From: Lachnospiraceae bacterium | Lineage (GTDB): Bacteria > Bacillota > Clostridia > Lachnospirales > Lachnospiraceae | NCBI GenBank assembly: GCA_021199235.1 | Contig: JAJQIL010000072.1 | Coordinates: 1,806 to 65,805 of the forward strand | Length of the DNA stretch: 64,000 bases | Reading direction: 5' to 3' | Part shown: in pieces, positions 1 through 64,000 of the stretch | Numbering within the stretch: the first letter of the stretch is position 1 | Layout: every line of letters begins with the position of its first letter | The notes under the pieces: model-generated | Told to the model about the DNA's origin: nothing | Databases searched by the model: none | Seen by the model: the letters and a program-made list of their open reading frames with translations, nothing else | Made by a program: the position numbers and the translations under genes

Positions 1-1
1 G

Positions 2-247
2 CTGGTCGATCTGTTCTGTGAAAAATGGGGCGAAGGCCAGTCCTGGATCAATCAGTGCGACAACGGCCCTCATGAGGCAAACTTTTTGAAACTGGACTGC
101 TCGAAGGTAAAGCGCATGTTTGGCTGGAAGCCGCGCTGGCATGTGGAAGAAGCAGTCGCGAAGACGGTGGAATGGGCAAAGGTGTATTACGCGGCGCAGG
201 ATGTACCGGCGTGCATGGAAGCCCAGATCCGGGAGTTCTGCGGGTGA
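2..247 (+). CDS. rfbG: 3' end of CDP-glucose 4,6-dehydratase (partial, runs off window edge)
   Basis: Frame 2 reads ...GPHEANFLKLDCSKVKRMFGWKPRWHVEEAVAKTVEW...CG*, the typical RfbG C-terminus; rfbH lies downstream. Confidence 0.85.
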   Translation: MVDLFCEKWGEGQSWINQCDNGPHEANFLKLDCSKVKRMFGWKPRWHVEEAVAKTVEWAKVYYAAQDVPACMEAQIREFCG

Positions 248-302
248 TACCGGCTGCTGTGAGGGTACGGAACAGTTACATTTTGATAAGGAGAATTTTT
301 TT

Positions 303-3300
303 ATGAAAGGAGAGTTTCTGAAAAGCAATACAATTACAGGGCGGATTTTTTTCATCCTCTGCATTGTATTGCTGGCAGTCTCGGCAGGCGCATTTCAGGT
401 TCATGCCGAAGAGCAGGAATTCTCTTTTTCGGGAGAAGGCACAAAGGATTCCCCTTATTTAATTCAAAGCGTTGAGGATCTGTGTGAATTCCGGGATCTG
501 GTGAATGAGGGAGAAGAGTTTCAGGCCTGTTATTTTTATCAGACAGAGAATCTGGATCTCAGTGGTATAGACTGGATCCCGATTGGTATTTATGAGAGCG
601 GTCATTACTTTTACGGAGTGTATGATGGCGGCGGCCATTATCTGGAGAATCTCTATAGTATCAATCAGTATGAGAATCTGGATGAGGATGAAGCCAGCTA
701 TCCCGGTCTGTTTGGTCAGCTGGCGGGCATCGTTCTGAATCTGGGGATCGAAAGCGGCCGGATAGAGGGGACTCACTGCGGTTCCATTGCCAGCCACGCC
801 GTATCAGGCACATCTCCTTACATTATCAACTGTTATAATAAAGCGGATGTAAAGGGCGTGCGAGCGGGCGGGATTGCGGACAACTTTAGCAGTGGGACGA
901 TTATTAACTGCTGGTACAGTGCTGATACGGACAGTTCGTCGACAGAAGTCTCGGGGCCTGCTTCCTACGATGGAACGCTGGTCGACTGTTTTGGCATCAC
1001 GGACGAGTATGCAGATTCTTATGAAGGAACGATCGTTGCCGCCCGCGAAACCGGTTCGGAATCTGAACTGACGGTTGAAAGCCAGCTGGCGGATGTCGGC
1101 ATCCTCTATCTGCCGGAAGAGATTGATGCAGGTATGCTGATCCCCTGGGAATGGGATGGGGAGGAACTGGTTTTTTCCGGGACTTCCTATGCGGAGATTT
1201 CGGTAAATGCAGACACTGCTTTTGAGGGAGAAGGAACCGAAGAGGAGCCCTATCTGATCCGATCCTGGTCGGATCTGTGTACGTTCCGCTATCTGGTGAA
1301 TCTGGGAAATGAGTTTTCCGGTGTTTACTTTCAGCAGACAGAGGATATCGAAGTAGAAAGCGACGACTGGGTTCCGATTGGTATTTGCGGAAGCGAACAT
1401 TATTTTTATGGTATATATGATGGCGCGGGTCATACCATTACGGGACTGACAACAGAATATCATACGGATTCTGCAAGGGACGGCAAAGGATTTTTTGGAC
1501 AGCTGGGAGGCGTGGTCGCCAATCTCCGACTGGAAGCGGTGGATCTGGAAGGGGCTTATTGCGGCGCGGTTGCGGCGATGTCCGCAAGTAAAAATGAGGA
1601 ACGCACAGCAGCTGTTTTAAACTGTTATGTCAGCGGTTCTCTGACCGGATATCGACTTGGCGGAATCGCGGATTATTTTTCAGAAGCGACGATTGCGAAC
1701 TGTATCAGCGAGGTTACACTTACCTTATATGAAGAGACGGAGGGGATAGAGGAAAGCTGCGGCGGCATTCTTTCTTCCAGTCTGGACACGAAGGTATATG
1801 GATGCCGCACAACGGCGGATCAGGTCATGCCGGAAGCATATAACAGTGCGACATCTGGTGTTATCACGGCACTGGACATGCAGAATGAAGGCTTTGCATT
1901 TAGACAGAATATACGCACTGCACTGACACAGGAACTGTTCGCGAATCAGTTTGGCGTTCGCCTTTTGCAGTGGGAGCTCGACGGTGAGGGTTTCCTGCAA
2001 TTTGGGGAAGGAAATTTTTATATCCTGCTGTTTGACTGGATTAATATATATTTACTCCCGTGCCTGATGCTGATTTTTATATTTGCAGCTTTTATATGGA
2101 TAAAAAGGACGGGGATTAAGGAGTTTGAAAATAAATATCGTCAGCAGATTTCTGCGGTTATGATCATATCGGCGATCATTTCCGTGTTCGTGGATCTTGC
2201 CGCGCCCGGAACCGCTAAGGAAGCACTGTGCGCCGGCAATATCTGTTTTATAACAGAGGTAAATATTGTCTTTATAATTTCATTCCTGTTATCTGTACGG
2301 AAGCTTCCTGTTAAACGCGGAAGCATTACAGGCACTGCTGCAGTGTCAGCAGTCATGCTGCTGATACTGATACTGGAACTGCAGCAGTTTGGCATTACGC
2401 CGCTGTATGATGCCTCCTTATATTACGGAAGCCTTGTGAGAGGAGTGAAATTATTTCGTCTGGATCTGTTCAGCTATATCGGGGCTTTTGTGTGCTGGAA
2501 ATGGGCGCAGGGAAGTGCCCTGCTGATCGCTCCGCTTGAGTTTCTGTTTCCCGGGCAGATGATCGGAGTATATGTGTCTGATATTGTGATCACGGAGGTC
2601 ACTGTTGTGATCATGTACAGACTGATCCGGGAAACAGTAAATGAATGTCCTCCTGTGGTCGCGGCTCTGTCTGGCGCTGTTTTGATTTTTTGCCCGTACC
2701 AGCTGGGGATGTTTACGTATCTTAACCTTGACACGTACCTTTCCTGTTACGTGATCTGGCTGCTGTACAGTTATAAACGCAAAAACAACCTGATGATCGC
2801 ATTCTGCGGCTATCTGCTTTGCTTTACTAAAATAACCGGCGGCGTATTTTATGTCTGCTTTCTTGTGGCAGCTTCCATATATGACGCCTGCAGACGGTAT
2901 ACCGGATCCCTGCCGAAACGTCTGGCCGGAGAGTGGAACTGGTTCAAATGTATCGTGTGGGTGCTTCCGGGCTTTCTCTATCTGGGAGCTTTTCTGTTCG
3001 GAGACTGGCTGACCATACAATACTTTGACGGTGCCTATATCATCTCAGTCATGGCGTCGGCTAAAACGGCGGTTTCGATAGGAAATACTTTCGTTCAGGC
3101 CTTCGTCTTCGGACTGCGCTGGCTGTTCCTGCTCATTATTGTTTTTGCAGGGGTTTTGTGGCTGGTACGTCCCTCGAAACGTTATCAGACATTAAACCGG
3201 GAAGGTGCCCAAATGGTTTGCGGAATACTCGCAGGCACTGTGTTTGTTATTATTATGCTGCTGATGTATAACGGCAATGCGGAATGTCCCAGATACACGG

Positions 3301-3983
3301 CAATTCTGAATTCCGTATATTGCATTTTGCTTCCGGTTGCTGTATTATTTCTTGGGTCCCGGACGCTGTTCCGGACCTCATGCATGGGTATTCTGACGGT
3401 ACTGATGCTGATACAGACATACTGGACGATTGATCCGGTTATCCTGGCACATGGGACGGGGATTGATACGGGGAAGAAAACTCTGTATCGACTGGCTCTC
3501 GATCATGATTCCCGCGCAGGGATGAATCTGGGGCTGGAATACAGTGAATACGCGGTTGTCGGAGACATTTATGCGTATAATATAGAGTACAGCTATTATA
3601 ACGGCCTGATCCGGGAGATCATGAGTGAAATTGATCCCACGGAAGAAGATACGTTTTACATTCTGGATCTGATGACATATGAGATGCATCTGAGCGGGGA
3701 GCAGTATCCCATTTACTGGAACTCCAGACTGAAAAAAATGACATATGACGGTGAGGATGAAGACAGTATTTTACTTCAGCAGGAGAGCATAAAAACAGAA
3801 GAGCTCTGTTCAGCTGATATTGGAGAACTGGAGCTGGAAAAGGATTTTTATCTGGTGGCTGCATCGCGCGTAGATGAACAGGCCGCGGTCGACCGGCTTC
3901 TGGAAGAAGGATATGAAGTAATGGAAACTTATGAAGCGGAGAACGCGTATGGGGCAATGAATGTGTACCATCTTGTTCAATAG
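303..3983 (+). CDS. Signal peptide + two GLUG/ZmpB-like extracellular domains + multi-pass GT-C-like membrane domain
   Basis: ATG at 303 after AAGGAG (the ORF-track start at 120 overlaps rfbG). Two repeats of FxGxGTxxxPYLI...DWxPIG...YFYGxYDGxGH...GxFG; >10 hydrophobic segments after about aa 580; PLYDASLYY loop. Confidence 0.7.
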   Translation: MKGEFLKSNTITGRIFFILCIVLLAVSAGAFQVHAEEQEFSFSGEGTKDSPYLIQSVEDLCEFRDLVNEGEEFQACYFYQTENLDLSGIDWIPIGIYESGHYFYGVYDGGGHYLENLYSINQYENLDEDEASYPGLFGQLAGIVLNLGIESGRIEGTHCGSIASHAVSGTSPYIINCYNKADVKGVRAGGIADNFSSGTIINCWYSADTDSSSTEVSGPASYDGTLVDCFGITDEYADSYEGTIVAARETGSESELTVESQLADVGILYLPEEIDAGMLIPWEWDGEELVFSGTSYAEISVNADTAFEGEGTEEEPYLIRSWSDLCTFRYLVNLGNEFSGVYFQQTEDIEVESDDWVPIGICGSEHYFYGIYDGAGHTITGLTTEYHTDSARDGKGFFGQLGGVVANLRLEAVDLEGAYCGAVAAMSASKNEERTAAVLNCYVSGSLTGYRLGGIADYFSEATIANCISEVTLTLYEETEGIEESCGGILSSSLDTKVYGCRTTADQVMPEAYNSATSGVITALDMQNEGFAFRQNIRTALTQELFANQFGVRLLQWELDGEGFLQFGEGNFYILLFDWINIYLLPCLMLIFIFAAFIWIKRTGIKEFENKYRQQISAVMIISAIISVFVDLAAPGTAKEALCAGNICFITEVNIVFIISFLLSVRKLPVKRGSITGTAAVSAVMLLILILELQQFGITPLYDASLYYGSLVRGVKLFRLDLFSYIGAFVCWKWAQGSALLIAPLEFLFPGQMIGVYVSDIVITEVTVVIMYRLIRETVNECPPVVAALSGAVLIFCPYQLGMFTYLNLDTYLSCYVIWLLYSYKRKNNLMIAFCGYLLCFTKITGGVFYVCFLVAASIYDACRRYTGSLPKRLAGEWNWFKCIVWVLPGFLYLGAFLFGDWLTIQYFDGAYIISVMASAKTAVSIGNTFVQAFVFGLRWLFLLIIVFAGVLWLVRPSKRYQTLNREGAQMVCGILAGTVFVIIMLLMYNGNAECPRYTAILNSVYCILLPVAVLFLGSRTLFRTSCMGILTVLMLIQTYWTIDPVILAHGTGIDTGKKTLYRLALDHDSRAGMNLGLEYSEYAVVGDIYAYNIEYSYYNGLIREIMSEIDPTEEDTFYILDLMTYEMHLSGEQYPIYWNSRLKKMTYDGEDEDSILLQQESIKTEELCSADIGELELEKDFYLVAASRVDEQAAVDRLLEEGYEVMETYEAENAYGAMNVYHLVQ

Positions 3984-3990
3984 TCCCAAA

Positions 3991-4048
3991 CAGCAGCAAA
4001 AGGAAAGGCTGAACCCTCAGGACTGCAAAGGGCAGCAGCAAAAGGAAA
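3991..4048 (+). repeat. 16-bp direct repeat pair CAGCAGCAAAAGGAAA (period 42 bp)
   Basis: Copies at 3991-4006 and 4033-4048, intergenic. Confidence 0.9.
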
Positions 4049-4067
4049 AGAGAGGAATTAACAGGCT

Positions 4068-5408
4068 ATGAATCACTGGGAGAATGAGACAGAGGCGCGC
4101 GAAGAGATTAAAAGTATGGTAACGGAGTATTACCATCAGTTCAAGGAGAAGAAAGACGACTTCCATGAAGGAGATCGCATCTCCTACGCCTCAAGGGTAT
4201 ATGACGAAAAGGAAATGTGTGCACTGACGGATGCGGCTCTGGACTTCTGGCTGACGACAGGACGCTTCGCGGATCAGTTTGAAAAGGAGTTCGCGAAGTG
4301 GATCGGTGTGCGTTACGCGCATCTGGTCAACAGCGGTTCTTCCGCGAATCTGATCGCGTTCATGGCGCTGACGGCGCCGGAACTGGGAGAAAGACAGATC
4401 CGGCGGGGGGATGAGATCATCACCGTCGCCTGCGGATTCCCCACCACTGTGACGCCGATCCTGAATTACGGCGCGGTGCCGGTCTTCGTGGATGTGACCG
4501 TTCCACAGTACAATATTGATGTCACAAAGCTGGAGGCGGCTCTGTCGGAAAAGACGAAGGCCGTCATGATCGCGCATACGCTGGGCAATCCGTTTGACCT
4601 TCAGCAGGTGAAGGCGTTCTGCGACGCGCACAACCTCTGGCTGGTGGAGGACAACTGCGACGCGCTCGGCACGCAGTACACGATCAATGGTGAGACGAAA
4701 TACACCGGCACCTGGGGCGACATCGGGACCAGCAGCTTCTATCCGCCGCATCATATGACGATGGGCGAGGGCGGATGCGTCTATACGGACAATCCCCTGC
4801 TTCATAAGCTGATCCTGTCTTATCGCGACTGGGGACGCGACTGCATCTGCCCGTCCGGAAAAGACAATTTCTGCGGCCACCGGTTTGACGGACAGCACGG
4901 CGAGCTGCCGCAGGGCTATGACCATAAATATGTCTACAGCCATTTCGGATATAACTTAAAAGTGACGGATCTGCAGGCGGCGATCGGCTGCGAGCAGCTG
5001 AAAAAATTCCCGTCCTTTATCGAACGCCGCCGGCACAACTGGGACAGGCTGCACGCGGCGCTGGAGGGCGCGCAGGATCGGCTGATCCTGCCGGAACCGG
5101 CTGATCACAGCCGCCCGTCATGGTTTGGCTTCCTGATCAGTGTGAAAGAAGAAAGCGGCCTGGAACGCAACAAAGTGACCCGCTACATTGAAGATCACAA
5201 TGTACAGACAAGACTTTTGTTTTCCGGGAACCTGATCAAACATCCCTGCTTTGACCAGATCCGCGGCACGGACGCGTACCGGGTGGCGGGAAGCCTGGAC
5301 GCGACGGAATTTATCATGAACAACACATTCTGGGTGGGCGTTTACCCGGGCATGACGGATGAGATGATCGACTATATGGCGAAGGTGATACTTGAAGCGA
5401 TAGGGTAA
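4068..5408 (+). CDS. rfbH: CDP-4-keto-6-deoxy-D-glucose 3-dehydrase (E1, PMP/Fe-S; DegT/DnrJ superfamily)
   Basis: SSFYPPHHMTMGEGG has His in place of the Schiff-base Lys; RDWGRDCxCxxGxDNxCG Fe-S motif; GYDHKYVYSHFGYNLK. Confidence 0.92.
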   Translation: MNHWENETEAREEIKSMVTEYYHQFKEKKDDFHEGDRISYASRVYDEKEMCALTDAALDFWLTTGRFADQFEKEFAKWIGVRYAHLVNSGSSANLIAFMALTAPELGERQIRRGDEIITVACGFPTTVTPILNYGAVPVFVDVTVPQYNIDVTKLEAALSEKTKAVMIAHTLGNPFDLQQVKAFCDAHNLWLVEDNCDALGTQYTINGETKYTGTWGDIGTSSFYPPHHMTMGEGGCVYTDNPLLHKLILSYRDWGRDCICPSGKDNFCGHRFDGQHGELPQGYDHKYVYSHFGYNLKVTDLQAAIGCEQLKKFPSFIERRRHNWDRLHAALEGAQDRLILPEPADHSRPSWFGFLISVKEESGLERNKVTRYIEDHNVQTRLLFSGNLIKHPCFDQIRGTDAYRVAGSLDATEFIMNNTFWVGVYPGMTDEMIDYMAKVILEAIG

Positions 5409-5490
5409 CAATTCAGGGCGGCACCTCGCACCTGCTGCTTCTTCCTGGCAGGTGCGGTTAACAGAGAAACAGGAAAAAGGAGACGACAGG

Positions 5491-7326
5491 ATGAAACAGA
5501 GATTAGCGGATTATGTGGCGGATTTTCTGGTGGAGCACGGTGTGACCGACTGTTTCAGCGTGGTCGGCGGCGGCGCGATGCACTTAAATGACGCGCTGGG
5601 TCATAAAGAAGGCCTGAAAGTGACATACAATCATCATGAACAGGCCTGCGCGATTGCAGCGGAAGCCTATGCACGCCTTGACAATAAGATCGCGGCTGTC
5701 TGTGTCACGACAGGCCCTGGCGGCACGAACGCGTTGACAGGAGTTGTCGGCGGATGGCTGGATTCGATTCCGATGTTTATTATCAGCGGCCAGGTCCGCT
5801 ATGATACGACGGCCAGATATGCGCTGCAGTATACGGGGACCCCGCTGCGGGCGATGGGGGATCAGGAGTATGATATCGTAAAATCGGTGGAGCCGATGAC
5901 AAAATACGCGACCATGATCGAGGATCCTGCGCAGATCCGCCATGCGCTTGAAAAAGGCTGGCATCTTGCTACAACCGGCCGGCCGGGACCGGTCTGGATC
6001 GACATTCCTGTGAATTATCAGGGCGGCTATATTGAAACGGACGATCTGGAAGGCTACGATCCGGCAGAGGATGACGCGCTTCTTCCGCCGCAGGTCTCTG
6101 ATGGGACGATCGATGTCGTCCTGGAAAAGATAAAGAACGCAAAACGGCCGGTCTTCCATGCGGGATATGGGATCCGGCTTTCCGGAGGGTATGAAGCCTT
6201 CCGCGAGGCGGCGGACAGGCTGCAGATCCCGGTCGTCACCTACTGGAATGCGGCGGATCTGATCGAGGACGATAACCCGCTGTACTGCGGCCGTGCCGGG
6301 AATATGGGAGACCGTCCGGGGAACTGGGCGATCCAAAACGCGGATCTGATCCTTGCGGTCGGCACGAGAATCTCCATCCGGCAGGTGGGATATAACTGGA
6401 AGACATGGGCCCGTGCCGCGGAAGTGATCATGGTCGATATTGATCAGGCAGAGATGAAAAAGCCCACGTTGCATGTGGATATGCCCATCTGGGCGGACGC
6501 GAAGGATTTTCTGACAAAGTTGAATCGGAGAATTGCAGAAACGCCTGTCAGTACAGCTTTTGACTGGCTTGCGACCTGCCAGCGCTGGAAGAGAGAGTAT
6601 CCTGTGGTGCGGCCGCGTCAGTGGGAAGAGAATGGATCGACAGCGAATGTGTACGCGTTTGTGCGCTATCTTTCCAGCCGGCTTCCGGAAAACAGCCTCA
6701 CAGCGGTATCGAACGGAGCCTGCTGCGTGGTAGGCAATCAGGCTTATGTAATCCAGAAGGGAAGCCGCATGGCCAACAACAGCGCGATCGCCAGCATGGG
6801 GTACGGCCTTCCGGCCGCGATCGGCACCTGCATCGGCGGCGGCAGGAAGACCACGATCTGCCTGGAGGGCGACGGCAGTATTATGATGAATCTGCAGGAG
6901 CTGCAGACTGTGCTGACCAATCAGCTTCCCATTAAGCTGTTTCTGATCAACAACAGCGGTTATCATTCGATCCGCATCACGCAGACCAACCTGTTCGGAG
7001 AGCATACGAAGGTGGGGATCGGGCCGGAATCCGGCGACCTTTCTTTCCCGGAGTTCCGGAAGATCGCGGAAGCGTTTGGGTATCCTTATTACAGTGCTTC
7101 CAGCAACGCCGAGATGAAAGAGGCCGTGGATCAGGTGCTCTCGACGGACGGGCCGGTATTCTGCGAAATCTTTACGGACACAAAGCAGGTATGGGAGCCG
7201 AAGAGCAGCACGAAGCGTCTGGAGGACGGGACACTTGTCAGCCCGCCGCTCGAAGATCTTGCTCCGTTCCTTCCAAAAGAGGAACTTGAAAGGAATATGT
7301 TTATACCTCTGGTGCCGGAGCAGTAA
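5491..7326 (+). CDS. TPP-dependent acetolactate-synthase-like enzyme, YerE-like branched-sugar carboligase
   Basis: HHEQACAIAAEAY, TTGPGGTN, GDGSIMMNLQEL...NN TPP motif; located in a CDP-sugar cluster; ATG at 5491 after AAGGAG. Confidence 0.85.
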   Translation: MKQRLADYVADFLVEHGVTDCFSVVGGGAMHLNDALGHKEGLKVTYNHHEQACAIAAEAYARLDNKIAAVCVTTGPGGTNALTGVVGGWLDSIPMFIISGQVRYDTTARYALQYTGTPLRAMGDQEYDIVKSVEPMTKYATMIEDPAQIRHALEKGWHLATTGRPGPVWIDIPVNYQGGYIETDDLEGYDPAEDDALLPPQVSDGTIDVVLEKIKNAKRPVFHAGYGIRLSGGYEAFREAADRLQIPVVTYWNAADLIEDDNPLYCGRAGNMGDRPGNWAIQNADLILAVGTRISIRQVGYNWKTWARAAEVIMVDIDQAEMKKPTLHVDMPIWADAKDFLTKLNRRIAETPVSTAFDWLATCQRWKREYPVVRPRQWEENGSTANVYAFVRYLSSRLPENSLTAVSNGACCVVGNQAYVIQKGSRMANNSAIASMGYGLPAAIGTCIGGGRKTTICLEGDGSIMMNLQELQTVLTNQLPIKLFLINNSGYHSIRITQTNLFGEHTKVGIGPESGDLSFPEFRKIAEAFGYPYYSASSNAEMKEAVDQVLSTDGPVFCEIFTDTKQVWEPKSSTKRLEDGTLVSPPLEDLAPFLPKEELERNMFIPLVPEQ

Positions 7327-7331
7327 AATAT

Positions 7332-7409
7332 GGATACCCGCGCCATGCAAATCGTCCTGCGGACGATGGGCGCGGGCTGCGTCCCCCGGTTTCGGTGGAA
7401 ACCGGGGAC
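7332..7409 (+). repeat. Family-1 double-hairpin palindromic element, copy A
   Basis: GGATA CCCGCGCC ATGCAA ATCGTCC TGC GGACGAT G GGCGCGGG CTGC GTCCCCCGGTTTC GGTG GAAACCGGGGAC; same architecture as copies at 47124, 50093, 51881, 53478 and 57909. Confidence 0.75.
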
Positions 7410-7437
7410 AATATACAATATACAGGTGGAACGGATT

Positions 7438-8376
7438 ATGATACACAGAACGATCAGAAATGCGGTGGTGACGGGACCTACCGGAGCGATTGGAGCAGCT
7501 TTGTGCGAAAAACTTCTGTCGGAAGGAATTCACGTATGGGCGGTCTGCCGTCCGGGGAGTGCGCGGGCAGCTGATCTGCCCGAGGATGAGAATCTGCATA
7601 TTCTGTACTGCGACGCGAAGGATATTCTGACGCTTGCCGATCAGATCCCTGTCAGGCAGCAGGCTTTCTTTCATCTGGCCTGGGCCCATACGATCGGAGA
7701 GGGCCGGAACAACATGATCGCCCAGACAGAAAATATACAATATACCCTGTATGCGGTGCAGTGCGCCGCAAAGCTCGGCTGTCAGGTATTTATCGGAGCC
7801 GGAAGCCAGGCGGAATACGGCAGGGTAAACGGCCCGCTTCACGCGGATACTCCCTGCAATCCTGAAAACGGATACGGTATGGCCAAGCTGTGTGCGGGGC
7901 AGATGAGCCGTATTGAAGCCGGAAAGCTCGGGATCGCGCATATCTGGCCGCGGGTATTGTCAGTATATGGTCCGCATGAGTGTTCAACTACGATGACATC
8001 ATTTTTGGCAGAGACTCTTTTGAAAAACGAGAAGTCGGCTCTGACAGCGGGAGAACAGATATGGGATTATCTGTATTCCGCGGACGCCGCGGATGCCTTT
8101 TACCGGATGGCTTTATCCGGCAGGGATGGGGCCGTGTATCCTCTCGGAAGCGGCGAAGCACGTCCTCTGAAGGAGTATGTGGGCATGATCCGGGATGCGA
8201 TCGATCCGGCTCTGCCGCTGGGACTGGGTGAGATTCCCTACGGAAAGCTTCAGGTCATGCATCTGGAAGCGGATATCAGCGCTCTGAAAGAAGATACCGG
8301 CTTTGAGGTACATACGGATTTTGCGGAAGGCATCAAAAAGACGATAGACTGGATCAGGAGTCGGGAAAATGAGTGA
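7438..8376 (+). CDS. NAD-dependent epimerase/dehydratase/reductase (extended SDR)
   Basis: VVTGPTGAIG Rossmann motif; GSQAEYG; YGMAK (YxxxK). Confidence 0.88.
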   Translation: MIHRTIRNAVVTGPTGAIGAALCEKLLSEGIHVWAVCRPGSARAADLPEDENLHILYCDAKDILTLADQIPVRQQAFFHLAWAHTIGEGRNNMIAQTENIQYTLYAVQCAAKLGCQVFIGAGSQAEYGRVNGPLHADTPCNPENGYGMAKLCAGQMSRIEAGKLGIAHIWPRVLSVYGPHECSTTMTSFLAETLLKNEKSALTAGEQIWDYLYSADAADAFYRMALSGRDGAVYPLGSGEARPLKEYVGMIRDAIDPALPLGLGEIPYGKLQVMHLEADISALKEDTGFEVHTDFAEGIKKTIDWIRSRENE

Positions 8377-9331
8377 AGAAAAGAAAAAAATATCCGTGAT
8401 GATCCCCTGCTATAATGAGGAAGAAAATGTGGTTCCCATCAGCGAGGCGGTCGTAGACATTTTAAATAAAGAACTGCCGGAGTATGATTATGAAATCCTT
8501 TTTATCGACAATTGCTCTACGGATAGAACCAGGGATCTGCTCCGGGCTATCTGCAGTCAGAACCCGAAGATCAGAGCAATTCTGAACGCCAGGAACTTCG
8601 GACAGTTTAACTCCCCTTACTATGGACTGTGCCAGACAACGGGAGACTGTACGATCTCGCTGTGCTGCGATTTTCAGGATCCGGTGGAGCTGATCCCGGT
8701 ATTCGTTCACGAATGGGAAAAGGGCTATAAGATCGTGAGCGGGATCAAGACGTCCAGTAAGGAAAACCGGTTTATTTACTTTTTAAGAACCGTATATTAT
8801 AAACTGATCAAGAATATGTCGTCCGTGGATATGATCGAGCATTTTACCGGCTTCGGACTTTACGATAAGGATTTTATCCAGCTGCTTCGCGATCTGGAAG
8901 ATCCCATCCCGTTTATCCGGGGCGTGGTTGCGGAATTTGGCTATAAACGCAAAGAAATCGAATACGAGCAGCCGAAACGGAGAGCCGGCAAAACACACAA
9001 CAATTTCTATTCTCTGTACGATGCCGCCATGCTGAGCTTTACTTCCTACACGAAGGTTGGCCTGCGGCTGGCAAGCTTTGCAGGGTATATCTGTGCATTT
9101 TTCAGTTTTATCGTCGGAATCGTATATTTTATCCTGAAGCTTCTGAACTGGAACAGCTTTTCAGCGGGCATGGCGCCGCTGGTCATCGGACTGTTTTTCC
9201 TTTCCGGCGTTGAACTGATCTTTATCGGTTTTCTGGGTGAGTATGTCATGAATATCAATCAGAGAGTCATGAACCGGCCGCTGGTGGTAGAAGAAGAAAG
9301 GATTAATTTTGATGAACAGCGTGATAAGTAA
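8369..9331 (+). CDS. GT2 polyprenol-phosphate glycosyltransferase (GtrB-like)
   Basis: IPCYNEEEN, FIDNCSTD, RNFG, CDFQDP, two C-terminal TM helices. Confidence 0.9.
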   Translation: MSEEKKKISVMIPCYNEEENVVPISEAVVDILNKELPEYDYEILFIDNCSTDRTRDLLRAICSQNPKIRAILNARNFGQFNSPYYGLCQTTGDCTISLCCDFQDPVELIPVFVHEWEKGYKIVSGIKTSSKENRFIYFLRTVYYKLIKNMSSVDMIEHFTGFGLYDKDFIQLLRDLEDPIPFIRGVVAEFGYKRKEIEYEQPKRRAGKTHNNFYSLYDAAMLSFTSYTKVGLRLASFAGYICAFFSFIVGIVYFILKLLNWNSFSAGMAPLVIGLFFLSGVELIFIGFLGEYVMNINQRVMNRPLVVEEERINFDEQRDK

Positions 9332-12131
9332 AGCCAACGAAAAAGCGCATATTCGGTCTGGCAGTGACAGACAGGGATATCAGAAGTTTCTGTATGCACT
9401 TGCACTCTGTGCGATTATGATAGTATACGCTTCCATATATTTTAATAATACGTTTCCGTTAAGTGAAGGCTGGAATGTGAATTATGCGGAACTGGTATTA
9501 CAGGGAAAATTCCCATACCGTGATTTTTATTATTATCTGCCTCCTCTGAACTTATTATTCGATATTATAACGTGGAAGCTGTCGTTTGGGCTGCTGATCG
9601 TGTATCGTGCGTGGTGGTTTGCTCAGAGAATACTGATATTTGAACTTTTGCTTTTCCTTCTGTGCAGATATTATAAACCGCTTTACGCATTTATTGCGTG
9701 CTCTTTTGCTTCTGTATTAGGAACTGCGTCCGTTTATGATTTATTTGGGGATTACAATCAAACGGTAGTGTTGCTGGCTGTCTGTCTTGTTTATTGCGCA
9801 GTCGCTTTTGCCGACGCTTCATCAGAAAAAGACAAATGCAGGAAGCTTATTAAGGCGGGGGTTGTCCTTGGCCTCATGTTTTTGTGCAAGCAAACAATAT
9901 TTGTGGCGGCGGTGTTTACCTTTTTTATAGTGCTGGCAATTGCCTGCCGGCTGAAAAAGGACGGAAGCTTTCCGAGATATATCGCTGCCGTATTTGGCGG
10001 CGTGATGATAATCGTGGTGCCGGCTCTCGCTGTTTTAGGACTCAATGGTGCAATGATTCCTTTTATTGAACAGGCTTTTCTGCACACCGGTGGAAAGGGC
10101 AGCCTGTTTGCTACCCTGGTAATAAGATTAATCAACAAGCTTCCGCACATTTTTGCCTGGATCATGATCGGAGAGGTTCTGATGATGATATATCTGGGAA
10201 ACAAAAAGAATGTGGACGGCGGGAACTCTCAGTCCGGGAGAATGGCATTTATTGTATTTTTGCTGACCGGCTGCGTGATTTTTCAAAATAACATTTCTGT
10301 TTTTCTGAACGCATTATCGGACTATACCCGTTTTTCTTATATCCAGGTGATCATCTGTATTGGTCTGCTCCTCTTTATTGCTGTCCTGATGACAGGATGT
10401 TTCAAAAGACCTGCCCTGCGGATATCGGAGGAGTTCTCTTTGGGTATGTGCTTTGCTTCCTGCGCATTTATTTTAATCGCCGGCTATATTGCTGACATGC
10501 AGTCGGAGGAACTGGCCAATGTAGTATTTAATGAAAGCGGCCTGTATTCTGTAATTACGGAATTCCTCTATTTTGCTGTTTTTTATGCGGTGATCCTGGT
10601 GTTGTTAAAAAAACTGCTTTCTGTAAAGCGGTCCGCCGACAGCGTGAATGAGGGAAAACTCTGGATATCCTGCGGTGCCTTTGCGGCAATTTATTCGTCG
10701 TCAATGGCTTCGGGTTCGGAACTTCCGTATAATGGAATGTGGATTGGATTGTGTTTTATTCTATGTGAAGCGTTTTCCGTTATGGTCTATGATAAACGGC
10801 TGGAACATATTTTAAAATACAGTCTGACCTTTGGATGCGGTATTCTTTCATTTGCGTGCATGGCTCAGAAAACAATGGTTTCTTATGTGTGGTGGGGATG
10901 TGATAGTGAGAGCAGAAGTGAAAAAACTTATACCACAGATATCTCTGCTCTTAAGGGCTTCCGTTTTTCGGAAGATATGAAAAATACACTGGAAGGAATT
11001 ACAGAACTGATAGAGGATAATTGCGATGAAGACGCGGTTATCTATGGGTTTCCATATATTAAACTTTTTAATATTCTGACGGAGCGGTACAATTTCGAAA
11101 CCTTTGTTCCGGTCATGTTTTATGACGTTGTTGATGACCTGTATGTAGATAAGGAAAATGAACTTCTCAAAGATAATCTGCCTGATATCATCATCTGGCA
11201 GGATATTCCCGGCTGTATGGAAACGCATGAGGAGGCATACCGTGACGGAGAATTACTCGAACAGAGGAATACGGAAGCTTATTTTAAGGAGATCCTTCCG
11301 ACAGAATATTATATCCTGGGAACCTATGATAATATTACAGTATATAAGCTCAGGGATAATTCCGGGGCAGCGTGTTTTGCCGGAGGCAGCGGGACGTATG
11401 AGGATCCTTATCTGATTGAGACTGCGGAACAGCTGATAAATTTCAGCACATTAGTAAATGAAGGAAGCAGCTTTGAGGGATGCTATATAAGCCAGACGGA
11501 AGATATCGATCTGGCAGGGTATGACTGGACGCCTGTTGGGGAATTTGGTCTGGAAACGTATTTTTGTGGCGTTTATAATGGCAATGGGCATATTATCAAA
11601 AATATAGAACTGGAGGAATCCGACAGCAATGTCGGAGGTGTTTTCGGAGTACTGGGCGGGGAAGTATATAACCTGGGAGTAGAATATGGATCGATCAGCG
11701 GCGCCTGTGCAGGAGGGATCGCAAGCCACTCGGGTGGAGTCGGCGCGAAAATAATCAATTGCTATACGGATATATCGGTTTCCGGATACCGTGCGGGCGG
11801 AATCGCGGATAACTTTTCCGGAGCCATAGAGAATTGCTTCAGCTTTGGGGAACTAACAGGCATTGAGACGGCAAATGTTGTTTCCTATAATTCGGCACAG
11901 AGTATTTCAAATGTGTTCGTCTGTTCTGAGGCATTGACATCCGCTTTTTATACCGAAGATTTGAATGACAGCAGAATTACGTATTGTGCAGAGGAAGCGT
12001 TTGCTTCCGGTACAGTCGCCGATCAGCTGAACACCTATGTTGAAGAGTGGAATTCAGAGGATGAAGAGGACAGTATTCTTTTAAATGCATGGACGGTCGG
12101 ATCGGACGGACATCCGGTTTTTGCTGATTAG
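9312..12131 (+). CDS. GT-C-like multi-pass membrane protein with a C-terminal GLUG/ZmpB-like domain
   Basis: GKFPYRDFYYYLPPL loop typical of GT-C proteins; many TMs; C-terminal FAGGSGTYEDPYLI...DWTPVG...YFCGVYNGNGH. Confidence 0.7.
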   Translation: MNSVISKANEKAHIRSGSDRQGYQKFLYALALCAIMIVYASIYFNNTFPLSEGWNVNYAELVLQGKFPYRDFYYYLPPLNLLFDIITWKLSFGLLIVYRAWWFAQRILIFELLLFLLCRYYKPLYAFIACSFASVLGTASVYDLFGDYNQTVVLLAVCLVYCAVAFADASSEKDKCRKLIKAGVVLGLMFLCKQTIFVAAVFTFFIVLAIACRLKKDGSFPRYIAAVFGGVMIIVVPALAVLGLNGAMIPFIEQAFLHTGGKGSLFATLVIRLINKLPHIFAWIMIGEVLMMIYLGNKKNVDGGNSQSGRMAFIVFLLTGCVIFQNNISVFLNALSDYTRFSYIQVIICIGLLLFIAVLMTGCFKRPALRISEEFSLGMCFASCAFILIAGYIADMQSEELANVVFNESGLYSVITEFLYFAVFYAVILVLLKKLLSVKRSADSVNEGKLWISCGAFAAIYSSSMASGSELPYNGMWIGLCFILCEAFSVMVYDKRLEHILKYSLTFGCGILSFACMAQKTMVSYVWWGCDSESRSEKTYTTDISALKGFRFSEDMKNTLEGITELIEDNCDEDAVIYGFPYIKLFNILTERYNFETFVPVMFYDVVDDLYVDKENELLKDNLPDIIIWQDIPGCMETHEEAYRDGELLEQRNTEAYFKEILPTEYYILGTYDNITVYKLRDNSGAACFAGGSGTYEDPYLIETAEQLINFSTLVNEGSSFEGCYISQTEDIDLAGYDWTPVGEFGLETYFCGVYNGNGHIIKNIELEESDSNVGGVFGVLGGEVYNLGVEYGSISGACAGGIASHSGGVGAKIINCYTDISVSGYRAGGIADNFSGAIENCFSFGELTGIETANVVSYNSAQSISNVFVCSEALTSAFYTEDLNDSRITYCAEEAFASGTVADQLNTYVEEWNSEDEEDSILLNAWTVGSDGHPVFAD

Positions 12132-12187
12132 ATCATGTGATAACTATTGGGTGAAAGGCATTTAAAATGTAATCAGGAGTTTGCATT

Positions 12188-13468
12188 ATGGGAGGAAAAA
12201 CAGGTATACTGAAAAAGGCAGGTAAGAAAGAAAAAAAAAATAATCCGGCGCAGATTTTCTGTATTCTGATGTGTGTCAGTCTGATCTGCCTGGTTTTTCT
12301 GTTTTTGTTTACCAACGGAAAAACCATGGATCACTTTTTCTTCTGGGACACTGCGGATTCGGGAATGGATTTTTTTAACAGCATCCGATACATCTGGGGA
12401 CGATGGCCTTATAAACTTTACTCTACATTGTATCCCCCGCTGGCGAATCTGTTTTTTCTCTTAATGTACGCGTTTGTTCCACGGGAAATTACGGATACCT
12501 GGGGCCAGGATGCGTCAATACGCCGGACAGAGCTTGACCTTCGGACTTATCAGTGCGGTTTCATGCTGTATATGATCGTGGTAATTGTCTCTCTGGCGAT
12601 CCTTGTGGCGCTCGCATATAAATATATGAACGAAAAAAATATAAAATATGCAGGCGCTGTTTCCATGCTGTTTTGCTTTAGCTATGGTTCGCTCTATGCA
12701 GTGGAGCGGGGAAACATTATCTTATTAACTGCCGGACTTTCCCTGTTTTTTATTGTTTTTTACAGATCAGAAAACAGGATATTGAAAGAGCTCGCTCTGA
12801 TTTCTCTTGCAATAGCAGCCGGATTTAAGCTTTATCCTGCTTTTCTGGGAGTGCTGTTATTAAAGGAAGGAGATAAAAAGGTTATATTCCGCACAATATT
12901 GTATGGCATTTTAGGCGTTGTGATGCCCTGCTTTGCGTTCAGAGAAGGGCTGGAGGCAATTCCGCTCTGGCTCGAGGTGCTGTCTGAATTTGGTTCAGAC
13001 TCTGTTCAGCCCTGGTTCGGAAATGGTATTGACTGCGCGCTGGCAAATGCCGCGCATCTGCTGGATCTGATTCTCAATACGAATCTGGCAGCGATATCCT
13101 GGAAATATGTTGCATATGCAATAGCACTTATTTTTCTGGCAGCGGCATTTTTTATGGACAAATTATGGGAAAGCGTATTAGCGCTGACCTTTGTAATGCT
13201 GTTTCAATCGCAGGCGGATTACTTTTACTGTATGTCTCTTATCCCATTGCTGCTGTTTCTGACGGAAGAAAAAAAGATTACGAAAGAGAACATCATTCCT
13301 TTTGTGATAATGATGTGTATGGTTCTCCCCTTTCCGCTTCTGTATTGCGAGGACGAATTTTATCCCCGGGACATTTTAATACATGTTTCCGTATTTGTTT
13401 TACTGTTCCGGGATATTGCCATAGTGGTACCGAAAATGAGGAGGCACAGAAATGAAGCCGGATCATAA
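12188..13468 (+). CDS. GT87 (DUF2029)-like polyprenol-phosphosugar glycosyltransferase
   Basis: DFFNS...PY...LYPPLANLFF, ERGNI, FKLYPA; multi-TM. Confidence 0.75.
   Translation: MGGKTGILKKAGKKEKKNNPAQIFCILMCVSLICLVFLFLFTNGKTMDHFFFWDTADSGMDFFNSIRYIWGRWPYKLYSTLYPPLANLFFLLMYAFVPREITDTWGQDASIRRTELDLRTYQCGFMLYMIVVIVSLAILVALAYKYMNEKNIKYAGAVSMLFCFSYGSLYAVERGNIILLTAGLSLFFIVFYRSENRILKELALISLAIAAGFKLYPAFLGVLLLKEGDKKVIFRTILYGILGVVMPCFAFREGLEAIPLWLEVLSEFGSDSVQPWFGNGIDCALANAAHLLDLILNTNLAAISWKYVAYAIALIFLAAAFFMDKLWESVLALTFVMLFQSQADYFYCMSLIPLLLFLTEEKKITKENIIPFVIMMCMVLPFPLLYCEDEFYPRDILIHVSVFVLLFRDIAIVVPKMRRHRNEAGS
12231..12240 (+). repeat. A10 homopolymer in the 5' end of the GT87 gene
   Basis: Ten consecutive A at 12231-12240. 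Confidence 0.95.
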
Positions 13469-14729
13469 AAAAATTAAGGGGCTCTCTCCCTTATGGAAAA
13501 AAACTTCGTTTGTCTTTGTTGTACTTATGACGATAAGTATACTGGCGCTTCTGGCGGTTTTTCTGTTTACGCGTGGTGAGGCAATGGAACATTTCTGGTT
13601 TCACTCGCCGATTGATACGGGAATGGATTTTTTTCACAGCATTGAGTATGTAAGGGACAGATCGCCGTATGAAATTTTTGGGACCCTGTATCCGCCTCTG
13701 GCCAATCTGTTTTTCCTTTTCATTTACGCGTTCATACCGGAAAGCGTAGCAGAGAATTGGACATACAATTTTGAAGAATCGGTCAATCTGCGGCAGACAG
13801 TATACGACCCGCGGACGTATCAGAGCTGCATGATGATGTTCCTGATCTTCGTGATATTTGTTACATTTATGGTTGCCATTCTTGTCCGCCGATATTTTCA
13901 GAAAAAAGGCAATCCGTACGCAGGAGCATGCGCCTGCTGTTTTGTGTTAAGCTACGGGGTTTTGCAGGCTCTGGAACGCGGGAATATTGTGATCCTTGCT
14001 GCCGGGTTCTCCTTATTTTTTGTTTCCTTTTATCGCTCGGACAATAAAGTCCTGAAAGAACTGGCATTGATTTCCCTCGCATTTGCTGCCGGATTAAAGG
14101 TATACCCCTGCCTGCTGGGCGTTTTGCTTCTGAAGGAAAAGGATGCTCCTGTCATTATCCGGACGATAATATATGGTATTGCTGCATTTGTTCTTCCATG
14201 TTTTGCGTTCAGGGAGGGGTTAGGGGCAATCCCCATGTGGCTCAATATTTTAATAAATCATACGAACAGTCTGGAATCCCCATGGCTGGGCATTGGGATA
14301 TCGAATGCCTTTGCAGATGGCGCGCATTTGATTGATACATTTTTCGGGACCGGTCTGGCCAATGCTTCTTTTAGTATTGCCGGCATCCTCGTGGCGGTCG
14401 TTTTTCTGATCATCGCTTTGTTCCTGAAAAAGACATGGATGAGTGCACTGGCTATCACATTTGCCATGCTGTTTCAGGATCAGGGCAGCTATTTCCTGTG
14501 CATGGCGCTGGTGCCGCTGATGCTTTTTCTGGGGGAGGAAAAGGAATTTACGCGTGAAAATATCATTCCGTTTGTGATCCTGATGATTATAGCATTGCCT
14601 CTTCCAATCCTGTATACGTATAACGTCTGTAACCCAAGGAATACCATGATTCATATAGCGATGCCTGTTTTTCTGATATGGGGGCTCCTGTATGTGGTAA
14701 AAAACAGAAAGGATTCTGATATACAATGA
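13452..14729 (+). CDS. GT87 (DUF2029)-like glycosyltransferase, tandem paralogue
   Basis: Shares DxGMDFF, LYPPLANLFF, ERGNI and LKELALISLA with the upstream gene; RBS GAGGAGG. Confidence 0.75.
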   Translation: MKPDHKKIKGLSPLWKKTSFVFVVLMTISILALLAVFLFTRGEAMEHFWFHSPIDTGMDFFHSIEYVRDRSPYEIFGTLYPPLANLFFLFIYAFIPESVAENWTYNFEESVNLRQTVYDPRTYQSCMMMFLIFVIFVTFMVAILVRRYFQKKGNPYAGACACCFVLSYGVLQALERGNIVILAAGFSLFFVSFYRSDNKVLKELALISLAFAAGLKVYPCLLGVLLLKEKDAPVIIRTIIYGIAAFVLPCFAFREGLGAIPMWLNILINHTNSLESPWLGIGISNAFADGAHLIDTFFGTGLANASFSIAGILVAVVFLIIALFLKKTWMSALAITFAMLFQDQGSYFLCMALVPLMLFLGEEKEFTRENIIPFVILMIIALPLPILYTYNVCNPRNTMIHIAMPVFLIWGLLYVVKNRKDSDIQ

Positions 14730-15223
14730 AAATCGTTGAGTATATAGTCAGAAAAGCTTTTGAAATCCTGGAGAAGGTGTTCCGGATCAAAGTGAAGCCG
14801 GCCGCAGTGGACGCCATCGTGCAATTTGGAAAGTTTGGTGTTGTTGGAGTGACCAATACCGTTATTTCTTATGTGCTGTATGCGGGAACCCTGCTCCTGC
14901 TGCAGCGCGCGCAGCTGTTTCCGCAGATTGACTATCTGCTCTCGCAGGTGACGGCGTTCGTGCTCAGTGTTCTCTGGTCGTTTTACTGGAACAACCGTCT
15001 GGTCTTTACCAGGACGGAAGGAAAGCACCGCTCTTTGTGGCGCACCCTGCTGAAGACCTATATTTCCTATTCCTTTACCGGCCTGTTTTTAAGCAGCTTC
15101 CTGCTGATCCTCTGGGTGCAGATCCTGGGAATTTCGGAGTTCATCGCGCCGATCTTCAATCTGATCATCAGTGTGCCGCTGAATTTTCTCATCAACAAGT
15201 TCTGGGCGTTCCGGGAAAAGTAA
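14726..15223 (+). CDS. GtrA family lipid-linked monosaccharide flippase
   Basis: QFGKFGVVGVTNT...NFLINKFWAF; four TMs. Confidence 0.88.
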   Translation: MKIVEYIVRKAFEILEKVFRIKVKPAAVDAIVQFGKFGVVGVTNTVISYVLYAGTLLLLQRAQLFPQIDYLLSQVTAFVLSVLWSFYWNNRLVFTRTEGKHRSLWRTLLKTYISYSFTGLFLSSFLLILWVQILGISEFIAPIFNLIISVPLNFLINKFWAFREK

Positions 15224-15231
15224 GATCGGAG

Positions 15232-15258
15232 GTAACTGTGAAGGTACTGAACAGTTAC
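15232..15258. repeat. Family-2 REP-like palindrome with an 8-bp flanking duplication
   Basis: GTAACTGT GAAGGTACTGA ACAGTTAC flanked by GATCGGAG at 15224-15231 and 15259-15266. Confidence 0.88.
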
Positions 15259-15276
15259 GATCGGAGATGCTCCGCG

Positions 15277-15301
15277 AGAATGCGCCTGACGCATTCTTTT
15301 A
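15277..15301 (+). terminator. Probable intrinsic terminator
   Basis: AGAATGCG-CCTGA-CGCATTCT followed by T run. Confidence 0.6.
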
Positions 15302-15330
15302 TTGTAAATGGCCGGATATTGGGTTATAAT
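15302..15330 (+). promoter_or_regulatory. Sigma-A-like promoter for wzm-wzt
   Basis: TTGTAA-17 bp-TATAAT. Confidence 0.6.
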
Positions 15331-15406
15331 GCACGTGTTGGTTCAGGCGGTATGTCTGATCCAGATGTGCATGACTATGTGATACATTCAGGAGAATCAT
15401 CTGTTT

Positions 15407-16183
15407 ATGAAAAAAATTTCAGAAATTTATCATTACCGCACCATGATAGCCAGTCTGATCAAGCGGGATCTGCGTGGCAGATATAAGGGCTCCGTGCTCG
15501 GATTCGCGTGGACCTTTCTGAATCCGCTTCTGCAGCTGCTGGTCTATACCATGGTGTTTTCAACAATTATGAGAGCGGGGATAGAGGATTATTACCTGTT
15601 TCTTTTTGTGGCGCTGATCCCCTGGATTTTTTTCAGCTCCTCTCTGACCGGCGGTGCCAGCTGTATCTGGGTGCAGAAGGAGATGGTCAAAAAGATCTAT
15701 TTTCCACGGGAAGTGCTGCCCATCGCTCATGTGACCTGTCAGCTGGTCAACATGCTGCTTTCTTTTATCATTGTATTCGCGGCGCTTCTGGTATCGGGAA
15801 AAGGTGTGAAGGTGACGATCCTCTGGTATCTCATACCGGTGATACTGGTAGAATATCTGCTGGCGATCGGCATCGCTTTTATTTCTTCATCGCTGACCGT
15901 GTATTTTCGTGATCTGGAGCACATTCTGGGGATTGTCGCCATGGCATGGCAGTTTCTGACACCGGTCATGTATTCGGTAGATATGGTGCCGGACAGTGTG
16001 ATGACCATTTTTATGATGAATCCCATGACGCCGATCATTACCGCCTATCGGGATATTCTGTACTATAAGCAGGCACCGCAGCTTTCCACGCTGGGGCATG
16101 CGTTTGGACTGGGGATTGTATTTTTGCTGTTTGGCTGGTTCCTGTTTGGAAGACTGGAACGGCATTTTGCGGAGGAATTGTAG
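15407..16183 (+). CDS. wzm: Polysaccharide ABC transporter permease
   Basis: RDLRGRYKGSVLGFAWTFLNPL; NPMTPIITAYRDIL. Confidence 0.92.
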   Translation: MKKISEIYHYRTMIASLIKRDLRGRYKGSVLGFAWTFLNPLLQLLVYTMVFSTIMRAGIEDYYLFLFVALIPWIFFSSSLTGGASCIWVQKEMVKKIYFPREVLPIAHVTCQLVNMLLSFIIVFAALLVSGKGVKVTILWYLIPVILVEYLLAIGIAFISSSLTVYFRDLEHILGIVAMAWQFLTPVMYSVDMVPDSVMTIFMMNPMTPIITAYRDILYYKQAPQLSTLGHAFGLGIVFLLFGWFLFGRLERHFAEEL

Positions 16184-17545
16184 ATGGAAGAGACTTACGC
16201 GATCGAAGTCGATCATATATCGAAGCGTTTTAAAATTTATCTGGACAAAGGACATGAGATCAAAGATTATGTCACTTCCAGCCGACGCAGAAAATACGAG
16301 AATCGGGAAGTCCTCAAAGATGTCAGCTTTAAGGTAAAAAAAGGAGAGGCGATCGGCCTCATCGGCCATAACGGCTGCGGTAAGAGTACGACGCTGAAGC
16401 TTCTCACGAAGATCATGTACCCTGACAGCGGCACCATCACCATGCGCGGACGGGTGTCCAGCCTGATCGAGCTTGGAGCCGGGTTCCACCCGGATATGAG
16501 CGGCCGCGAGAATATTTATATCAACGCTTCCATTTTCGGCCTGACAAAAAAGGAAATCGACCGCAGACTGGACGATATCATCGCTTTTTCAGAGCTGGAG
16601 GAATTCATTGACAATCCGGTCCGCACCTATTCGTCAGGAATGTATATGCGGCTGGCGTTTGCGGTGGCTATCAATGTCGACGCTGACATTCTTCTGATTG
16701 ATGAAATCCTGGCTGTGGGCGATGTGAACTTTCAGGCGAAATGTTTCAACCGCCTCCGTGAGATCAAGGCAGAAGGGACAACCATCGTGATCGTGTCTCA
16801 TTCCATGTCGCAGATTGAACAGATCTGCGAGAGATCGATCTGGATCCATGAAGGGCTGGTCCGGGAGGAAGGCGCGCCGACAACGGTTGATGAGCATTAT
16901 CTGGATTACATGGGAAGAATGCACAGTCAGGCAAAGGCGGCGAAAACCGGTATAAAAGGTGAGGAATCGAAGAAAAAGAACAAAACCGACTCACAGGAAG
17001 AAAAGACAGGAAAAACGAAAAATGCGGAAACGGCGGGAGACACAGGAAAAGCCGGAAATGTGAAGAGCTTCGGAACTGCCGATCATGCGCAGGACAGTCC
17101 CGGACAGAATACGGAACCAGAGACAGTTCAGCGAAACACCAGAATCACCAGAGTCTGTCTCTGTGATCGGGACGGACAGGAAAAATCACGATTCCGGTGC
17201 GGGGAGCCGGTGCAGCTTCGGATTGCATATCAGGCAGATCTAAGTGAGCTGGATAACCCGCTGATCGGATTAAAGTTCATCCGCAATGATGCGCTTGTCT
17301 GCTATGGAACCAATACGGAACGGGAGCAGATCAGGAACATTCCGTTTCATGAAAAGGGAACCCTGTATTGCAATATTGAAAGGCTGAATCTGGCGCCGGG
17401 AGAATACTGGATTGACGTTGCCTTCAGGAATTTTGATATGACCGCGCTGGATTACGCGGAGAAATGCTGTTGTTTTCAGATGTATTCCACTGTGAATGAA
17501 ATCGGCGTGGCCCGTCTGGACCATACGTGGCAATTTGAGGATTAG
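16184..17545 (+). CDS. wzt: Polysaccharide ABC transporter ATPase with C-terminal carbohydrate-binding domain
   Basis: GHNGCGKST, YSSGM, LLIDE; C-terminal Wzt_C-like beta domain (LNLAPGEYWIDVA). Confidence 0.92.
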   Translation: MEETYAIEVDHISKRFKIYLDKGHEIKDYVTSSRRRKYENREVLKDVSFKVKKGEAIGLIGHNGCGKSTTLKLLTKIMYPDSGTITMRGRVSSLIELGAGFHPDMSGRENIYINASIFGLTKKEIDRRLDDIIAFSELEEFIDNPVRTYSSGMYMRLAFAVAINVDADILLIDEILAVGDVNFQAKCFNRLREIKAEGTTIVIVSHSMSQIEQICERSIWIHEGLVREEGAPTTVDEHYLDYMGRMHSQAKAAKTGIKGEESKKKNKTDSQEEKTGKTKNAETAGDTGKAGNVKSFGTADHAQDSPGQNTEPETVQRNTRITRVCLCDRDGQEKSRFRCGEPVQLRIAYQADLSELDNPLIGLKFIRNDALVCYGTNTEREQIRNIPFHEKGTLYCNIERLNLAPGEYWIDVAFRNFDMTALDYAEKCCCFQMYSTVNEIGVARLDHTWQFED

Positions 17546-17549
17546 CAGG

Positions 17550-27930: not shown

Positions 27931-28878
27931 GTGAAAAAAATTTCGCTGATCATTCCCTGCTACAATGAGCAGGAAACAGTTCCGCTGTTCTACGCGGAGA
28001 CGAGCCGGGTATTGAACGATATGGACTGTGAGTATGAGTTTGTTTTTGTCAACGATGGCTCGGCTGATGATACCCTGAAAATCATCAAAGAGTTGGCGGA
28101 AACGGACGAACATATCACATATCTGTCTTTTTCAAGAAATTTTGGGAAAGAGGCGGCGATGTATGCCGGTTTTTGCAATGCGGATGGAGACTACGTGGCG
28201 GTCATGGACGCGGATATGCAGGATCCGCCCGCACTGCTTCCGCAGATGGTGGAGCTGCTGGAAGGCGGTGAATATGACAGCGTGGCGACCAGAAGAGTGA
28301 GCCGGAAGGGAGAGTCTCCTGTCAGAAGCTGGTTTGCCAGACGATTCTACCGGCTGATTAACCGCATTTCGGATGCGGACATTGTAGACGGAGCCAGAGA
28401 TTTTCGGCTGATGCGCCGGGAGATGGTGGATGCGATCGTGGAAATGTCGGAGTACAATCGTTTCTCAAAAGGAATTTTCGGCTGGATCGGTTTTCGAACA
28501 TACTGGCTGCCCTATGAAAATGTAGAACGTGTTGCCGGCGAGACAAAATGGAGCTTCTGGAAGCTGGTGAAATATGCGATTGACGGGATTATCAATTTCT
28601 CTCAGGCGCCCTTAAGCATAGCTTCCTGGGGCGGAATCGTTATGACGCTCGTCGCGTTTTTATATATGATCGTGACCTTTGTCCGCAGGCTCCTTTTTGG
28701 GAATCCGGTTGCCGGATGGGCATCCACAATCTGTATTATCATGTTTATCGGCGGCCTGCAGCTGTTTTGCCTTGGCATTATGGGACAATACATTGCCAAG
28801 ATCTATATGGAGACGAAAAACCGGCCGCATTATATTATTTCCGAGTCCAACAAAAAAGAGACAAAGAAGATCAAATAG
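27931..28878 (+). CDS. GT2 polyprenol-phosphate glycosyltransferase (GtrB/YkoT-like)
   Basis: GTG start; IPCYNEQE, VNDGSAD, FSRNFGKEAA, MDADMQDPP, two TMs. Confidence 0.9.
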   Translation: MKKISLIIPCYNEQETVPLFYAETSRVLNDMDCEYEFVFVNDGSADDTLKIIKELAETDEHITYLSFSRNFGKEAAMYAGFCNADGDYVAVMDADMQDPPALLPQMVELLEGGEYDSVATRRVSRKGESPVRSWFARRFYRLINRISDADIVDGARDFRLMRREMVDAIVEMSEYNRFSKGIFGWIGFRTYWLPYENVERVAGETKWSFWKLVKYAIDGIINFSQAPLSIASWGGIVMTLVAFLYMIVTFVRRLLFGNPVAGWASTICIIMFIGGLQLFCLGIMGQYIAKIYMETKNRPHYIISESNKKETKKIK

Positions 28879-28889
28879 GAGTGCTTGCA

Positions 28890-30056
28890 ATGATCGGACA
28901 GAAGAGTGGAAAGGACTGCTGCGGATGCGGTGCGTGCGTACAGGCATGTCCCAGACAATGCATTCAAATGAATACGGACGAAGAAGGCTTCTGGTATCCG
29001 CAGGCGGACAAAGATGCCTGCATTTCCTGCGGCCGCTGTGAGGCGGTCTGTCCTATGCAGATAAAGAGCAGAAAAGATGCGCCGGAGCCGAAGGCCTATG
29101 GCGGCTGGAACCGGGATGAGGCTGCCCGGGAAAAAAGCTCATCGGGAGGCGCGTTTCCGCTTTTTGCGGAGTATATTCTGGAAAATGGCGGTACAGTATA
29201 CGGCGCAGCCATTGATGAAAAAATGAAGGTGGCGCACCGGAGGATTGCCTCGAAAAACGAACTGGAATGCCTGCAGGGATCGAAATATGTTGAGAGTGAT
29301 ATCGGCGATACCTACCTGCAGGCAAAAGAGGATCTGAAGGCTTCCAGGAAGGTTCTGTTTACGGGAACGCCCTGCCAGATCGCCGGTCTGAAGACGTTTC
29401 TGGGCCGTGAGTACGATCTACTTTATACGGTGGATTTTACCTGCCACGGCGTGCCGTCTCCGCTGGTTTTTGAAAAGTATGTTGCGTACCTGAATGATAC
29501 CAGGCAGGATCAGGTAACCGGCTTTTTATTCCGCAACAAAGTGGCCGCCTGGAAACCTACCGGGCAGCAGATGGGAACCATTGTAAAATTTGCTTCCGGG
29601 AAAGAGGAGCAGAATATCCCGGCATACCGTGATCCTTTCATGAATGGCTTTTTATCTGATCTGTATTTGAGAAAAAGCTGCTATGAATGTCCGTTTAAGC
29701 CGGCATATCAGATGGAGCTTCACGCGGATATCACCATCGCGGACTTCTGGGGGGTGCACCATGTGGATCAGGAGCTGAACAATGCCGGAGGCACTTCTCT
29801 GATACTGCTGAACTCCTCTCAGGGTGAGAAATTATTCGAGCAGGTGAGTGATGGATTTGAGGGAAAAGAAATTGATTTTGCTGCGGCAACCCGGCAGAAC
29901 AGGAGTCTGTATCATTCCGCCGGAATGCCTTCCGCAAAGGAAAGAGCCGGTTTTTTTGACAGCCTGCAACACCAGTCCTTTAATCGGACCAGAAAACGCT
30001 ATATGACCGGGCTGTACTGGGCTGTGCATAAATTCCGCGGCCTTTTTTGGAAGTAA
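28890..30056 (+). CDS. Coenzyme F420 hydrogenase beta-subunit-like (FrhB) 4Fe-4S protein
   Basis: CCGCGACVQACP and CISCGRCEAVCP; SSSGGAF; GSKYVES; GTPCQIAG; CHGVPS; DITIADFWG. Confidence 0.88.
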   Translation: MIGQKSGKDCCGCGACVQACPRQCIQMNTDEEGFWYPQADKDACISCGRCEAVCPMQIKSRKDAPEPKAYGGWNRDEAAREKSSSGGAFPLFAEYILENGGTVYGAAIDEKMKVAHRRIASKNELECLQGSKYVESDIGDTYLQAKEDLKASRKVLFTGTPCQIAGLKTFLGREYDLLYTVDFTCHGVPSPLVFEKYVAYLNDTRQDQVTGFLFRNKVAAWKPTGQQMGTIVKFASGKEEQNIPAYRDPFMNGFLSDLYLRKSCYECPFKPAYQMELHADITIADFWGVHHVDQELNNAGGTSLILLNSSQGEKLFEQVSDGFEGKEIDFAAATRQNRSLYHSAGMPSAKERAGFFDSLQHQSFNRTRKRYMTGLYWAVHKFRGLFWK

Positions 30057-30163
30057 ATTGCGTCTGTACTGTGATCGGGCAGGAGGCGGAATGCCGAATC
30101 CTGCTCGCCGCGCGAGGCGCATCCAGCGTCAGCTGGAAAATTTCCATATGCGCCTCTGCGCAT

Positions 30164-30203
30164 AAAAACCGCTGCAGTAAGTTCAGAGACTGCAGCGGTT
30201 TTT
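30164..30203. terminator. Bidirectional intrinsic terminator
   Basis: AAAAACCGCTGCAGT-10 nt-ACTGCAGCGGTTTTT between convergent genes. Confidence 0.85.
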
Positions 30204-30210
30204 TGACAGG

Positions 30211-30717
30211 TCACATCATAATCTTCTGCGTAATGGCCGCCATTTCTTCCGGGCTCTCCGCAGCACCGGAGCCAAGATGGTGGGTCAGTATCGAGAACAG
30301 GCCGCCCCTCTGGAAGTGAGCGGCATAATCCTGTCCGGAAATCTCCGCAGCTTCCGGATGAAGCGTGCGGTACAGATAATCTGTAAATACTGAGAAACAG
30401 TCTACCAGAAGCCCCATCAGACTGGCGTCCTCCAGAAGCTTTGTCAGACCTCTGTTTTTCTGAAACCAGGCGAAGAAGCTGCAGAGTGCCGATTCAATAT
30501 CCTGCTTTTCCTCCGGAATCATCGCCTGGGCGGTTTTGCGAAAATGCTGGATCAGAATATCCTCTTTTGAGGAGTACGTGCGATAGTAGGTCATGCGGGA
30601 TACACCGGCTTTTCTTGCAATGTCAGTGACGGTGATATACTTATATTCTTTTTGCTCCATCAGCAGTATCAGTGCTGTAAAAATACAGTCTTTTGTTGCT
30701 TCCTTGTTCTGCGCCAT
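30211..30717 (-). CDS. TetR/AcrR family regulator
   Basis: ITVTDIARKAGVSRMTYYRTYSSKEDI; start MAQ after AAAGGAG. Confidence 0.9.
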   Translation of the reverse strand: MAQNKEATKDCIFTALILLMEQKEYKYITVTDIARKAGVSRMTYYRTYSSKEDILIQHFRKTAQAMIPEEKQDIESALCSFFAWFQKNRGLTKLLEDASLMGLLVDCFSVFTDYLYRTLHPEAAEISGQDYAAHFQRGGLFSILTHHLGSGAAESPEEMAAITQKIMM

Positions 30718-30804
30718 TGGCTGCGCTCCTTTCTTATTTGACAAATCTGGCGTTTTGTATAACCAGTGAAGATACGGAACAATTCTCACATTGTTTTATT
30801 ACGA

Positions 30805-30842
30805 GTAACTGTTCAGTACCTTCACAGGTCCTGAATAGTTAC
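30805..30842. repeat. Family-2 REP-like palindrome (long form)
   Basis: GTAACTGTTCAG...CTGAATAGTTAC flanked by TATTACGA / CATTACGA. Confidence 0.85.
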
Positions 30843-30844
30843 CA

Positions 30845-31360
30845 TTACGATTCATATATGCCGTTGATGGTGACTTCGAATACGGCTTCCTGTCCGTTCA
30901 GATCGTCTACCCCGTAATCCTCCGGGAAGGTTACTGTGACATCTACCGTATCTCCCGGATGGTATCCGATAAGCTGCTCCTCAAAATCATCAATGTACGT
31001 GCCGGAGCCAATTGTGAGATCTGTGCCGGCTCCATTGGTGCTGCCGCCCGAGAATTCGACGCCGTCAATCGAACCGACATAGTCGATATTCACGGTATCG
31101 CCGTCCTCAATCGTCAGTGAGGTGTCGGTCGAATAAGTGGTCTCAGCACTTTCGGTGATGCTTTCCGTTGAGGATTCCTCTGCGTCGTCTGAGGAACTGA
31201 AAGGCCTGACGGCGTCAACGATGATGACAATGATCAGAATCGCGATCAGAGCGGATGGGATTCCAATGGAGAGATATTTTTTAATCTTTGCCTTTTTCTC
31301 TTTTTGACGTCTCTCTTCCGCACGCCTTTCCTGCGCCATTTTTTTGTTTTCTTTTTTCAT
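30845..31360 (-). CDS. Membrane-anchored FKBP-type PPIase (trigger-factor-like domain)
   Basis: N-terminal TM; GDTVNIDYVGSIDGVEFSGG...IGSGTYIDDFEEQLIG...VTFPEDY. Confidence 0.88.
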   Translation of the reverse strand: MKKENKKMAQERRAEERRQKEKKAKIKKYLSIGIPSALIAILIIVIIVDAVRPFSSSDDAEESSTESITESAETTYSTDTSLTIEDGDTVNIDYVGSIDGVEFSGGSTNGAGTDLTIGSGTYIDDFEEQLIGYHPGDTVDVTVTFPEDYGVDDLNGQEAVFEVTINGIYES

Positions 31361-31781
31361 GTAGGTGTCCTCCCTGTTTTTTGTGTCTTTATGCCGTTTT
31401 TTATAACCTTAATCAAAATATGTGCCCATTTTGTGTTCGAACTGCGAAGAATCTGTCAAAGCGGCAGGAAGTGTCACCTTTTACATGTAGTGGCATTCGC
31501 GAAGCGGGCATGAAAGTTTAGAAACCATACAGAAAGGTTAGAAAAATTTAAGGAACATAATAGGCAAATATGTAACAAAACAAAAACGGACGGCTTGATT
31601 TTCTGAAATTGGAAAGATATACTCTTTGTGGCATGATTATGGCAGAAAACGGGCTATTCAGAACCTGGCCTCGCTATGGAACAGTTATAAATGAAAGGGC
31701 ATGCGAAAATGCCGCAAAATATTCCGCGGCAGGAAGCAGATAAATCAGAAAAAGAATGAAAATGGAACAGGAGGCTTTCTT

Positions 31782-33545
31782 GTGGGTAAAGTAATAGGAA
31801 TTGATCTTGGAACGACAAACAGCTGTGTATCAGTAGTAGAAAATGACCAGCCGGTCATTATCCCGAATCCGACAGGAGGGCGCACAACGCCGAGTGTGGT
31901 GGCATTCACGAAGAACGGGGAACGTCTGGTCGGCGACGCGGCGCGGCGGCAGGCCGTGACAAATTCGGGACGTACGATCACATCGGTCAAACGACACATG
32001 GGTACGGACTGGGATATCCGCATTGACGGAAAAGAATACAAGCCGCAGACGATCAGCGCAATGATCCTGATGCAGCTGAAAAAAGACGCCGAGGATTTTC
32101 TCGGGGAGCCGGTGACGGAGGCGGTCATCACGGTTCCGGCGTATTTTAATGATATTCAGCGGCAGGCGACAAAGGATGCCGGACGCATCGCCGGACTGGA
32201 CGTGAAGCGTATCATCAACGAGCCGACGAGCGCGGCGCTTTCCTATGGACTGGATCATGGGGACGCGCAGAAGGTTATGGTCTACGATCTTGGCGGCGGC
32301 ACATTTGATGTCTCGATCATCGAGATCGGAGAGGGACTGATCGAAGTGCTTTCCACCTCCGGAGACAATCATCTGGGCGGCGACGACTTTGACGAGCGCA
32401 TCAGCGGCTGGCTGGTTTCGGAATTCAAGGCCGAGTACCGCATGGATGTTTCCCGTGATTTTGCGGCGATGCAGCGGATCAAAGAGGCGGCGGAGCAGGC
32501 GAAAAAGGAGCTTTCTACCGCAGACAGCACAAATATTGTGCTCCCCTATCTGACACAGATCAAGGGCGAGCCGGTCCATCTGGAGCGTACCCTGACAAGA
32601 AATAAATTTAATGAGCTGACGGAGGATCTGGTGCGGCGCACGGAGATTCCGGTACAGACTGCGCTTTCGGACGCGGGGATCACAGCGGCGCAGCTGGGGC
32701 GTGTGCTGCTGGTCGGCGGCTCGACCAGGATTCCGGCTGTCCAGCAAAAGGTCTTCCAGCTGACCGGCAAAGAGCCGTCTAAGAACATCAACCCGGATGA
32801 GTGTGTGGCGCAGGGTGCGGCCATCCTGGGCAGTACGCTGCAGGGCAATTCCCTGATGGCGGCGGACACCGGGATGGATCTGCTGCTGATGGACGTTACG
32901 CCGTTAAGCCTTTCCATCGAGACGGTGGGCGGCGTAGCAACACGGCTGGTAGAGCGCAACACGACCGTGCCGACCCGCTATTCGCGCGTGTTCTCGACCG
33001 CGGCGGCCTATCAGCGCGATGTGGAGATCAACGTCCTGCAGGGCGAGCGCACCATGGCGCGGGACAACAAGTCTATCGGCAAATTCCGCTTAAAGGGCAT
33101 CCGCCGCGCACCGGCAGGTGTGCCGCAGATTGAAGTGACCTTCGATATCGATGCGAATGGCATCCTGAAGGTTTCCGCGAAAGACCTCGATACGCAGAAA
33201 GAGCAATCCATCACCATCACGGCGGACGACCGTATGTCTGACGCTGAGATCCAGCAGGCGATGCGGGATGCACAGGAATACGCCGGACAGGATGTACAGC
33301 GGCGTGAAGCCATCGAGATCACCAACGAGGCACAGAGCCTGCTTGCCAAAGCCAATCAGGCCTACAAGGAGCGGAAAAAGGAACTGGACAAGAACGCGTC
33401 CAAACAGATCAAGAACGACATCAACGCTCTGCAGAAAGCCCTTTCCAAATTCCGCCTGGACAAGATGACCGATCAGGATCTGGAGAACGTGAAGATGGCG
33501 AAAGCGGCGTTGGAGAGCTCCAGCGCACAGTATCTGGGGATGTGA
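31782..33545 (+). CDS. Hsp70/DnaK paralogue with a short C-terminus
   Basis: [43 protein letters not shown]; GTG start after GGAGG. Confidence 0.92.
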
Positions 33546-33629
33546 CCTGGAAACTGTGATATCCGGAAGGCAATGCCGGAAAGTGGCCGGAGAAAACAGA
33601 AGATTTTCAGTGAAAATAGATTATGCATG

Positions 33630-33664
33630 AAAAAAAGCAGCCACATGACCTGTGACTGCTTTTT
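33630..33664. terminator. Bidirectional intrinsic terminator
   Basis: A7-GCAGCCACA-TGACC-TGTGACTGC-T5. Confidence 0.8.
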
Positions 33665-33697
33665 ATTACACATTCCTGTCGGAACAGACTCCAGAAT

Positions 33698-34678
33698 CTA
33701 AGCCATTACCGCTGTGATCAGCGCCATCTTGTACACCTCGTCTGCGTTGCAGCCGCGGGACAGATCGTTGATCGGTGCGTTCAGACCCTGAAGGATCGGG
33801 CCGTAAGCGTCGAAGCCGCCCAGTCTCTGCGCGATCTTGTAGCCGATGTTGCCTGACTGGATCTCCGGGAAGATGAAGGTGTTCGCCTGACCGGCTACCG
33901 GGGAGCCCGGGAACTTCAGCTGTCCAACCTCAGGAGAAACGGCCGCGTCAAACTGCATCTCGCCGTCTACCTTCATATCCGGATATGCTGCTTTGATCTT
34001 CGCCGTTGCGTTCGCTACCTTTGTCACATCATCGCCCTTGCCGGAGCCCTTCGTCGAGAAGCTCAGCATCGCTACCTTCGGATCGATTCCGAAATAGGAA
34101 GCGGTCTTGGCCGTCTCTACAGCGGTCTCTACCAGCGCGTCCTCATCCGGCGCAATCTGGATCGCGCAGTCGCCCATTGCGATACGCTCTTCCTTGCCGT
34201 CCTTTTCACGGATCAGGATAAAGCTGGAGCTGACGCTCTTGTTGCCAGGTTTGGTCTTGATCAGCTGCAGTGCCGGACGTACTGTATCCGCGGTCGAATA
34301 GGTAGCGCCGCCAAGAAGTGCGTCCGCCACGCCCATCTTTACCAGCATGGTGCCGAAATAGTTGCCTTTCTTCAGGCTCTCGCGGCACTGCTCCTCGGTC
34401 ATTTTGCCCTTGCGCAGCTCGACCATTTTCGCCACCATTTCTTCCATGCCCTCATAGGTCAGAGGATCAAGAATTGTGACTCCGTCGATGCAGAAGCCGC
34501 CTTTTTCAGCTGCTGCCTTTACCTCATCGACATTGCCGACCAGCACCGGCTGCAGGAAATCGCCGCCCTTTACCAGACGATCCGTAGCAGAAAGAATACG
34601 CGCATCCGTGCCCTCGGTAAATACGATCTTCTTCGGGCTCTTTTTCAGTGTTTCGGTAAGTGTCTCAAACAAATCCAT
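33698..34678 (-). CDS. pta: Phosphate acetyltransferase
   Basis: IVFTEGTDARIL, GDCAI, VAMLSFST, DGEMQFDAA, GNIGYKIAQRLG, DLSRGC. Confidence 0.95.
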   Translation of the reverse strand: MDLFETLTETLKKSPKKIVFTEGTDARILSATDRLVKGGDFLQPVLVGNVDEVKAAAEKGGFCIDGVTILDPLTYEGMEEMVAKMVELRKGKMTEEQCRESLKKGNYFGTMLVKMGVADALLGGATYSTADTVRPALQLIKTKPGNKSVSSSFILIREKDGKEERIAMGDCAIQIAPDEDALVETAVETAKTASYFGIDPKVAMLSFSTKGSGKGDDVTKVANATAKIKAAYPDMKVDGEMQFDAAVSPEVGQLKFPGSPVAGQANTFIFPEIQSGNIGYKIAQRLGGFDAYGPILQGLNAPINDLSRGCNADEVYKMALITAVMA

Positions 34679-35022
34679 AGGTTTCGCCTCCGTAGATATT
34701 TATTGTATGTATTTCGGCAAGCGGCAAATCCGCACGCTCCTTCACAGCAGAAAGAGCAGCACAGGCCGTTTTGCCTTCTGCTATCAATTTACCACTAAGT
34801 TTTTTCTATTTCAACAAGTATTTGTATTTTTTCACTGCAAAGAGTTTTTACCGGATTTCATAGACGAATATCATAAATAAAAGCCTGAAAAATATTCTCA
34901 TCCCCCCGGATTTCTGTACTACAATAAAAAAGTCTATTCAGAACAGTTACAAATTTTAAGTTAAGGGAGAATTATATGGCGACAAAATTGACTGATGCGA
35001 CTTCCATTGAAGATATTATAAA

Positions 35023-35106
35023 GGGGATTTGCGTAAACTTTCACAAATAATGAATGGGGATATGCGTTATATTTATAATTGTAAATACGGGGATTCGTGG
35101 TATAAT
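35023..35106 (+). repeat. Degenerate 33-bp-period array (GGGGAT x3) ending in an extended -10 box
   Basis: GGGGAT at 35023, 35056 and 35089; TG-N-TATAAT at 35098-35106. Confidence 0.75.
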
Positions 35107-35131
35107 ATGTTCTGAGGAAGGTGAAACAGAC

Positions 35132-36472
35132 ATGATCAAAACTGTTTTCAGAAGAAAAATATATGATGAAATGCTCGACTGGAAAGAAAGGCGCAGCGAC
35201 AAATATGCTCTTTTGATTAAAGGGGCAAGGCGTGTTGGAAAATCGACTATAGCGAAGGAATTCGCCAGAAAAAATTTCAGGTCATACATTTTGATAGACT
35301 TTGCGCATACCAGCAGAGAAATCATGGAATTGTTTGATGACACATATAATCTGGATTTTTTCTTTTTACAGCTACAGCAATTAACCGGCGTCAGGCTGTA
35401 TAAAAATGAGTCTGTAATTATATTTGATGAGGTCCAATTGCTCCCAAGGGCCAGGCAGGCTATTAAATATCTTGTGGCTGACGGAAGATATAAGTATATT
35501 GAAACAGGGTCACTTTTATCGATCAGGAAAAATACAAAGGATATATTAATTCCCAGTGAAGAGCACAGAATATCAATGTATCCTATGGACTTTGAAGAAT
35601 TTTTATGGGCCATAGGTGATGATATCACGGCGGACACGATCAGTCTTCTTTTAAAAAACAGAAGGGCGGCAGGTAATGCGCTGCACAGAAATCTGATGCG
35701 TATATTCAGATTGTATATGCTGATCGGCGGAATGCCTCAGGCTGTTGAATGCTATCTGGAACATAATAATCTGCAGGCGGTTGACGAAGTAAAAAGAGAA
35801 ATCGTAGATTTATATGAGGAAGATTTTACAAAGATAGACGGTACGGGACTGGCCGGCGATATCTATGATTCGATCCCGGCCAGTCTTACGGGTAATGCAT
35901 CCAGATATTTGTTATCAAACGCAAGAGAGGGCACACGTGCAGAGCAGGTACGTGGATTAATACCGGATATTCTAAGCACATATACGGTAAATATTGCTTA
36001 TCATGCCAATAATCCTGCTGTGGGGATGTCACTTGAAAAGGATGCGGGACGATATAAGCTGTTTACATCAGATGTGGGATTGTTTGTGACTCTTGCATTT
36101 AAGGATAAACAGTATACTGACAATATTATTTATAATAAGCTCCTTTCGGATAAGCTGGAAGCAAATTTGGAATATGTATATGAAAATGCTGTAGCACAGA
36201 TGCTGACAGCGAAGGGCAATCATCTTTTTTATTATACGATGGAGAGTGATACGTCAAATCATTTATATGAAATAGATTTTCTTCTCTCTGTGGGAAATAA
36301 AATTAATCCTGTGGAGGTAAAATCCGGTAACTACAGGAACCATAAATCCTTAGACGTTTTTTGCGATAAATATAGCAGTCGTATCAAAGACAGGTATATT
36401 GTCCATACGAAAGATTATAAGTGGGAGAATGGCATCCATTATTTGCCAATATATATGATCCCGTTTCTATAA
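35132..36472 (+). CDS. AAA_14 ATPase + DUF4143 protein
   Basis: GARRVGKST, IFDEVQ, ETGS, GGMP, EIDF...PVEVKSG, YLPIYM. Confidence 0.88.
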   Translation: MIKTVFRRKIYDEMLDWKERRSDKYALLIKGARRVGKSTIAKEFARKNFRSYILIDFAHTSREIMELFDDTYNLDFFFLQLQQLTGVRLYKNESVIIFDEVQLLPRARQAIKYLVADGRYKYIETGSLLSIRKNTKDILIPSEEHRISMYPMDFEEFLWAIGDDITADTISLLLKNRRAAGNALHRNLMRIFRLYMLIGGMPQAVECYLEHNNLQAVDEVKREIVDLYEEDFTKIDGTGLAGDIYDSIPASLTGNASRYLLSNAREGTRAEQVRGLIPDILSTYTVNIAYHANNPAVGMSLEKDAGRYKLFTSDVGLFVTLAFKDKQYTDNIIYNKLLSDKLEANLEYVYENAVAQMLTAKGNHLFYYTMESDTSNHLYEIDFLLSVGNKINPVEVKSGNYRNHKSLDVFCDKYSSRIKDRYIVHTKDYKWENGIHYLPIYMIPFL

Positions 36473-36574
36473 TTAGATGGACGCACGGCTAAAGTGCAGC
36501 TGACGCCATTTACGCCGTTTTTTCTGGTTAGCATACGAGTAACACCGCCGTCAGCAGGTTTCGTAGCTGATTTT

Positions 36575-36777
36575 ATGGAGGAAACGACAATAGTATCAGG
36601 GAGCTGCGGGAAAGTACAGGCATGAACCGAAAGGAATTTTGCGAATATTTTCAAATCCCTTATAGAACAGTCACAGACTGGGAATTGGGCAACAGACACG
36701 CACCAGAGTACGTGATCCGGCTGCTGGCCTATTACATTCAAACGGAAAACATTCACAAGGAGGCAAGCAGGCAATGA
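36575..36777 (+). pseudogene. Small XRE-type HTH protein; 5' end out of frame (intact ORF only 36622-36777)
   Basis: IRELRESTGMNRKEFCEYFQIPYRTVTDWELGNRHAPEYV; the ATG at 36575 is in another frame. Confidence 0.65.
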
Positions 36778-37757
36778 GCCAATCCAATATTATCATGTAT
36801 ACAACGGAAGATGGTTTGACGAAGATAGAGGCCACTTTTGACGAGGATACGGTATGGCTTTCTATTGATCAGATGGCGGAATTGTTTCAACGAGATAAAT
36901 CAACCATTTCCCGGCATATTAAAAATATTTTTACTGAGGGTGAGCTTTTCAAACCGGCAGTTGTTGCAAAATTTGCAACAACTGCAACTGATGGTAAAAC
37001 CTATCAAGTTGAGTATTATAATCTCGATGTTATAATTTCTGTCGGTTATCGGGTGAAATCCCTGCGAGGGACACAATTCCGCATATGGGCGAGTGGTATC
37101 CTGAAAGAGTATATGAAAAAAGGATTTGCGCTGGACGATGATCGCTTGAAGCGATTGGGCGGTGGCAATTACTTTGATGAGTTGCTGGCCCGCATACGTG
37201 ACATTCGTTCTTCTGAAAAGGTTTTTTGGCGCAAGGTTCTGGAGATTTATGCTACCAGCATTGATTATGACCCAAAGGCAGAGTCTTCTATCTTATTCTT
37301 TAAGCAGGTGCAGAACAAAATGCATTGGGCAGCACATAAGCACACGGCGGCAGAAATTGTGTATGAACGAGCGGATGCAGATAAGGAAAATATGGGGCTG
37401 ACCTCCTGGTCAGGGAAACAGATTAGACGTGCAGATACGGAGATCGCCAGGAACTATCTGACACAGTCGGAACTGGATGCGTTGAATAAAATCGTGACGG
37501 CGTATCTGGATATTGCAGAAGTTCGTGCTTTGGAGCATGAACCCATGTATATGAAAGACTGGCTGGAAACGATTGATGATTATCTGAAAATGACACGGCG
37601 GGATATATTGTCTACAAAGGGACGTGTCACTCATCAGCAGGCAATCCAGAGAGCCCATGAGGAATATGCAAAATATCAGAAGAAGCAGGATGAGCAGCTG
37701 TCCCTTGTCGAACAGCATTTTATAGAGAGTATAAAAGAATTGGAGGCACTGGAATAA
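36774..37757 (+). CDS. Virulence RhuM family protein
   Basis: WLSIDQMAELF, YYNLDVIISVGYRVKSLRGTQFRIWA, LARIRDIRSSEK. Confidence 0.9.
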   Translation: MSQSNIIMYTTEDGLTKIEATFDEDTVWLSIDQMAELFQRDKSTISRHIKNIFTEGELFKPAVVAKFATTATDGKTYQVEYYNLDVIISVGYRVKSLRGTQFRIWASGILKEYMKKGFALDDDRLKRLGGGNYFDELLARIRDIRSSEKVFWRKVLEIYATSIDYDPKAESSILFFKQVQNKMHWAAHKHTAAEIVYERADADKENMGLTSWSGKQIRRADTEIARNYLTQSELDALNKIVTAYLDIAEVRALEHEPMYMKDWLETIDDYLKMTRRDILSTKGRVTHQQAIQRAHEEYAKYQKKQDEQLSLVEQHFIESIKELEALE

Positions 37758-37902
37758 TTTGACGGATGACACATGACGTGTTTTTTGACTGCGGGAAGGG
37801 ATGGATTAAAAAAGGATTACTTAAATGAAGACAGACAGATTGATTGGAATTTAATCGATATTGCTGCAGAAAGCAATCAAAAACCAGCCATTTGGTGATA
37901 AT

Positions 37903-38178
37903 ATATATCCTTCTTATGCCTGCTTTGCCTATGAACGTATGATGCCGAAATTAAATACGGAAAATCCAGAAGTGAGAGAGTATTTCTGCAAGGTTGGACA
38001 GTATTGGGTAAAAGAATTTGGCATTGATGGGTGGAGACTGGATGTTGCCAGCGAAATAGATGATGGATTTTGGAGAGCTTTTCGTAAATCGGTAAAATCA
38101 GTCAATCCGGATGCAATCCTGATTGGCGAGGTCTGGGAGAGTGCTGGTCACTGGCTGCAGGGGGATATTTTTGATTCC
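37903..38178 (+). pseudogene. Internal fragment of a GH13 (neopullulanase-like) enzyme
   Basis: MPKLNTENPEV...GIDGWRLDVASE...GEVW catalytic motifs; no N- or C-terminus. Confidence 0.85.
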
Positions 38179-38626
38179 ACATTATGATCTTGGATCTGCG
38201 GACCGGTTGAAAGGTGTGATGCAGAGCCTTCAGGAAGCCGGAATTCCGCTGGAGGATCAGTATATCTGGCTGGGAGAATCTACCCGGGCAGACGGGTATC
38301 GGATGTCCAGTCAGCTTTTGGAGGAACGAATGCTTCCGGAAGCGATAGTATGTGCCAATAACTACATAGCGCTTGGCTGTGTGGCAGCAATACAGGAGAG
38401 AAAAATGCGGATACCGGATGATATAGGCGTGATCGCGTTTGATGATTATCCTTTTTCGCAGATAATTGATCCGCCGCTGACGGTGGTAGACATTAATGTA
38501 CGCGATATGGGGGTACAGGCAGGCAAGTTTCTTGTCCAGATGATCCATAACCCGAATATGCAGATACAGACTTATGTTACCACGTCTAATTTACTTATTC
38601 GGCAATCGACAAGAGAGCAGCGGTAA
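38172..38626 (+). pseudogene. C-terminal fragment of a LacI-family regulator
   Basis: PEAIVCANNYIALG...IPDDIGVIAFDD...PPLTVV; no HTH. Confidence 0.85.
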
Positions 38627-38670
38627 CATACGTGTGATAGGATATCCATGTTGAAAAATGCGGCAATCTG

Positions 38671-38885
38671 GGCTTCGGTATCCATCAGGCCGCCGCGCGC
38701 ACAGTTGATCAGGATCACGCCGTCCTTCATTTTGGCGATGGTTTCCCTGTTTATCATATGGCGGCTCTGGTCGTTTAAGTTCAGATGGATGGTGATGATG
38801 TCGCATTCGCGATAGATGGTTTCCACATCTGTGTAGGTCAGCCAGTGGGATGCCTTTCCGGGATGCAGGTTATATCCGATCGTGC
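38671..38885 (-). pseudogene. Internal fragment of a D-2-hydroxyacid dehydrogenase
   Basis: CDIITIHLNLNDQSRHMIN...MKDGVILINCARGGL. Confidence 0.85.
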
Positions 38886-39397
38886 GGGTTCTGGCTGCCG
38901 CACCGGACGGGGAGGAACTGACGATAGAGATTGTTGAGAAAGGGCGGCTCTTTGGCGAATCCTCCTTTTTGAGCAAAAGTGTACGTCCGACTACTGTAAG
39001 AGCGGTCACGGAGGTGGACCTGATCTGCTGTACGATCGAACAACTGATTCCCTGCCTGTGCCGGAATCCGGAGATCCTGACGAAGGTGCTGCAGCATTGT
39101 TCAGCCACTATGAACCATCTTTCCTATGCGCTTCATTCCTGGCGCTTTCTGGATCGTTACCAGCGGGTTGCTTCCTTCCTGCTGGAATAGACGGAAACGG
39201 ATAATCCGGATAAGGAGATTACAGAGCAGTGTCTGCCGTATTCCCATGAGGAAATTGCCATGTGTCTTGGAATCGCCCGGCCGACAGTAAGCCAGGTGCT
39301 GAAAACTTTTGAGCGGAACGGATGGGCGCGATGCGCCTATCGAAAGGTGTATGTGCTGGACAGGGGAGCGTTGGCGGAAAGCGGGGGAATAAAATGA
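38882..39397 (+). pseudogene. Crp/Fnr regulator, 5'-truncated, with an internal TAG
   Basis: LFGESSFL...RPTTVRA; TAG at 39188-39190; in-frame continuation SHEEIAMCLGIARPTVSQVLK (HTH). Confidence 0.85.
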
Positions 39398-39555
39398 AGG
39401 ACACAAGGGAGATCATTATGGATTTCAACGGCATCGGCTGCGTATACACTGTTGCGGGAGGCAACCCAAAAGCGGGAACTGAAGCTAAAGCAAAGACAGG
39501 ACAGGCAGCTGTGAGTGTACGGAACAGCTCCCAAAAACGGACAGGAGGCGCTGTG

Positions 39556-40035
39556 ATGAAGAAAAAAGCGATTGTGGCAGGACATATCTGCCTGGATATT
39601 ACGCCGGTGTTTCCGGAACGTCCGGTAGAGAAGGTGAATGATCTTTTACAGCCGGGCAAACTGATCCATATGAATGAAGCCGACTGGTACGGGATTCTTG
39701 AGCGGGTGCTTCCCTATGTGGACTTTTTTGTGCCAAGCGTGGAAGAACTCATGTTTATGCTTGACCGGGAACGGTTTGAAGACCTGCAGAAGCGCGCTGC
39801 AGGCCGGGATATCACGGATATTCTTAATATCGAAAAGGATGTCCGGCCTCTGGCTGATACCAGTATCGCGGCTTTTCTGACAGCAGTCCTGCAGGGGGAG
39901 ACTCCGGAAACATCCATGCATCTGGCTGCGGCTGCCGGGGCCTGCTGTGTAAGCTCCTACGATGCGCTTGGCGGATTGAAAAGCTTTGATGAAATGAAAG
40001 ATAAAATTGCTCATAACTGGGCGAAGAATGACTAA
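39556..40035 (+). pseudogene. PfkB-family sugar kinase with two in-frame internal deletions
   Basis: AGHICLDIT start, VDFFVPSVEEL, DTSIAAFL; the GG..AN motif and the GAG of GAGD are absent. Confidence 0.75.
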
Positions 40036-40238
40036 GAACAGGATAAAATATTCTAAAAATATATTGAACATAGAGCAATCTTTGCCTATAATTCACTTTA
40101 AATGAAACCGGTGAACCGTTTTTTTGAACAGGCGTAGTCTGTCGGCTTACGTACTGATAAAGTGGAGAAAATGATGAGTGAAGAGATTCAGATGGGCAAA
40201 GATTTGATCATTACAGATGAGATGCGGGAAAGATTTTT

Positions 40239-43200
40239 TTGAATGAGGATCCGGAATCGGAGGAATCGCTGCGCATACCGGTACGATGGCGGCATTTATT
40301 CCCCGCTGCAGCGATCGAGCAGGCCACAGACGATGCCATGCAGTCAAGGATCAGTATTAAGCATGGCTGGATCGGACTGCATGCAGAATGTTCTTTGGAT
40401 GCGGCGGAGAAAAAGGCGGTGGGAATCTCGTCAAAAAGAAGGCTGTCTTATGACAGTCCTTATTACAGCTATTCGGGAGAGCCGTGTTTTTCGGTCTCAA
40501 TTGATAAATGGCCGTTTGATATCCATACGAAGCTGGAAGCGCAGCTTCTGCACTGTAACTGTCCGGAAGGGAAAAAGGGCAAATTGTGCTGCCATGAGGC
40601 GGCGCTTCTTTATTACATGGAACAGAAAAACGGCGGCCTTATTGTTGTGGAAGAGGACAGGTTTGCCGGCAGGGAACGGATTGGTGCCGTTAAGAGGAAA
40701 AAGAAGAACGAAAAACTGGCGCAGCTGCAGGAGCACTATGGTCTTACACCGTGTCCTGCCCTGGACTTCTTTGAGGGACGCAAGGATCCCGGCGGGATTG
40801 CCGTTTACGATATGAGGACTGCCCTGAAGGATTTTGTGACGGATCCGTATTCGATGCATATGGCAAAGGATATTCTGGAGAACCATCCGAATGCGGTTTC
40901 TCTTTACGCAAATGAAAAGAAAGACCGTGACGGTACACGGACATTTCAGGCAAAGCTCAATGATCAGGATATCGTGTCCGACTATTATTTTACGGCGGGG
41001 AAAGCCCGGCTTACGGGGAACAAACTGATTCTGGATGCCGAGGAAGGTTATCTTGACGGAGAGGACCGGTCCCGTTCGTACATGGATTTTGGTGAAGAAA
41101 TCAAAGCAGAGACGAACCATCTGAATATCAACGGCCTGATCCTGTGTAAACTTCTCTGGGATGAGACGGATAAGCTGGCGGAGAAGACCGTTGACCTCAC
41201 GGATTCGAAAGCCAGAGAATTTTTCAGCAGTCTGGAAAAGGCGAGCCGGGCAAAGATCCGGAAGACAGTCCGCACTGAACAGCAGAGAAAGAAAGCCGTC
41301 GAACTGTATCCCCGTATTATCATTGAGAAAGGGGAGGCAAAACTCAGCTTCCGGATCCAGAAAGAGGGCGGAAAGCTCATCGTAATCCGTAATGTCAGGG
41401 AACTGGTCGCGGCCTGCATCGGCCGATATACGCTTACCCTTTCAAAAACAGAGAGTATTGACTTTGGAGAATATGATTTCACGGATCACTCGGCCGGGCT
41501 TTTTGATTTTCTACAGAGGAAGGTCGGCGATGTCTCCGATATCAATATGCAGATTGAGGCGAGAAATGTGTTCTCCAGACACAGTGTCAGGACAATCAAT
41601 GTCACTTCGAACCTGGAGCTTAAGGGCGCGGTTCTGGATAATTTTTACGACGTCTGGGAAGGACAGACCGCGGAATATCAGGACAAGACAAACGGGGTGG
41701 CCAGCAGGGAGATTCCGGTGGCTCACAGAGATATCCGGCTTTCCCTCACCTGCGATCGCCTGTCGGACGCGAGAGGAGTATTCTCCGGGATTGCAGTGCA
41801 TGGCCTGATTCCCGTGCTGCTTGATGGCAGCGGGTCTCATCGTTATATGCTGAACGCGGACGGCCTTTCCCGGATTACAGAGAAGGAACAGGAGATTATC
41901 GAGCCGTTTGACGCTGTCGCGGATTCCTCCGGATATTTTCGGTTTCAGGTAGGCCTTCCGAATCTGCAGGAATTCTATTACCGTGTTGTGCCGGCTTTTT
42001 TGGAGAACCCGTCGGTTGATTTTACGGATAATTGCGAAAAGGAAGCGGAGGGGTATCTTCCTCCGGAGCCGCATTTTGATTTTTATCTCGATTGTGATAC
42101 ATCGGACATTTCGGCGATGACCGGATCTGATACAGAAGAAAGACGGAAGAGGCGGGAGCAGGTGTTTCATCTCCTGCGCTGTACGGGAAAGGTTCGGTAC
42201 AGGGAAAAGTGCCGGAAAAAACAGGCGGCTGCGGGAAGTACTGAAAATACAGAACTTACTGAATATATGGAAAGTGCTGAAACAGAATGCGCGGAAAAGG
42301 TTTATACGCTTTGCGTTTCAGATTCCAAAGACGGGTATCGGGACGTGGAACAGGAAAAGCGGGTTGCCGATGCGGTCAGTGCGCTGATGTATTACCTGAA
42401 GCCTGACGAGGATGGAGTTTTCTCAACGGTTCTTAATGATGAACAGCTTTTTCAGTTTCTGCAGTCCGGTATTGCGGTTCTGGAAGAGTATGGCACGGTG
42501 CACGGCTCCGAAGCGTTCCGGAAGTTTACGGTTGCGCCTGTCCCGAAAATGAAGGTCGGCGTTTCAGTGGAGAGCGGCATTCTTGACCTGTCATTGACTT
42601 CCTCCGGGATTACGGAAGAAGAGCTGCTGGAGGTACTGCAAAGCTATCGCGAGAAGAAACGGTTCCATGTGCTTTCATCAGGGAGTTTTCTGGATCTGGA
42701 AGAAGATGATCAGCTTTCCGAGATCAGCTTTTTTATGCAGGAACTGGATCTGAATCCGGAAGAAGTGATCCGGAAGAGTGCGAAAGTGCCGCTTTACCGC
42801 GCTATGTATATTGATAAACTTCTTGAAGAGCATGACGCGCTGTATTCCACAAGGGACCGGGTATATCGCGGTCTTGTCCGCAATTTTAAAACAATCCGGG
42901 ATTCCGAGAGCGAGCCGCCGGCGCAGCTTGCCGGAATCATGAGACCTTATCAGGTGCTGGGCTTCAAATGGATCCGGACTCTGGAGGAATCCGGGTTCGG
43001 CGGGATTCTGGCGGATGAGATGGGACTGGGGAAGACACTGCAGACAATTTCGGTTCTTCTGTATGATTACAATGAAAAGAAGCCGGGGACAGAGCATCCG
43101 TCTCTGGTAGTCTGCCCCGCGTCCCTTGTCTATAACTGGCAGGAGGAATTTGAAAAATTTGCACCGGATATCCGGGTGATGCCGGTGACCGGCGGCGCGG

Positions 43201-44330
43201 CGTCCAGGAAAAAAGCGTTTGCAGCATGGGATACCACACAGGTGTACATCATCTCCTACGATCTGCTGAAACGCAACATCGCGGAATTCTCCGGAAAGGA
43301 ATTCTTTTATGCAGTACTGGATGAAGCACAGGCTGTCAAAAATTCAGGCGCGGCCGTCTCAAAGGCCGTAAAGACACTGAACGCCGCACACCGCATTGCG
43401 CTGACCGGAACGCCGATTGAGAACCGTCTCTCGGAGCTTTGGAGTATTTTTGATTTTCTGATGCCTGGCTTTTTATATTCTCAAAAGGAATTTGAACAGC
43501 GCTTTGCGGTCCCTGTCACGAAGAATAAAGATCAGGAAGCAGTGGAGAAACTTAAAAAAATGACTTCTCCTTTCCTCATGAGAAGGCGGAAAGAGGACGT
43601 GCTAAAAGACCTGCCCGCGAAGCTGGAGGAAGTGCGCTATGTGCCGATTTCCGGAGAACAGCAGAAGCTCTATGACGCGCAGGTCCTGAAATTGAGAAAT
43701 TCAATCCTGGATGGAACCATGGAGTACGGTACAGGAAAAGTGAAGGTGCTCGCGGAGCTCACAAAGATCCGTGAAATCTGTTGCGACCCGTCGCTTCTCT
43801 ATGAAGACTACCACGAAGAGAGCGGGAAACGGGAGGCAGTTATGGGCCTGATCCGGCAGGCGATGGACGGCGGACACAGAATGCTCCTTTTCTCCCAGTT
43901 TACGTCGATGCTCGCGCTTCTTGAGAGGGACCTTAAGGCGGAAGGAATCCCATACTATATTCTGACCGGTGCTACGTCTAAGGAAAAACGGATACAGCTG
44001 GTGCACCAGTTTAATGAAGGGAACGTTCCGGTGTTTCTGATCTCACTCAAGGCGGGCGGCAATGGCCTGAACCTGACGGGAGCGGATATCGTGATCCACT
44101 ACGATCCGTGGTGGAACTTTGCCGCGCAGAATCAGGCGACAGACCGGGCTCACCGGATCGGCCAGACCAGGCAGGTCACCGTGTACCGGCTGATCCTGAA
44201 AGGGACGATAGAAGAACGGATTCTGAAACTGCAGGAAGAGAAAAAGGATCTCGCGGATCAGGTCCTTTCCGGGGAAGGCGCGTCGCTTGCAAGTCTGTCA
44301 CAGGAGGAGCTGCTGGAATTGCTTGGGTAA
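40239..44330 (+). CDS. SWIM zinc finger-SNF2 family helicase/ATPase
   Basis: CNCP...CCHEAA; ILADEMGLGKT; LDEAQ; LTGTPIEN; FSQF; SLKAGG; QATDRAHRIGQ. Confidence 0.92.
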   Translation: MNEDPESEESLRIPVRWRHLFPAAAIEQATDDAMQSRISIKHGWIGLHAECSLDAAEKKAVGISSKRRLSYDSPYYSYSGEPCFSVSIDKWPFDIHTKLEAQLLHCNCPEGKKGKLCCHEAALLYYMEQKNGGLIVVEEDRFAGRERIGAVKRKKKNEKLAQLQEHYGLTPCPALDFFEGRKDPGGIAVYDMRTALKDFVTDPYSMHMAKDILENHPNAVSLYANEKKDRDGTRTFQAKLNDQDIVSDYYFTAGKARLTGNKLILDAEEGYLDGEDRSRSYMDFGEEIKAETNHLNINGLILCKLLWDETDKLAEKTVDLTDSKAREFFSSLEKASRAKIRKTVRTEQQRKKAVELYPRIIIEKGEAKLSFRIQKEGGKLIVIRNVRELVAACIGRYTLTLSKTESIDFGEYDFTDHSAGLFDFLQRKVGDVSDINMQIEARNVFSRHSVRTINVTSNLELKGAVLDNFYDVWEGQTAEYQDKTNGVASREIPVAHRDIRLSLTCDRLSDARGVFSGIAVHGLIPVLLDGSGSHRYMLNADGLSRITEKEQEIIEPFDAVADSSGYFRFQVGLPNLQEFYYRVVPAFLENPSVDFTDNCEKEAEGYLPPEPHFDFYLDCDTSDISAMTGSDTEERRKRREQVFHLLRCTGKVRYREKCRKKQAAAGSTENTELTEYMESAETECAEKVYTLCVSDSKDGYRDVEQEKRVADAVSALMYYLKPDEDGVFSTVLNDEQLFQFLQSGIAVLEEYGTVHGSEAFRKFTVAPVPKMKVGVSVESGILDLSLTSSGITEEELLEVLQSYREKKRFHVLSSGSFLDLEEDDQLSEISFFMQELDLNPEEVIRKSAKVPLYRAMYIDKLLEEHDALYSTRDRVYRGLVRNFKTIRDSESEPPAQLAGIMRPYQVLGFKWIRTLEESGFGGILADEMGLGKTLQTISVLLYDYNEKKPGTEHPSLVVCPASLVYNWQEEFEKFAPDIRVMPVTGGAASRKKAFAAWDTTQVYIISYDLLKRNIAEFSGKEFFYAVLDEAQAVKNSGAAVSKAVKTLNAAHRIALTGTPIENRLSELWSIFDFLMPGFLYSQKEFEQRFAVPVTKNKDQEAVEKLKKMTSPFLMRRRKEDVLKDLPAKLEEVRYVPISGEQQKLYDAQVLKLRNSILDGTMEYGTGKVKVLAELTKIREICCDPSLLYEDYHEESGKREAVMGLIRQAMDGGHRMLLFSQFTSMLALLERDLKAEGIPYYILTGATSKEKRIQLVHQFNEGNVPVFLISLKAGGNGLNLTGADIVIHYDPWWNFAAQNQATDRAHRIGQTRQVTVYRLILKGTIEERILKLQEEKKDLADQVLSGEGASLASLSQEELLELLG

Positions 44331-44384
44331 GTATAAAGAAAGGGGAAGACTACCGTCTGAACCATGGCGGTATTCGTATGAAAC

Positions 44385-46925
44385 GTGAACGCAAAGCAGA
44401 CATTAAAAAAATATTTCGGCTATGATACGTTCAAACCCGGTCAGGAAGAAATCATTGACGCTGTTCTGTCCGGAAATGATGTACTGGCAGTGATGCCGAC
44501 CGGAGCGGGGAAATCAATCTGTTATCAGGTGCCGGCCTTGCTGTTTCCGGGGATTACCGTTGTCATTTCGCCGCTGATTTCCCTTATGCAGGATCAGGTC
44601 AAGGCGTTAAATGAGGCGGGAATCCATGCGGGCTACATCAATTCTTCTTTGACAGACGCCCAGATCGCAAAGGTCTATGCGAGAGCGGCGGAGGGTGCGT
44701 ATAAAATCCTGTATGTTGCGCCGGAGCGGCTTGAAAGCCAGGGCTTCGTGGAGTTTACGGAACGGATTCACATATCCATGGTGACAGTTGACGAAGCGCA
44801 CTGTATTTCCCAGTGGGGGCAGGATTTCAGACCCAGTTACCTGAAAATCATAGATTTTATTGATCGTCTGCGGGAAAGACCGATTGTAAGCGCATTTACG
44901 GCAACCGCTACAGAAGAGGTTAAAACGGATATTTCCTGCGTACTTAAGCTGCAGGATCCTAAAATCGTAGTCACCGGCTTTGACCGTGAAAATCTCTATT
45001 TCAGAGTCGAGACAACAGGAAAGAAGGATGATTTTGTACTTGAATACATAAGGAAGAATCCCAACGAAAGCGGTATCGTATACTGTGCCACAAGGAAGAA
45101 CGTGGATAAACTGTATGAACAATTATCCGTTGACGGAATCCCGGCGACAAAATACCACGCCGGAATGAACAATGAGGACCGGAAGGTAAGCCAGGACGAT
45201 TTCATTTATGACAGATCCCTGGTGATCGTTGCCACAAACGCGTTCGGCATGGGCATCGACAAATCCAACGTAAGGTTTGTGATTCACTATAATATGCCTC
45301 AGAGCATGGAAAACTATTATCAGGAAGCCGGCCGTGCGGGCAGAGACGGCGAGCCGTCTCAGTGTATTCTGCTGTTTTCTCCGCAGGATATTATGATAAA
45401 TAAATTTCTTCTGGAGCATAAAGACTTTACGGATGTTCCGGAAGAAAACATTGAATCAATCAGACAGCACGATGCAAGAAGACTCCGGAGCATGGAAGAA
45501 TATTGCAGGACGACGGGATGTCTGCGCAATCACATTCTTGCGTACTTTGGCGAGAAAAGGAGTGAGCCATGTAATTCCTGCGGCAATTGTCACAGAGAAT
45601 ATACAGAGATTGATATGACAGAGGATGCGAAGCAGGTCATCAATTGTGTCTGGGAGACAAAAGGAAGATATGGCCTCAGTATCATCCTTGGTACACTTCT
45701 GGGTGCAAACAGAGCCAGATTAAAAGAAGTCGGGGCTGTTGATTATAAGACATACGGGGCACTGAAATACCGCTCTGAATCAGAACTCCGGCTGCTGATC
45801 AGTCAGCTTATCATGGACGGATATCTCCGTCAGACCGCTGATAGATATAGTGTGATTCGCCTGGGAAATATAGCTCCTCTTAAGGAGGAGGGGACGCGCA
45901 TTCTGGTTCGAATCCACGATAACGAAAAGCAGGAAAGGCCGGAGCGTCTGGTCAAATCCAGCGGCAGGAGGAGCACGGATTCTCTCACAAAGGCAGGCTA
46001 TGAATTATTTGAAGTTTTCCGACAACTGCGCCTGAAAATTGCCAGAGAAGAAGGAACGCCGCCGTATATTATCTTCAGTGATAAAACACTGATCGATATG
46101 AGTGTAAAAATACCGCAGGACAAAGCAACTATGCTGAATGTATCCGGTGTAGGCGAGGCCAAATACGAGAAATATGGCAGCAGGTTTATAGAGGCAATCA
46201 CAGCATTTTTGGAGGAACATCCGGATGCCGTCACCAGCATAGAGGCTGATGACGGTGCGTGCGGAAATGTTTCCAAAGAAAAAGGCGTGCCTGGTAAAAA
46301 GGTAAAAAAGCAAAAAAGATCATTTTACCTTAACCCGGAAGATGGGGATAAGTATGAATTCAAGAACCTTTCTCTTTTGACTGAAATTCGGGATGAGTTG
46401 AACCGAATTACATCTGCGGACAATGTAAAGCATATATTTGGGACAGATCTGTTCCGGCTGCTGACAGCGATGGGTTATGTGAAAGAACAGGAGGTGGAAG
46501 GCAAATTAGTTCAGACACAAACAGAACTGGGCCTGTCCAAGGGGATTGCTGTCACTGAAAAAATAAGTAAAGCGGGAAATGTGTACACAGTTTTGTTATA
46601 TCCACCAGAGGTTCAGAAAGAGATTGTGGAGTTCTATATTGAAATGGGAAATCAGGCAGAATCTGACGGATCTGGCAAAGATGCCGAAGGTGGCGAATAT
46701 GTCGAAAATGCAGGATCAGGTGATGCCGGAAAGACGGCCAGAGTGGAATATAACCGCAAAATGAACAGACCGGATGGAGCCGGGAAGTCCTGGACCGAGG
46801 AAGAGGATAAACAGCTTGATGATGAGTATCAGTCCGGCATGACAATTTCCGGGATCGCAAGGATTCATGACCGCACAAATGGAGCGATACGCGCCAGACT
46901 GAAAAAACATGGGCTTATAGAATAG
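44385..46925 (+). CDS. recQ: ATP-dependent DNA helicase RecQ with a C-terminal extension
   Basis: PTGAGKS, DEAHCISQWGQDFRPSY, QEAGRAGRDG, Zn cysteines, RQC, HRDC (PPYIIFSDKTL). Confidence 0.93.
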   Translation: MNAKQTLKKYFGYDTFKPGQEEIIDAVLSGNDVLAVMPTGAGKSICYQVPALLFPGITVVISPLISLMQDQVKALNEAGIHAGYINSSLTDAQIAKVYARAAEGAYKILYVAPERLESQGFVEFTERIHISMVTVDEAHCISQWGQDFRPSYLKIIDFIDRLRERPIVSAFTATATEEVKTDISCVLKLQDPKIVVTGFDRENLYFRVETTGKKDDFVLEYIRKNPNESGIVYCATRKNVDKLYEQLSVDGIPATKYHAGMNNEDRKVSQDDFIYDRSLVIVATNAFGMGIDKSNVRFVIHYNMPQSMENYYQEAGRAGRDGEPSQCILLFSPQDIMINKFLLEHKDFTDVPEENIESIRQHDARRLRSMEEYCRTTGCLRNHILAYFGEKRSEPCNSCGNCHREYTEIDMTEDAKQVINCVWETKGRYGLSIILGTLLGANRARLKEVGAVDYKTYGALKYRSESELRLLISQLIMDGYLRQTADRYSVIRLGNIAPLKEEGTRILVRIHDNEKQERPERLVKSSGRRSTDSLTKAGYELFEVFRQLRLKIAREEGTPPYIIFSDKTLIDMSVKIPQDKATMLNVSGVGEAKYEKYGSRFIEAITAFLEEHPDAVTSIEADDGACGNVSKEKGVPGKKVKKQKRSFYLNPEDGDKYEFKNLSLLTEIRDELNRITSADNVKHIFGTDLFRLLTAMGYVKEQEVEGKLVQTQTELGLSKGIAVTEKISKAGNVYTVLLYPPEVQKEIVEFYIEMGNQAESDGSGKDAEGGEYVENAGSGDAGKTARVEYNRKMNRPDGAGKSWTEEEDKQLDDEYQSGMTISGIARIHDRTNGAIRARLKKHGLIE

Positions 46926-46939
46926 ATATTTTCTTAATA

Positions 46940-46970
46940 ATGGTCTGGTTCAATTTGAGCCAGACCCAAA
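46940..46970. repeat. Family-3 palindrome
   Basis: TGGTCTGGTTCAA-T-TTGAGCCAGACC; near-identical copy at 60880. Confidence 0.8.
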
Positions 46971-46987
46971 TTTGTGGCTTCTCCCTA

Positions 46988-47286
46988 TCAATAAATCAAT
47001 GATAAGGCTGGAAAAATCTGTTACACTAAGGATCAATACAACGGATAAACACAGCGGGGATGCTGTGGCAGAGGCAATCGAGTCGATACATCAGTCTTCT
47101 GCGGCGCATCTGTTTTACGATAAGGAAAGCTGCGCAATATAAAATCGCTGCGCGATTGTATATCTCGTACGAAGTGCGGGATGCCCACGCCCCACGATCG
47201 GAGATTGGGGGCATACCCGGCGAGGGGCGCGGCCTTCGTCCATACTCGCTGCACGAGTACGGACATGTAATGAGCAGGCACTTCGA
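46988..47286 (+). pseudogene. Internally deleted duplicate of 48985-50187
   Basis: High similarity to 48985-49059 joined at GGATG to 50027-50187. Confidence 0.85.
47124..47267 (+). mobile_element. Family-1 element copy B with a 68-bp nested insert, flanked by TAA/TAA
   Basis: Near-identical to copy C except for an extra hairpin block; TAA at 47121-47123 and 47268-47270. Confidence 0.8.
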
Positions 47287-47357
47287 TTTTTGAATCTTAC
47301 GCCCAATGTCTGTGCAGTCTCAGTCTATATAGAGCCAAAATTCCTGGAATCACACCA

Positions 47358-47493
47358 ATAATCATGTCTGGGTGTGATTAAACGACCACAATAATCTGGA
47401 ATATGTGCATTTTTAGTGGAATAATAATCTAAAAAAAGTGCGAAAATATCGAAATGATAATCTTGCATTTGTGCAAATTCTCATGTATAATCC
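47358..47493 (+). repeat. Degenerate 33-bp-period array ATAATC-N8-GTG overlapping the promoter
   Basis: ATAATC at 47358, 47391, 47424 and 47457 (exact 33), then 47487 (30); GTG at offset +14 in four units. Confidence 0.85.
47463..47491 (+). promoter_or_regulatory. Sigma-A-like promoter
   Basis: TTGCAT-17 bp-TATAAT. Confidence 0.65.
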
Positions 47494-47572
47494 CCACAGT
47501 TAATATAATAGTCGGCCGCTATGCAAACAGTTAACCTGCACGCAGAAATAAGGGCCGATTCATTTATCTGAA

Positions 47573-48934
47573 ATGGAGAAGCTTATGCGGAGAAAAATAT
47601 ACGATACATTACTCGAATGGAAACACCGTTCCGGACAGACCGCGCTGTTGATCGACGGAGCAAGGCGGGTCGGAAAGAGCTACATTGCCGAAAAGTTTGC
47701 CAGGGAGAATTATAAATCCTATATCCTGATTGATTTCAACCGCGCAAGCCGTCAGGTGCAGGAGCTGTTTGAAAATTATCTGGATGATCTGGACACATTT
47801 TTTCTGTATCTGTCAGGCTATTATAATGTACGTCTTTATCAGGGAGAGACGCTGATCATATTTGACGAGGTGCAGATGTTCCCGCGGGCGAGAGGAGCCA
47901 TCAAATATCTGGTAGCGGACGGCAGATATGCCTATCTGGAAACAGGTTCTCTTATGTCGATACGGAAAAACGTTCGGGACATTGTAATCCCTTCCGAGGA
48001 GGAACATGTCTATATGTATCCCATGGATTTTGAGGAATTTCTGTGGGCCATGGGAAATGAGACGCTGATGCCCCTGATTCGCTCCTGTTATGAGAAAAAG
48101 CGTCCGATGGGGCAGGCGATGCACCGGAAAGCGATGGATTATTTCCGGCAGTATCTGATTGTCGGCGGGATGCCGCAGGCAGTGGAAGCCTATCAGGATA
48201 AAAGGGATTTCACCGAAGTAGACCGCATAAAGAGAGGAATTCTCACACTTTATCGGGAAGACATCCGCAAGCATTCCGCCGGAAATGAGTTGGAGGTCGA
48301 GGCTATTTTTGATCTGATACCGGCGCAGCTGTCCCGGCATGAGAAAAAGTTCCGCCTGAAGGACATCCGATCGGGGGCGAGAACAAGGCAATACGAGCAG
48401 CCTTTCTTCTGGCTGGCAGATGCCATGATCGTAAATAACTGCTACAATTGTTCCGAGCCGAACGTCGGACTGAAAATGAATATGGATCGGAAAACCATGA
48501 AGTGTTATCTGGCCGACACAGGTCTGCTGATCAGCCACGCCTTTGACGAGAAGGGCATTGTTTCGGAGGAAATCTATCGAAAGCTGTTATTTGACAAGCT
48601 TACGGTCAATGAAGGCATGCTGATGGAAAACATCGTGGCGCAGATGCTGGTGGCTTCCGGGCACAAACTCTACTTTTTCTCAAAATGCTCGCGCACAGAT
48701 GCCAGCGCAAGGATGGAGATTGACTTTCTGATCGCAAAAAGCAGAATCACCAGTGCACATAACATTTCACCAATCGAAGTAAAATCCGGTGAGCGGTATA
48801 CGTTATCTTCTCTGAAAAAGTTCCGGATGAAGTATGGCGGGTATATGGATATGCCGGTCGTGCTGCACACGAAGGACTATAAGGAAGAAAACGGAATCCT
48901 GTATCTGCCGATTTATATGACTCCGCTGCTGTGA
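47573..48934 (+). CDS. AAA_14 ATPase + DUF4143 protein (paralogue of 35132)
   Basis: GARRVGKS, IFDEVQ, ETGS, GGMP, EIDF...PIEVKSG, YLPIYM. Confidence 0.88.
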   Translation: MEKLMRRKIYDTLLEWKHRSGQTALLIDGARRVGKSYIAEKFARENYKSYILIDFNRASRQVQELFENYLDDLDTFFLYLSGYYNVRLYQGETLIIFDEVQMFPRARGAIKYLVADGRYAYLETGSLMSIRKNVRDIVIPSEEEHVYMYPMDFEEFLWAMGNETLMPLIRSCYEKKRPMGQAMHRKAMDYFRQYLIVGGMPQAVEAYQDKRDFTEVDRIKRGILTLYREDIRKHSAGNELEVEAIFDLIPAQLSRHEKKFRLKDIRSGARTRQYEQPFFWLADAMIVNNCYNCSEPNVGLKMNMDRKTMKCYLADTGLLISHAFDEKGIVSEEIYRKLLFDKLTVNEGMLMENIVAQMLVASGHKLYFFSKCSRTDASARMEIDFLIAKSRITSAHNISPIEVKSGERYTLSSLKKFRMKYGGYMDMPVVLHTKDYKEENGILYLPIYMTPLL

Positions 48935-48995
48935 TGGGTAAAAGGGCGTCACTGCGATAGTCACGCATTTACCAACTTGCCCGGTCAATAAATCA

Positions 48996-50499
48996 ATGAC
49001 AAGACTGAAAAAATCTGTTACATTAAAGACCAGTACAACGGATGAACACAGCGGGGATGGCTCTTATAAGACGCATCTCAATCAGTATCATGTTATCTAT
49101 ATAGATATTATCTGGTTTATATCGCAGCTTCTCAGTCAGGGCAAAAGCATAGACCAGATCGTGCTGCTGATGCAGAGTCAGGTGATCGAAGAGCTTGCGA
49201 GTGATTATCCGCAGGTAAAAGGCGGGACAGACCTTCCGACTGCGCTTTTTCAGATCGCGGAGTCTACTGGGCGGCAGTTCGTTTTTCTGATTGATGAGTG
49301 GGATGCGATTTTTCGAGAAGCAGCTGATAATAGTCTTGTGAAAGAGCAGTATTTGAATCTGCTTCGGGGCTTATTCAAAAGTCCTGTGACCAGCAGGGCT
49401 ATTGCTGTGGCATATATGACTGGCATCCTTCCAATTAAAAAATATGGAAAACAGTCGGCCCTGACCGATGTTCTGGAGCTTACTATGGTCAATCCTGGGA
49501 ATCTGGCCTGTTATGTAGGCTTTACAGAAGATGAAGTGAAGGCTCTCTGTAAAGAACATGAGTTGAATTATGAGGATATGAAACGCTGGTATGATGGATA
49601 TTCGTTTGATGACAGCGGATCTGTCTATAATCCGAATTCTGTCATGGAGGCAATCTCCATGCGTAATTACGATACGTATTGGGCGAATACGGAAACATAT
49701 GAGTCTCTGAAATCTTATATAGAGGAAGACTTTGACGGAATTCAGAGTGCTCTGAAAAGTATGCTGAGCGGACAGGATGTTCCTGTCAATATACGGAAAT
49801 TTCAAAACGACATGAGCATTCTGAAAAACAGGGATGATGTTTTTACTTTGCTTATCCATCTGGGATACCTGGCATATGACAGGAATACAAAGATGGTACG
49901 CATTCCAAATGAGGAAATCCGACAGGAATTTATTACCGCTATCGAAGACAGTGAGAAACACGCAGAGCTCGCAAGACTGATTGTACGGTCCAGACAACTT
50001 CTAAAGGATACACTGGCAATGCGCGAGGATGCTGTGGCAGAAGCAATCGAGTCGGTACATCAGTCTTCGGCTGCACCTCTGTTTTACAAAAAGGAAAGCC
50101 GCGCAATATAAAATCGCTGCGCGATTGGCGCGGCCTTCGTCCATACTCGCTGCACGAGTACGGACATGTAATGAGCAGGCACTTCGAAGCGTGGTTCGCA
50201 CGGCATATATGGTTTGCATAGATGAGTATGCGGAAATTCAGGAGCTTCCTACCGGCCATGGATATGCAGATCTGGTTTATCTGCCCCGGGCAGGCTCGCC
50301 CTTACCGGTACTTCTGATTGAACTGAAATGGAATGAATCAGATGACGGTGCGATTGCACAGATTAAAGATCGTAAATATCCGAAACAGTTGGAAAACCTG
50401 CGGCATGATATTCTTCTGGTTGGGATTAATTATTCAGAAAAAGATCCGAATAAAAAGCATACCTGTAAAATAGAAAAGCAGACGATCCAAAACAGGTAA
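48996..50499 (+). pseudogene. AAA-ATPase-like/PD-(D/E)XK nuclease protein, N-truncated and frameshifted by an insertion
   Basis: FVFLIDEWDA, MTGILPI, GYADLVYLP...LIELKWN; Walker A absent; split at 50090. Confidence 0.85.
50093..50168 (+). mobile_element. Family-1 element copy C, inserted in a coding sequence
   Basis: Removing 50090-50168 (79 bp) restores PLFY-NNEQALRSVV. Confidence 0.88.
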
Positions 50500-50524
50500 A
50501 AGCAGACAGGCGAACAAGCTCTCT

Positions 50525-50740
50525 CTAATCGACTTGCTCGCCTGTTTTTCTATTCGAGACAGTTTCAATAACTGAGTCGAGCAGAAGCTCCTTTTGAGCA
50601 GCAGGACAATCCAGATTCTTTATATACTGGCTGACGGTTTCCGCGTGGATGCCGGCGACACGCTCTGCCAGTCCTTTTTTTCCGGCTTTTGTTTTGGGAT
50701 AATGAACAATCACATGGATTTCAGCACTTTTTCTTGCCAT
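50525..50740 (-). CDS. Small hypothetical protein of the type seen in Lachnospiraceae mobilisable elements
   Basis: MARKSAEIHVIVHYPKT...LAERVAGIHAE; resemblance recalled, not searched. Confidence 0.55.
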   Translation of the reverse strand: MARKSAEIHVIVHYPKTKAGKKGLAERVAGIHAETVSQYIKNLDCPAAQKELLLDSVIETVSNRKTGEQVD

Positions 50741-50841
50741 AACAGGCACCCCCTGGTATTTCAGTTTATGTAAAAGAAGTTGTCCGCTATTACCTTGAAA
50801 TATAGTGCGGTTTGTGTTTCAAAATCTGAATGACCGGTGCT

Positions 50842-50968
50842 ATAATCCTCAATACTCTTACAGGAATGCATTTTGACGACCGTAACCAGTTTATTGACAG
50901 TCTGAACCGATACAGCCTTCTGATTATTGACGACCTTGGTGCGGAACGGGATTCTGAGTTTTCCAAAA
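50842..50968 (+). pseudogene. Fragment of an IstB/DnaC-like ATPase
   Basis: ILNTLTGMHFDDRNQFIDSLNRYSLLIIDDLGAERDSEF (Walker B LLIIDDLG). Confidence 0.75.
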
Positions 50969-50992
50969 GTCATGCGCGATAATATTGATCAG

Positions 50993-51027
50993 TTTTGCTA
51001 AGTGGTCATTTTGACCACTTAGCAAAA
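50993..51027. repeat. Perfect 16-bp inverted repeat (family-3 core GGTCA-N3-TGACC)
   Basis: TTTTGCTAAGTGGTCA-TTT-TGACCACTTAGCAAAA. Confidence 0.9.
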
Positions 51028-51030
51028 AAT

Positions 51031-51048
51031 GTTTACAATTTGGTTACA
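51031..51048 (+). promoter_or_regulatory. Putative OmpR-family binding box
   Basis: GTTTACAATTTGGTTACA, identical at 54523; TTACA repeated with 11-bp period. Confidence 0.7.
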
Positions 51049-51138
51049 TCGCATCCATTGAAAAACAGGCTTGTACATATTAATATATAGGAAAACTATT
51101 TCAATATCTGATCATCAGAGGAAGTGTGTTGTGTGAAT

Positions 51139-51891
51139 ATGAAAGAAAGAATATTGGTCATTGAGGACTCTGCGGCGATCAATGAACTGATTTGTATTAA
51201 CCTGGAGACGGCGGGGTATGAGCCGATGTCATTTTGGGACGGCGATGCAGTCAGTGCGTGGCTTCGTGATGAGAAACGTCAATGGATATCATACCAAAGT
51301 AAAAATAATATTGTCAGGGGAAACAACTGCCTCGATATGGATGCCCCCGTTGGTCCGGTCATTCCGGCCGCCGATCTGGCACTTCTTGATGTAATGCTTC
51401 CGGGAAAAGACGGTTTTTCGCTGCTGCCGGAGCTGCGCGTGTTGGAAATTCCGGTAATTTTTCTGACGGCAAGGGACGACCTGAACAGCAAGATTCATGG
51501 CTTAAAAGATGGGGCAGAGGATTATATCGTTAAGCCGTTTGAAATGTTGGAACTGCTTGTGCGTGTGGAGAAAGTGCTGGCGCGTTACCGAAAGGAATCA
51601 GAAGTCTTTGTGGTGCGGGATGTCGTAATTTTTCCGGAGGAACGGCGGGTGACAAAGGCAGGAAAGGAGATTCCTTTGAAACCTATGGAATTTGATTGTC
51701 TGCTGCAGCTGGTGAAATATAAAAATATTGCCCTCAGTCGCGAGCAACTGATCAATACGCTGTGGGGTGTGGATTTTGATGGTGAGACACGCACCATTGA
51801 TGTACACATTGCGAGACTGCGGAAAAAACTGGATTTTCAGGATGTCATCCAGACTGTGCCTCGCATTGGCTATCGGATTACATGTCCATGA
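51139..51891 (+). CDS. OmpR/PhoB-family response regulator
   Basis: LVIED, LLDVMLP, FLTA, DYIVKPF, RTIDVHIARLRKK. Confidence 0.93.
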   Translation: MKERILVIEDSAAINELICINLETAGYEPMSFWDGDAVSAWLRDEKRQWISYQSKNNIVRGNNCLDMDAPVGPVIPAADLALLDVMLPGKDGFSLLPELRVLEIPVIFLTARDDLNSKIHGLKDGAEDYIVKPFEMLELLVRVEKVLARYRKESEVFVVRDVVIFPEERRVTKAGKEIPLKPMEFDCLLQLVKYKNIALSREQLINTLWGVDFDGETRTIDVHIARLRKKLDFQDVIQTVPRIGYRITCP

Positions 51892-51962
51892 TTTGTGAAG
51901 CAAATCATGGACGAAGGCCGAGCCATCGAGCGAAGCTCGATTTTATAATGGCGAGGCTCTCC
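51881..51962 (-). mobile_element. Family-1 element copy D (supplies the response-regulator stop codon)
   Basis: Near-exact reverse complement of 57909-57989. Confidence 0.88.
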
Positions 51963-51992
51963 ACATATGTCCATGAGTGAGGAGGCTGAGGC

Positions 51993-53438
51993 ATGAGAAC
52001 GAAAATATCAGTCGTGTCAGCCCTGTTGCTTCTGATGTTATCTCAGATTTTTTCCATCTGGAACCTGTATGAAACACAGATGCGGATGATTGGTGTTGTG
52101 CTCGGAGATGAACAGACGGGACTTTCTTCTGACATGAGTTCTTTTTCGAAACAGATTTCAAAACTTGGCATTACAGATGAGCGGTGGATACCGGCTGCGG
52201 CGCGGTCTGTTTTCCTGAGTTCTTACAGTACGGATGCTGTACTTTATTATGATGGCGAAGTGCTTGTGAACAGTACATCCTATGAATTTGATCTGGAAGC
52301 GGGGACTCCCCTTGATGAGAAATATCAGAAATACGCGCTTATCAGTGCGTACAGTTCGAATGACAACATTGCTGCTTATCTTGCCAAAATAAACAGGAGC
52401 ATCCTTTTGATTACTTATATAGAGGAACCTTCTTATGGCTCAGGAAATGGATTCGCTCTTTTGCATTATCGGGATGTTACGGTTATCTTTCGGGAAAGCA
52501 GACTTCTTTTTCTGCGCGGAATTATTATTTCGCTGGCTCTTGCGTTGATTCTTGGCCTTGCGTTGACGCTGATCATACGCAGACTTTTTGTGCCGTTATA
52601 TCAGCTGAAGGATACAGCAAATGTCATTGCGGACGGGCAGTATGAGGAACGTGTTCCGTTGAAGAGAAGAACAGGAAAAAAGGAAGATGAAGTCACGGAA
52701 ATCGCACTCGCTTTCAACCGCATGGCAGAGAACGTTGACGAACATATCAGGACACTGGATGAAATGAATGAGAAGCAACGAATGCTGCTCGGCGCGCTTT
52801 CCCATGAACTGAAAACACCGATGACCAGCATTCAGGGTTATGCGGAGCTGTTACAGCGTGTTCAGCTTTCTCCGGAGCGGCAGGCGTCTGCACTGAACTA
52901 CATCGAGCAGGAAAGCCGGAGGCTTTCACGCCTGTCCGTTAAAATGCTTCATCTACTAGACCTGTCGGATGAGTCCGATATCGAATCGAAGGACATTTCC
53001 GTTGAAACGCTTTTCTCGAAAACAAAAGATATCGTTCAGAAAAGACTGGAGGAAAAAGAGATTTCGCTGCAGCTTATAGTAGATTCTGACCTGATAGTTA
53101 CCGGAGACGAGGATTTATTACTCTCTCTATTGACCAATCTGATTGATAACGCCAGGAAAGCCAGCCCGCAGGGCAGCACCATTACTCTGAGCGCTTATTC
53201 GGAAGGACTATATGTTCAGGATGAGGGCTGCGGTATCGCACCGGAGGAGCAGAAAAAGATTCTGGAACCATTTTATATGGTAGATAAAGCCAGAACACGC
53301 CAGGAAGGCGGTGCTGGTCTGGGTCTTGCCTTATGTGCGCAGATTGCCAGACTGCATGGAGGAAGAATTGAAATAGAAAGTATTCCTGGGAAAGGCAGCC
53401 GGATAGGGGTGAAGTGGAATGTTTTTCAAACGAAGTGA
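51993..53438 (+). CDS. HAMP-domain sensor histidine kinase
   Basis: Two TMs; SHELKTPMTSI; NLIDNA; DEGCGI; GLGLAL. Confidence 0.93.
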   Translation: MRTKISVVSALLLLMLSQIFSIWNLYETQMRMIGVVLGDEQTGLSSDMSSFSKQISKLGITDERWIPAAARSVFLSSYSTDAVLYYDGEVLVNSTSYEFDLEAGTPLDEKYQKYALISAYSSNDNIAAYLAKINRSILLITYIEEPSYGSGNGFALLHYRDVTVIFRESRLLFLRGIIISLALALILGLALTLIIRRLFVPLYQLKDTANVIADGQYEERVPLKRRTGKKEDEVTEIALAFNRMAENVDEHIRTLDEMNEKQRMLLGALSHELKTPMTSIQGYAELLQRVQLSPERQASALNYIEQESRRLSRLSVKMLHLLDLSDESDIESKDISVETLFSKTKDIVQKRLEEKEISLQLIVDSDLIVTGDEDLLLSLLTNLIDNARKASPQGSTITLSAYSEGLYVQDEGCGIAPEEQKKILEPFYMVDKARTRQEGGAGLGLALCAQIARLHGGRIEIESIPGKGSRIGVKWNVFQTK

Positions 53439-54432
53439 GAGGAAGGGGTTAAACTTTAGAGGGAAGGCTCACCAGAACATGTCCCGATTCGTGCAACGAA
53501 TCGAGGACGCAGGCCGAGCCATCAAGCGAAGCTTGATTTTACATGGCGAGGCTCACCAGATTCTCTCAGTCACACGTTGTTGCTTCCTTGGTTTTTTTCA
53601 AAACCCGAGGACAATCATACTTTTCCTTTTTGGCGTAGTGCTCTGCTTTTTGCTGAGCAGCCGTGTCACAGAGGTGGCTGAATATTACGGGACGACAATG
53701 CAGGCAGCGGAGCCATTTATCTGGACATTCGGTGATTCTACTGCAATCTTGATGATTTCACTGCTTCTGATCTTTCTGTTTTCTGACCTGCCGAAGCTGA
53801 CACCATTTACACCGTTTCACCTGATGCGGACGACGAAAAGCCGCTGGCTGATAGCTCAGCTGCTCTATATCATACTCTGCACAGCGTTGTACATTCTCTT
53901 TATCCTGGTTGTCACAGTCGTGCTCTGTATGAAATATTCCTACACAGGAGATCTGTGGAGCGAGACGGCGGTCATCCTTGGCTATTCTTCTTTAGGCGAT
54001 CAGCTGAATGTTCCATCTACGGTCAAGGTAATGGAGAGCATTACCCCCATCGGCTGTATGGCACAAGTTGCGCTGCTGATGTTTGCTTACAGCCTGACAC
54101 TTGGATTTCTGATTCTGCCGGGTAATTTGCTGTTCGGGAAAAAGACCGGGATGTTTTTTGCCTTGCTCTACAGCCTGTACGGATTTCTGCTCGACCCGGA
54201 TGTGCTCGGGAAAATACTGGGGCTTGAGACTTATGAACTCTATCGTGTCCGCAGTATTGTCGGCTGGATCAGTCCGCTGAATAATGCGGTCTATGGGATG
54301 CATGATTTCGGATATGACAACCTGCCGTCCATCGCACAGTCTCTGTTGATCTTTGGAGGAATCTTGACAGTTGGAATTTTCATTTCCTGGCGGGCAGTGA
54401 AAAAATACAATTTCACGTTTCTGGGGACGTGA
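53419..54432 (+). CDS. ABC transporter permease-like membrane protein
   Basis: About six TMs; in operon with an ABC ATPase; carries a 28-aa repeat-derived insert. Confidence 0.7.
   Translation: MFFKRSERKGLNFRGKAHQNMSRFVQRIEDAGRAIKRSLILHGEAHQILSVTRCCFLGFFQNPRTIILFLFGVVLCFLLSSRVTEVAEYYGTTMQAAEPFIWTFGDSTAILMISLLLIFLFSDLPKLTPFTPFHLMRTTKSRWLIAQLLYIILCTALYILFILVVTVVLCMKYSYTGDLWSETAVILGYSSLGDQLNVPSTVKVMESITPIGCMAQVALLMFAYSLTLGFLILPGNLLFGKKTGMFFALLYSLYGFLLDPDVLGKILGLETYELYRVRSIVGWISPLNNAVYGMHDFGYDNLPSIAQSLLIFGGILTVGIFISWRAVKKYNFTFLGT
53465..53560 (-). mobile_element. Family-1 element copy E: in-frame 84-bp insertion with 12-bp direct repeats
   Basis: AGGCTCACCAGA at 53465-53476 and 53549-53560. Confidence 0.88.
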
Positions 54433-54438
54433 AGAATG

Positions 54439-54465
54439 GTAACTGTGAAGGTATTGAACAGTTAC
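54439..54465. repeat. Family-2 REP-like palindrome
   Basis: GTAACTGTGAAGGTATTGAACAGTTAC flanked by GAATG/GAATG. Confidence 0.85.
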
Positions 54466-54522
54466 GAATGGCTTATTTTGGAATAGCAGATTACAGACTT
54501 ATGTTCTGCACTGTAGTAAAAC

Positions 54523-54560
54523 GTTTACAATTTGGTTACAACCTGGCAAGGACCTGGCAA
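54523..54560 (+). promoter_or_regulatory. Second copy of the putative OmpR box, followed by ACCTGGCAA x2
   Basis: GTTTACAATTTGGTTACA; ACCTGGCAA at 54541 and 54552 (11-bp period). Confidence 0.7.
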
Positions 54561-54633
54561 CATCTTTCCTGATATACTGTGATCGTAAGAAGAAAACGTA
54601 AGGCAGTTACTGCTGCATTGAAAGGGGAGCATT

Positions 54634-56283
54634 ATGAAAAATAGAAGACGTTACCTTGCCCTGTTGCTTAGCGCAATGTTGTTATCGGGCTGCGCTGCCA
54701 CACCGGATAGCAGCATTGTGCGGCAGAAGGGAAGCCAGAGTCAGGATAATTACCGTGAGGCGGATGACGGTTCATCTGAAGAGACGGGTGAGACGCAGAA
54801 TGTTTCTGGAGTTGAAGTATCGTTAGAGGATGAACCGGACACAGGAAGCTTTGACCAGGAAGATACCGTTAGCGGTAATGCTGAAAATGTCCTCGCCACC
54901 CGCCTTGGCGTGCCGGACACCTACACCGCGACAGCCTCCACATCCGACGGAAGCTTCACTATGACCAGTAACAACGCTATGGTTGAGGTGCCGGATGTTT
55001 CACAGGTGCCGGTCTACCCGGTTGCTCAGATGGAATTCACTCAGGAATTTATTGACCTGATAACAGAAGCTTTTTTCGGAGAAGGCCCGGTTTACGATTA
55101 TGCTTATTACTATCAAACGACAAAGGCGGAGGCGTTGGAGAAGTTAAATGAGCTGAAAAAGTATCAGGCGGAGGGAAATACAGACCCATATGGCTATATC
55201 GAAGCCGCGAGAGAAAACGGTGTATTTGAGGATGGGTCGGTTACGGAGAGCGATATTTACAATCTTCAGGAAGAGATTGATGAGTGGGAGCAGGTTTACG
55301 CAGAGGCGCCGGAGACAGTGGAAAAGGTGGAAGTTACGCCTGGCTTTGGTGTAACTTCTTACGAGGATGAGAATGGAAACCCGGTGTACTACGATGATTA
55401 TTTTTTCGGAGTTGTGGAAAGGGAGGATGGACTTTTTTCCTATATTTTGAAAAATTCCTCCTCGACGCCGATGTCGATTCGGATTTCCCGTTATGCCGAT
55501 AAGGAAGAGATAACAGAGGATGTCAGCTGGGAGGAAACATACTATGATTCAGAGACGTTTGCTTCCAATGCTTATCGTCCAACGCAGGAGAAGTGTGAGG
55601 AACTGGCGGGAATTACGGTAGAGGAAGCAATCGCAGTTACAGACACGTATATGGAGCAACTGGGGCTGTCGGACGAATTCTCTGTGGGTTTCACGACGCA
55701 TGCATGGAAGAATCTGGAGAGCAGTGGCTTTACATCAGATACGTACACTTCAAGCTGCATCGACGGCGGCTGGTACATCGTCTATACACGGACACTGGAC
55801 GGAATCCCTGTTACCTACGAGATGAATGAAGGCGGTGGACTGGAATCCATGGAAAGCACGACGGAGCCGTGGTGCTATGAATTTGTGACATTTATTGTAA
55901 ACGCGGATGGTCTGCAGGAAGCAGAGATTCAGAACCTGTATGAGGTCGGGGAAAAGAAGTACGAGAATGTGGATTTGCTTTCTTTTTCCGAGATAGCGGA
56001 AATATTTGAGCAGATAATTGTGATTCAGAATACAGACAGCTACGAGGATTCCGCAAGTCTGGAAATTACAGAAGTCACTCTTGGATATATGCGCATCTAT
56101 GATCCGGGCGCGGACAGCCGCAGCGGAACACTCGTGCCGGTGTGGGATTTCTTTGGGAGTGAGGAAGTACACAGCACATACGATGGGGTGGAATACACGA
56201 ATTACATTGACTATCCCGGCAACAGCTTTCTGACGATCAATGCGGCGGACGGCACGATCATCGACCGCAGTCTGGGGTATTAG
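54634..56283 (+). CDS. Acidic lipoprotein (DUF6034-like by recollection)
   Basis: Lipobox LLSGC; very D/E-rich; C-terminal LVPVWDFFG...INAADGTIIDR. Confidence 0.7.
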   Translation: MKNRRRYLALLLSAMLLSGCAATPDSSIVRQKGSQSQDNYREADDGSSEETGETQNVSGVEVSLEDEPDTGSFDQEDTVSGNAENVLATRLGVPDTYTATASTSDGSFTMTSNNAMVEVPDVSQVPVYPVAQMEFTQEFIDLITEAFFGEGPVYDYAYYYQTTKAEALEKLNELKKYQAEGNTDPYGYIEAARENGVFEDGSVTESDIYNLQEEIDEWEQVYAEAPETVEKVEVTPGFGVTSYEDENGNPVYYDDYFFGVVEREDGLFSYILKNSSSTPMSIRISRYADKEEITEDVSWEETYYDSETFASNAYRPTQEKCEELAGITVEEAIAVTDTYMEQLGLSDEFSVGFTTHAWKNLESSGFTSDTYTSSCIDGGWYIVYTRTLDGIPVTYEMNEGGGLESMESTTEPWCYEFVTFIVNADGLQEAEIQNLYEVGEKKYENVDLLSFSEIAEIFEQIIVIQNTDSYEDSASLEITEVTLGYMRIYDPGADSRSGTLVPVWDFFGSEEVHSTYDGVEYTNYIDYPGNSFLTINAADGTIIDRSLGY

Positions 56284-56290
56284 TATTATA

Positions 56291-56370
56291 GGATGCCACC
56301 CGGCGAGGGCAAGTCGCACCGCATTTGAAAAACGCTTCGCGTTTGGGCGGCGCTCACGAATCGGGATATG
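56291..56370 (+). repeat. Divergent family-1 element copy F
   Basis: Shares GGATGCC and ACCCGGCGAGGG with the insert in copy B; AAACGC-TTC-GCGTTT hairpin; ends CACGAATCGGGATATG-TAA like copy E. Confidence 0.65.
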
Positions 56371-56403
56371 TAAGGCATGGCTAAGGAAAAATGAGGCACT
56401 AAG

Positions 56404-57133
56404 ATGGATTTTACCAGAATGCTGCATGAGAAAAAATTCTATCTGGCGGTGCTGCTTTCCGTGGCGGCTATCATAGCCGGAACCGTCTGGCCGGAGTCAA
56501 AAAAAGATTCGCCTCTGGCTTGCGGTACCTTTTTGGAACTGCTGAACAGTTCCCTGCAGTCTCAGATCGTGCTTTTTATTTTGCCGCTCGCTGCCGTCCT
56601 GCCCTGCGGAGAGGAGTATCTGCGGGAAAAGGATTCCCGTTTTCTGCGCTTTCTGATTATTCGTCGGAGCAAAGTGGTTTACTGCCTGGACAAGGTGGTG
56701 ACGACCGCGCTTTCCGGAGCGATTATCTGGCTTTTGGGGGCATTTTTCGCGGGGCTTTTCTTTTTTTTGCTTTTTTTTCGGCCGCGAAGCACTCTGGAAC
56801 TGGCCGATGAGTACGATTTTTACTTTGCTTGCCACGCTGGGACGCATCCTGCTATCGGCTTCGTCACTCGCCAGCCTTTCCGCAGTCGCCGGTGTGCTCG
56901 GTGGAAGCGTATATCTGGCGTTCGGCGTCCCATTCCTTTTGTGGTACGCCTGCATCATCCTGCGGGAACGCTATTTCGAAACGCTTTACTGCATTGACCC
57001 AACAGAATGGATCACGGCAGAAAACAACTGGGGAAATAATCAGACGGAACTCTGGATTTTGCTGCTTTTACTTGCGTTATTCTGTGCGGCGCTGCACTGG
57101 ATCTTTCTGGACTGGAAACTGAGAGAGATATAA
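56404..57133 (+). pseudogene. ABC permease-like membrane protein, frameshifted in a T8 tract
   Basis: Removing one T from 56771-56778 joins ORF 56404 to ORF 56807 (LFFGREALWNWPMSTIF). Confidence 0.8.
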
Positions 57134-57143
57134 AAGCGAAAAT

Positions 57144-57165
57144 GTAACTGTGAAGGTAATGAAAA
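57144..57165. repeat. Half family-2 palindrome
   Basis: GTAACTGTGAAGGTAATGAA; right arm degenerate. Confidence 0.65.
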
Positions 57166-57277
57166 ATCGTGAGAAAACAGACAGAAACAGATATGAAAAT
57201 TTATCGTAAAAAACGCAGGAACCATTCGCTTAGTGACGCCTGATGATGTGTTGTCTTGCAAAAGGAGTGAACGAATC

Positions 57278-57928
57278 ATGGCAGATTATTATATCCAACT
57301 GCACCATGTACGAAAACGTTTTGGCACGGAGGAAGTCTTAAAACCACTGGATTTTGCGGTTGAACGGGGGAAAACATACGGAATCTGCGGAAACAATGGC
57401 TCCGGTAAAACTGTCCTGATGAAATGTATCTGTGGTTTTCTGCCGGTGACGGAAGGGCTGATCACAGTTGACGGGAAGCGGATTGGCTATGATGTAGACT
57501 TTCCGGAGAGCCTTGGGGTGATCATCGAGACACCGGGATTCCTTTCCAATTTAAGCGGGCGGAGGAACCTGGAAATTCTGGCAGATCTGCGCGGATTGAT
57601 CGGGCGAAAGGAAATTACGTCCGTACTTGTGCGTGTCGGCCTTGACCCGGAACTGAAAAAGCCGGTCGCAAAATATTCACTGGGGATGCGGCAGCGGCTG
57701 GGCATTGCACAGGCAATTATGGAAGAACCGGAGCTTCTGATCCTCGATGAACCGTTTAACGGTCTTGACCGCCATGGCGTTGCGGAGATCCGCACACTGC
57801 TGCTTGCTGAGAAGCAAAAGGGAAAAACAATCCTGCTTGCGAGTCATAACAGCGAAGATATTCGTATCCTTTGTGACCGGGTGTTTGAGATGGATGGCGG
57901 CATGATGCGGAGAGCCTCGCCATTATAA
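57278..57928 (+). CDS. ABC transporter ATP-binding protein
   Basis: GNNGSGKT, YSLGMRQR, LILDEP. Confidence 0.93.
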   Translation: MADYYIQLHHVRKRFGTEEVLKPLDFAVERGKTYGICGNNGSGKTVLMKCICGFLPVTEGLITVDGKRIGYDVDFPESLGVIIETPGFLSNLSGRRNLEILADLRGLIGRKEITSVLVRVGLDPELKKPVAKYSLGMRQRLGIAQAIMEEPELLILDEPFNGLDRHGVAEIRTLLLAEKQKGKTILLASHNSEDIRILCDRVFEMDGGMMRRASPL

Positions 57929-57989
57929 ATCGAGCTTCGCTCGATGGCTCGGCCTTCGTCCATGATTTGCTTCGCAAATCATGGACATG
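57909..57989 (+). mobile_element. Family-1 element copy G (supplies the ABC ATPase stop codon)
   Basis: GGAGA GCCTCGCC ATTATAA ATCGAGC TTC GCTCGAT GGCTCGGC CTTC GTCCATGATTTGC TTC GCAAATCATGGAC ATG. Confidence 0.88.
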
Positions 57990-58084
57990 TAATGAGGGAG
58001 ATTACAGAGAGTATAGAAAATCAGACGAAACCAGACAGAGAAATGTACTGGCGGAAAGTGCCAAAAGAATGGAGGAGGCGTTAT

Positions 58085-59947
58085 ATGAGCAGTGGTATGA
58101 ATACCATACAATACAGGATACTTGCAGCTTTCCTTGCGGTCATGTTTTTTGTTTCTGCCGAAGTTTCTTCCCACTCGATTGTTCTGGCTGATGAAGCGGT
58201 TGTGCTGGAACCGCAGGAAACAGAAAGTCTCACCACCGAACAGAAATTAAACCAAAATGACGAAGACCTCGCCATCGAGCAAAGCTTGATTCAGAATGGT
58301 GAGGCTCTCCAAATCGACAGTATTGGAGAGGTGTCTTCCTCCGATATTCAGGATTCCGTTTTGGAATCTGTAGATTCATCTGCTTATTCCAGCCAGACAG
58401 GAGCAGAAACGGTCTCCCTTTCCATTGATATGGATCATGTGTATGAAGGAATGGAACTATCTTATAAAGATGGATATGTTCCATCAATAAAAGAAAATAC
58501 AGTTTCTCTTGTAATTCCATTTGTGGCAGATACCCCGGTTGAGAATAACCAATTGACAGTGACTATGGAAACAACCTCTGATTCTCCTTTTGAAAAAGTG
58601 GAGTATAGGGAAGAAGTGTCATTACAGACATATCGGTTTGAGTCGGACGGCACTTTGGAAAGCGTGGACGCATATCTCTTTCAAGCCGAATTTACGCTTG
58701 CGGATGATTACCAGTCAGGGCAGTATCCGGTCACAGTGAAAGCGATCGCTTATTCTGCTTCCAGTGTGAAATCTGAGATGATTTGCCGAATGACAGTGAC
58801 CCTGGAATCCGATTCCCGGCAACAGACAGAGGGCGAGACAGAGCCTGATTCGGAATCTGAAGCAGAAAGCGAGACTGAATCCGAAACAGAATCCGAAAGT
58901 GAATCTGAAACAGAAACGGAGTCGGAATCTGAAACAGATTCAGATTCTTCATATGACGACGCATCTTCCGGTACCACTTATTACTCTTCTGGCGGCAGTT
59001 ACAGCAGCAGTTCCGGCAGCAGTGCGGTGAAACATCAGCCGCATATTTTGCTGGAGGAATGCTCGCTTAGCGGAGTTCAGCTTCCGGCTGGGGAGCAGAT
59101 GGACTTTACTGCAAGGTTTCAGAATACGAGTGATGACCAGACGGTGTACAGTCTGAAAATCACGGTAAATACAGCAGATGAGAATGTTGCGCTTTCATCA
59201 ACCTCTTATTATTATGATCAGGTAGCTCCGCAGGAAGTGATCACACTGGAAAACACGATTGCCGCATCAGCTGCAGCTACGCAAAAAGTTACTGCCTTAA
59301 GCTATGCTTTCGTGTATGAAACATCAGACGGAATCTCCTTAAGTGATTCGGAAGAACTGTTTTTTGACATCAGTCAGGAAACTCAGGTTTCTATCGAAGA
59401 TTTCAACCTGTCAGATTATGTGTACTCGCTGGAAACGGTAACTGCGACGCTGGAGATCCGTAATACCGGACGCAGCCCGGTTTACAATGTACAGGTATCG
59501 TTAGAAGCGGATGGACTCATCGCAACAAATACGGTCTATGCCGGAAACATGGAAGCAGGAACTTCCAGCGATGAGACGATTAAGATTTATGTCAGTAATT
59601 TAAACGATAAAGACGAATCATCGCAGGCAGAAAACTCCGATATCGCCAGTGCTGAGACTGCATATGGCTCCACGACAGGGCTGCTTACTCTTACATGGGA
59701 GGATGCTTATGGGACAGTTTACACCGAGACGCAGGAATTTACCACGACGATCGCAGCACCGCAGGTGGTGGAGCTTTCTGTTGAAGCAGAAGAAGAGAGT
59801 ACTTCAAACCAGTGGTGGGCAGTGACGATAGTAATTCTGATTTTGTTTTTCCTGATCCTGATTGCTGTACTTGTACGAAAACTTACAAGAAAACGCCGCC
59901 AGCTGGAAGATTTGCTTGCAACTATGGAAACTTTATCAATCGGATAG
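58085..59947 (+). CDS. Secreted acidic protein with CARDB/COG1361-like Ig folds and a C-terminal TM anchor
   Basis: Signal peptide; (ES/ET)n tract ~58835-58950; IRNTGRSPVYNVQV; C-terminal TM followed by basic residues; RBS GGAGG. Confidence 0.65.
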   Translation: MSSGMNTIQYRILAAFLAVMFFVSAEVSSHSIVLADEAVVLEPQETESLTTEQKLNQNDEDLAIEQSLIQNGEALQIDSIGEVSSSDIQDSVLESVDSSAYSSQTGAETVSLSIDMDHVYEGMELSYKDGYVPSIKENTVSLVIPFVADTPVENNQLTVTMETTSDSPFEKVEYREEVSLQTYRFESDGTLESVDAYLFQAEFTLADDYQSGQYPVTVKAIAYSASSVKSEMICRMTVTLESDSRQQTEGETEPDSESEAESETESETESESESETETESESETDSDSSYDDASSGTTYYSSGGSYSSSSGSSAVKHQPHILLEECSLSGVQLPAGEQMDFTARFQNTSDDQTVYSLKITVNTADENVALSSTSYYYDQVAPQEVITLENTIAASAAATQKVTALSYAFVYETSDGISLSDSEELFFDISQETQVSIEDFNLSDYVYSLETVTATLEIRNTGRSPVYNVQVSLEADGLIATNTVYAGNMEAGTSSDETIKIYVSNLNDKDESSQAENSDIASAETAYGSTTGLLTLTWEDAYGTVYTETQEFTTTIAAPQVVELSVEAEEESTSNQWWAVTIVILILFFLILIAVLVRKLTRKRRQLEDLLATMETLSIG

Positions 59948-60077
59948 GGGGAGTTTTCTCCCCATCCGCCGCGCGGGGCGCGGGCAGCAAAGCTGCCAAA
60001 ATTCCTCTCGCGCCCCTGCGCATCATAAACATCAGTGGCTTGCCACTGGCAGAAATAGAGAAAGAACAGGGAAAGCA

Positions 60078-60824
60078 ATGACAAAACAGAAACTAAATAA
60101 AAGAAAATATCTGCCATTTGTCAGCGCTGCGGTTTTCATGACTGGTGCAGCGGCTGCTCTGATTTTTCTCCTGGCACAGTTTGCATTGGAGCAATGGCAG
60201 GAACGGCAGACGTATATCCTTTCTGCCCGCCTGTCTTCACAGGAGATCACGAAGGAACTGTGTACATCTATGAGCCGTTTTACCGGTTTTGAAAAACTAT
60301 GGACCGTCATGGAATCTGAAGTCACCCTGATGGTAGGAGACTGGCAGATATCTACAACCCTGATGGGAGTTGATCTGGAGACGTTCCCATTTACACCGGT
60401 TCGCTCCGCCGGAGAAAAGAAGCTTGGTTCCACGCCGCTTCTTCTGGTTGGGGAAGAAATTTTTAACTCTATGACGGATGCAAACGGAACGGCGATTACC
60501 ACACGACAGTCGAAGATTTTAATAGAATCGATGGAAAGCCTGACAGCACAGATCGTATTGGAAGCTTCAAATCTTGCCAGCAGTTCAGGTTCAGCGGGCA
60601 ATTCGGACGGTTCCGGATATACGTCGGCGGATACAGCGGAATTTCTCGGCCTGGTATCCGGTGACGGGCTCTATATGGACGCGGATCAGATGCGCACATG
60701 GCTTGCTGGTCATGGGAGTTCTGTCTCTGTACATCTGGTCTGCCTGCAGATAAAAGGAAAGAGTAATGCCAAAACCGCAGAAAAAAGTCTCACAGATGCC
60801 GGGTTTCAGGTTGGAATTGAATAA
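60078..60824 (+). CDS. Hypothetical membrane-anchored protein, MacB periplasmic-core-like
   Basis: Single N-terminal TM; follows the COG1361-like gene. Confidence 0.5.
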   Translation: MTKQKLNKRKYLPFVSAAVFMTGAAAALIFLLAQFALEQWQERQTYILSARLSSQEITKELCTSMSRFTGFEKLWTVMESEVTLMVGDWQISTTLMGVDLETFPFTPVRSAGEKKLGSTPLLLVGEEIFNSMTDANGTAITTRQSKILIESMESLTAQIVLEASNLASSSGSAGNSDGSGYTSADTAEFLGLVSGDGLYMDADQMRTWLAGHGSSVSVHLVCLQIKGKSNAKTAEKSLTDAGFQVGIE

Positions 60825-60879
60825 AAACACGATTCTGTTAAAGGCTCATTTTGAACCTTTACCAAATTCATAGCGTCAA

Positions 60880-60906
60880 TGGTCTGGGTCAAATTGACCC
60901 AGACCA
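60880..60906. repeat. Family-3 palindrome
   Basis: TGGTCTGGGTCAA-A-TTGACCCAGACCA, perfect 13-bp arms. Confidence 0.85.
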
Positions 60907-61066
60907 AAATAGCCAAAATAGATTTGAAATGTTTGAGTTTGATCTTTTGGTACTTCCCATGGACTTGATTTCATGATATGATTCGGGCTGTGAAAGCGAT
61001 GCTGCTGTGGTAATTATTTCAGTGCTGCATACTTCCGCAAAACAGATTTGGGCACAGTTGGAAAAG

Positions 61067-61095
61067 CACTTCCGGGCGGTTTTGTTCATAGAATA
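61067..61095 (+). promoter_or_regulatory. Possible sigma-K/E-type promoter of sigK
   Basis: cACt-16 bp-CATAGAATA. Confidence 0.4.
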
Positions 61096-61131
61096 AAGAT
61101 AAACCGCAGTTTTTAGATCTGAGGTGCTTTT

Positions 61132-61761
61132 TTGAAAACATTTAAAAAGCCGCTGTCCCCGGAAGAAGAGAAAGAGTGTCTTGCACGATACCAGAAAGGG
61201 GATATGGCAGCCAGGAATCTGTTGATAGAGCACAATCTAAGGCTGGTAGCGCATGTGGCGAAAAAGTATCAGTCGCCGGAGCTGGATCCGGACGATCTGG
61301 TTTCAATCGGGATCATCGGGCTCATCAAAGCCGTGACGACGTTTGACTGCGAGAAGAATTCCAGACTGGGGACGTATGCGGCACGCTGCATTGAGAACGA
61401 GCTTTTGATGATGCTGCGGGCAAGGAAAAAATTGTCGCATGAGGTTTCCATGTACGAGAAGATCGGGACAGATCAGGACGGCAGGGAGCTGCGCCTGATG
61501 GATATCCTGGAGAGTGAGCCGGTCGATGTGGTCGGGAATCTGGAGACGCAGAAAAATATCAGGCAGGTGCGGGCAAATATTGAGCGTGTGCTGAATGAGC
61601 GGGAGCGGCAGGTGATCACGGAACGCTATGGACTGGACGGCAAAAAGGAGCGGACACAGCGCGAAATCGCGGCAGATCTGGGAATCAGCCGCTCGTATGT
61701 ATCCAGACTGGAAAAACGGGCGCTGGAGAAGCTGCGGGATGGGCTGAATATTCCAGAATGA
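61132..61761 (+). CDS. sigK: Sporulation sigma factor SigK-type, no pro-peptide
   Basis: TTG start after GAGGTG; PLSPEEE...LIEHNLRLVAHVAKKY, DLVSIGIIGLIKAV, RCIENELLM, TQREIA...ISRSYVSRLEKRAL. Confidence 0.82.
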   Translation: MKTFKKPLSPEEEKECLARYQKGDMAARNLLIEHNLRLVAHVAKKYQSPELDPDDLVSIGIIGLIKAVTTFDCEKNSRLGTYAARCIENELLMMLRARKKLSHEVSMYEKIGTDQDGRELRLMDILESEPVDVVGNLETQKNIRQVRANIERVLNERERQVITERYGLDGKKERTQREIAADLGISRSYVSRLEKRALEKLRDGLNIPE

Positions 61762-61812
61762 TTTTGCGCAGAATAGAAGCAAATATCGGAAGAAAACACG
61801 AGGAGGTACGAC

Positions 61813-62805
61813 ATGAAACTTTTATTTTTCGGAACAAAGAGCTATGACAAAAAGTATCTGCTTCCGTATATGGAGCAGGAAAAGTACGCGGACATTAAGG
61901 TGAAATTTATCGAGGCGGAGCTGACGCCGAACACGGCGATGCTTGCCAGAGGCTATGACGCGGTATGCGCGTTTGTCAACATGGACGTCGGCACACAGAC
62001 GGTCGAGCTGCTGAACGAGTGCGGTGTGCGCCTGATCCTGATGCGCTGCGCAGGTTACAACAATGTGGATCTGGAAGCAGCGAAAAAATATGGAATCCGT
62101 GTGGCTCACGTGCCGGGGTATTCACCGGAATCAGTGGCCGAGCACGCGATGGCACTGGCTCTGACTGCGAACCGTCATCTGCACAAGGCTTACATCAAGG
62201 TGCGCGAGAACAATTACAGCCTGACGGGACTTCTGGGTGTCTCTTTTTACGGCCGCACGGCCGGTATTGTCGGCACAGGCCGTATCGGAGCGGCAATGGC
62301 GCGCATCTGCCAGGGCTTTGGTATGCATGTGATCGCATATGATATGTATCCGAACAAGAGTCTGGATTTCGTGGAATATGTTTCTCTCGAAGAACTGCTT
62401 CGCAGATCGGATCTAATCTCTCTGCACTGCCCGCTCACGCCGGAGACCCACCATATGATCAACATCGACACGATCGGGCAGATGAAAGACGGCGTGATTC
62501 TGGTCAACACCTCCCGCGGCGGCCTGATCAAAACGGAGGATCTGGTGCGCGGCATTCGCGAGAACAAATTCTTCGCAGTCGGCCTGGATGTGTACGAGGA
62601 GGAGAACGGCACGGTTTATGAAGATATGTCGGATGAGATCATGCAGCATTCGACCGTAGCGCGTCTGTTGTCCTTCCCGAATGTTATCGTGACCTCCCAT
62701 CAGGGATTCTTCACAGAGGAAGCAATGCAGGCTATCAGCGAGACGACGATGGAGAACGCGCTGGCATTTGAAAAAGGCGAGAAGGGTCCGAACGAGCTGT
62801 TTTAA
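61813..62805 (+). CDS. ldhA: D-lactate dehydrogenase / D-2-hydroxyacid dehydrogenase
   Basis: RCAGYNNVD, YSPESVAEHA, GTGRIG, NTSRGGLI, GLDVYEEE, TSHQGFFT. Confidence 0.85.
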   Translation: MKLLFFGTKSYDKKYLLPYMEQEKYADIKVKFIEAELTPNTAMLARGYDAVCAFVNMDVGTQTVELLNECGVRLILMRCAGYNNVDLEAAKKYGIRVAHVPGYSPESVAEHAMALALTANRHLHKAYIKVRENNYSLTGLLGVSFYGRTAGIVGTGRIGAAMARICQGFGMHVIAYDMYPNKSLDFVEYVSLEELLRRSDLISLHCPLTPETHHMINIDTIGQMKDGVILVNTSRGGLIKTEDLVRGIRENKFFAVGLDVYEEENGTVYEDMSDEIMQHSTVARLLSFPNVIVTSHQGFFTEEAMQAISETTMENALAFEKGEKGPNELF

Positions 62806-63060
62806 AACTGTTTTGAAAGAGAAGGTTTTAAGCAGGTACCGGAATCTAAAGAAGCATCATTATTCGGAAAGATGAGAAAATCAGAATAAAGTATTCCGAA
62901 AACAAGATGGTAAAACAGATTGTCAGGACAGACATAGTAAACGACAAAAATGTCGTTTACTATGATTTGATGCACACGACCGCATATGGAATGGCTGCTT
63001 CGCAGCCTTGCGGTCGGCGCAAAGGGAAACGACTAATGTCGTTTCCTATAATAAACATGA

Positions 63061-63113
63061 AAAAGGCACGGATAAGCTTTGCTACGCGGCATTGCTTCCG
63101 TGCTTCTTTTTCA
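63061..63113. terminator. Probable bidirectional terminator
   Basis: AAAAAG-GCACGGA...TCCGTGC-TTCTTTTT. Confidence 0.55.
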
Positions 63114-63184
63114 TTTTGATTCAACATCGCAGCAAGTACGCGATCCGCCTGTGAATGTCAGCACACGAACCTGCTCTGGCCGGA

Positions 63185-63427
63185 TTACTCTCTGAACTCA
63201 AATAATTTGGCAATCGGGATCTCCAGCACGTCCGAGATATCGAACAGAAGCTCAAGTGAGACGGAAGTCGGCATATTGGGAGCCTCAATGTTGCTCAGGT
63301 GCGTGCGGCTCACATTGATCGCCTCAGCGAGCTGCAACTGCGTCATTCCATTCATTTTCCGATAATAAGCGATGGTAAGGCCGAGCTGGCGGTACTGCTT
63401 TTTTCTCTTTTCTGATACTGCTGCCAT
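63185..63427 (-). CDS. XRE-family HTH regulator
   Basis: YRKMNGMTQLQLAEAINVSRTHLSNIE. Confidence 0.9.
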   Translation of the reverse strand: MAAVSEKRKKQYRQLGLTIAYYRKMNGMTQLQLAEAINVSRTHLSNIEAPNMPTSVSLELLFDISDVLEIPIAKLFEFRE

Positions 63428-63713
63428 GAAAATTTCCTCCTTTGTTTGGCGGCATATGCTTTCAGACAGTCACTGCCGAAAGATACCGCATTGACTTCAT
63501 AACTATCCTGCACCATCACAGCAATGAGGCACTGTACGGAATCGTTATTTGACTTTCTATAGTTTAATTCCGAATACAAGAAACATAAACAATTATACCT
63601 TATGCACTGGCAAAATAAAAGAGTGCTTCAAAAATAATCTGTATTATTGAGTCAAATCGCGGCTGGATTTTTGTGTATTCCATACTTGCAGGAGTAAGCT
63701 TTAAAAAAAATAC

Positions 63714-63742
63714 TTGCAATTCAGGCCCGTATGCGTTATCAT
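63714..63742 (+). promoter_or_regulatory. Sigma-A promoter of the riboswitch leader
   Basis: TTGCAA-17 bp-TATCAT. Confidence 0.65.
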
Positions 63743-63759
63743 GTCGTCAGTTTAAGAGT

Positions 63760-63889
63760 GGTTCTTCGGGGCGGGGTGTGATTCCCCACCGGCGGTATAG
63801 TCCGCGACCCGCGCAAGCGGCTGATCCGGTGACGTTTTTTGACAGAATGAATTCCGGAACCGACAGTATAGTCTGGATGAGAGAAGAAT
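63760..63889 (+). ncRNA. FMN riboswitch (RFN element)
   Basis: TCTTCGGGGCGGGGTGTGATTCCCCACCGGCGGTATAGTCCGCGA...GATCCGGTG...ATTCCGGAACCGACAGTATAGTCTGGATGAGAGAAGA. Confidence 0.95.
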
Positions 63890-63920
63890 ACAAAGCGATA
63901 TTTTATATCGTGCGATTCTG

Positions 63921-63957
63921 CCGCGGAGATTTAAGAATGAATCTTCACGGTTTTTTT
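63921..63957 (+). terminator. Expression-platform terminator of the FMN riboswitch
   Basis: CCGCGGAGATT...AATCTTCACGG followed by T7. Confidence 0.75.
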
Positions 63958-64000
63958 ATGCGCAGAACCGGGCAAGGAAGCTTTGCGGCTAAAGCCGCAC

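Follow-up and report, generated by a model that had tools for sequence, protein, structure and literature searches.

Gene content of the locus

The window analysed here is a 64,000 nt stretch of the genome of a Lachnospiraceae bacterium (contig JAJQIL010000072.1), in which the following features were assigned.

2-247, + strand: 3' end (last 81 codons) of rfbG, CDP-glucose 4,6-dehydratase (C-terminus of TIGR02622, positions 277-352 of 352, E 1.4e-15)
303-3983, + strand: 1227 aa polytopic membrane protein with two N-terminal GLUG-like domains and a probable GT-C domain (weak PMT_2 match)
4068-5408, + strand: rfbH/ddhC, encoding E1, the PMP- and [2Fe-2S]-dependent CDP-4-keto-6-deoxyglucose 3-dehydrase (NF011936, PDB 3bcx)
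5491-7326, + strand: YerE-like ThDP-dependent lyase, predicted to attach an acyl unit at the C-4 ketone of the CDP-sugar (JanthE 8rph, tree)
7438-8376, + strand: extended SDR, putative YerF-like side-chain ketoreductase (PF01370 Epimerase, E 1.5e-32)
8369-9331, + strand: GtrB/ArnC-type polyprenyl-phosphate GT2, proposed CDP-sugar:undecaprenyl-phosphate transferase (GtrB 5eke, ArnC 9hwj)
9312-12131, + strand: GT-C fold glycosyltransferase (membrane domain approximately residues 1-690) with a C-terminal GLUG-like domain (AF2, Foldseek)
12188-13468, + strand: GT87-like polytopic glycosyltransferase (GT-C; PF09594, 34.6 bits, cut-off 25)
13452-14729, + strand: second GT87-like polytopic glycosyltransferase (GT-C), a tandem paralogue (PF09594, 38.1 bits, cut-off 25)
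14726-15223, + strand: GtrA-family small membrane protein, candidate flippase for a lipid-linked sugar (PF04138, 75.3 bits)
15407-16183, + strand: Wzm (PF01061)
16184-17545, + strand: Wzt with a C-terminal glycan-binding domain (PF00005 and PF14524 Wzt_C)
17496-30056, + strand: rest of the glycan locus (Pfam matches), within which are the next six features
17496-19898, + strand: GT4 and methyltransferase (Pfam)
20410-21498, + strand: GT4 (Pfam)
21495-24008, + strand: double GT4 (Pfam)
26309-27439, + strand: pyruvyl transferase (Pfam)
27931-28878, + strand: second, ordinary GtrB-like GT2 (Pfam)
28716-30056, + strand: FrhB-like Fe-S protein (Pfam)

Profile and PDB matches thus recovered, on the + strand, each of the rfbG, rfbH, TPP carboligase, SDR and overlapping GtrB-like GT2 genes recognised in a sequence-only reading of this DNA. 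Conservation was surveyed across 200 Lachnospiraceae genera, with one genome counted for each, and in a separate set of 80 related loci. The usual gene order is rfbF-rfbG-rfbH-ThDP-SDR(+1.8 kb)-GT2(+2.7 kb), and this cassette recurs in the Lachnospiraceae, Oscillospiraceae, Acutalibacteraceae, Erysipelotrichaceae and Desulfitobacteriaceae. Isolates that carry it include Eubacterium xylanophilum ATCC 35991 and Dubosiella muris. In most related loci rfbG adjoins rfbH; the 3.7 kb gene found between them here (303-3983), which the earlier reading had passed over, is therefore an insertion. The membrane half of its product has a PMT_2 match that falls below the cut-off (E 4.5e-4), whilst the GLUG-like domains, predicted to be extracellular, share 44-49% identity with the domain at the C-terminus of the 9312-12131 product.

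Early steps of the proposed CDP-sugar pathway

The glucose-1-phosphate cytidylyltransferase gene rfbF lies just upstream of the window on the same contig (G000:C124:221-1006), directly followed by the full-length rfbG (G000:C124:~1003-2052), orthologues of which, 59-78% identical, are present in 46 of the 80 related loci. RfbF and RfbG would together convert glucose-1-phosphate to CDP-4-keto-6-deoxyglucose, from which the Fe-S- and PMP-dependent RfbH would remove the 3-hydroxyl. RfbH scores 715 bits against NF011936 (cut-off 423) and 493 bits against the E1 structure 3bcx; when aligned with E1, it has a histidine at His220 and cysteines at C193, C251, C253 and C261, and these active site and cluster residues are the same in the window protein as in all 48 of its orthologues, bearing out its earlier designation as a 'His-type' E1.

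Both rfbF and the E3 reductase gene (ddhD/ascD) had been thought to lie outside the window. A search upstream located rfbF, but ddhD was not seen in the 220 nt that separate rfbF from the end of the contig; nor was an E3 found in the cassette, in the 80 related loci, or by a PF00175 search of the genome, which is 95% complete. With no E3 encoded, the electrons for E1 would come from a general ferredoxin or flavodoxin, and this dependence of E1 turnover on some other reductant counts against the proposed pathway.

A YerE-like enzyme and the adjoining putative reductase

The ThDP enzyme (5491-7326) consists of three TPP_enzyme domains, and its best PDB match is the YerE-like JanthE of Janthinobacterium sp. 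HH01 (8rph, 429 bits; next match 230 bits). The two align over their full lengths, including a C-terminal tail that is unaligned in AHAS I and 5ahk, with 38% identity; the ThDP motif is CDG in JanthE and the canonical GDG in the window protein (PMC12247030). In a tree whose characterised YerE-like member was JanthE, the enzyme is sister to JanthE (support 100/99), and apart from both AHAS I of E. coli and the IlvB of the same genome. This position, a score of 321 bits against the AHAS profile TIGR00118 (cut-off 538) and the presence of a separate true IlvB on another contig (747 bits) rule out an acetolactate synthase. The phylogenetic comparison proposed in the sequence-only reading hence placed the enzyme away from biosynthetic AHAS, which supports the suggestion of a C4-branched dideoxysugar. 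The enzyme would decarboxylate a 2-oxo acid, most simply pyruvate, and transfer the acyl unit to C-4.

In most related loci an SDR gene, 43-65% identical to that in the window, is found directly 3' of the ThDP gene. The open reading frame here spans 7330-8376, with the ATG at 7438 the likely start as it places the Rossmann motif at residue 10; no solved structure is close, the best match scoring 54 bits. The SDR would reduce the new side-chain ketone, giving a CDP-4-C-(1-hydroxyalkyl)-3,6-dideoxyhexose of the yersiniose type.

The same route could also lead to a sugar other than C2-branched yersiniose, if the donor were a longer or functionalised 2-oxo acid, producing an erwiniose- or caryophyllose-like branch, or if the SDR acted elsewhere. 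JanthE, ErwE and MMAR_2332 all take longer donors (PMC12247030), and an HMGL-like aldolase gene lies beside a ThDP gene in 15 of the 80 related loci, with the encoded ThDP enzymes up to 88% identical to that in the window. The nearest relatives (87-88% identical, in loci L005 and L006) adjoin an aldolase, hence the choice of donor is not readable from the ThDP sequence. However, genes for an aldolase, a kinase or any other donor-supply enzyme are absent from the locus, and no cassette-type aldolase was found in the genome, the only HMGL-like gene of which is on another contig, is 28% identical and lacks the fused C-terminal domain. As the ThDP-SDR pair also mirrors yerE-yerF, we consider a different branch to be unlikely.

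A GT2 associated with the pathway

The GT2 gene overlaps the stop codon of the SDR gene by 8 nt, and its product aligns over its full length, including both C-terminal transmembrane helices, with GtrB (5eke, 143 bits) and ArnC (9hwj, 108 bits). The orthogroup is sharply bounded, with a bimodal distribution of identities (at least 42% within it, at most 32% for paralogues), and is present in 70 of the 200 genera. Of the 70 genomes with the orthogroup, 68 have rfbF, against 22 of the 130 without it (Fisher 3e-31); a ThDP homologue is found in 61. Eight of the remaining nine were examined: in five the GT2 gene has a divergent ThDP gene as its neighbour, accompanied by rfb genes in four cases, and one has rfbF and rfbG with no ThDP match.

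Using the residue roles defined for this family (PMC5526996, PMC4728340), the orthogroup was found to keep D96 and Q98 of GtrB, which bind the metal, and R200, which contacts the acceptor phosphate. In place of D43 it has N, D94 is replaced by C, and both D157 and R159 by G. At D43, the position that reads uracil, 46 of 51 orthologues carry Asn, whereas 22 of 23 generic GtrB-like proteins carry Asp; an Asp at D94, and an Arg or Lys at R159, are each retained in only four of the 51. Base- and sugar-contacting positions hence differ from those of UDP-using relatives, which favours a CDP-sugar as the probable donor. Two features count against this: Lys replaces R122, and D157 is absent, the D157N mutant of GtrB being inactive (PMC4728340), although the aligned position in ArnC is Met rather than Asp.

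Alternatively, the CDP-branched sugar might be used in the cytoplasm by a Leloir transferase, such as a GT4 encoded at 17.5-24 kb, during synthesis of the backbone, leaving the GT2 as an ordinary UDP-Glc/UDP-GlcNAc:Und-P transferase. There are several GT4 genes at the locus, and the yersiniose of Yersinia is incorporated in the cytoplasm as part of an O-unit, rather than being directed to a lipid carrier as the product here appears to be. All characterised GtrB-type enzymes are also described as using UDP-sugars (PMC11127046). However, the GT2 orthogroup is conserved with the cassette (48 of the 80 related loci) and the GT4 genes are not; a canonical GtrB-like paralogue, which shares only 30% identity with this GT2 and retains the NDGS/DAD/DFRLM motifs, is already encoded at 27931-28878; and the residues lost from the orthogroup are near-invariant in generic enzymes. 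Such direct use of the CDP-sugar seems distinctly improbable. That the GT2 instead loads an early intermediate (CDP-glucose or CDP-6-deoxyhexose) or uses a non-polyprenyl acceptor, with the later enzymes serving another glycan, is suggested by loci L035 and L057, where rfbF-ThDP-GT2 occurs and neither rfbG nor rfbH lies within reach, but is very hard to credit given the ThDP homologues in most orthogroup genomes, the divergent ThDP genes in at least five more, and the position of the GT2 as the 3'-terminal gene of the pathway, overlapping the last tailoring gene.

Membrane components

The GT-C gene at 9312-12131 begins within the last 20 nt of the GT2 gene, an arrangement of codons that points to translational coupling. 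The AF2 model of its product (pLDDT 86, pTM 0.89) has only GT-C enzymes among its top 20 Foldseek matches in the PDB, the best being ArnT (5ezm, E 4e-6); homologues carry PF13231, one of them being named 'GT39 family', and the family has an invariant Asp (D71) in the first predicted outer loop. GtrA homologues occur in 22 of the 80 related loci, and a terminator-like hairpin (15276-15298) lies 3' of the GtrA gene.

In the proposed pathway, the GT2 would transfer the branched sugar from CDP to undecaprenyl phosphate, GtrA would flip the lipid-linked sugar across the membrane, and one or more GT-C enzymes, the first being the GT2-coupled ArnT-like protein, would attach it to a polysaccharide outside. 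This acceptor would be made by the GT4 enzymes and moved by the predicted Wzm/Wzt ABC exporter. GtrA, the ArnT-like enzyme, the two GT87-like enzymes and Wzm/Wzt most likely complete a three-component decoration system. The routing to Und-P and extracellular addition by GT-C enzymes anticipated in the earlier reading are hence supported by the GtrB and ArnC alignments, the co-occurrence with rfbF, the donor site residues and the downstream GtrA and GT-C genes.

Comparison with known systems

The cassette shares its enzyme logic and local order with the CDP-yersiniose A pathway of Y. pseudotuberculosis O:VI (DdhA-D, YerE, YerF), in which a cytidylyltransferase is followed by a 4,6-dehydratase, E1 3-dehydrase, ThDP lyase and NAD(P)H reductase (PMC9306805, PMC12247030). 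It differs in being carried by a Gram-positive host, in the absence of a detected E3 (DdhD), and in having a ThDP enzyme of a Clostridial clade, distant even from JanthE, the nearest characterised relative.

A GT2 with two C-terminal transmembrane helices, a GtrA-family protein and GT-C enzymes are also common to GtrA/GtrB/Gtr(type) O-antigen glucosylation and to the Gram-positive CsbB/GtcA/YfhO and GacI-L systems, in which, as proposed here, the glycan acted upon is exported separately (PMC11127046, PMC8035078); however, the proposed donor here is a CDP-branched dideoxyhexose rather than a UDP-hexose, and there are four candidate GT-C genes in one locus. ArnC, which synthesises Und-P-L-Ara4FN, is second only to GtrB as a structural relative of the GT2, and ArnT, which transfers the sugar to lipid A, gives the best fold match for the GT-C enzyme coupled to that GT2. 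Like the Arn system, the cassette would pair a nucleotide-sugar pathway of its own with its own lipid-carrier transferase. ArnC, however, uses a UDP-sugar and keeps IDDGS and DAD, and the proposed acceptor here is a polysaccharide rather than lipid A. The three-component addition of pentofuranose to ABC-transporter-dependent O-antigens likewise has a GT-C enzyme draw on a polyprenyl-phosphate sugar to decorate a glycan once Wzm/Wzt has exported it, but there the lipid donor comes from a PRPP-dependent UbiA-type enzyme and not a GtrB-type GT2 (Kelly et al. 2024, PMC11127046).

On balance we favour, as probable, the reading of the whole as a mobile cassette for surface glycan decoration, by which a yersiniose-type CDP-sugar would pass to Und-P and then be added outside the cell by GT-C enzymes. 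A rare carbon-branched 3,6-dideoxy sugar of this type is most likely made, loaded onto lipid and, on the outer side of the membrane, attached to a polysaccharide of the cell wall; delivery by a lipid carrier would be a route so far undescribed for such sugars, in a cassette which is widespread in gut Clostridia and carried here by a gut Lachnospiraceae bacterium.

Organisation of the cassette and its flank

The window (contig C124 of the organism's own genome, G000:C124:1806-65805) lies within a 3.47-Mb assembly that is 95% complete, and opens inside the proposed cassette for synthesis of a branched 3,6-dideoxy sugar and its loading onto a lipid carrier. The closest protein relatives of the window carry Lachnospiraceae annotations. 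All the genes named in the sequence-only reading are present, but that reading omitted a 3.7-kb membrane-protein gene between rfbG and rfbH. It had correctly placed rfbF beyond the window; the gene was located in the 1.8 kb of contig just upstream, and the contig itself begins 220 nt ahead of it. Between the cassette and wzm lie a terminator-like hairpin (15276-15298) and a promoter-like site (15302-15330), both consensus matches only.

Genes of the cassette and its downstream flank (window coordinates, except rfbF)
C124:221-1006, upstream of the window: rfbF, with the remainder of rfbG likewise in the preceding 1.8 kb
2-247, + strand: rfbG, last 81 codons
303-3983, + strand: 1227-aa polytopic protein
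4068-5408, + strand: rfbH
5491-7326, + strand: ThDP enzyme
7438-8376, + strand: extended SDR
8369-9331, + strand: GT2, sharing 8 nt with the SDR gene
9312-12131, + strand: 939-aa polytopic protein, sharing 20 nt with the GT2 gene
12188-13468 and 13452-14729, + strand: two GT87-like proteins (PF09594, above the Pfam cut-off)
14726-15223, + strand: GtrA-family protein (PF04138, 75 bits)
15407-16183, + strand: Wzm (PF01061)
16184-17545, + strand: Wzt with a Wzt_C domain (PF00005 and PF14524)

The ThDP enzyme groups with JanthE

The ThDP enzyme contains the domains PF02776, PF00205 and PF02775, and the 'EGDGS' of its ThDP motif aligns with 'NCDGG' of JanthE. In public sources the protein is named solely as a 'thiamine pyrophosphate-binding protein' or 'acetolactate synthase'. 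Its nearest solved relative is 8RPH (429 bits), the structure of JanthE, a characterised ketone-accepting 'YerE-like' enzyme (PMC12188165, PMC12247030); 5AHK and Escherichia coli acetohydroxyacid synthase (AHAS) I score around 230 bits, and their alignments end before the C-terminal tail (LVSPPLEDL.P) into which that with JanthE extends.

Grouping with biosynthetic AHAS had been named in advance as a result that would count against a yersiniose-type pathway. The enzyme scores 321 bits against the AHAS equivalog TIGR00118, for which the cut-off is 538, while the organism's own IlvB, encoded on contig C7, scores 747. In a maximum likelihood tree, the references for which were JanthE, PpYerE (5AHK) and E. 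coli AHAS I taken from PDB alignments, without Yersinia pseudotuberculosis YerE or ErwE, JanthE is the sister of a group made up of the window enzyme and 13 Clostridial homologues (support 100/99); E. coli AHAS I pairs with the IlvB in a clade of their own (100/99). Because the enzyme is sister to JanthE, falls below the TIGR00118 cut-off and is distinct from the IlvB of the same genome, biosynthetic AHAS is ruled out as the identity of this gene. The ThDP gene is adjoined by rfbF, rfbG and rfbH, and rfbF is present in all 68 genomes of the family scan that have a ThDP homologue.

Two further forms of ThDP gene were observed. A second lineage, 27-31% identical to the window enzyme, accompanies the same GT2 orthogroup in some cassettes (L086:6526-8238, L088:13241-14941, L089:12933-14465 and L091:5995-7533); the first three cluster with PpYerE (92/85), and that of L091 was left out of the final tree owing to its very long branch. 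In around 15 genera, the homologue aligns over residues ~193-610 only, at 53-59% identity, inside a frame of 657-986 aa with a divergent N-terminal part, and rfbF is usually on a different contig (e.g. G132:C18:12364-13659, G170:C37:4264-5547 and G190:C41:10500-11783).

RfbH and its electron supply

The rfbH product scores 715 bits against the RfbH equivalog NF011936 (cut-off 423), and 493 bits against the solved Yersinia E1 3-dehydrase (3bcx), as compared to 204 bits against ColD. Residues H228, C197, C259, C261 and C269 of the window protein align with E1 His220, Cys193, Cys251, Cys253 and Cys261, and all five are invariant across the window protein and 48 orthologues, which bears out the earlier description of this gene as encoding a His-type E1; the non-ligand cysteines of E1, Cys192 and Cys257, are not conserved in the orthologues. 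We take the four aligned cysteines to be the [2Fe-2S] ligands, with the motif C-X57-C-X1-C-X7-C, and the histidine to replace the Schiff-base lysine. The score and the conserved cysteines rule out a ColD-type, Fe-S-free 3-dehydratase, and RfbH is predicted to be an Fe-S, PMP-type 3-dehydrase that requires electrons.

The E3 reductase (DdhD/AscD) is absent from the window, as had been stated from the sequence, and none is encoded between rfbF and the end of the contig 220 nt before it. When the ORFs of 80 related loci were clustered, no such family emerged, and the PF00175 profile has zero matches in the organism's own genome (95% complete), the same profile being positive in 11 of 14 control genomes. 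An FrhB-like Fe-S protein (28716-30056) was considered as an E3 surrogate and not adopted, as it is not conserved with the cassette. The E1 homologue SpnQ reportedly works with general ferredoxin or flavodoxin systems, and by analogy we infer that these would supply the electrons here.

A GT2 orthogroup with altered donor-site residues

The GT2 had been described as GtrB-like and overlapping the SDR gene, and it aligns end-to-end with both Synechocystis GtrB (143 bits, query residues 7-307) and ArnC (108 bits, residues 6-308), these alignments covering the GT-A domain, the juxtamembrane helices and both C-terminal transmembrane helices. For an archaeal dolichyl-phosphate mannose synthase (DPMS), the match covers the GT-A part. 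All three of these enzymes transfer sugars onto polyprenyl phosphate.

One genome from each of 200 Lachnospiraceae genera was scanned. The GT2 matches are bimodal, having 42-76% identity in 70 genomes and no more than 32% in all others; the window's second GtrB-like gene (27931-28878) belongs to the low-identity group. The orthogroup so defined co-occurs strongly with rfbF, found in 68 of these 70 genomes versus 22 of the 130 lacking it (Fisher's test, 3e-31), and 61 of the 70 have a ThDP homologue (E <= 1e-100). Eight of the nine exceptions to the latter were inspected: in five, a more diverged ThDP gene adjoins the GT2, with rfb genes nearby in four of them; another has rfbF and rfbG with no ThDP match; in L090 a sugar C-methyltransferase gene adjoins the GT2; and the last has just a weak, partial rfbG-like match.

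Donor-site positions in 51 orthologues of the GT2 and in 23 generic GtrB-like proteins, among them GtrB, ArnC and the window paralogue (residue roles from GtrB and PfDPMS; PMC4728340, PMC5526996)
D96 and Q98, metal ligands: invariant in the orthologues (window D101, Q103) and in the generic proteins
R200, acceptor phosphate: Arg in 50/51 orthologues (window R204); Arg in 23/23 generic
R122, acceptor phosphate: Lys in 49/51 orthologues; Arg in 17 and Lys in 6 generic
D43, hydrogen bond to uracil N3: Asn in 46/51 orthologues; Asp in 22/23 generic, GtrB and ArnC included
D94, first Asp of DXD, its DPMS equivalent within hydrogen-bond distance of the mannosyl C2 hydroxyl: Cys, Val, Ala or Tyr in 47/51 orthologues; Asp in 23/23 generic
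D157, putative catalytic acid of GtrB: Gly in 47/51 orthologues; Asp in 22/23 generic (Met in ArnC)
R159, aligned in this analysis with DPMS K178, which contacts sugar O4/O6: Gly in 43/51 orthologues; Arg or Lys in 19/23 generic

The orthogroup keeps the catalytic scaffold, and the positions that read the base and the sugar are altered, the pattern that would be expected for a different nucleotide-sugar donor. The uracil-reading Asp43, a mark of a UDP-sugar donor, is replaced in most of the orthogroup. Exchange of Asp for Asn at the N3 contact would suit cytosine and is consistent with a different base, the residue in itself not identifying which. The equivalent of D157 is not retained in most of the orthogroup either, and, to judge from the Met of ArnC, not every member of the family has this residue. 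At a further locus, L106 (G005:C6:18350-19550), a generic GtrB-like protein has the 'DNCS' base-loop motif of the orthogroup and retains the canonical DAD and DFRLM; it may represent an intermediate form.

Membrane partners and the surrounding glycan locus

Judged from the genes, a lipid-sugar synthase, a GtrA-family flippase and a GT-C transferase are encoded together. Homologues of the 9312-12131 product often have PMT_2, one being named a GT39-family protein. An AlphaFold2 model of its residues 1-696, built from a 33-sequence alignment, has a pLDDT of 86 and a pTM of 0.89; the top 20 PDB matches to this model are all GT-C enzymes, the best being ArnT, which uses the lipid-linked sugar produced by ArnC. 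The 303-3983 protein has a sub-threshold match to PMT_2 only. These two polytopic proteins share an extracellular domain without assignment, characterised by GGIAD-type repeats, the three copies of which (window 303-~1900 and 11370-12131) are 44-49% identical to one another: two are N-terminal in the former and one is C-terminal in the latter, most homologues of which are about 660-700 aa long and lack the domain.

Downstream are Wzm (PF01061) and Wzt, which combines PF00005 with the glycan-binding PF14524, as found in ABC-transporter-dependent assembly, along with a GT4-methyltransferase, more GT4s, a pyruvyl transferase and a canonical GtrB-like GT2. This gene content is that of an ABC-transporter-dependent polysaccharide, on which two different post-export decorations would be possible. 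Genes for the polysaccharide pyruvyl transferase, the canonical GtrB-like GT2 and the FrhB/FdhB-like 4Fe-4S protein stand in a row at 26309-30056.

Branch length and variant cassettes

In 15 of the 80 related loci, an HMGL-like aldolase fusion is encoded next to a ThDP enzyme sharing as much as 88% identity with that of the window, which suggests that these loci specify longer, erwiniose-like branches. The aldolase is a 525-aa protein, with an HMGL-like domain and a C-terminal half lacking domain assignment, whose gene is directly 3' of the ThDP gene (e.g. L075:12623-14200); the loci are L005, L006, L009, L012, L014, L018, L021, L027, L029, L032, L036, L051, L055, L073 and L075. A PfkB kinase gene is sometimes next after it (L036:13443-14465). 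No cassette-type aldolase was found in the organism's own locus or genome, and pyruvate is therefore the simplest donor, with the branch length of the product here being uncertain.

In L090 (9371-11698), the gene after a GT2 orthologue of 60% identity encodes an NDP-sugar C-methyltransferase (Methyltransf_14) in place of the ThDP enzyme, apparently an alternative way to a branched sugar for the same type of transferase. In L035 (4287-7993) and L057, rfbF is immediately 5' of the ThDP gene, with the GT2 directly 3' of it in the former and ~0.9 kb further downstream in the latter, and no SDR, rfbG or rfbH is within reach. These two loci may yield a 4-C-acyl sugar whose side chain stays unreduced; alternatively, the absent genes could be located elsewhere.

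Distribution and spread

Homologues of the ThDP enzyme with 70-88% identity are present in more than 590 species representatives in GTDB, the best 80 of which include Lachnospiraceae, Oscillospiraceae, Acutalibacteraceae, Erysipelotrichaceae (Dubosiella) and Desulfosporosinus. The commonest gene order in these 80 loci is rfbF-rfbG-rfbH-ThDP-SDR-GT2; GT2 orthologues (58-76% identity) were found in 45 and GtrA in 22, contig ends cutting many of the loci. The ThDP gene tree is discordant with taxonomy; in the only further genome from the genus, the ThDP gene, the GT2 and rfbF are all missing; and G+C content is 53-58% over rfbH-ThDP-SDR (window 4200-8400) versus 41-49% on both sides. Taken together, these features point to horizontal spread of the cassette. 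The GT2 and GT-C genes belong to the lower-G+C flanks, and the cassette looks mosaic. Cultured carriers are Eubacterium xylanophilum ATCC 35991, Dubosiella muris, Gemmiger formicilis An723 and Desulfosporosinus sp. BG.

A proposed pathway and its implications

In the pathway we propose, CDP-glucose would be converted to CDP-4-keto-6-deoxyglucose and then to CDP-4-keto-3,6-dideoxyglucose, the ThDP enzyme would put an acyl unit on C-4, and the SDR would reduce the new side-chain ketone. The GT2 would then move the sugar onto undecaprenyl phosphate, GtrA would flip the lipid-linked sugar, and the GT-C enzymes would transfer it to the exported glycan. The electron source of E1, the donor of the GT2 and the acceptor glycan are those we infer for this scheme. 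In its sugar chemistry this pathway agrees with the yersiniose A scheme and with the 'unifying scheme' of acyl-branched sugars (PMC9306805), and the delivery route matches three-component glycosylation systems (PMC8035078, PMC11127046), in which GtrB-type enzymes are described as users of UDP-sugars (PMC11127046). A full-text literature search found no paper combining CDP-glucose or dideoxyhexose with GtrB/GT-C.

Branched 3,6-dideoxyhexoses are known from a small number of glycolipids, Gram-negative and mycobacterial, as sugars that are rare and strongly antigenic. The most far-reaching interpretation, which we hold to be about as likely as not, is that the GT2 represents a GtrB-like subfamily taking CDP-activated, C-branched deoxyhexoses; that cytosine is read by Asn in place of Asp43, and Gly at the R159 position gives the C-4 branch room; that, with the subfamily present in roughly one in three Lachnospiraceae genera and also in several other families of Clostridia, yersiniose-type sugars are a surface epitope that is common in the mammalian gut microbiota and is traded horizontally; and that the sugar is attached once the glycan has been exported and not in the cytoplasm.

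Branched-sugar chemistry occurs here in a cassette carried by 70 of the 200 Lachnospiraceae genera sampled and by over 590 species of Clostridia in GTDB. Should the lipid-carrier route prove true, CDP-sugars would be a new donor class for GtrB-type enzymes, and a sequence rule for base specificity would be suggested. The cassette is widespread in abundant gut bacteria, and the existence of cultured carriers makes the idea directly testable. It points to a surface epitope, variable and so far unrecognised, on commensals that abound in the gut; such an epitope bears on phage receptors, immune recognition and strain typing.

Follow-up and report, generated by a model that had tools for sequence, protein, structure and literature searches.

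A family of mobile DNA elements of ~80 bases that form hairpins, from a few uncultured gut Lachnospiraceae

The short repeats scattered through the window (the whole 64,000-nt stretch of Lachnospiraceae DNA that was analyzed) form a real and previously undescribed family of ~80-base hairpin-forming mobile DNA elements, carried by a few uncultured gut Lachnospiraceae. Judged from sequence comparison, the element is very probably mobile, non-autonomous, and modular and is tolerated in frame within genes, a confidence that concerns the element and not the enzyme that moves it. The initial annotation had already read the repeats as non-autonomous and mobile, which was borne out by many empty sites in congeners and by an insertion that splits a gene. 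It missed the in-frame copies inside genes and the build from two modules that move and reassort separately.

Detection of the family and copies in the window

The covariance model R1 was built from four copies of the same layout, and a threshold of E ≤ 1e-4 was used for the main count. A search of the 3.47-Mb genome with this model returned 58 copies at E ≤ 1e-4 and 74 matches at E ≤ 1, with the family matches spread over ~45 contigs. The unit of ~84 nt reads (AT)GGAGAG, helix P1 (8 bp), the bulge ATGCAGA, the P2 hairpin, P1′, the linker CCTGC, the P3 hairpin (GTC..GAC), and AW plus ~3 nt. P1/P2 is referred to as module A, and the linker plus P3 as module B. The features of the window were the following.

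Copy A, 7332-7411, + strand: full element (module A plus module B), intergenic, after a stop codon; covariance model 63.4 bits, E 2e-12
Copy B, 47124-47266, + strand: same insertion as copy C, in a duplicated fragment of the same gene; covariance model E 8e-5
Copy C, 50093-50171 (covariance model 50093-50167), + strand: 79-nt insertion that frameshifts and splits an AAA-ATPase_like + PDDEXK_9 gene
Copy D, 51881-51976 (covariance model 51882-51962), − strand: between response-regulator and histidine-kinase genes
Copy E, 53465-53560 (covariance model 53479-53557), − strand: 84-nt insertion, in frame on the + strand
Site F, 56291-56375, + strand: chimera of a variant of a second repeat family and the 3′ half of the P3 hairpin (..CACGAATCGGGATATGTAA); not a full member
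Copy G, 57905-57991 (covariance model 57909-57988), + strand: 87-nt insertion in the 3′ end of an ABC-ATPase gene (Pfam ABC_tran)
Copy H, 58225-58310, − strand: module A plus linker only, without P3; antisense inside ORF 57992-59947; covariance model 32.2 bits, E 3e-5

Eight candidate sites had been listed by the initial annotation, and six of them (A to E and G) were recovered by the covariance model with E values from 2e-19 to 8e-5. Site F was ruled out as a family member, since the model does not detect it and sequence comparison reveals a chimera, whose fused small repeat has 5 copies in the genome. The site at 26194, listed as a possible copy, was rejected because it has only CGGGCTTCGTCC in common with the family. 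Copy H is an additional window copy that was absent from the earlier list. A nested 68-nt block in copy B (~47159-47226) carries the second small repeat family, with 5 copies in the genome. In Rfam, only an FMN riboswitch reached the gathering score in the window, and nothing relevant was found at E ≤ 10 for copy G.

Structure, covariation, and modularity

The architecture first described for the window copies, namely GGAGA, P1, an A/T-rich bulge, P2 (ATC..GAT), P1′, CT(T/G)C, P3 (GTCC..GGAC), and A(T/A), held, and its proposed stem covariation was confirmed. In the alignment, 95.5% of the cells were paired, compared with 76.3% in shuffles, and none of 500 shuffles attained the observed value. 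Double compensatory changes occurred in 25 of the 27 pairs, all three helices covaried strongly, and slid-register controls gave only 26–39% paired cells. The DNA folds had z-scores of −4.5 to −6.5 on both strands. The claim that most loops read TTC or TGC was true of the window copies, but only of about one third of the copies genome-wide. Among the unpaired cells, C.A plus A.C combinations numbered 31 versus 12 for G.T plus T.G, a count inflated by shared ancestry, and these wobble statistics point weakly to the bottom strand as the folded strand. The unpaired motifs GGAGAG, ATGCAGA, CCTGCGTC, and GACAT were conserved. Terminal inverted repeats were absent, the left end (GGAGAGCC..) being unrelated to the reverse complement of the right end (ATGTC..).

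Since the identities of module A and module B between copies were uncorrelated (r = 0.04), the two modules can each occur, move, and reassort separately. The mean pairwise identity within the family was 65%, and only one pair attained 95%; copies D and G are 97.5% identical. The family is thus old and diverse, and current activity of the element is therefore only putative.

Empty sites, unit length, and target

Copies were gained and lost at orthologous sites between species: more than 20 of them had empty orthologous sites in congeners, with up to 98% flank identity. The sites empty in relative G010 were those on contigs C72, C161, C55, C116, and C157, at C56:19166, C34:20283, and C37:65970, and those of the ppnK copy and copy A. 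Copies D, E, and G were missing from relative G015 at 96–98% flank identity, and the C130 copy from relative G018. The cysS site was contiguous, with no insert, in ~10 other species.

The window copies illustrate these insertions. When the 79 nt of copy C were taken out, frame and colinearity were restored (..FYK|NEQALRS..); the Pfam domains of its host gene fall on two ORFs either side of the split, and the genome holds eight intact, contiguous paralogs. Copy D, a net insertion of 86 nt relative to the empty G015 site (98% identity), is flanked by the 10-bp direct repeat TCATGGACAT (reverse complement at 51881-51890 and 51967-51976), which is the element's own 3′ end. For copy E, the 12-bp direct repeat AGGCTCACCAGA (+ strand) lies at 53465-53476 and 53549-53560, a single 12-mer is present at the empty G015 site (98% identity), and the + strand ORF remains open across the insertion. 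Copy G is flanked by a 3-bp ATG repeat and replaces the last 17 codons of the ABC-ATPase gene with RRASPL-stop; the empty G015 site reads GGCGGCATG|ATGAGGGAG at 96% identity. At copy A, the G010 site lacks the element yet retains its 3′ 17 nt (TGGAAACCGGGGACAAT), and the deletion there is bounded by two TGGA repeats. The "empty" alleles of D, A, and E, which keep 9–17 nt of element sequence, could be deletion footprints instead of naive targets.

Insertions were unit-length, 81–87 nt and usually 84, or 36 nt for module B alone. Such a 36-nt module-B insertion was nested in two resident copies of relatives, in G018 or G010 and not in G000, at the same internal position. The direct repeats varied from 2 to 12 nt (2, 3, 5, 10, and 12 nt at sites with sequenced empty alleles) and overlapped the unit's own 5′ or 3′ end, in agreement with the homology-like target choice suggested by the initial annotation. 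Copy-specific duplicated bases (ATTAT, ATTAC, GAAAT, TCT.., and TCATGGACAT) were seen at C5, C130, C56:19166, D, and E. The earlier remark that right flanks resemble the left end could be generalized: the right flank has ATGGA at positions +4 to +8, a counterpart of the AT|GGA at the left junction, and 42 of 58 copies carry G at +6. The right flank matched ATGGAGA at 3.29 of 7 positions versus a background of 1.77, and flank repeats scoring ≥8 were found for 12% of the copies compared with 2.5% of non-self pairs. A fixed 5-bp target duplication was rejected, a perfect 5/5 flank repeat being present in only 3 of 58 copies. Because the direct repeats overlap the unit's own ends, the targets, which resemble ...AT|GGA, look like the head-to-tail joint ...GACAWnnnAT|GGAGAG. 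Since the repeat length varies, this junction rule is based on ~10 clean cases. Copies often lie head to tail, including in arrays such as the 57-nt array on C69 and the triple on C30, and head-to-tail mosaics of the form GACAT-(C/T)TACG-GGAGAGCC occur in another genus.

In-frame copies inside genes

At least 13 copies (about one fifth) lie in frame and stop-free inside genes, comprising at least 12 long sense ORFs plus prfC. The hosts include cysS, prfC, ppnK, nadE, topB, rluA, a GH43 gene, and an EamA gene, and in CysRS, NAD kinase, NadE, TopB, and RluA, Pfam domains flank the insert on both sides. As these copies are in frame without stops, they are predicted to be read through as peptide inserts of ~27–40 aa, typically ~28 aa. 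Translation is inferred from the open frames in essential genes, cysS, ppnK, and nadE each being single-copy in the assembly.

Distribution and genome context

The family was found in 5 of 19 congeners and in 1 of ~200 other genera of the bacterial family, amounting to ~15 Lachnospiraceae MAGs in all. On the strand level, 45 of 62 copies lay on the G-rich strand and 47 of 62 were co-oriented with local genes, the replication-strand and gene-strand biases being confounded. Regarding a possible vehicle, no phage match was obtained, and a single IMG/VR pattern match was not confirmed by the covariance model. A plasmid vehicle was discarded, as the one plasmid match was a chance match in Paraburkholderia.

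The six cleanly alignable orthologous copies had 4 mismatches in 475 nt, versus 189 in 2775 nt of flanks. When all 13 shared sites were pooled, element divergence equaled flank divergence, so the 8-fold slower evolution, which holds for the six alignable sites, is not put forward as a finding.

Candidate mobilizing genes

The absence of a transposase from the window, as initially annotated, was upheld. Across the 19 congeners, the presence of Y1_Tnp (PF01797) did not track the element: neither G018, a 100% complete genome with 52 copies, nor G155, 98% complete and with at least 16 copies, contained it, whereas G002 had 14 PF01797 matches and no element copies. The genome itself has two Y1 genes, of ordinary IS200 and IS605 types and located at contig ends; on contig C43, one of the two lies 0.6 kb away from a copy. 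No RVT_1 reverse transcriptase was found in G018. In G000, no tyrosine recombinase was present within ~4 kb of copies, and the whole of G018 contains only five. Searches of the genome with nhmmer module profiles, whose sensitivity for module B was poor, found no autonomous version with a gene between modules A and B, nor was a parent IS with the same ends found.

Possible mechanisms

A host cis-regulatory RNA, that is, a leader or riboswitch-like structure that sequesters the ribosome-binding site and is conserved in place upstream of genes instead of being mobile DNA, is a most improbable account of the family. It had been suggested by the SD/ATG after many copies, with a same-strand ORF start within −8 to +80 nt in 43 of 66 copies and an ATG at +4 in 15 of 58, and conservation of the six orthologous copies well above that of their flanks also speaks for it. 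Such an RNA was rejected as the origin of the family on the basis of the empty orthologous sites in close relatives, the copies within coding sequences in both orientations, and the patchy distribution over only 5 of 19 congeners; moreover, the downstream genes share no function, and there was no Rfam match even at E ≤ 10. The ATG stands next to copies because the target motif is ATGGA, and at copy G and cysS it is an internal Met codon. Individual copies may possibly have been domesticated secondarily. The structured-RNA route raised by the initial annotation fared little better and is very unlikely. Here, an antisense transcript ending ...GGCUCUCC would prime on a nicked target ending ...GGAGA (target-primed reverse transcription) and give variable target duplications. 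Duplications indeed vary in length and end GGAGA-like, and the 3′ tail after GACAW is ragged, but G018 lacks RVT_1, copies D and A carry homology at the other unit end, and module-B insertions obey the same rule with a different sequence. The HUH/RAYT mover proposed by the initial annotation is likewise unsupported and improbable. In this IS200/IS605- or RAYT-type (Y1 HUH) "peel and paste" of a PATE/REP-like single strand, the bottom-strand unit would insert 3′ of TCCAT and end in TCTCCAT. The asymmetric, hairpin-rich ends without terminal inverted repeats, a pentanucleotide-like target (ATGGA, top strand) equal to the element's own end, the bottom-strand wobble and GNA-loop hints, and the Y1 gene near the C43 copy are all consistent with it. 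Against this stand the lack of Y1_Tnp in the element-rich G018 and G155 and its abundance in the copy-free G002, the typical IS200/IS605 nature and contig-end position of the local Y1 genes, and the copies within genes and without inverted doublets. Furthermore, copy-specific duplicated bases are not made by HUH transposition, and copy-specific direct repeats of 5–12 bp are not its trace.

Replication template switching without any enzyme is a possible but doubtful explanation. A fork would stall at the hairpins, and the nascent strand, guided by short homology (GGAGA-like or GCC.GTC-like), would switch to a donor copy at another locus and then return, pasting the unit between microhomology copies; the same slippage would account for precise excision as well as for tandem arrays. 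In bacteria, slippage stimulated by hairpins and the correction of quasipalindromes are both established processes. The direct repeats of variable length (2–12 nt), which are always part of the unit's own ends, the failure to find a co-occurring transposase or RT, the tandem and partial arrays on C69 and C30, and the G010 deletion between TGGA repeats argue for it. On the other hand, 5-nt homology should very seldom suffice for switches between unlinked loci, and this account does not explain the transfer to a second genus, the exact length of the unit, or the conservation of the unpaired motifs, which look like protein recognition sites.

We favor either recombination at the joint of a folded single strand or template switching during replication. 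In the former, a copy one unit long, most likely single-stranded, folded, and either circular or arranged head to tail, would recombine through its joint with a target sharing a short core, ATGGA for the whole unit and G.CC.GTC for module B. The agent would act in trans without being encoded by the element, and the hairpins would serve as recognition or stalling structures, whose perfection may be helped by quasipalindrome template-switch correction. A recombinase acting on folded DNA is a plausible, tentatively held candidate for this agent. More broadly, the family might, with considerable reservation, have spread without an element-specific transposase of a known class, through a hijacked host recombinase (Xer- or integron-like), a new enzyme family, or hairpin-driven template switching, with units homing to joint-like sequences and quasipalindrome self-correction perfecting the stems. 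If true, this would be a new mode of bacterial transposition and would supply essential proteins of gut Firmicutes with new peptide segments.

Significance

The insertion signature of an 84-nt unit and a 36-nt sub-module fits neither DDE, HUH, nor retro-element rules and therefore points to a mechanism of another kind. The many pairs of occupied and empty alleles are a ready system for finding the mobilizing function. RPE-style in-frame colonization of essential genes is not limited to Rickettsia, affecting here the single-copy cysS, nadE, and ppnK. Small non-autonomous repeats are poorly cataloged in gut Firmicutes, and since elements of this type break or extend ORFs, they will cause errors in gene calling and in RNA-motif screens of metagenome-assembled genomes.

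Comparison with known systems

Comparison with described REP and MITE families revealed no RAYT, no terminal inverted repeats, and no fixed target-site duplication. Classical MITEs (Correia, ERIC, RUP, bcr1) are non-autonomous, shorter than 200 bp, intergenic and occasionally intragenic, and can alter the expression of neighboring genes (PMC10969869, PMC3184786). Our family resembles them in size, lack of autonomy, and location, but their terminal inverted repeats, and the target duplications of constant length that a DDE transposase produces, are both absent here. REP/BIME/REPIN sequences with RAYT form G+C-rich hairpins whose 5′ motif is conserved; they number in the tens and make up mosaic clusters (PMC2817692). 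All these traits, together with vertical retention and conservation of structure over sequence, are common to both. Unlike them, our family has no co-occurring RAYT/Y1, three helices in an asymmetric 84-nt unit instead of one 20–40-nt palindrome, head-to-tail arrays instead of inverted doublets, and many intragenic copies. For REP/REPIN, a RAYT gene (Y1 HUH, PF01797) is expected in every carrier genome and is usually REP-flanked.

IS200/IS605-derived PATE have subterminal hairpins and insert 3′ of a fixed 4–5-nt target without duplication. The lack of terminal inverted repeats, hairpins near both ends, asymmetry, and a short target resembling the element end (here ATGGA-like) are shared, yet copy-specific bases were duplicated at the five sites given above, TnpA is not co-distributed, and no IS with matching ends was found as a parent. 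Integron attC sites, which are arrayed beside intI, and the CTX-phage attP used by Xer are folded single-strand recombination substrates. Common to these and our family are a stem structure conserved over sequence, an asymmetric bulge between two helices, a very short terminal loop, a strand-specific fold, and an insertion that leaves a shared short core at both ends. In contrast to attC/Xer, there are no RYYYAAC/GTTRRRY core sites (no GTT/AAC core in the consensus), and the copies are dispersed on ~45 contigs and not in a single array or at dif.

Rickettsia palindromic elements (RPE) are small palindromic repeats, a sizeable share of which lie in frame in unrelated housekeeping genes and are read as peptide segments, with no transposase (Ogata et al. 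2000/2002, as summarized in PMC10969869). Scattered small palindromes, stop-free in-frame insertion into genes, and the lack of an associated transposase are the points of likeness, which is one of behavior. The hosts differ (Firmicutes here, Alphaproteobacteria for RPE), as do the lengths (~84 vs. ~100–150 bp), and only our family is modular, with end-overlapping direct repeats and head-to-tail arrays. We know of no sequence relation between the two. Because the host is a Lachnospiraceae MAG, common descent is very unlikely; rather than being a member of RPE, the family works like them.

Family membership and copy number

A covariance model of the family (R1; 79 positions, 27 pairs) was built from a seed of four copies with identical segment lengths. 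The ~84-nt element comprises module A (helices P1 and P2) and module B (a linker and the P3 hairpin). In the source genome (3.47-Mb assembly, 161 contigs), R1 matched 74 sites at E ≤ 1, of which 58 passed E ≤ 1e-4, a density of about one copy per 50-60 kb, and a regular-expression search for the conserved linker found the motif spread across the whole genome. No Rfam entry matched the motif, even at E ≤ 10. The layout described in the initial annotation was present in seven of its eight claimed sites on direct reading of each, and six of the listed copies (A, B, C, D, E, and G) were recovered by R1, which also found an unlisted copy, H. Site F was instead a chimera of half a P3 hairpin and another five-copy repeat, and the site at 26194 was rejected as a member on sequence comparison.

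7332-7411 (+), copy A
47124-47266 (+), copy B
50093-50171 (+), copy C
51881-51976 (-), copy D
53465-53560 (-), copy E
56291-56375 (+), site F, chimera
57905-57991 (+), copy G
58225-58310 (-), copy H

The 11 kb at 47000-58400 contain eight copies or fragments, compared with one per 50-60 kb on average in the genome; the region looks accessory and seems to be a local hot spot.

Structure and modules

When 43 copies from five genomes were aligned with R1, standard pairs made up 95.5% of cells versus 76.3% after shuffling, and 0 of 500 shuffles reached the observed value, which bears out the covarying stems proposed initially. Both sides had changed in 25 of the 27 pairs, covariation was seen in all three helices, and a slid-register control gave only 26-39% pairing. 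The most conserved positions were unpaired motifs (GGAGAG, ATGCAGA(A), CCTGCGTC, and GACAW). Mean pairwise identity between copies was 65%, with a nearest-neighbour median of 80%. Quasipalindrome template-switch correction, established in E. coli, could explain the ~95% pairing kept in old, diverged copies. Both DNA strands folded well (z-scores -4.5 to -6.5). On the GGAGAG strand, C.A and A.C cells numbered 31 versus 12 for G.T and T.G, counts inflated by common ancestry, and P1 of copies D, E, and G carried tandem T.C/C.T mismatches, which are G.A/A.G on the opposite strand. These mismatch data weakly favour the bottom strand as the folded one.

A 36-nt module-B hairpin (GTACCGTCC..GGGACATW) was nested cleanly in otherwise orthologous copies of two relatives, at the identical internal position 2 nt before the P1′ end, and the A-B1-B2 arrangement was found again in the source genome. 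Head-to-tail junctions (GACAT-N4-6-GGAGAG) were common, above all in G155, from another genus of the family. One array on contig C69 (16482-16680, minus strand) held module A three times in tandem, repeating every 57 nt, and then one P3, the frame being open throughout. A long hairpin, GTCATAAGGATTGCCGACGAAGTCGGAGGATCCCTTATGAC, replaced P3 in three copies (C83:62387, C22:2005, and C137:20128), one of them in frame in topB. At G155 loci L140-L154, copies had an additional conserved hairpin (GACGATGCggctagtGCATCGTAAGG) after them and, before them, either a ..CATTCCAAATCG.. block, likewise conserved, or a module-B remnant, together forming BIME-like mosaics. A second small repeat family, GGGATGCCCGCGCCCCACAATCGAAGATTGGGGGCATAACCCGGCGAGGG (~5 copies), was nested in copy B and was fused to a P3 module, replacing module A, in C83 and site F:

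47178-47226, window
56291-56310, window
C83:74876-74925
C25:32147-32195
C48:7466-7498
C31:8649-8698

Empty orthologous sites

The joined flanks of 23 copies were searched in congeners and aligned at base level. For nearly every copy, one or more relatives had an unbroken orthologous site lacking the element, in keeping with the mobility first proposed. The sites of E, D, and G were empty in G015 (flank identity 96-98%), that of the C130 copy in G018, and those of A, the ppnK copy, C72:1097, C161, C55, C116, C56:19166, C34:20283, C157:8790, and C37:65970 in G010; several sites were also occupied in G018 or G010. Since the cysS site was contiguous in ~10 further species, the polarity is fixed as insertion. 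Copy C was a 79-nt insertion breaking an AAA-ATPase_like/PDDEXK_9 gene, and eight intact paralogs in the source genome were colinear across its junction. This host gene (48996-50499) is one of at least nine close paralogs (45-52% identity), with further members on contigs C37, C113, C56, C103, C114, C83, and C160, and the same genome has many distant ones.

The alleles called empty at D, A, and E retained 9-17 nt of element sequence and may be footprints of deletion between repeats. In six orthologous copies common to the source genome and G018 or G010, picked for clean alignment, 4 of 475 positions differed versus 189 of 2775 in the flanks, where the nearest mismatches lay 2-9 nt from the element. 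With all 13 shared sites pooled, element and flank divergence were equal (9.0%); differences beyond the six were module gain or a different occupant.

Copies inside genes

At least 12 copies lay within long sense ORFs with the frame open through each, and a prfC copy was the thirteenth. Pfam domains flanked the insert in CysRS (tRNA-synt_1e / insert / DALR_2, CysS_C), NadE, and TopB, and the insert lay within the matched domain in NAD kinase and RluA. Since cysS, ppnK, and nadE were single-copy in the assembly, their insert-bearing alleles must, judging from sequence, be functional, and the 27-40 aa inserts would most simply be translated. Copy E was antisense and in frame within a probable plus-strand ORF. 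Each of the six frames was stop-free in 47-79% of copies versus 43% of shuffles, and the intragenic copies are therefore a selected subset. Of 62 copies, 47 pointed with local genes and 45 lay on the G-rich strand, two biases that are inseparable.

Comparison of 57992-58090 with G015 (locus L089) indicated that the start called at 57992 for the long ORF is probably too early, the likelier one being MSSGMN.., which resembles a signal peptide. The ABC-ATPase ORF of G015 extends 17 codons more, the stop there being aligned with TGG in the source genome. An ordinary FMN riboswitch (RF00050, 100 bits) lies near the window end at 63758-63892 (+).

Junctions and target

Terminal inverted repeats were not found in the element. 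Direct repeats were read at sites with sequenced empty alleles.

Net insertion and direct repeat at individual sites
E: 84 nt; 12 nt, TCTGGTGAGCCT, element's 5′ end included
D: 86 nt; 10 nt, TCATGGACAT, the element's 3′ end
G: 87 nt; 3 nt
C161: 84 nt; 2 nt
cysS: 84 nt; 8-11 nt range, ATTATGGA
C130: 85 nt; 8-11 nt range, ATTACGGA.AG
prfC: 84 nt; 5 nt, GAAAT
GH43: 81 nt
ppnK: 120 nt (one unit plus an extra module B); 2 nt

The resemblance of right flanks to the left end, noted initially in a few copies, held genome-wide as nnnATGGA, which mirrors AT|GGAGAG at the left junction; 42 of 58 copies had G at +6. Flank repeat scores of ≥8 occurred in 12% of self pairs versus 2.5% of non-self pairs, and perfect 5-mer repeats in 3 of 58 copies versus 0.4% expected. 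Therefore, the target resembles the unit's head-to-tail joint. The frequent ATG 3 nt past the element is part of this junction motif; it encodes an internal Met at G and cysS.

Distribution

When a single genome from each species was scanned for the exact pattern, ~15 MAGs matched, all bearing the label Lachnospiraceae or Clostridiales bacterium; R1 did not confirm two further matches, in Acidobacteriota. Across the genus, R1 found 20-89 copies in each of 5 of 19 species and zero in the others, and G155 (at least 16 copies) was the one positive when 200 further genera of the family were covered. None of the phage and plasmid records searched carried the element.

Candidate movers

Unit-length insertion, the lack of terminal inverted repeats, variable end-derived repeats, the same rule for a differing sub-module, and head-to-tail arrays fit a mechanism in which a circular or tandem single-stranded copy would recombine via its joint with a target that has a short core in common with it. 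Our tentative candidate for the agent, at less than an even chance, is a trans-acting recombinase; tyrosine recombinases occurred in every genome checked, yet none adjoined a copy, and a search for an autonomous version of the element found none. Replication template switching at stalled hairpins would fit as well and is only slightly less probable.

The HUH/RAYT-type enzyme proposed by the initial annotation is improbable, since HUH transposition would leave no duplication and enzyme co-occurrence fails: Y1_Tnp (PF01797) was absent from G018 and G155, whereas G002 had 14 matches and zero copies. The matches in the source genome were one IS200-type tnpA (C43:2440-2839) and one IS605-type (C83:90190-90563, with one in-frame TGA and a tnpB start); both lie at contig ends and thus probably represent multi-copy insertion sequences breaking the assembly. 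Retrotransposition does not fit the evidence set and is very improbable; no RVT_1 reverse transcriptase domain was found in G018. DDE transposition, which expects terminal inverted repeats and a fixed duplication, does not fit. The insertion mechanism may be a new one.

Comparison with known systems

The family is structurally similar to REP/BIME and to IS200/IS605-type hairpin ends, but differs in their defining features, having no RAYT or TnpA link and no inverted doublets and not being confined to extragenic DNA; it likewise lacks the defining features of MITEs. From its sequence features, we class the family as a small non-autonomous palindromic mobile element, the closest functional parallel being the Rickettsia palindromic elements (PMC10969869).

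What the first reader, a model, noticed from the sequence alone, without database searches (positions are those of the whole stretch)
35023..35106. 33-bp-period degenerate array upstream of the first AAA_14/DUF4143 gene
GGGGAT recurs at exactly 35023, 35056 and 35089, and units 1 and 2 align further (GGGGATTTGCGTAAACTTT versus GGGGATATGCGTTATATTT). The array ends at the extended -10 box. The paralogue at 47573 has the same period with a different motif.
Basis: seen in the sequence. Interest (0 to 1): 0.62.

Follow-up and report, generated by a model that had tools for sequence, protein, structure and literature searches.

The report
Phased repeat array before ATPase-nuclease gene
Three copies of a short DNA box spaced exactly 33 bp apart lie on the promoter of an uncharacterised ATPase-nuclease gene. 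The same layout, with a different box for each gene, recurs across this gene subfamily in several bacterial phyla, so the boxes are most likely the protein's own docking sites and give a direct way to study a very common but untested "phage-defence candidate".

Summary
GGGGAT starts at 35023, 35056 and 35089. The third unit runs into an extended -10 (TGgTATAAT, 35098-35106), and the gene starts at 35132. Shuffles of the window give 0.23 such equal-spaced triples and none at period 33.

It is one, rather degenerate, instance of a general rule.
- In this genome 12-13 of 15 paralogues of a ~445-aa AAA_14/DUF4143 subfamily (24-61% identical) carry 3-4 direct repeats at 32-34 bp. Each has its own motif and overlaps its promoter.
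- The top autocorrelation period upstream is 32-34 bp in 66 of 76 relatives from five phyla and 43 of 57 IMG/VR relatives, against 5% of 2597 control genes.
- Orthologues (77-85% identical) in bins named as other phyla keep AAYGGGGATTTGCGT at exactly 33 bp, while the spacers are free.
- Canonical ~400-aa DUF4143 genes lack the array.

The protein model shows an ORC/Cdc6/MuB-like AAA+ domain, a winged helix and an intact PD-(D/E)xK nuclease. It matches PADLOC PDC-S01.

My best reading (0.55) is a phased operator array bound head-to-tail by the cassette's own product, which represses its own promoter. Binding is untested. Three covariation tests did not tie motif changes to the winged helix. I found no published description.

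The parts
35023..35038 (+). Array unit 1, GGGGATTTGCGTAAAC. This is the copy that best fits the orthologue consensus AAYGGGGATTTGCGT.
35056..35071 (+). Array unit 2, GGGGATATGCGTTATA, 33 bp after unit 1.
35089..35104 (+). Array unit 3, GGGGATTCGTGGTATA, 33 bp after unit 2. It fills the promoter spacer and runs into the -10. It differs from the orthologues' last unit (GCGT to GTGG), and that change creates the TG of the extended -10.
35079..35106 (+). Sigma-70-like promoter: TTGTAA (35079-35084), a 16-nt spacer, then TGgTATAAT (35098-35106).
   Evidence: 10 of 12 matches, TG present
35114..35123 (+). Shine-Dalgarno-like GAGGAAGGTG, 8 nt before the start codon.
   Evidence: read from the sequence
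35132..36472 (+). AAA_14/DUF4143 ATPase-nuclease gene, 446 aa. Walker A is G36-K37 and Walker B is D99-E100. The winged helix spans about residues 240-312. The PD-(D/E)xK motif is E380-x-D382 ... E395-x-K397. It matches PADLOC PDC-S01.
34932..36527 (.). Accessory segment holding the array and the gene. It is absent from a same-genus relative whose flanks are 89% (pta side) and 96% (RhuM side) identical. That relative has 377 unrelated bp in its place.
47357..47491 (+). Array of the second paralogue: four units (A/G)ATAATCT..GTGC starting at 47357, 47390, 47423 and 47456. The last unit overlaps TTGCAT (47463-47468), 17 nt, then TATAAT (47486-47491).
47573..48934 (+). Second AAA_14/DUF4143 paralogue, 48-49% identical to the first. 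ATG 47585, preceded by GGAGA, is the likelier start.

Best explanation
The three GGGGAT boxes are a phased operator array that belongs to a self-contained single-gene cassette: array, promoter and ATPase-nuclease gene.

Proposed mechanism: each ~12-16-bp box is read by one copy of the cassette's own protein, probably through its winged-helix domain. Because the boxes are direct repeats at a fixed 33 bp (about three helical turns), the protomers line up head to tail. This is the way AAA+ ATPases of the ORC/Cdc6/DnaA/MuB type oligomerise. The promoter-proximal box fills the spacer between -35 and -10, so occupancy should block RNA polymerase. The result would be negative autoregulation of a potentially dangerous nuclease.

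Shown here:
- the array is real and non-random;
- the period, but not the motif, is conserved across a subfamily down to 25% protein identity and across several phyla;
- each paralogue has a private motif;
- orthologues keep motif and spacing while the spacers drift;
- the array overlaps the core promoter;
- the protein model has AAA+, winged-helix and intact nuclease modules.

Inferred, not shown:
- that binding goes through the winged helix;
- that binding represses transcription;
- that the oligomer is head to tail.
For: 1. Non-randomness. There are 6 equal-spaced hexamer-triple loci in the window against 0.23 in shuffles, and none at period 33.

2. Generality in this genome.
- 12-13 of 15 subfamily paralogues (24-61% identical) have 3-4 direct repeats at 32-34 bp.
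- Each has its own motif. Examples are GGGGATTTTCGGCA, TATTGAAATAATCAT, GAAAAAGCGGACA and AAAGTCCGCATGAAAAATGT.
- 11 of about 16 non-coding period-32-34 loci in the 3.47-Mb genome lie upstream of these genes.

3. Generality elsewhere. The top period is 32-34 bp in 66 of 76 relatives from Bacillota, Bacteroidota, Spirochaetota, Succinivibrionaceae and Eggerthellaceae. It is 32-34 bp in 43 of 57 IMG/VR relatives at 25-57% identity. The control figure is 5.0% of 2597 genes.

4. Selection on box and spacing.
- Orthologues 77-85% identical all carry 3-4 copies of AAYGGGGATTTGCGT at exactly 33 bp with unrelated spacers. Two of them are in bins named Bacteroides uniformis and Avigastranaerophilus.
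- Over 61 arrays the median within-array identity is 0.83 in the core and 0.41 in the spacer.

- Long motifs occur as clusters only at their own promoter.
- DNA homology between orthologous loci covers only the array and the gene.
- The cassette is an indel relative to a close relative.
- The only cassette-specific factor is the encoded protein.

6. Position. The last unit lies between -35 and -10 in the window and in its orthologues. In a crude scan the best promoter lies within or at the end of the array in most loci.

7. Protein.
- The AF2 model has pLDDT 89.5, with AAA+, lid, a helix-plus-beta-hairpin winged helix (about 240-312) and a PD-(D/E)xK domain.
- The best structural neighbours are MuB-DNA filaments, Avs5, MalT, RFC and Orc1/Cdc6-DNA complexes.
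- The catalytic residues are invariant.

8. Co-divergence. Array motif classes track protein clades. Motif distance rises with protein divergence in 38 disjoint pairs (rho 0.58, p = 1.5e-4).
Against: - No binding or expression data exist.
- Three attempts to tie motif change to the winged helix failed or were confounded. A partial Mantel scan shows no peak there. Mutual-information columns (287, 301-306, 371-376) are confounded by phylogeny. In 38 independent pairs no domain shows excess divergence with motif change.
- Co-divergence alone is expected from simple co-inheritance.
- The window's own array is degenerate: unit 3 has 3 mismatches in 12.
- One paralogue (C131) has no array, and one (C26) has it 188 nt upstream.
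- An orphan array stands before an unrelated gene.
- In 16 of 40 loci some units lie downstream of the -10. That fits repression, but it shows the geometry is not fixed.
- 33 bp is about 112 Å, farther than neighbouring AAA+ domains can reach on straight DNA. Direct protomer contacts would therefore need DNA bending, or a footprint of about one unit per protomer.
Confidence: 0.55

Rival explanations
1. The array is the protein's assembly or parking platform rather than mainly a transcriptional operator. An ATP-dependent oligomer of the ATPase-nuclease nucleates on its private array. It is held there inactive, or loaded onto DNA from there. Effects on transcription are secondary.
For: The structural neighbours are DNA-loaded AAA+ oligomers: MuB filaments, ORC and STAND proteins. 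There are 3-6 units at strict phasing. Units lie both upstream and downstream of the -10. The nuclease and ATPase motifs are intact.
Against: The consistent overlap with the core promoter is most simply explained by regulation. No data bear on oligomer state. This reading is not exclusive of the best explanation.
Confidence: 0.15
2. The array is intrinsic promoter architecture, read by host factors or by DNA shape. It would consist of phased A-tracts and repeated -35-like TTG elements that curve DNA or recruit RNA polymerase, with no role for the encoded protein.
For: Many units contain A-runs and TTG or -35-like hexamers such as TTGAAA and CTTG. The region is AT-rich.
Against: The conserved cores are paralogue-specific and often G/C-rich (GGGGAT, CGGACA, GTCCGCATG), which curvature does not explain. 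Fifteen different motifs coexist in one genome. The same motif is kept when the cassette sits in bins named as different phyla with a different promoter grammar: the Bacteroidota loci have TAnnTTTG promoters downstream of the array. Only 5% of other upstream regions of this genome have their top period at 32-34 bp.
Confidence: 0.08
3. The array is an iteron-type replication origin or a centromere-like site of a mobile element, with the Orc1/Cdc6-like ATPase as its initiator or segregation protein.
For: Direct repeats lie next to the gene of an ORC/Cdc6-like AAA+ winged-helix protein. The cassette is accessory.
Against: This genome carries about 15 such cassettes, and the contigs examined also carry housekeeping genes. 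Only 48 of 72,556 plasmid records encode a relative, all on replicons of 24 kb or more where it is annotated simply as an ATPase. The protein carries an intact nuclease. The cassette holds only the array, the promoter and one gene, so no separate unwinding region or second set of sites belongs to it.
Confidence: 0.04
4. The array marks the end of a mobile cassette. It would hold recognition or cleavage sites that the ATPase-nuclease uses to move or home its own gene.
For: The cassette is an indel between close relatives. Near-orthologues occur in bins named as different phyla. A nuclease plus a MuB-like ATPase recalls transposition helpers.
Against: There is no second end, no terminal inverted repeat and no target duplication at the junctions with the relative, which has 377 unrelated bp at the site. 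The paralogues are old, at 24-61% identity. The array sits on the promoter at only one side of the gene.
Confidence: 0.06
5. The repeats are products of chance or of recent tandem duplication, with no function.
For: The window's array is degenerate and Tandem Repeats Finder does not report it.
Against: Shuffles give 0.23 such loci per window. The period is conserved across hundreds of millions of bases of unrelated genomes. Spacers are saturated while cores and spacing are kept.
Confidence: 0.02

Closest known systems
PADLOC phage-defence candidate PDC-S01 (Pfam AAA_14 + DUF4143; COG1373)
   Same: The gene is a member. PADLOC models match at 7e-100. Pfam AAA_14 scores 84.4 bits and DUF4143 44.7 bits, both over their cut-offs. 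Published surveys describe the family as an ATPase fused to a PD-(D/E)xK nuclease and as the fourth most common 'defence' system in prokaryotes (PMC12988326, PMC3424549).
   Different: The published descriptions concern only the protein and its abundance. None of the papers holding 'DUF4143' or 'PDC-S01' that I checked (three and three) mentions an upstream repeat array. Defence activity is unproven: one member tested in E. coli B against T7, T5 and T4 was not among the four candidates that protected (bioRxiv 10.1101/2024.09.26.614923).
Orc1/Cdc6 initiators with origin recognition boxes, and DnaA with arrayed DnaA boxes
   Same: The protein has an AAA+ module followed by a winged helix. Foldseek hits include Orc1-DNA complexes 2v1u and 2qby (probability 1.0). 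Repeated recognition sites lie next to the protein's own gene. DnaA also represses its own promoter through such boxes (my own knowledge).
   Different: TM-scores are low, at 0.25-0.32. This protein carries a C-terminal nuclease. The sites are direct repeats at 33 bp on a promoter, not inverted boxes around an unwinding element. There are many cassettes per genome, and there is no evidence of replication.
Iterons of theta-replicating plasmids with their Rep proteins (P1, F, pSC101, R6K, RK2)
   Same: Both have 3-6 direct repeats with a conserved core and a fixed helical phasing beside the gene of the presumed binding protein. Both have private specificity per element. Autorepression through sites overlapping the rep promoter is typical (my own knowledge).
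   Different: The period is 33 bp rather than about 22 bp. The protein fold is AAA+ rather than the WH1-WH2 Rep fold. The cassettes are not on minimal replicons: 48 of 72,556 plasmids, all large.
Earlier notes of this scan on '33-bp phased operator repeats of DUF4143 ATPases'
   Same: They describe the same rule: period 32-34, private motifs, a position at the promoter, and occurrence across phyla. One note covers the second array of this very window.
   Different: These are unchecked AI notes, not literature. Two of their claims were not reproduced here. First, the array is not found in 'almost every' DUF4143 member; canonical ~400-aa members lack it. Second, I found no residue-level link to the recognition helix.

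Membership tests
PDC-S01 / AAA_14-DUF4143 ATPase-nuclease | N-terminal AAA_14 P-loop domain with Walker A and B | tested here: met
   PF13173 E = 8.5e-24, 84.4 bits against a cut-off of 27. G36-K37 is invariant in both alignments. D99-E100 is invariant in A1 and at least 90% conserved in A2.
PDC-S01 / AAA_14-DUF4143 ATPase-nuclease | C-terminal DUF4143 (PD-(D/E)xK fold) domain | tested here: met
   PF13635 E = 1.5e-11, 44.7 bits against a cut-off of 28.1. The E380-x-D382 ... E395-x-K397 motif is conserved. The model shows a beta-rich C-terminal domain at 365-445.
PDC-S01 / AAA_14-DUF4143 ATPase-nuclease | Match to the PADLOC PDC-S01 profiles | tested here: met
   PDLC04786 E = 7.2e-100 over residues 6-444.
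PDC-S01 / AAA_14-DUF4143 ATPase-nuclease | Protection against phage | not testable with these tools
   The literature calls it unvalidated (PMC12988326). One tested member was not among the protecting candidates (10.1101/2024.09.26.614923).
Phased promoter array of the ~445-aa DUF4143 subfamily (rule established here) | At least 3 direct repeats at a 32-34-bp period within about 300 bp upstream of the gene | tested here: met
   Units start at 35023, 35056 and 35089.
Phased promoter array of the ~445-aa DUF4143 subfamily (rule established here) | The array overlaps or abuts the core promoter | tested here: met
   Unit 3 lies between TTGTAA and TATAAT. The geometry is the same in orthologues.
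Phased promoter array of the ~445-aa DUF4143 subfamily (rule established here) | The motif is private to the cassette and conserved in orthologues, with free spacers | tested here: met
   Orthologues carry AAYGGGGATTTGCGT three or four times. Other paralogues have other motifs. The single 12-mer is not rare in the genome, but it clusters only here.
Autoregulatory operator bound by the adjacent gene's product | The gene product binds the sites specifically | not testable with these tools
   This needs EMSA, footprinting or ChIP. The indirect covariation tests were inconclusive.
Autoregulatory operator bound by the adjacent gene's product | Binding changes transcription of the gene | not testable with these tools
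No expression data were available.
Plasmid iteron origin | The repeats lie in the origin of an autonomous replicon and are needed for its replication | tested here: not met
   There are about 15 cassettes per genome, and the contigs examined also carry housekeeping genes. Only 48 of 72,556 plasmids have a relative, all 24 kb or larger.
Plasmid iteron origin | Rep protein of the WH1-WH2 (RepA/RepE/pi) fold | tested here: not met
   The fold is AAA+, winged helix and nuclease.
Orc1/Cdc6-ORB origin | AAA+ plus a C-terminal winged helix as the only DNA-binding modules, with inverted boxes around an unwinding element | tested here: not met
   The repeats are direct only. The protein has an extra nuclease domain. 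TM-scores to Orc1 are 0.26-0.29.
CRISPR array | Repeats of 23-50 bp separated by unique spacers of similar length, with cas genes or a leader | tested here: not met
   The repeat core is about 12-16 bp and the whole period is 33 bp. There are only 3-6 units. The array sits on a promoter.
Known RNA family | Match to an Rfam model, or a stable conserved fold | tested here: not met
   No Rfam match at E <= 1. The folding z-score is -1.09.

The most novel reading that the evidence does not exclude
The ~445-aa DUF4143/PDC-S01 proteins would be sequence-addressed AAA+ nucleases. Each carries a private DNA 'address' of about 14 bp, and the 33-bp-phased array in front of its own gene is the native substrate on which an ATP-dependent head-to-tail oligomer forms, one protomer per 33 bp. 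The array would then act both as autorepressor site and as the resting platform of the enzyme. Loss of occupancy, or assembly on foreign DNA carrying similar phased words, would switch the nuclease on. The 15 or more differently addressed copies in one genome would form a repertoire of specificities.
Probability: 0.15. Interest if true: 0.9.

Novelty: new variant of a known kind. Interest (0 to 1): 0.72.

Why it matters
PDC-S01 (AAA_14 + DUF4143) is reported as the fourth most common candidate defence system in prokaryotes and the most frequent single defence locus in rumen genomes. Its function and ligand are nevertheless unknown, and the one published phage test I found did not list it among the protecting candidates.

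A conserved, cassette-specific DNA element with strict 33-bp phasing gives the first concrete and cheap handle on the family. It supplies a defined DNA ligand for binding, footprinting and structural work. It supplies a natural specificity panel: two cassettes with different boxes in this window and about 15 in this genome. It also yields a testable regulatory model.

The element matters for annotation as well. It marks true gene starts and promoters of these cassettes and separates the ~445-aa subfamily from canonical DUF4143 genes.

Tried and rejected
1. Covariation between box sequence and the winged helix was tried three ways.
- A partial Mantel scan along the protein gave no peak at 240-312.
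- Mutual information with hand-assigned box classes put the top columns at 287, 301-306 and 371-376, but the classes coincide with clades.
- Thirty-eight disjoint nearest-neighbour pairs showed motif distance tracking whole-protein divergence (rho 0.58), with no domain giving an excess.
- I therefore do not claim a recognition code.

2. An EM search for a component common to all arrays gave only a loose frame (A-rich, TG, about 7-8 nt, GYG) with at most 0.63 bits per column. Its null control failed to run properly, so the frame is not claimed.

3. Hierarchical clustering of motif distances collapsed into one cluster and was useless.

4. The promoter-phase scan had an edge bug that missed promoters close to the anchor, including the window's own. 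I use it only qualitatively and rely for the window.

5. The RNA-level reading is rejected: there is no Rfam hit and no folding signal.

6. The 24-codon mini-ORF at 34976-35050 was considered as a leader peptide. Orthologous loci share no DNA homology upstream of the array, so it is not treated as a gene. I did not check the orthologous loci for a comparable ORF.

7. The mobile-element-end reading was examined at the junctions with relative G010. There is no target duplication or inverted repeat, and 377 unrelated bp lie in its place. A weak tblastn hit to a DUF4143 C-terminus was found there (E = 0.001 in a tiny database) and was not pursued.

Full report
**1. The observation**

The sequence shows GGGGAT at 35023, 35056 and 35089. 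The repeat finder reports three 16-nt copies at 33-bp spacing, GGGGATTTGCGTAAAC / GGGGATATGCGTTATA / GGGGATTCGTGGTATA. Units 1 and 2 align over 22 nt at 77%.

The third unit runs directly into TATAAT (35101-35106). TG precedes it at 35098-35099, and TTGTAA lies 16 nt upstream at 35079-35084. The promoter scan lists this site with 10 of 12 matches. A GAGGAAGGTG ribosome-binding site (35114-35123) and ATG 35132 follow. Translation from 35132 gives a 446-aa protein with Pfam AAA_14 and DUF4143.

The paralogue has (A/G)ATAATCT at 47357, 47390, 47423 and 47456. Its last unit holds TTGCAT, 17 nt, then TATAAT (47463-47491).

In the whole 64-kb window only six loci have a hexamer three times at equal spacing for periods 10-60. 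Two are true tandem repeats, two are low-complexity, and two are these arrays. Dinucleotide shuffles give 0.23 such loci per window and none at period 33 in 40 trials.

**2. It is an instance of a rule: this genome**

The assembly (G000, 161 contigs) has 26 DUF4143 matches. Fifteen form a ~445-aa subfamily whose members are only 24-61% identical to each other.

Wrapped at 32-34 bp, the upstream regions of 12-13 of the 15 show 3-4 direct repeats that end at or overlap the promoter. Each has a different motif. Examples:
- GGGGATTTTCGGCA (the closest paralogue, on C161)
- TATTGAAATAATCAT
- TGCCTTTTCGTG
- GAAAAAGCGGACA
- GGTTGGAAAAACAC
- CTTGGAAAAATGACAA
- AAAGTCCGCATGAAAAATGT
- AAAAGTCCCTCAT

Across the 3.47-Mb genome, about 16 non-coding loci have hexamer triples at period 32-34, and 11 of them lie in front of these genes. 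Long motifs occur as clusters only at their own promoter.

**3. The rule holds elsewhere**

A scan of one genome per species returned 80 relatives. They come from Lachnospiraceae and other Bacillota, Bacteroidales, Treponema and Sphaerochaetaceae, Succinivibrionaceae and Eggerthellaceae.
- The strongest autocorrelation period in the 300 bp upstream is 33 in 62 and 34 in 4 of the 76 testable loci.
- In IMG/VR contigs, with relatives 25-57% identical, it is 32-34 in 43 of 57.
- The same statistic on 2597 other upstream regions of this genome gives 5.0%.

The scope has a limit. In an even sample of the phylum, 12 canonical DUF4143 genes of ~390-425 aa show no such array, and one of them has a 23-bp array instead. 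The longer members there (about 430-475 aa) show a top period of 33 in only 3 of 13, plus weak 32-34 peaks in 3 more. Eight of the nine distant DUF4143 genes of this genome lack the array. One has a 23-bp array, and one merely shares its divergent neighbour's array.

**4. Evidence of selection**

Orthologues of the window gene (77-85% identical) carry three or four copies of AAYGGGGATTTGCGT at exactly 33 bp, and the last copy abuts the -10 (GCGT|TATAAT). Two of these orthologues are in bins named Bacteroides uniformis and Candidatus Avigastranaerophilus. Their spacers are unrelated.

DNA homology between these loci and the window runs only from within the array (35020-35049) to the stop codon (36465-36481).

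Over 61 arrays, pairwise identity among units has a median of 0.83 in the best 16-nt core and 0.41 in the remaining 17 nt. In 38 arrays the spacer is below 0.45. So the units are old, and only the box and the spacing are kept.

The window's own array is a worn example. Its promoter-proximal unit reads GGGGATTCGTGG where orthologues have GGGGATT(T/C)GCGT. The change creates the TG of the extended -10.

**5. The cassette is accessory**

A same-genus relative (G010) is 89% identical to the window over 33484-34931 and 96% identical over 36528-37902. It has 377 unrelated bp in place of 34932-36527.

Another relative lacks 34858-39537, and three more have no DUF4143 gene beside pta. No target duplication or terminal repeats are visible at the junctions. 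The neighbouring gene is a RhuM-family protein, PADLOC candidate PDC-S05.

**6. The protein**

Walker A (G36-K37), Walker B (D99-E100) and a PD-(D/E)xK motif (E380-x-D382 ... E395-x-K397) are invariant or nearly so.

The AlphaFold2 model has pLDDT 89.5 and pTM 0.89. It shows four modules:
- an AAA+ core (1-160);
- lid helices (164-235);
- a helix-loop-helix plus beta-hairpin module typical of a winged helix (about 240-312);
- a beta-rich C-terminal domain (365-445).

Foldseek places it next to MuB-DNA filaments, the STAND proteins Avs5 and MalT, clamp loaders and Orc1/Cdc6-DNA complexes, with probabilities near 1 but TM-scores of 0.25-0.35. There is no PDB sequence match and no NCBIfam model. 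PADLOC's PDC-S01 models match at 7e-100.

**7. Mechanism**

The boxes differ between 15 cassettes in one cell. They stay the same when a cassette is found in bins named as another phylum. Only the array and the gene are shared between such loci.

Direct repeats imply protomers in the same orientation, which suits the head-to-tail contacts of AAA+ oligomers.

The fixed 33 bp is about three helical turns. It is close to the footprint of an Orc1-type protomer that touches DNA with two modules. That comparison rests on my own knowledge of Orc1-ORB complexes.

The promoter-proximal box sits in the -35/-10 spacer, which is the position of a repressor.

I therefore favour negative autoregulation by a phased oligomer of the gene's own product, with confidence 0.55. 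A related reading is that the array is mainly an assembly or parking platform (0.15).

Other readings are less likely.
- Intrinsic promoter architecture (0.08) does not explain private G/C-rich cores.
- A replication or partition site (0.04) fits poorly: there are about 15 cassettes per genome and only 48 of 72,556 plasmids carry a relative, all on large replicons.
- A mobile-element end (0.06) lacks a second end.
- Chance (0.02) is excluded.

**8. What I could not show**

Motif classes follow the protein tree. In 38 disjoint nearest-neighbour pairs, motif distance rises with protein divergence (rho 0.58, p = 1.5e-4). But neither that test, nor a partial Mantel scan, nor mutual information localises the signal to the winged helix. 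Co-inheritance alone would give the overall correlation.

There is no Rfam family and no RNA-fold signal in the region.

**9. Comparison with what is known**

Three of the four papers that hold 'DUF4143' and three of the seven that hold 'PDC-S01' were checked at each mention of the term. They classify the domain as PD-(D/E)xK (PMC3424549) and count the family as one of the most abundant candidate defence systems (PMC12988326, PMC13356809). One reports a phage test in which the chosen PDC-S01 was not among the protecting candidates (10.1101/2024.09.26.614923). None mentions an upstream array.

Earlier notes of this scan report the same rule in other genomes and for the second array of this window. 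They are unchecked AI notes that I read after forming my reading. I confirm the rule for the ~445-aa subfamily. I do not reproduce the claims that nearly all DUF4143 genes have it or that it tracks recognition-helix residues.

In kind, the element is a new variant of the iteron or self-operator theme attached to an ORC-like ATPase-nuclease.

**10. Verdict**

The finding is real, functional by comparative evidence, and apparently unpublished. It turns an abundant family of unknown function into something that can be tested directly. Interest is 0.72.

Noticed in passing
G000:C2:51013-51111 (own genome, outside the window): An orphan array of three AATCTTGAAGAAA boxes at 33 bp. This motif class is seen upstream of DUF4143 genes in other genomes. 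Here it reads towards an MBL-fold hydrolase gene (C2:50139-50954, minus strand), and no cognate DUF4143 gene is in the assembly.
   Followed up: partly
L006 (G000:C11, about 130-190 bp upstream of the gene at C11:2233) and L149: Two members of other DUF4143 subfamilies carry arrays with a 23-bp period (for example TCGGAAAAAATAT.C.GCCAA, and GACAAACACTTGAATTAAAAA) instead of 33 bp.
   Followed up: partly
34976-35050: A 24-codon ORF (MATKLTDATSIEDIIKGICVNFHK) with a strong AAGGGAG ribosome-binding site overlaps array unit 1. Orthologous loci share no DNA homology with this stretch. It is probably spurious.
   Followed up: partly
L070:3181-3330: Downstream of an intact orthologue there is a second copy of the GGGGATTTGCGT array, followed only by the last part of the gene (..PIEVKSGNYR..). 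This is a tandem cassette with an internal deletion.
   Followed up: partly
34858-39537: The region beside pta varies between close relatives. G010 lacks only the DUF4143 cassette, and G019 lacks 34858-39537, including the RhuM gene. This suggests a hot spot for accessory or defence-candidate genes.
   Followed up: partly
G000 whole genome: The genome holds 26 or more DUF4143 genes, whereas only 34 of 121 evenly sampled genomes of the phylum have any at E <= 1e-20. This is a marked expansion.
   Followed up: no
G000:C130:60310-60445: Four nearly perfect 34-bp tandem repeats (TTTCATTTTTCGTAAC.GTTCAGTAC.TTCGCAG) lie in a non-coding stretch next to a LysR-like gene. They are unrelated to DUF4143 genes.
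   Followed up: no
17739-17826 and 58853-58938: True tandem repeats of 21 bp (4.2 copies) and 24 bp (3.6 copies) elsewhere in the window. They were not examined further.
   Followed up: no
48996-50111: An ORF directly after the second paralogue matches only part of Pfam AAA-ATPase_like (PF09820, profile positions 75-197 of 201). It may be a truncated second ATPase-nuclease type.
   Followed up: no
L008 (G000:C26, upstream of the gene at C26:18110): This paralogue's array (AAAAATGTGA three times) lies 188 nt upstream of the start, with a GC-rich stretch between them. In the other paralogues of this genome with an array the distance is at most about 85 nt.
   Followed up: no

Follow-up and report, generated by a model that had tools for sequence, protein, structure and literature searches.

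What is a phased array of short direct repeats doing over the promoter of a gene whose product resembles an ATPase-nuclease? The question is raised by a 64,000-nucleotide stretch of a Lachnospiraceae genome (the window), in which two genes for proteins with AAA_14 and DUF4143 domains, 48% identical to each other, each stand behind such an array. The original prediction, made from the letters of the DNA, had described four units upstream of the second gene with ATAATC at offset 0, GTG at offset +14, and an exact spacing of 33 bp. It had proposed that array and protein form a cognate module, working either through cooperative autoregulatory binding or with a short repeat RNA as partner. The features of both loci are collected in Table 1.

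Table 1. Features of the two array-bearing loci, in positions of the 64,000-nucleotide window
Feature	Position	Strand	Details
First-paralogue array	35023..35100	+	GGGGAT(T/A)TGCGT-type boxes at 35023, 35056, and 35089; 33-bp steps
First AAA_14 + DUF4143 paralogue	35132..36472 (ORF 35054-36472)	+	446 amino acids from the likely start ATG 35132
Array + promoter + gene block	47289..48979	+	98.2% identical to congeneric genome G010; unrelated sequence on both sides
9-bp perfect inverted repeat	47348..47379	.	AATCACACC (47348-47356)-N14-GGTGTGATT (47371-47379); overlaps box 1
Box 1	47358..47376	+	ATAATC-ATGTCTGG-GTG-TG; GTG at 47372; flanks ATAATC and GTG kept, center diverged
Box 2	47391..47409	+	ATAATC-TGGAATAT-GTG-CA; GTG at 47405; exactly 33 bp past box 1
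Box 3	47424..47442	+	ATAATC-TAAAAAAA-GTG-CG; GTG at 47438; exactly 33 bp past box 2
Box 4	47457..47475	+	ATAATC-TTGCATTT-GTG-CA; GTG at 47471; best match to the clade consensus AAATCTTGATTTSGTGYA among the units
Putative -35, TTGCAT	47463-47468	+	Within box 4; placed by its 17-bp spacing to TATAAT
Extended -10	47484..47491	+	TGTATAAT, perfect; contains the fifth ATAATC; identical in G010; presumed promoter
Second AAA_14 + DUF4143 gene (PADLOC PDC-S01)	47573..48934	+	Identified by Pfam and PADLOC

A direct reading of the sequence and a motif script agreed on the layout of the second gene's array, with ATAATC recurring in exact 33-bp steps and GTG at offset +14 in all four units. In units 2 to 4 the GTG is extended to GTGC. 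In the whole 64 kb of the window there are just 24 copies of ATAATC. When the window was searched for 6-mers repeated at equal spacing (12 to 70 bp) in three or more terms, only four places were found. Two of these are coding tandem repeats (17739 and 58883). The remaining pair, at 35023 and 47358, are the 33-bp arrays, confirming that each paralogue has an array with a motif of its own (GGGGAT versus ATAATC). Four-term 6-mer progressions appeared in 0 of 200 local shuffles, and three-term progressions appeared at a mean of 0.34 per shuffle.

The array runs directly into what appears to be the promoter of the gene. The fifth copy of ATAATC (47487 to 47492), located 30 bp and not 33 bp past the copy in box 4, had been read as the -10 box; it falls inside a perfect extended -10 element, so that reading is borne out as far as the putative promoter is concerned. 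This promoter is absent from the list returned by a simple promoter scan because its -35 element is weak. No terminator was found between the array and the gene. Homologues share the consensus N terminus MKRKIY, and a GGAG at 47575 to 47578 precedes the ATG at 47585, so that this ATG is probably where the second gene truly starts. The first paralogue is arranged comparably, in that its box 3 fills the -35/-10 spacer and abuts an extended -10 element, TGGTATAAT (35099 to 35107). The presumed leader, from the -10 element to the start codon, contains the octamer ACAGTTAA twice (47496 to 47503 and 47527 to 47534), with a spacing of 31 bp; the pair is identical in G010 and may be due to chance. The perfect 9-bp inverted repeat that had been pointed out is present and overlaps box 1, but shuffles give about 4.6 such repeats per window by chance. 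It was consequently given no weight and was rejected as a separate operator.

The periodicity proved to be conserved among homologues. A scan using one genome per species yielded 80 loci whose products are 49 to 70% identical to the window protein, from Lachnospiraceae, Oscillospiraceae, Bacteroidales, Spirochaetes, Kiritimatiellae, Lentisphaeria, Bifidobacterium, Flexilinea, Succinivibrionaceae, Desulfovibrio, and others. With an array defined as an exact 5-mer progression of at least three terms at 32 to 34 bp, 58 of 78 loci, from at least eight phyla, had an array within the 330 bp upstream of the gene (42 at 33 bp, 15 at 34 bp, and 1 at 32 bp). Progressions of this spacing were found at 0 of 78 loci in the coding region, 0 of 78 in shuffled upstream sequence, 1 of 68 downstream of the stop codon, and 0 of 70 in the control taken 700 bp further upstream. 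Several of the homologue loci scored as negative carry imperfect or two-unit arrays. The array is a real, nonrandom, family-wide trait, and its occurrence together with the gene across phyla argues for a host-independent, self-contained circuit.

The core of each unit is a nonpalindromic box of about 17 bp, for which the clade of the window gene has the GTG-anchored consensus AAATCTYG-WWWW-SGTGYAA. When the units within each of 38 arrays were compared, identity was at least 0.7 at positions -14 to +2 relative to GTG and only 0.25 to 0.35, the random level, at positions +7 to +16. Conservation of the boxes beside spacers at the random level indicates that the boxes are maintained and rules out recent duplication or slippage. 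The AATC...GTG box lies on the coding strand of the gene in 46 of 46 anchored arrays. Its most constant parts, AATC and GTG, are 8 bp apart, or about one helical turn, which suggests that the box is read by two-point contact.

Measured against these relatives, the window array is the second weakest of the 39 arrays compared. Its ATAATC flank is perfect, and identity within the array is 0.62 for the boxes and 0.32 for the spacers, but the central 8-mers of its four units have a pairwise identity of 0.33, at the random level, versus a median of 0.92 in the 38 related arrays, and resemblance to the consensus is confined to box 4. The earlier statement that the rest of the unit varies is therefore correct for the window array but atypical of the family. 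This could mean that recognition by the protein depends mainly on the flanks or, alternatively, that units 1 to 3 are weak or decaying sites. In G010 the GTG of box 4 is changed to GTA, so selection on the four units may be relaxed.

Box sequence follows the phylogeny of the linked protein. Class 1 boxes (AATC...GTG; period, 33 bp) belong to the clade of the second window gene, class 2 boxes read (C)TTGCnTTTCGTGCA (period, 33 bp), and class 3 boxes read YTGCGYAYTRT (period, 34 bp); the first window paralogue forms a long branch beside the class 3 clade. In a tree of 77 proteins, the three classes fell into clades with support values of 95 to 99, and 0 of 200 label shuffles clustered as well. 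Finer variants mark subclades, with CTTAGGAAATGTG, CTCAAAAAGGTG, and CTCGTTTTCGTG in one each. Such tracking could also arise from simple linkage between array and gene. Taken together, the retention of the periodicity among homologues, the agreement of box type with protein clade, and the conservation of the boxes relative to random spacers lend support to the proposed cognate array-ATPase module.

The same pattern recurs among the paralogues of a single genome. The 3.47-Mb genome has 26 DUF4143 matches, which the first window paralogue raises to 27. For 12 of 15 close paralogues the best upstream periodicity is 32 to 34 bp, each with a private box; these boxes include GGTTGGAAAAACAC, CTTGGAAAAATGACAA, GAAAAANCGGACA (four units), GGGGATTTTCGGCA, TATTGAAATAATCAT (four units), TGCCTTTTCG, and AAAGTCCCTCATTTTTTT. 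Most of the other 33-bp arrays inspected genome-wide lie within long reading frames. A distant paralogue (G000:C11, locus L006) has four units of GCCAA...GGAAAAA at a 23-bp period about 210 to 225 bp upstream of the gene, and array period seems to be subfamily specific. An orphan array on the minus strand (G000:C2:50974-51106) consists of three 33-bp-phased units of AAGTTTTGAAGAAA directly 5' of a gene for a metallo-beta-lactamase (MBL)-fold protein. No homologue of DUF4143 lies close to it, and the array could be a target in trans or the relic of a lost gene.

Viral sequences were also probed with boxes of different types. The clade box gave one independent match, the TTGCnTTTCGTG box found an orphan pair as well as one array accompanied by its gene, and a Bacteroidales-type box gave no match in the viral collection. 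The contig classed as viral with an array and gene (L117, 2872 to 2917, minus strand) has three units of TTGCTTTTTCGTG followed by a DUF4143 gene whose product is 64% identical to the paralogue on contig C79; array and gene thus also travel on viral or proviral DNA. In two related viral contigs (L107, 11128 to 11175, minus strand; L109, 7043 to 7090, plus strand), two clade-type boxes (AAATCTCGAAAAGGTG and AAATCTCGATTTGGTG) lie 33 bp apart, immediately 3' of a strong TTGACA-17-TATAAT promoter and 5' of a NifS-like gene. The 103-kb phage record among them lacks a DUF4143 gene. By a rough estimate, about 0.06 such box pairs would be expected by chance.

The proteins themselves were examined by profile and fold searches. 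Pfam places AAA_14 and then DUF4143, both above cutoff, in both window genes, and the PADLOC HMM for PDC-S01 matches both at full length (E = 3e-117, residues 5 to 450, for the second gene and E = 7e-100 for the first). AAA_14 and DUF4143 were the only Pfam matches, with none to a Rep family or to Cdc6/ORC; no NCBIfam name was matched, and no sequence relative was found in the PDB. The sequence contains an EIDFL...PIEVKSG motif, and DUF4143 is listed as a PD-(D/E)XK domain (PMC3424549). An AF2 model of the second-gene protein, built from a 77-sequence alignment (pLDDT, 87.8), comprises an AAA+ domain (residues 1 to 160), a lid (165 to 234), a winged helix (239 to 313, with its third helix at 271 to 283 and its wing at 287 to 313), and a PD-(D/E)XK domain (347 to 453). 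The best PDB folds found for this model by Foldseek were ORC4/5, Cdc6, archaeal Orc1 on DNA (2v1u and 2qby), Avs3, Apaf-1, clamp loaders, MuB, and MalT (8bob). Foldseek probabilities were high (about 1 for ORC4/5, Cdc6, 2v1u, and 2qby), but TM scores were low, at 0.23 to 0.35 overall and 0.23 to 0.30 for these four. The protein models as an AAA+ ATPase with a winged helix and a C-terminal PD-(D/E)XK nuclease domain, with ORC/Cdc6 and STAND proteins as the nearest folds.

The position of the array relative to the promoter was compared across hosts. The distance from the last GTG to the ATG has a median of 41 nt (interquartile range, 24 to 59 nt). The last box in Firmicutes either lies over a TTGCnT -35 element located 17 bp before TATAAT or is fused to an extended -10 element (GTGTATAAT). 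In Bacteroidales, the fusion is between the TAnnTTTG -7 element and the GTG of unit 1 or 2, and one or two boxes lie between the start site and the ribosome-binding site. The array therefore overlaps the promoter whichever promoter type the host uses. A constant array structure combined with a host-dependent promoter register fits repression by occlusion or roadblock better than it fits activation; the Firmicutes and Bacteroidales layouts both suit repression and have no single activator geometry in common.

We consider it reasonably probable that the array is a cis-acting self-operator, to which the encoded protein binds cooperatively and thereby represses its own gene. The encoded protein is taken as the binder because no other clade-specific factor accompanies the array in every case; we infer likewise that binding is cooperative and ATP dependent and that its outcome is repression. 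In such a mechanism, each protomer would read one asymmetric bipartite box (AATC-N8-GTG in the window clade, with halves about one helical turn apart), and three or four protomers, probably in the presence of ATP, would assemble head to tail on boxes that recur every three helical turns. The resulting complex would cover the promoter, with box 4 over the -35 element and just 5' of the extended -10 element, and would limit expression of the gene. Since each paralogue has its own box, the approximately 27 copies in the genome would be regulated independently.

Other explanations of the array were weighed against autorepression. The one that we take most seriously, while still judging it unlikely, is that the protein does bind the array but that regulation is secondary, the boxes being a nucleation or parking site for assembly of an ORC/STAND-like ATPase-nuclease. 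On self DNA, the nuclease could be kept inactive by such a site; alternatively, the site could set the specificity of the nuclease for similar phased arrays on foreign DNA, such as iterons and origins. A predicted nuclease domain fused to an initiator-like AAA+ domain and winged helix would suit such a role, as would the roughly 27 paralogues with private boxes, the paired boxes in two related viral contigs (the 103-kb phage having no DUF4143 gene), the orphan pair in another viral contig, and the orphan array upstream of the MBL-fold gene. The viral matches are anecdotal, however, given that one other probe found none and with the rough chance expectation stated above, and the constant overlap with the promoter is more simply explained by regulation. 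In addition, one PDC-S01 representative did not protect Escherichia coli B from T4, T5, or T7 (10.1101/2024.09.26.614923). We see little likelihood that the boxes serve some other regulator, be it a factor of the host or another of the paralogues. Proteins of different clades are linked to different boxes, array and gene remain together in at least eight phyla that differ in their host factors, and within one genome every paralogue has a box of its own. What speaks for such a regulator is the mutual information between protein columns and box positions, which did not single out the winged helix (no enrichment; P = 0.18) in a small sample of 46 arrays subject to phylogenetic confounding.

Two further readings were considered. 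If the array were a decaying by-product of tandem duplication or promoter shuffling without present function, the poor match among the centers of the window units would be expected, as would the greater divergence from G010 of the array region (6 differences in 133 bp) than of the whole module (30 in 1,691 bp). Neutral decay cannot explain three or four units at 32 to 34 bp throughout the family, boxes that are 0.7 to 0.98 identical beside random spacers, or a fixed orientation, and we regard it as highly improbable. The idea that the array is transcribed as a repeat RNA partner, serving either as an antitoxin like ToxI or as a guide to the ATPase-nuclease, draws on the placement of tandem units directly 5' of a putatively toxic nuclease gene; it appears to us the most remote of the explanations considered, and this half of the original prediction is disfavored. 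Only about 17 of the 33 bp are conserved, with random spacers in between. The best promoter lies after the array in the window and inside the array in Bacteroidales, so most units would probably not be cotranscribed with the gene, and no terminator was seen between array and gene. Rfam gave no match in 46900 to 47650 at E ≤ 1, the predicted RNA fold was no better than that of shuffled sequences (z-score, -1.19), and by Pfam and PADLOC the protein is not an endoribonuclease of the ToxN/AbiE (AbiEii) type.

Autorepression from a phased self-operator has partial parallels in several known systems. Archaeal Orc1/Cdc6 proteins have origin recognition boxes next to their own genes, and DnaA has DnaA boxes at the dnaA promoter. 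As in these cases, an AAA+ plus winged-helix protein is found in the window beside arrayed asymmetric boxes at its own gene; the fold matches include ORC, Cdc6, and Orc1-DNA structures, and the bipartite box would fit a two-point contact like that of Orc1. The window system differs from these initiators in having a C-terminal PD-(D/E)XK nuclease, about 27 copies per genome, and strict 33-bp phasing over only 3 or 4 boxes, and the TM scores are only 0.23 to 0.35. Neither an AT-rich unwinding element nor DnaA boxes nor an origin context was seen in the sequence of the locus. The iterons of plasmids such as P1, F, and R6K are phased direct repeats with a period of about 22 bp on the promoter of an autoregulated rep gene. 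They resemble the window array in that phased direct repeats adjoin or overlap the promoter of the gene for the binding protein (here a proposed one), with autorepression as the result (here likewise proposed). Unlike iterons, the window array has a period of 33 bp, is chromosomal (syntenic in the congeneric genome), and is not associated with a Rep-family initiator, and no replication function is indicated.

MalT and other STAND/LAL regulators are ATP-dependent oligomeric NTPases that bind cooperatively to several nonpalindromic promoter boxes. The arrayed asymmetric boxes at a promoter are a shared trait, and MalT (8bob) is among the fold matches; the window protein differs in having a winged helix rather than a LuxR-type helix-turn-helix and in possessing a nuclease domain. 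Moreover, it is proposed to act on its own promoter, in a layout that suits a repressor rather than an activator. In ToxIN, a type III toxin-antitoxin system, the tandem repeats of the RNA antitoxin are located directly 5' of the toxin gene. The window likewise has short tandem units directly 5' of a potentially toxic gene, but here the units are not near identical over their full length, the best promoter lies 3' of the array rather than 5' of it, no intervening terminator was seen, and the protein is unrelated.

The window genes agree with the PDC-S01 definition (AAA_14 plus DUF4143; COG1373) in their full-length HMM match and in architecture. That definition concerns the protein alone, and the window loci add the upstream array. 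PDC-S01 is one of 145 untested phage defense candidates obtained by guilt-by-embedding (10.1101/2024.01.29.577857). Among defense calls in prokaryotes it is reported as the fourth most common (PMC12988326), and in rumen genomes no other single locus is reported to be more frequent (PMC13356809). The array had not been recognized as described when it was first noticed, and the literature searched on DUF4143, PDC-S01, and COG1373 likewise yielded no description of upstream repeats or of a cis element. Counting the family among "defense systems" rests on no functional evidence; the family could instead consist of ATPase-nucleases that bind DNA sequence-specifically and regulate themselves. A conserved, clade-specific phased array provides each PDC-S01 subfamily with a candidate natural ligand and a readable signal of specificity. 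Since this array is attached to the gene, the family becomes directly testable by binding and reporter approaches. A bolder proposal, for which we would claim no better than a slim chance, is that PDC-S01 proteins are sequence-programmable ORC/STAND-like ATPase-nucleases whose natural ligand is a phased direct repeat. The copy at the promoter of the gene itself would then serve autoinhibitory self-docking, matching foreign arrays (iterons, origins, or phage promoters) would nucleate the same oligomer and lead to cutting, and the approximately 27 private-box paralogues would constitute a repertoire of array sensors.

The surroundings of the second gene were compared with the congeneric genome. 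The sharp ends of the array-promoter-gene block at 47289 and 48979 had been considered as the ends of a mobile cassette, an idea that was dropped when whole-contig comparison revealed synteny, with extra flanking DNA in the window. Relative to G010 contig C96, the extra DNA consists of RecQ and a gene remnant on the left (44426 to 47288) and an AAA-ATPase_like/PDDEXK_9 gene on the right (48980 to 50505). The segment from 38181 to 44425, which includes an SNF2 helicase gene, is syntenic with G010 at 95 to 98% identity. The block is flanked by two copies of another element (46983 to 47286 and 48977 to 50187), of which the full copy, 48985 to 50187, is the AAA-ATPase_like gene. The left copy is reduced to the first ~75 bp (46988 to 47062), the last ~105 bp (47054 to 47158), and 67 bp of trailing sequence (47220 to 47286), and these pieces are 89 to 97% identical to the full copy. 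Matches to AAA-ATPase_like (PF09820; 48996 to 50111) and PDDEXK_9 (PF08011; 50029 to 50499) fall in two overlapping frames, suggesting that the gene is a frameshifted pseudogene belonging to a second family of ATPase-nucleases.

Other features of the neighborhood were recorded as well. A GC-rich segment of about 100 to 135 bp in the AT-rich spacer (47137 to 47271) matches at least 10 other contigs of the genome at 82 to 96% identity, as a dispersed REP- or MITE-like repeat. The first paralogue is closely followed by a RhuM-family gene (36774 to 37757), and pieces of LacI-type and PfkB-type genes are found at 38123 to 40035. With its RhuM, SNF2 helicase, and RecQ genes and its gene fragments, the region looks like an eroded variable island. 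Further along the window, an FMN riboswitch is located at 63758 to 63892 (Rfam RF00050; 100 bits).

Follow-up and report, generated by a model that had tools for sequence, protein, structure and literature searches.

A structured repeat unit of one family has recently been inserted in frame into a permease gene of a Lachnospiraceae bacterium, and the inserted codons are very probably translated, as judged from the reading frame and from the alleles of close relatives. The family was dispersed and mobile, and its copies occupied many other genes of the same genome in frame. The permease gene lay in the window, which denotes the whole stretch of 64,000 nt that was analyzed.

The Permease Gene and Its Insert

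The host gene was an open reading frame (ORF) for a membrane protein of 337–339 aa at 53419..54432 on the + strand, downstream of a two-component system, and an ABC ATPase was encoded in the same locus. The ORF overlapped the end of the histidine kinase gene (51993–53438, stop codon 53436–53438) by 20 nt. Its likely start was the ATG at 53419, which was preceded by GGGGTGA (53406–53412) at a spacing of 6 nt and would give a product beginning with MFFKRSE. The dN/dS values of the permease core were 0.07–0.18 at dS values of 0.16–0.43, indicating that the gene was functional. The N-terminal tail contained 13 K+R versus 4 D+E, and it would thus be cytoplasmic according to the positive-inside rule. 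About six hydrophobic helices were visible in the hydropathy profile. In the AlphaFold (AF2) model, which had a pLDDT of 75.9, residues 13–57, the insert included, formed one helix that ran into the first transmembrane helix. The top Foldseek matches were PmtCD, NosY and ABCG transmembrane domains, with a probability of 1.00, target-normalised TM-scores of 0.62–0.67 and E-values of only 5e-3. The predicted fold, which comprised about six transmembrane helices and an interface helix at the N-terminus, resembled that of the type V (ABC-2) exporter membrane domains (PmtD, NosY, Wzm and ABCG), and the ATPase in the same locus was a further likeness; the protein differed from these exporters in that it had no sequence match in Pfam, NCBIfam or PDB. 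A homologue was called "ABC-2 family" in one source. On the match of the predicted fold, the name permease appeared reasonable. In type V exporters, the N-terminal helix is located at the ATPase interface.

The 12-mer AGGCTCACCAGA occurred twice near the 5′ end of this gene, at 53465–53476 and 53549–53560, with a spacing of 84 nt. The left copy (53465..53476, + strand) was the original target and coded for K-A-H-Q; it was the single copy present in the empty sites of the relatives L031, L034 and L035. According to the covariance-model match, the family alignment and the empty site, the inserted 84-nt unit was placed at 53477..53560 (+ strand), which was one possible register. The match of the covariance model to the dispersed family covered 53479–53557, with 84.5 bits and an E-value of 1.5e-16. 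The peptide gained from the 84 nt was NMSRFVQRIEDAGRAIKRSLILHGEAHQ, and the predicted tryptic peptides covering or leaving the insert were FVQRIEDAGR and SLILHGEAHQILSVTR. A sequence-only reading of this DNA had described an 84-bp unit with 12-bp repeats that was in frame and contained no stop, and this description held, since AGGCTCACCAGA was found at both coordinates and the 28 codons were open in the ORF 53419–54432. The 12-bp direct repeat of that reading was indeed present twice. The last 12 nt of the insert (53549–53560) were the right 12-mer, and GGCTCACC, which made up most of it, was also the conserved 3′ end of the family. Hence, the flanking repeat was not a simple target-site duplication.

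The junction DNA at the permease locus was read in 10 close congeners with 93–98% aa identity. In L031 (G015:C58), whose permease was 98% identical at a dS of 0.039, the junction read ...agagggaaggctcaccagATTCTC, with the flanks of the window, one 12-mer and no insert. The same empty site with exactly one 12-mer was found in L034 and L035, and the site was also empty in L033, L036, L038, L039 and L028, where the flanks had diverged. The alignment to insert-free orthologues thus bore out the earlier claim of an insertion: with exact empty sites in relatives, the segment was an insertion, and its entry into the permease gene was recent.

Occupied variants of the site were present in three further species. 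The allele of G070 (L032) carried the 84 nt and a nested 39-nt module (open frame of 352 aa), and that of G061 (L037) carried the 84 nt, the 39-nt module and a further 36-nt hairpin module (364 aa). In G015:C24 (L059), only hairpin 1 was retained (+45 nt) and hairpin 2 was lost, which gave an open frame of 326 aa. The corresponding frames were about 337–339 aa in the window, with 84 nt, and 311 aa in the empty sites of L031 and L033–L036. Four alleles at one site (+45, +84, +123 and +159 nt) were therefore seen, all of which were open from the ATG overlapping the kinase gene. A +108-nt leader variant in L038/L039/L028 was likewise frame-preserving from the conserved ATG. In the protein search, most homologues had 286–296 aa and started with MRQI, and this start was aligned to AHQI, which immediately follows the insert in the window.

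Structure and Distribution of the Repeat Family

Many diverged copies of the unit were detected in the whole genome with BLAST and nhmmer. The covariance model gave 67 copies in the 3.47-Mb MAG from which the window was taken, 7 of them within the window. The family unit was about 80–87 nt long and had three covarying helices. The consensus from 20 full-length copies was (CAT)TA(C/T)ATGTCC, followed by hairpin 1, GGACGCAGGCCGCGCCA, the inner hairpin and TTTTGCATGGCGCGGCTCTCC. Three helices were returned by RNAalifold, with compensatory changes in 18 of the 25 pairs. For the named structure, 96.1% of the cells were paired, versus 35–39% in the slid-partner controls, and none of the 500 shuffles reached the observed values.

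In the permease copy, hairpin 1 (53481..53508, + strand) was an inverted repeat with the arms GTCCCGATTCG and CGAATCGAGGAC around the loop TGCAA, and the corresponding helix 1 of the family had compensatory changes in 9 of 10 pairs. Hairpin 2 (53513..53552, + strand) consisted of an outer stem, GCCGAGCCAT and ATGGCGAGGC, with a tandem G-A mismatch in this copy, and an inner hairpin, ATCAAGC-GAA-GCTTGAT, at 53521–53537; helices 2 and 3 of the family covaried. Single-sequence folding of the permease site gave a z of -1.68, which was not significant alone, and the evidence for the structure was therefore the covariation of the family. The word "palindromic", which had been applied to the element at first, was a loose term for two different hairpins without terminal inverted repeats.

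Each of the six frames was open in 49–71% of the copies, and a dedicated coding frame of the element was rejected on these values. In the absence of a dedicated frame, the intragenic copies were the in-frame survivors. The copies were biased 47:20 to one strand relative to GC skew and gene direction, two references that were fully confounded in this genome.

The genomes compared were MAGs. Among the 25 sampled congeners, 7 contained 22–92 copies (the genome of the window was counted), and the remaining ones contained 0–2. No copies were found by the covariance model in 16 other families of the order. An all-species motif scan followed by the covariance model returned true copies only in Lachnospiraceae/Clostridiales MAGs; the exact-motif matches in GC-rich phyla were numerous by chance and were not confirmed by the model. 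In Rfam, no family matched. The window copies gave only a sub-threshold match to GA-cis (22.4 bits against a gathering value of 34.7, E 0.36), and four other copies gave none. No description of this repeat family was found in the literature searched, and the family is apparently undescribed.

Copies in the Window and in Other Genes

The other copies in the window occupied different positions relative to the genes. The copy at the junction of the response-regulator and kinase genes (51883..51962, + strand, 83.7 bits) contained the TGA stop of the regulator at 51889–51891 and was also present in L028. At the 3′ end of the ABC ATPase gene, an 87-nt insertion (57909..57987, - strand, 89.2 bits) replaced the ATPase C-terminus (MMRRASPL*) and provided the TAA stop; the site was empty in L028. 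An older, partly decayed copy (58228..58310, + strand, 44.3 bits) was located in the coding region of a large secreted protein. Its frame was that of the permease copy (DEDLAIEQSLIQNGEALQI vs DAGRAIKRSLILHGEAHQI), and it was conserved in the protein of a relative. Further copies were found in the region of an AAA / PD-(D/E)XK gene (50093..50166, - strand, 62 bits) and, with a nested extra hairpin module, at 47179..47265 (- strand, 29.8 bits). A TPP enzyme gene and an epimerase gene flanked the copy at 7332..7411 (- strand, 62.4 bits), which occupied the short space between them. This copy was intergenic, though ORFs read through it in two frames, and an ORF open through the element was therefore rejected as a sign of coding. 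Genuine genes were recognised by Pfam domains on both sides and by a codon-usage classifier, not by the open frame alone.

Every copy was screened for reading frames running through it, and at least 12 of the 67 copies were in frame inside real genes. Pfam domains flanked ten copies on both sides, and the older copy in the secreted-protein gene was an eleventh. One of these lay between the catalytic and DALR domains of cysteinyl-tRNA synthetase (CysRS), and another, a tandem of half-units, lay in an HGD-D dehydratase subunit. The others were in a CMD-cupin protein, a Pyr_redox/rhodanese/NIR_SIR protein, a GH43 glycosidase, a BD-FAE esterase, an RluA-type pseudouridine synthase, topoisomerase III (TopoIII), NAD synthetase (NadE) and a PD-(D/E)XK protein. 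Independently, the codon-usage classifier assigned 9 copies to the class in which both flanks were coding in the same frame with no stop. In CysRS, the 84-nt insert was flanked by the 10-nt repeat ATATTATGGA in the genome of the window and in G018, and the empty site with one ATATTATGGA was found in G010 (99% aa) and G019 (98% aa).

Probable Translation of the Insert and Alternative Readings

The start codon of the permease was evaluated from the conservation of the codons around the insert. The canonical Met of the homologues was Ala or Thr throughout the clade of the window. Compared with L028, the 26 codons after the insert (53560–53637) carried 9 synonymous changes but only 3 non-synonymous ones, and on this count they are under purifying selection; F56, G58, F59, F60 and R64 were near-invariant within this stretch. 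No in-frame ATG, GTG or TTG occurred within 53560–53637, and the next canonical start was the GTG at 53638 (codon 74). Since these codons were conserved and had no canonical start before GTG 53638, translation would begin no later than the end of the insert. The canonical in-frame candidates, namely ATG 53419, ATG 53479, GTG 53491 and TTG 53533, were all upstream of or inside the element. In the empty-site relatives, the only start was the ATG overlapping the kinase gene, with GGGGTGA upstream at a spacing of 6 nt. Moreover, five independent length changes between this ATG and the core (+84, +39, +36, -39 and the 108-nt leader difference of L038/L039/L028) were all stop-free multiples of three. 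The chance of five frame-preserving changes in an untranslated region was estimated to be of the order of 1e-3 to 1e-4, although module lengths divisible by three may stem in part from the subfamily itself and not solely from selection acting on the site. The 19-codon leader upstream of the insert was near-neutral, with about 6 non-synonymous and 2–3 synonymous changes versus L033/L036; hence, amino-acid conservation was no proof that the leader was translated. Taken with the start of the relatives, the data make translation of the insert very probable, with ATG 53419 as the likely start.

An ATG behind AGAGGGAAGG had been pointed out as an alternative start, and it was found in frame at 53479..53481 (+ strand), where it came from the 5′ end of the element and lay 11 nt 3′ of the SD-like AGAGGGAAGG (53458–53467). 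If the element were translated and also supplied the start, the old SD-like sequence would direct initiation at MSRFVQRIE, the first 20 codons would form an untranslated leader and 27 element-coded residues would form a new N-terminus. This ATG was kept in all occupied alleles, and the canonical start of the homologues was located just after the same purine-rich stretch. However, a spacing of 11 nt is long, and AGAGGGAAGG was not conserved in L033 and L036, where it had degraded to agagaaacgg, and was altered in G061. The empty-site relatives had no ATG at this position, and the gene was constrained in them, so the upstream ATG with GGTGA-N6 must be used there. Initiation at ATG 53479 is perhaps a minor possibility but an unlikely one.

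The insert, with ATG 53419 as the likely start, is best read as tolerated selfish DNA and not as an adapted module. A recruited element might act as an RNA or DNA structure tuning the translational coupling of kinase and permease, or as an N-terminal helix modulating the contact with the ATPase. The site was kept and elaborated in several species by the +39- and +36-nt modules, the hairpins were strongly conserved in the family, and a fold with the interface helix of type V exporters was predicted for the host protein. Recruitment nevertheless appears distinctly unlikely, because L031, a very close relative (dS 0.039), does without the element, the allele of L059 has lost hairpin 2, and the family inserts in unrelated genes in both orientations.

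It was also recognised at the outset that a start downstream of the element would leave the insert non-coding. In that case, either GTG 53638 or a codon outside the canonical set, for instance ATT 53560, would serve as the start, and the hairpins of the element would lie in the 5′ leader, where they may have an effect on mRNA stability or translation. Such a start would agree with the nearly neutral leader, with the location of many family copies at gene borders and not inside genes, and with the loss of the canonical ATG in this clade, which makes the start uncertain in any case. On the other hand, that Met is changed to Ala or Thr, the stretch 53560–53637 has no in-frame ATG, GTG or TTG, the ATT was ATA in L033–L036 with no SD conserved before it, and a start at GTG 53638 would cost the 26 conserved residues, the near-invariant ones included. 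Furthermore, the four length variants of the site keep the frame, as do the five independent length changes as a whole. A downstream start is thus very improbable. Finally, it is hardly credible that the 84 nt were ancestral and that the short alleles arose by deletion between the 12-mers with no mobile insertion, for although direct repeats are able to mediate precise deletion and L059 does resemble an internal deletion derivative, the segment was one of 67 dispersed copies, the empty sites were clade-wide and included the more distant L033, L036, L038 and L039, the segment was absent from all of the ~293-aa homologues, and the same pattern occurred in CysRS and at the 3′ end of the ATPase gene.

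Integration of the Element

In both cases with exact empty sites, permease and CysRS, the inserted length was 84 nt. The flanking repeat pre-existed once in the target and overlapped the element's own ends. In the permease gene, it was AGGCTCACC+AGA, that is, the 3′ end and 3 nt, and in CysRS, read in the orientation of the element, it was TCC+ATAATAT, that is, the last 3 nt of the 3′ end and the 5′ end. At the ATPase site, only CAT was exactly repeated, and the target TCTCCCTCAT/CATGCC resembled the junction CTCTCCGCAT/TACATGTCC. Behind the regulator/kinase copy stood ACATATGTCCATGA, which nearly repeats the 5′ end of that copy. The lengths of the flanking repeats were 12 nt in the permease gene, 10 nt in CysRS, 3 nt at the ATPase end and about 12–14 nt, imperfect, at the regulator/kinase junction. 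Genome-wide, the left flanks commonly had YCC 6–8 nt before TGTCC, and the right ends were CTCTCC followed by AT. Head-to-tail tandem arrays of the element were also present.

Flanking repeats of variable length that overlap the element are not the pattern expected of a cut-and-paste transposase, for which both the ends and the duplication would be fixed. The targets looked like the point where two tandem units meet or where a circle closes, and they gained a single unit length, which fits recombination with a circular or tandem donor, or template switching. From these junctions, we infer integration at sites like the head-to-tail junction of the element by some enzyme or process. In the permease gene, a non-autonomous structured unit of ~84 nt was inserted recently between codons 19 and 20. 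The target AGGCTCACCAGA would already have resembled the 3′ end of the element, and the addition of one unit length would have left the 12-mer on both sides of the unit. As the unit equals 28 codons and is stop-free in frame, the gene stays open. Translation from ATG 53419, coupled to the end of the kinase gene, would then place 28 extra residues in the positively charged cytoplasmic N-terminal tail, where they are predicted to extend the helix preceding the first transmembrane helix of the ABC-2 (type V) exporter domain. This sequence of events is the probable explanation of the permease insert.

The known transposases considered as mobilisers were rejected. The Y1 transposase domain (PF01797, Y1_Tnp) was absent in G018, which had 53 copies of the element, and abundant in G002 and G009, which had 0–1 copies. 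The IS110 (DEDD) domain PF01548 was above the cut-off in 3 of 7 element-rich and 6 of 7 element-poor genomes. The IS91/Y2 domain PF04986 was missing from the genome of the window and occurred in 2 of the 7 element-rich and 3 of the 7 element-poor genomes. An IS200-type tnpA was considered because of a left-end-like piece on contig C43 and was also set aside (own upstream hairpin, ~570 nt off; element not tracked). No longer element with the same ends was seen in the genomes examined, which were MAGs, and these often lack IS copies.

Comparison With Known Elements

The known extreme of repeats that insert in frame in genes is represented by the Rickettsia palindromic elements (RPE; Ogata et al., 2000, as summarised in PMC10969869). 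Both the RPE and the present element are short, structured, dispersed and without a transposase of their own, and a sizeable share of their copies is in frame in unrelated housekeeping genes, where a peptide segment is gained and the protein is not destroyed; copies of both also occur between genes. The two differ in phylum (Bacillota, Lachnospiraceae, versus Alphaproteobacteria), in length (~80–87 versus ~100–150 nt) and in structure (two unequal hairpins versus one long palindrome). In addition, the present element was used in both orientations and several frames without a conserved peptide domain, and its insertion here was demonstrably recent, with exact empty sites. At the level of peptides, neither the sense nor the antisense translation of the insert matched an RPE in NCBIfam at E<=1, and no Pfam family was found in the ORF. 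The behaviour of a dispersed short repeat with a large in-frame share was nonetheless that of the RPE, with at least 12 of 67 copies in frame. The proposal that a different family makes RPE-like insertions in a Firmicute was thus upheld. The element is an RPE-like phenomenon in Firmicutes and not a relative of RPE: an unrelated new family with a known behaviour, in a new phylum and still active.

In-frame fusions are also formed by bacterial MITEs, such as intragenic ERIC/RU, pneumococcal BOX, QMITE1 of Coxiella and MITEb/MITEe of Anabaena (PMC10969869, PMC2759123). The element and the MITEs are both small and non-autonomous, are occasionally read through in frame and supply starts or stops. 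Terminal inverted repeats and a target-site duplication of fixed length mark the classical MITEs, whereas the ends of the element are unrelated and its flanking repeats range from 3 to about 14 nt. In the family alignment, the left end (C)ATTACATGTCC and the right end GGCGCGGCTCTCC were not complementary, and the only inverted repeats were the internal hairpins. The flanking repeats varied in length, each overlapping the end sequences of the element, and no fixed-length duplication was found. The intragenic fraction (at least 12 of 67) was also much above that usual for MITEs.

The element resembles REP/BIME-RAYT and the IS200/IS605-derived PATEs in being hairpin-based without inverted terminal repeats, in its orientation bias (47:20) and in its head-to-tail arrays. 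Moreover, the YTCC to the left of the element is similar to its 3′ end CTCTCC, as in HUH cleavage sites. It differs from REP/RAYT in that Y1 transposase genes were not co-distributed with it and that it had no GTAG-type REP motif.

Implications

The spread of palindromic repeats into the reading frames of housekeeping genes has been regarded as peculiar to Rickettsia, other bacteria having contributed no more than isolated examples (PMC10969869). The same behaviour was found here in a free-living gut Firmicute lineage with an unrelated element, and occupied and empty alleles coexisted at 98–99% protein identity. The nested and deleted derivatives at a single site form a natural series on the tolerance or use of random peptide insertions, and this allele series could also reveal how the element moves. 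Repeats of this kind displace start and stop codons and make ORFs longer, with consequences for the calling of genes and the clustering of proteins in catalogues of gut MAGs. A wider interpretation, offered tentatively, is that the family represents an undescribed class of selfish DNA, that is, a modular hairpin of ~84 nt with no recognisable transposase, which would integrate by unit length at mimics of its own junction (...GGCTCTCC^ATAATATGTCC...) and would now be colonising, at a rate like that of the RPE, the coding sequences of essential genes in gut Lachnospiraceae. If true, the family would supply proteins with new peptide segments naturally and to this day, and it would be a candidate for a novel mechanism of mobilisation, by template switching or through a circular or tandem intermediate.

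Modular structure of the repeat family

The dispersed hairpin-repeat family is modular. The copy at 47179-47265 (minus strand) carries a nested extra module, which ends in ...GGATGCC(A)CCCGGCGAGGG. The same module type was nested in the permease-site alleles of two congeners, G070 (locus L032) and G061 (locus L037), and sequence of this type was also found 3' of the DUF6034 gene (56284-56380). The right flank ATGAGCAGGCACTTCGA was identical behind the copies at 47179-47265 and 50093-50166 (both minus strand), which suggests duplication of a segment. An IS200-type tnpA truncated by a contig end (G000:C43:2440-2838), with its usual upstream hairpin at 2317-2342 and 98% identical copies in the congeners G010 and G019, had no relation to the family as far as tested.

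Family copies at gene ends and within coding sequences

The end of the response-regulator gene was made of a family copy (51883-51962, plus strand). The ORF (51124-51891) ended in ...GYRITCP*, and its TGA stop lay within hairpin 1 of the copy. Directly after the copy came ACATATGTCCATGA, which nearly repeats the 5' end of that copy and lies immediately upstream of the Shine-Dalgarno sequence and ATG of the kinase. Comparison with the congener locus L028 showed the same copy there; hence, this insertion is older.

The C-terminus of the ABC ATPase was replaced by an 87-nt copy (57909-57987, minus strand), which provided the stop codon, giving MMRRASPL* in the window versus MMREITNRIE* in L028 (compared with L028:10340-10400). 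The empty site at the ATPase end in L028 read GGCATGATG^AGGGAG. Downstream of the copy, approximately 70 nt lying between two GTATAGAA repeats in L028 were missing from the window.

An old, half-decayed copy (58228-58310, plus strand) was in frame in a 620-aa secreted or anchored protein, the real start of which was near 58086. This copy was conserved in the orthologue of the relative, at 80% identity.

Variation in the CysRS linker and the permease leader

The cysteinyl-tRNA synthetase (CysRS) match was interrupted at aa 334-361 in 14 of the 57 congeners (own gene, G000:C5:3034-4540, and orthologues), where the open frame was 494-581 aa, versus 470-484 aa otherwise. The linker from the catalytic to the DALR domain seems to be an insertion hot spot. 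G004 and G006 were among these 14 congeners, yet the covariance model detected zero family copies in either genome; other repeat families were possibly the source of linker insertions.

The permease leader, from the kinase-overlapping ATG to the conserved core, was 19 codons long in the window's group (53419-53476), whereas that of the L028/L038/L039 group was 55 codons (L028:5932-6096). The two leaders, compared between the window and L028, were unrelated in sequence and each in frame.

Strand asymmetry and strand of the structure

Strand asymmetry was very strong throughout the genome, with a regional GC skew of 0.09-0.17; in almost all 30-kb regions, approximately 90% of the coding tiles shared a single strand. 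In the alignment of family copies (A2), G-T/U wobble pairs outnumbered A-C mismatches on the modelled strand (approximately 13 versus 3, leaving out the constant G-U at columns 41-85). This excess hints that the structure may be read on the modelled strand; for 70% of the copies, that strand is the antisense one relative to the genes around them. Such a reading would fit a single-stranded DNA role better than an mRNA role.
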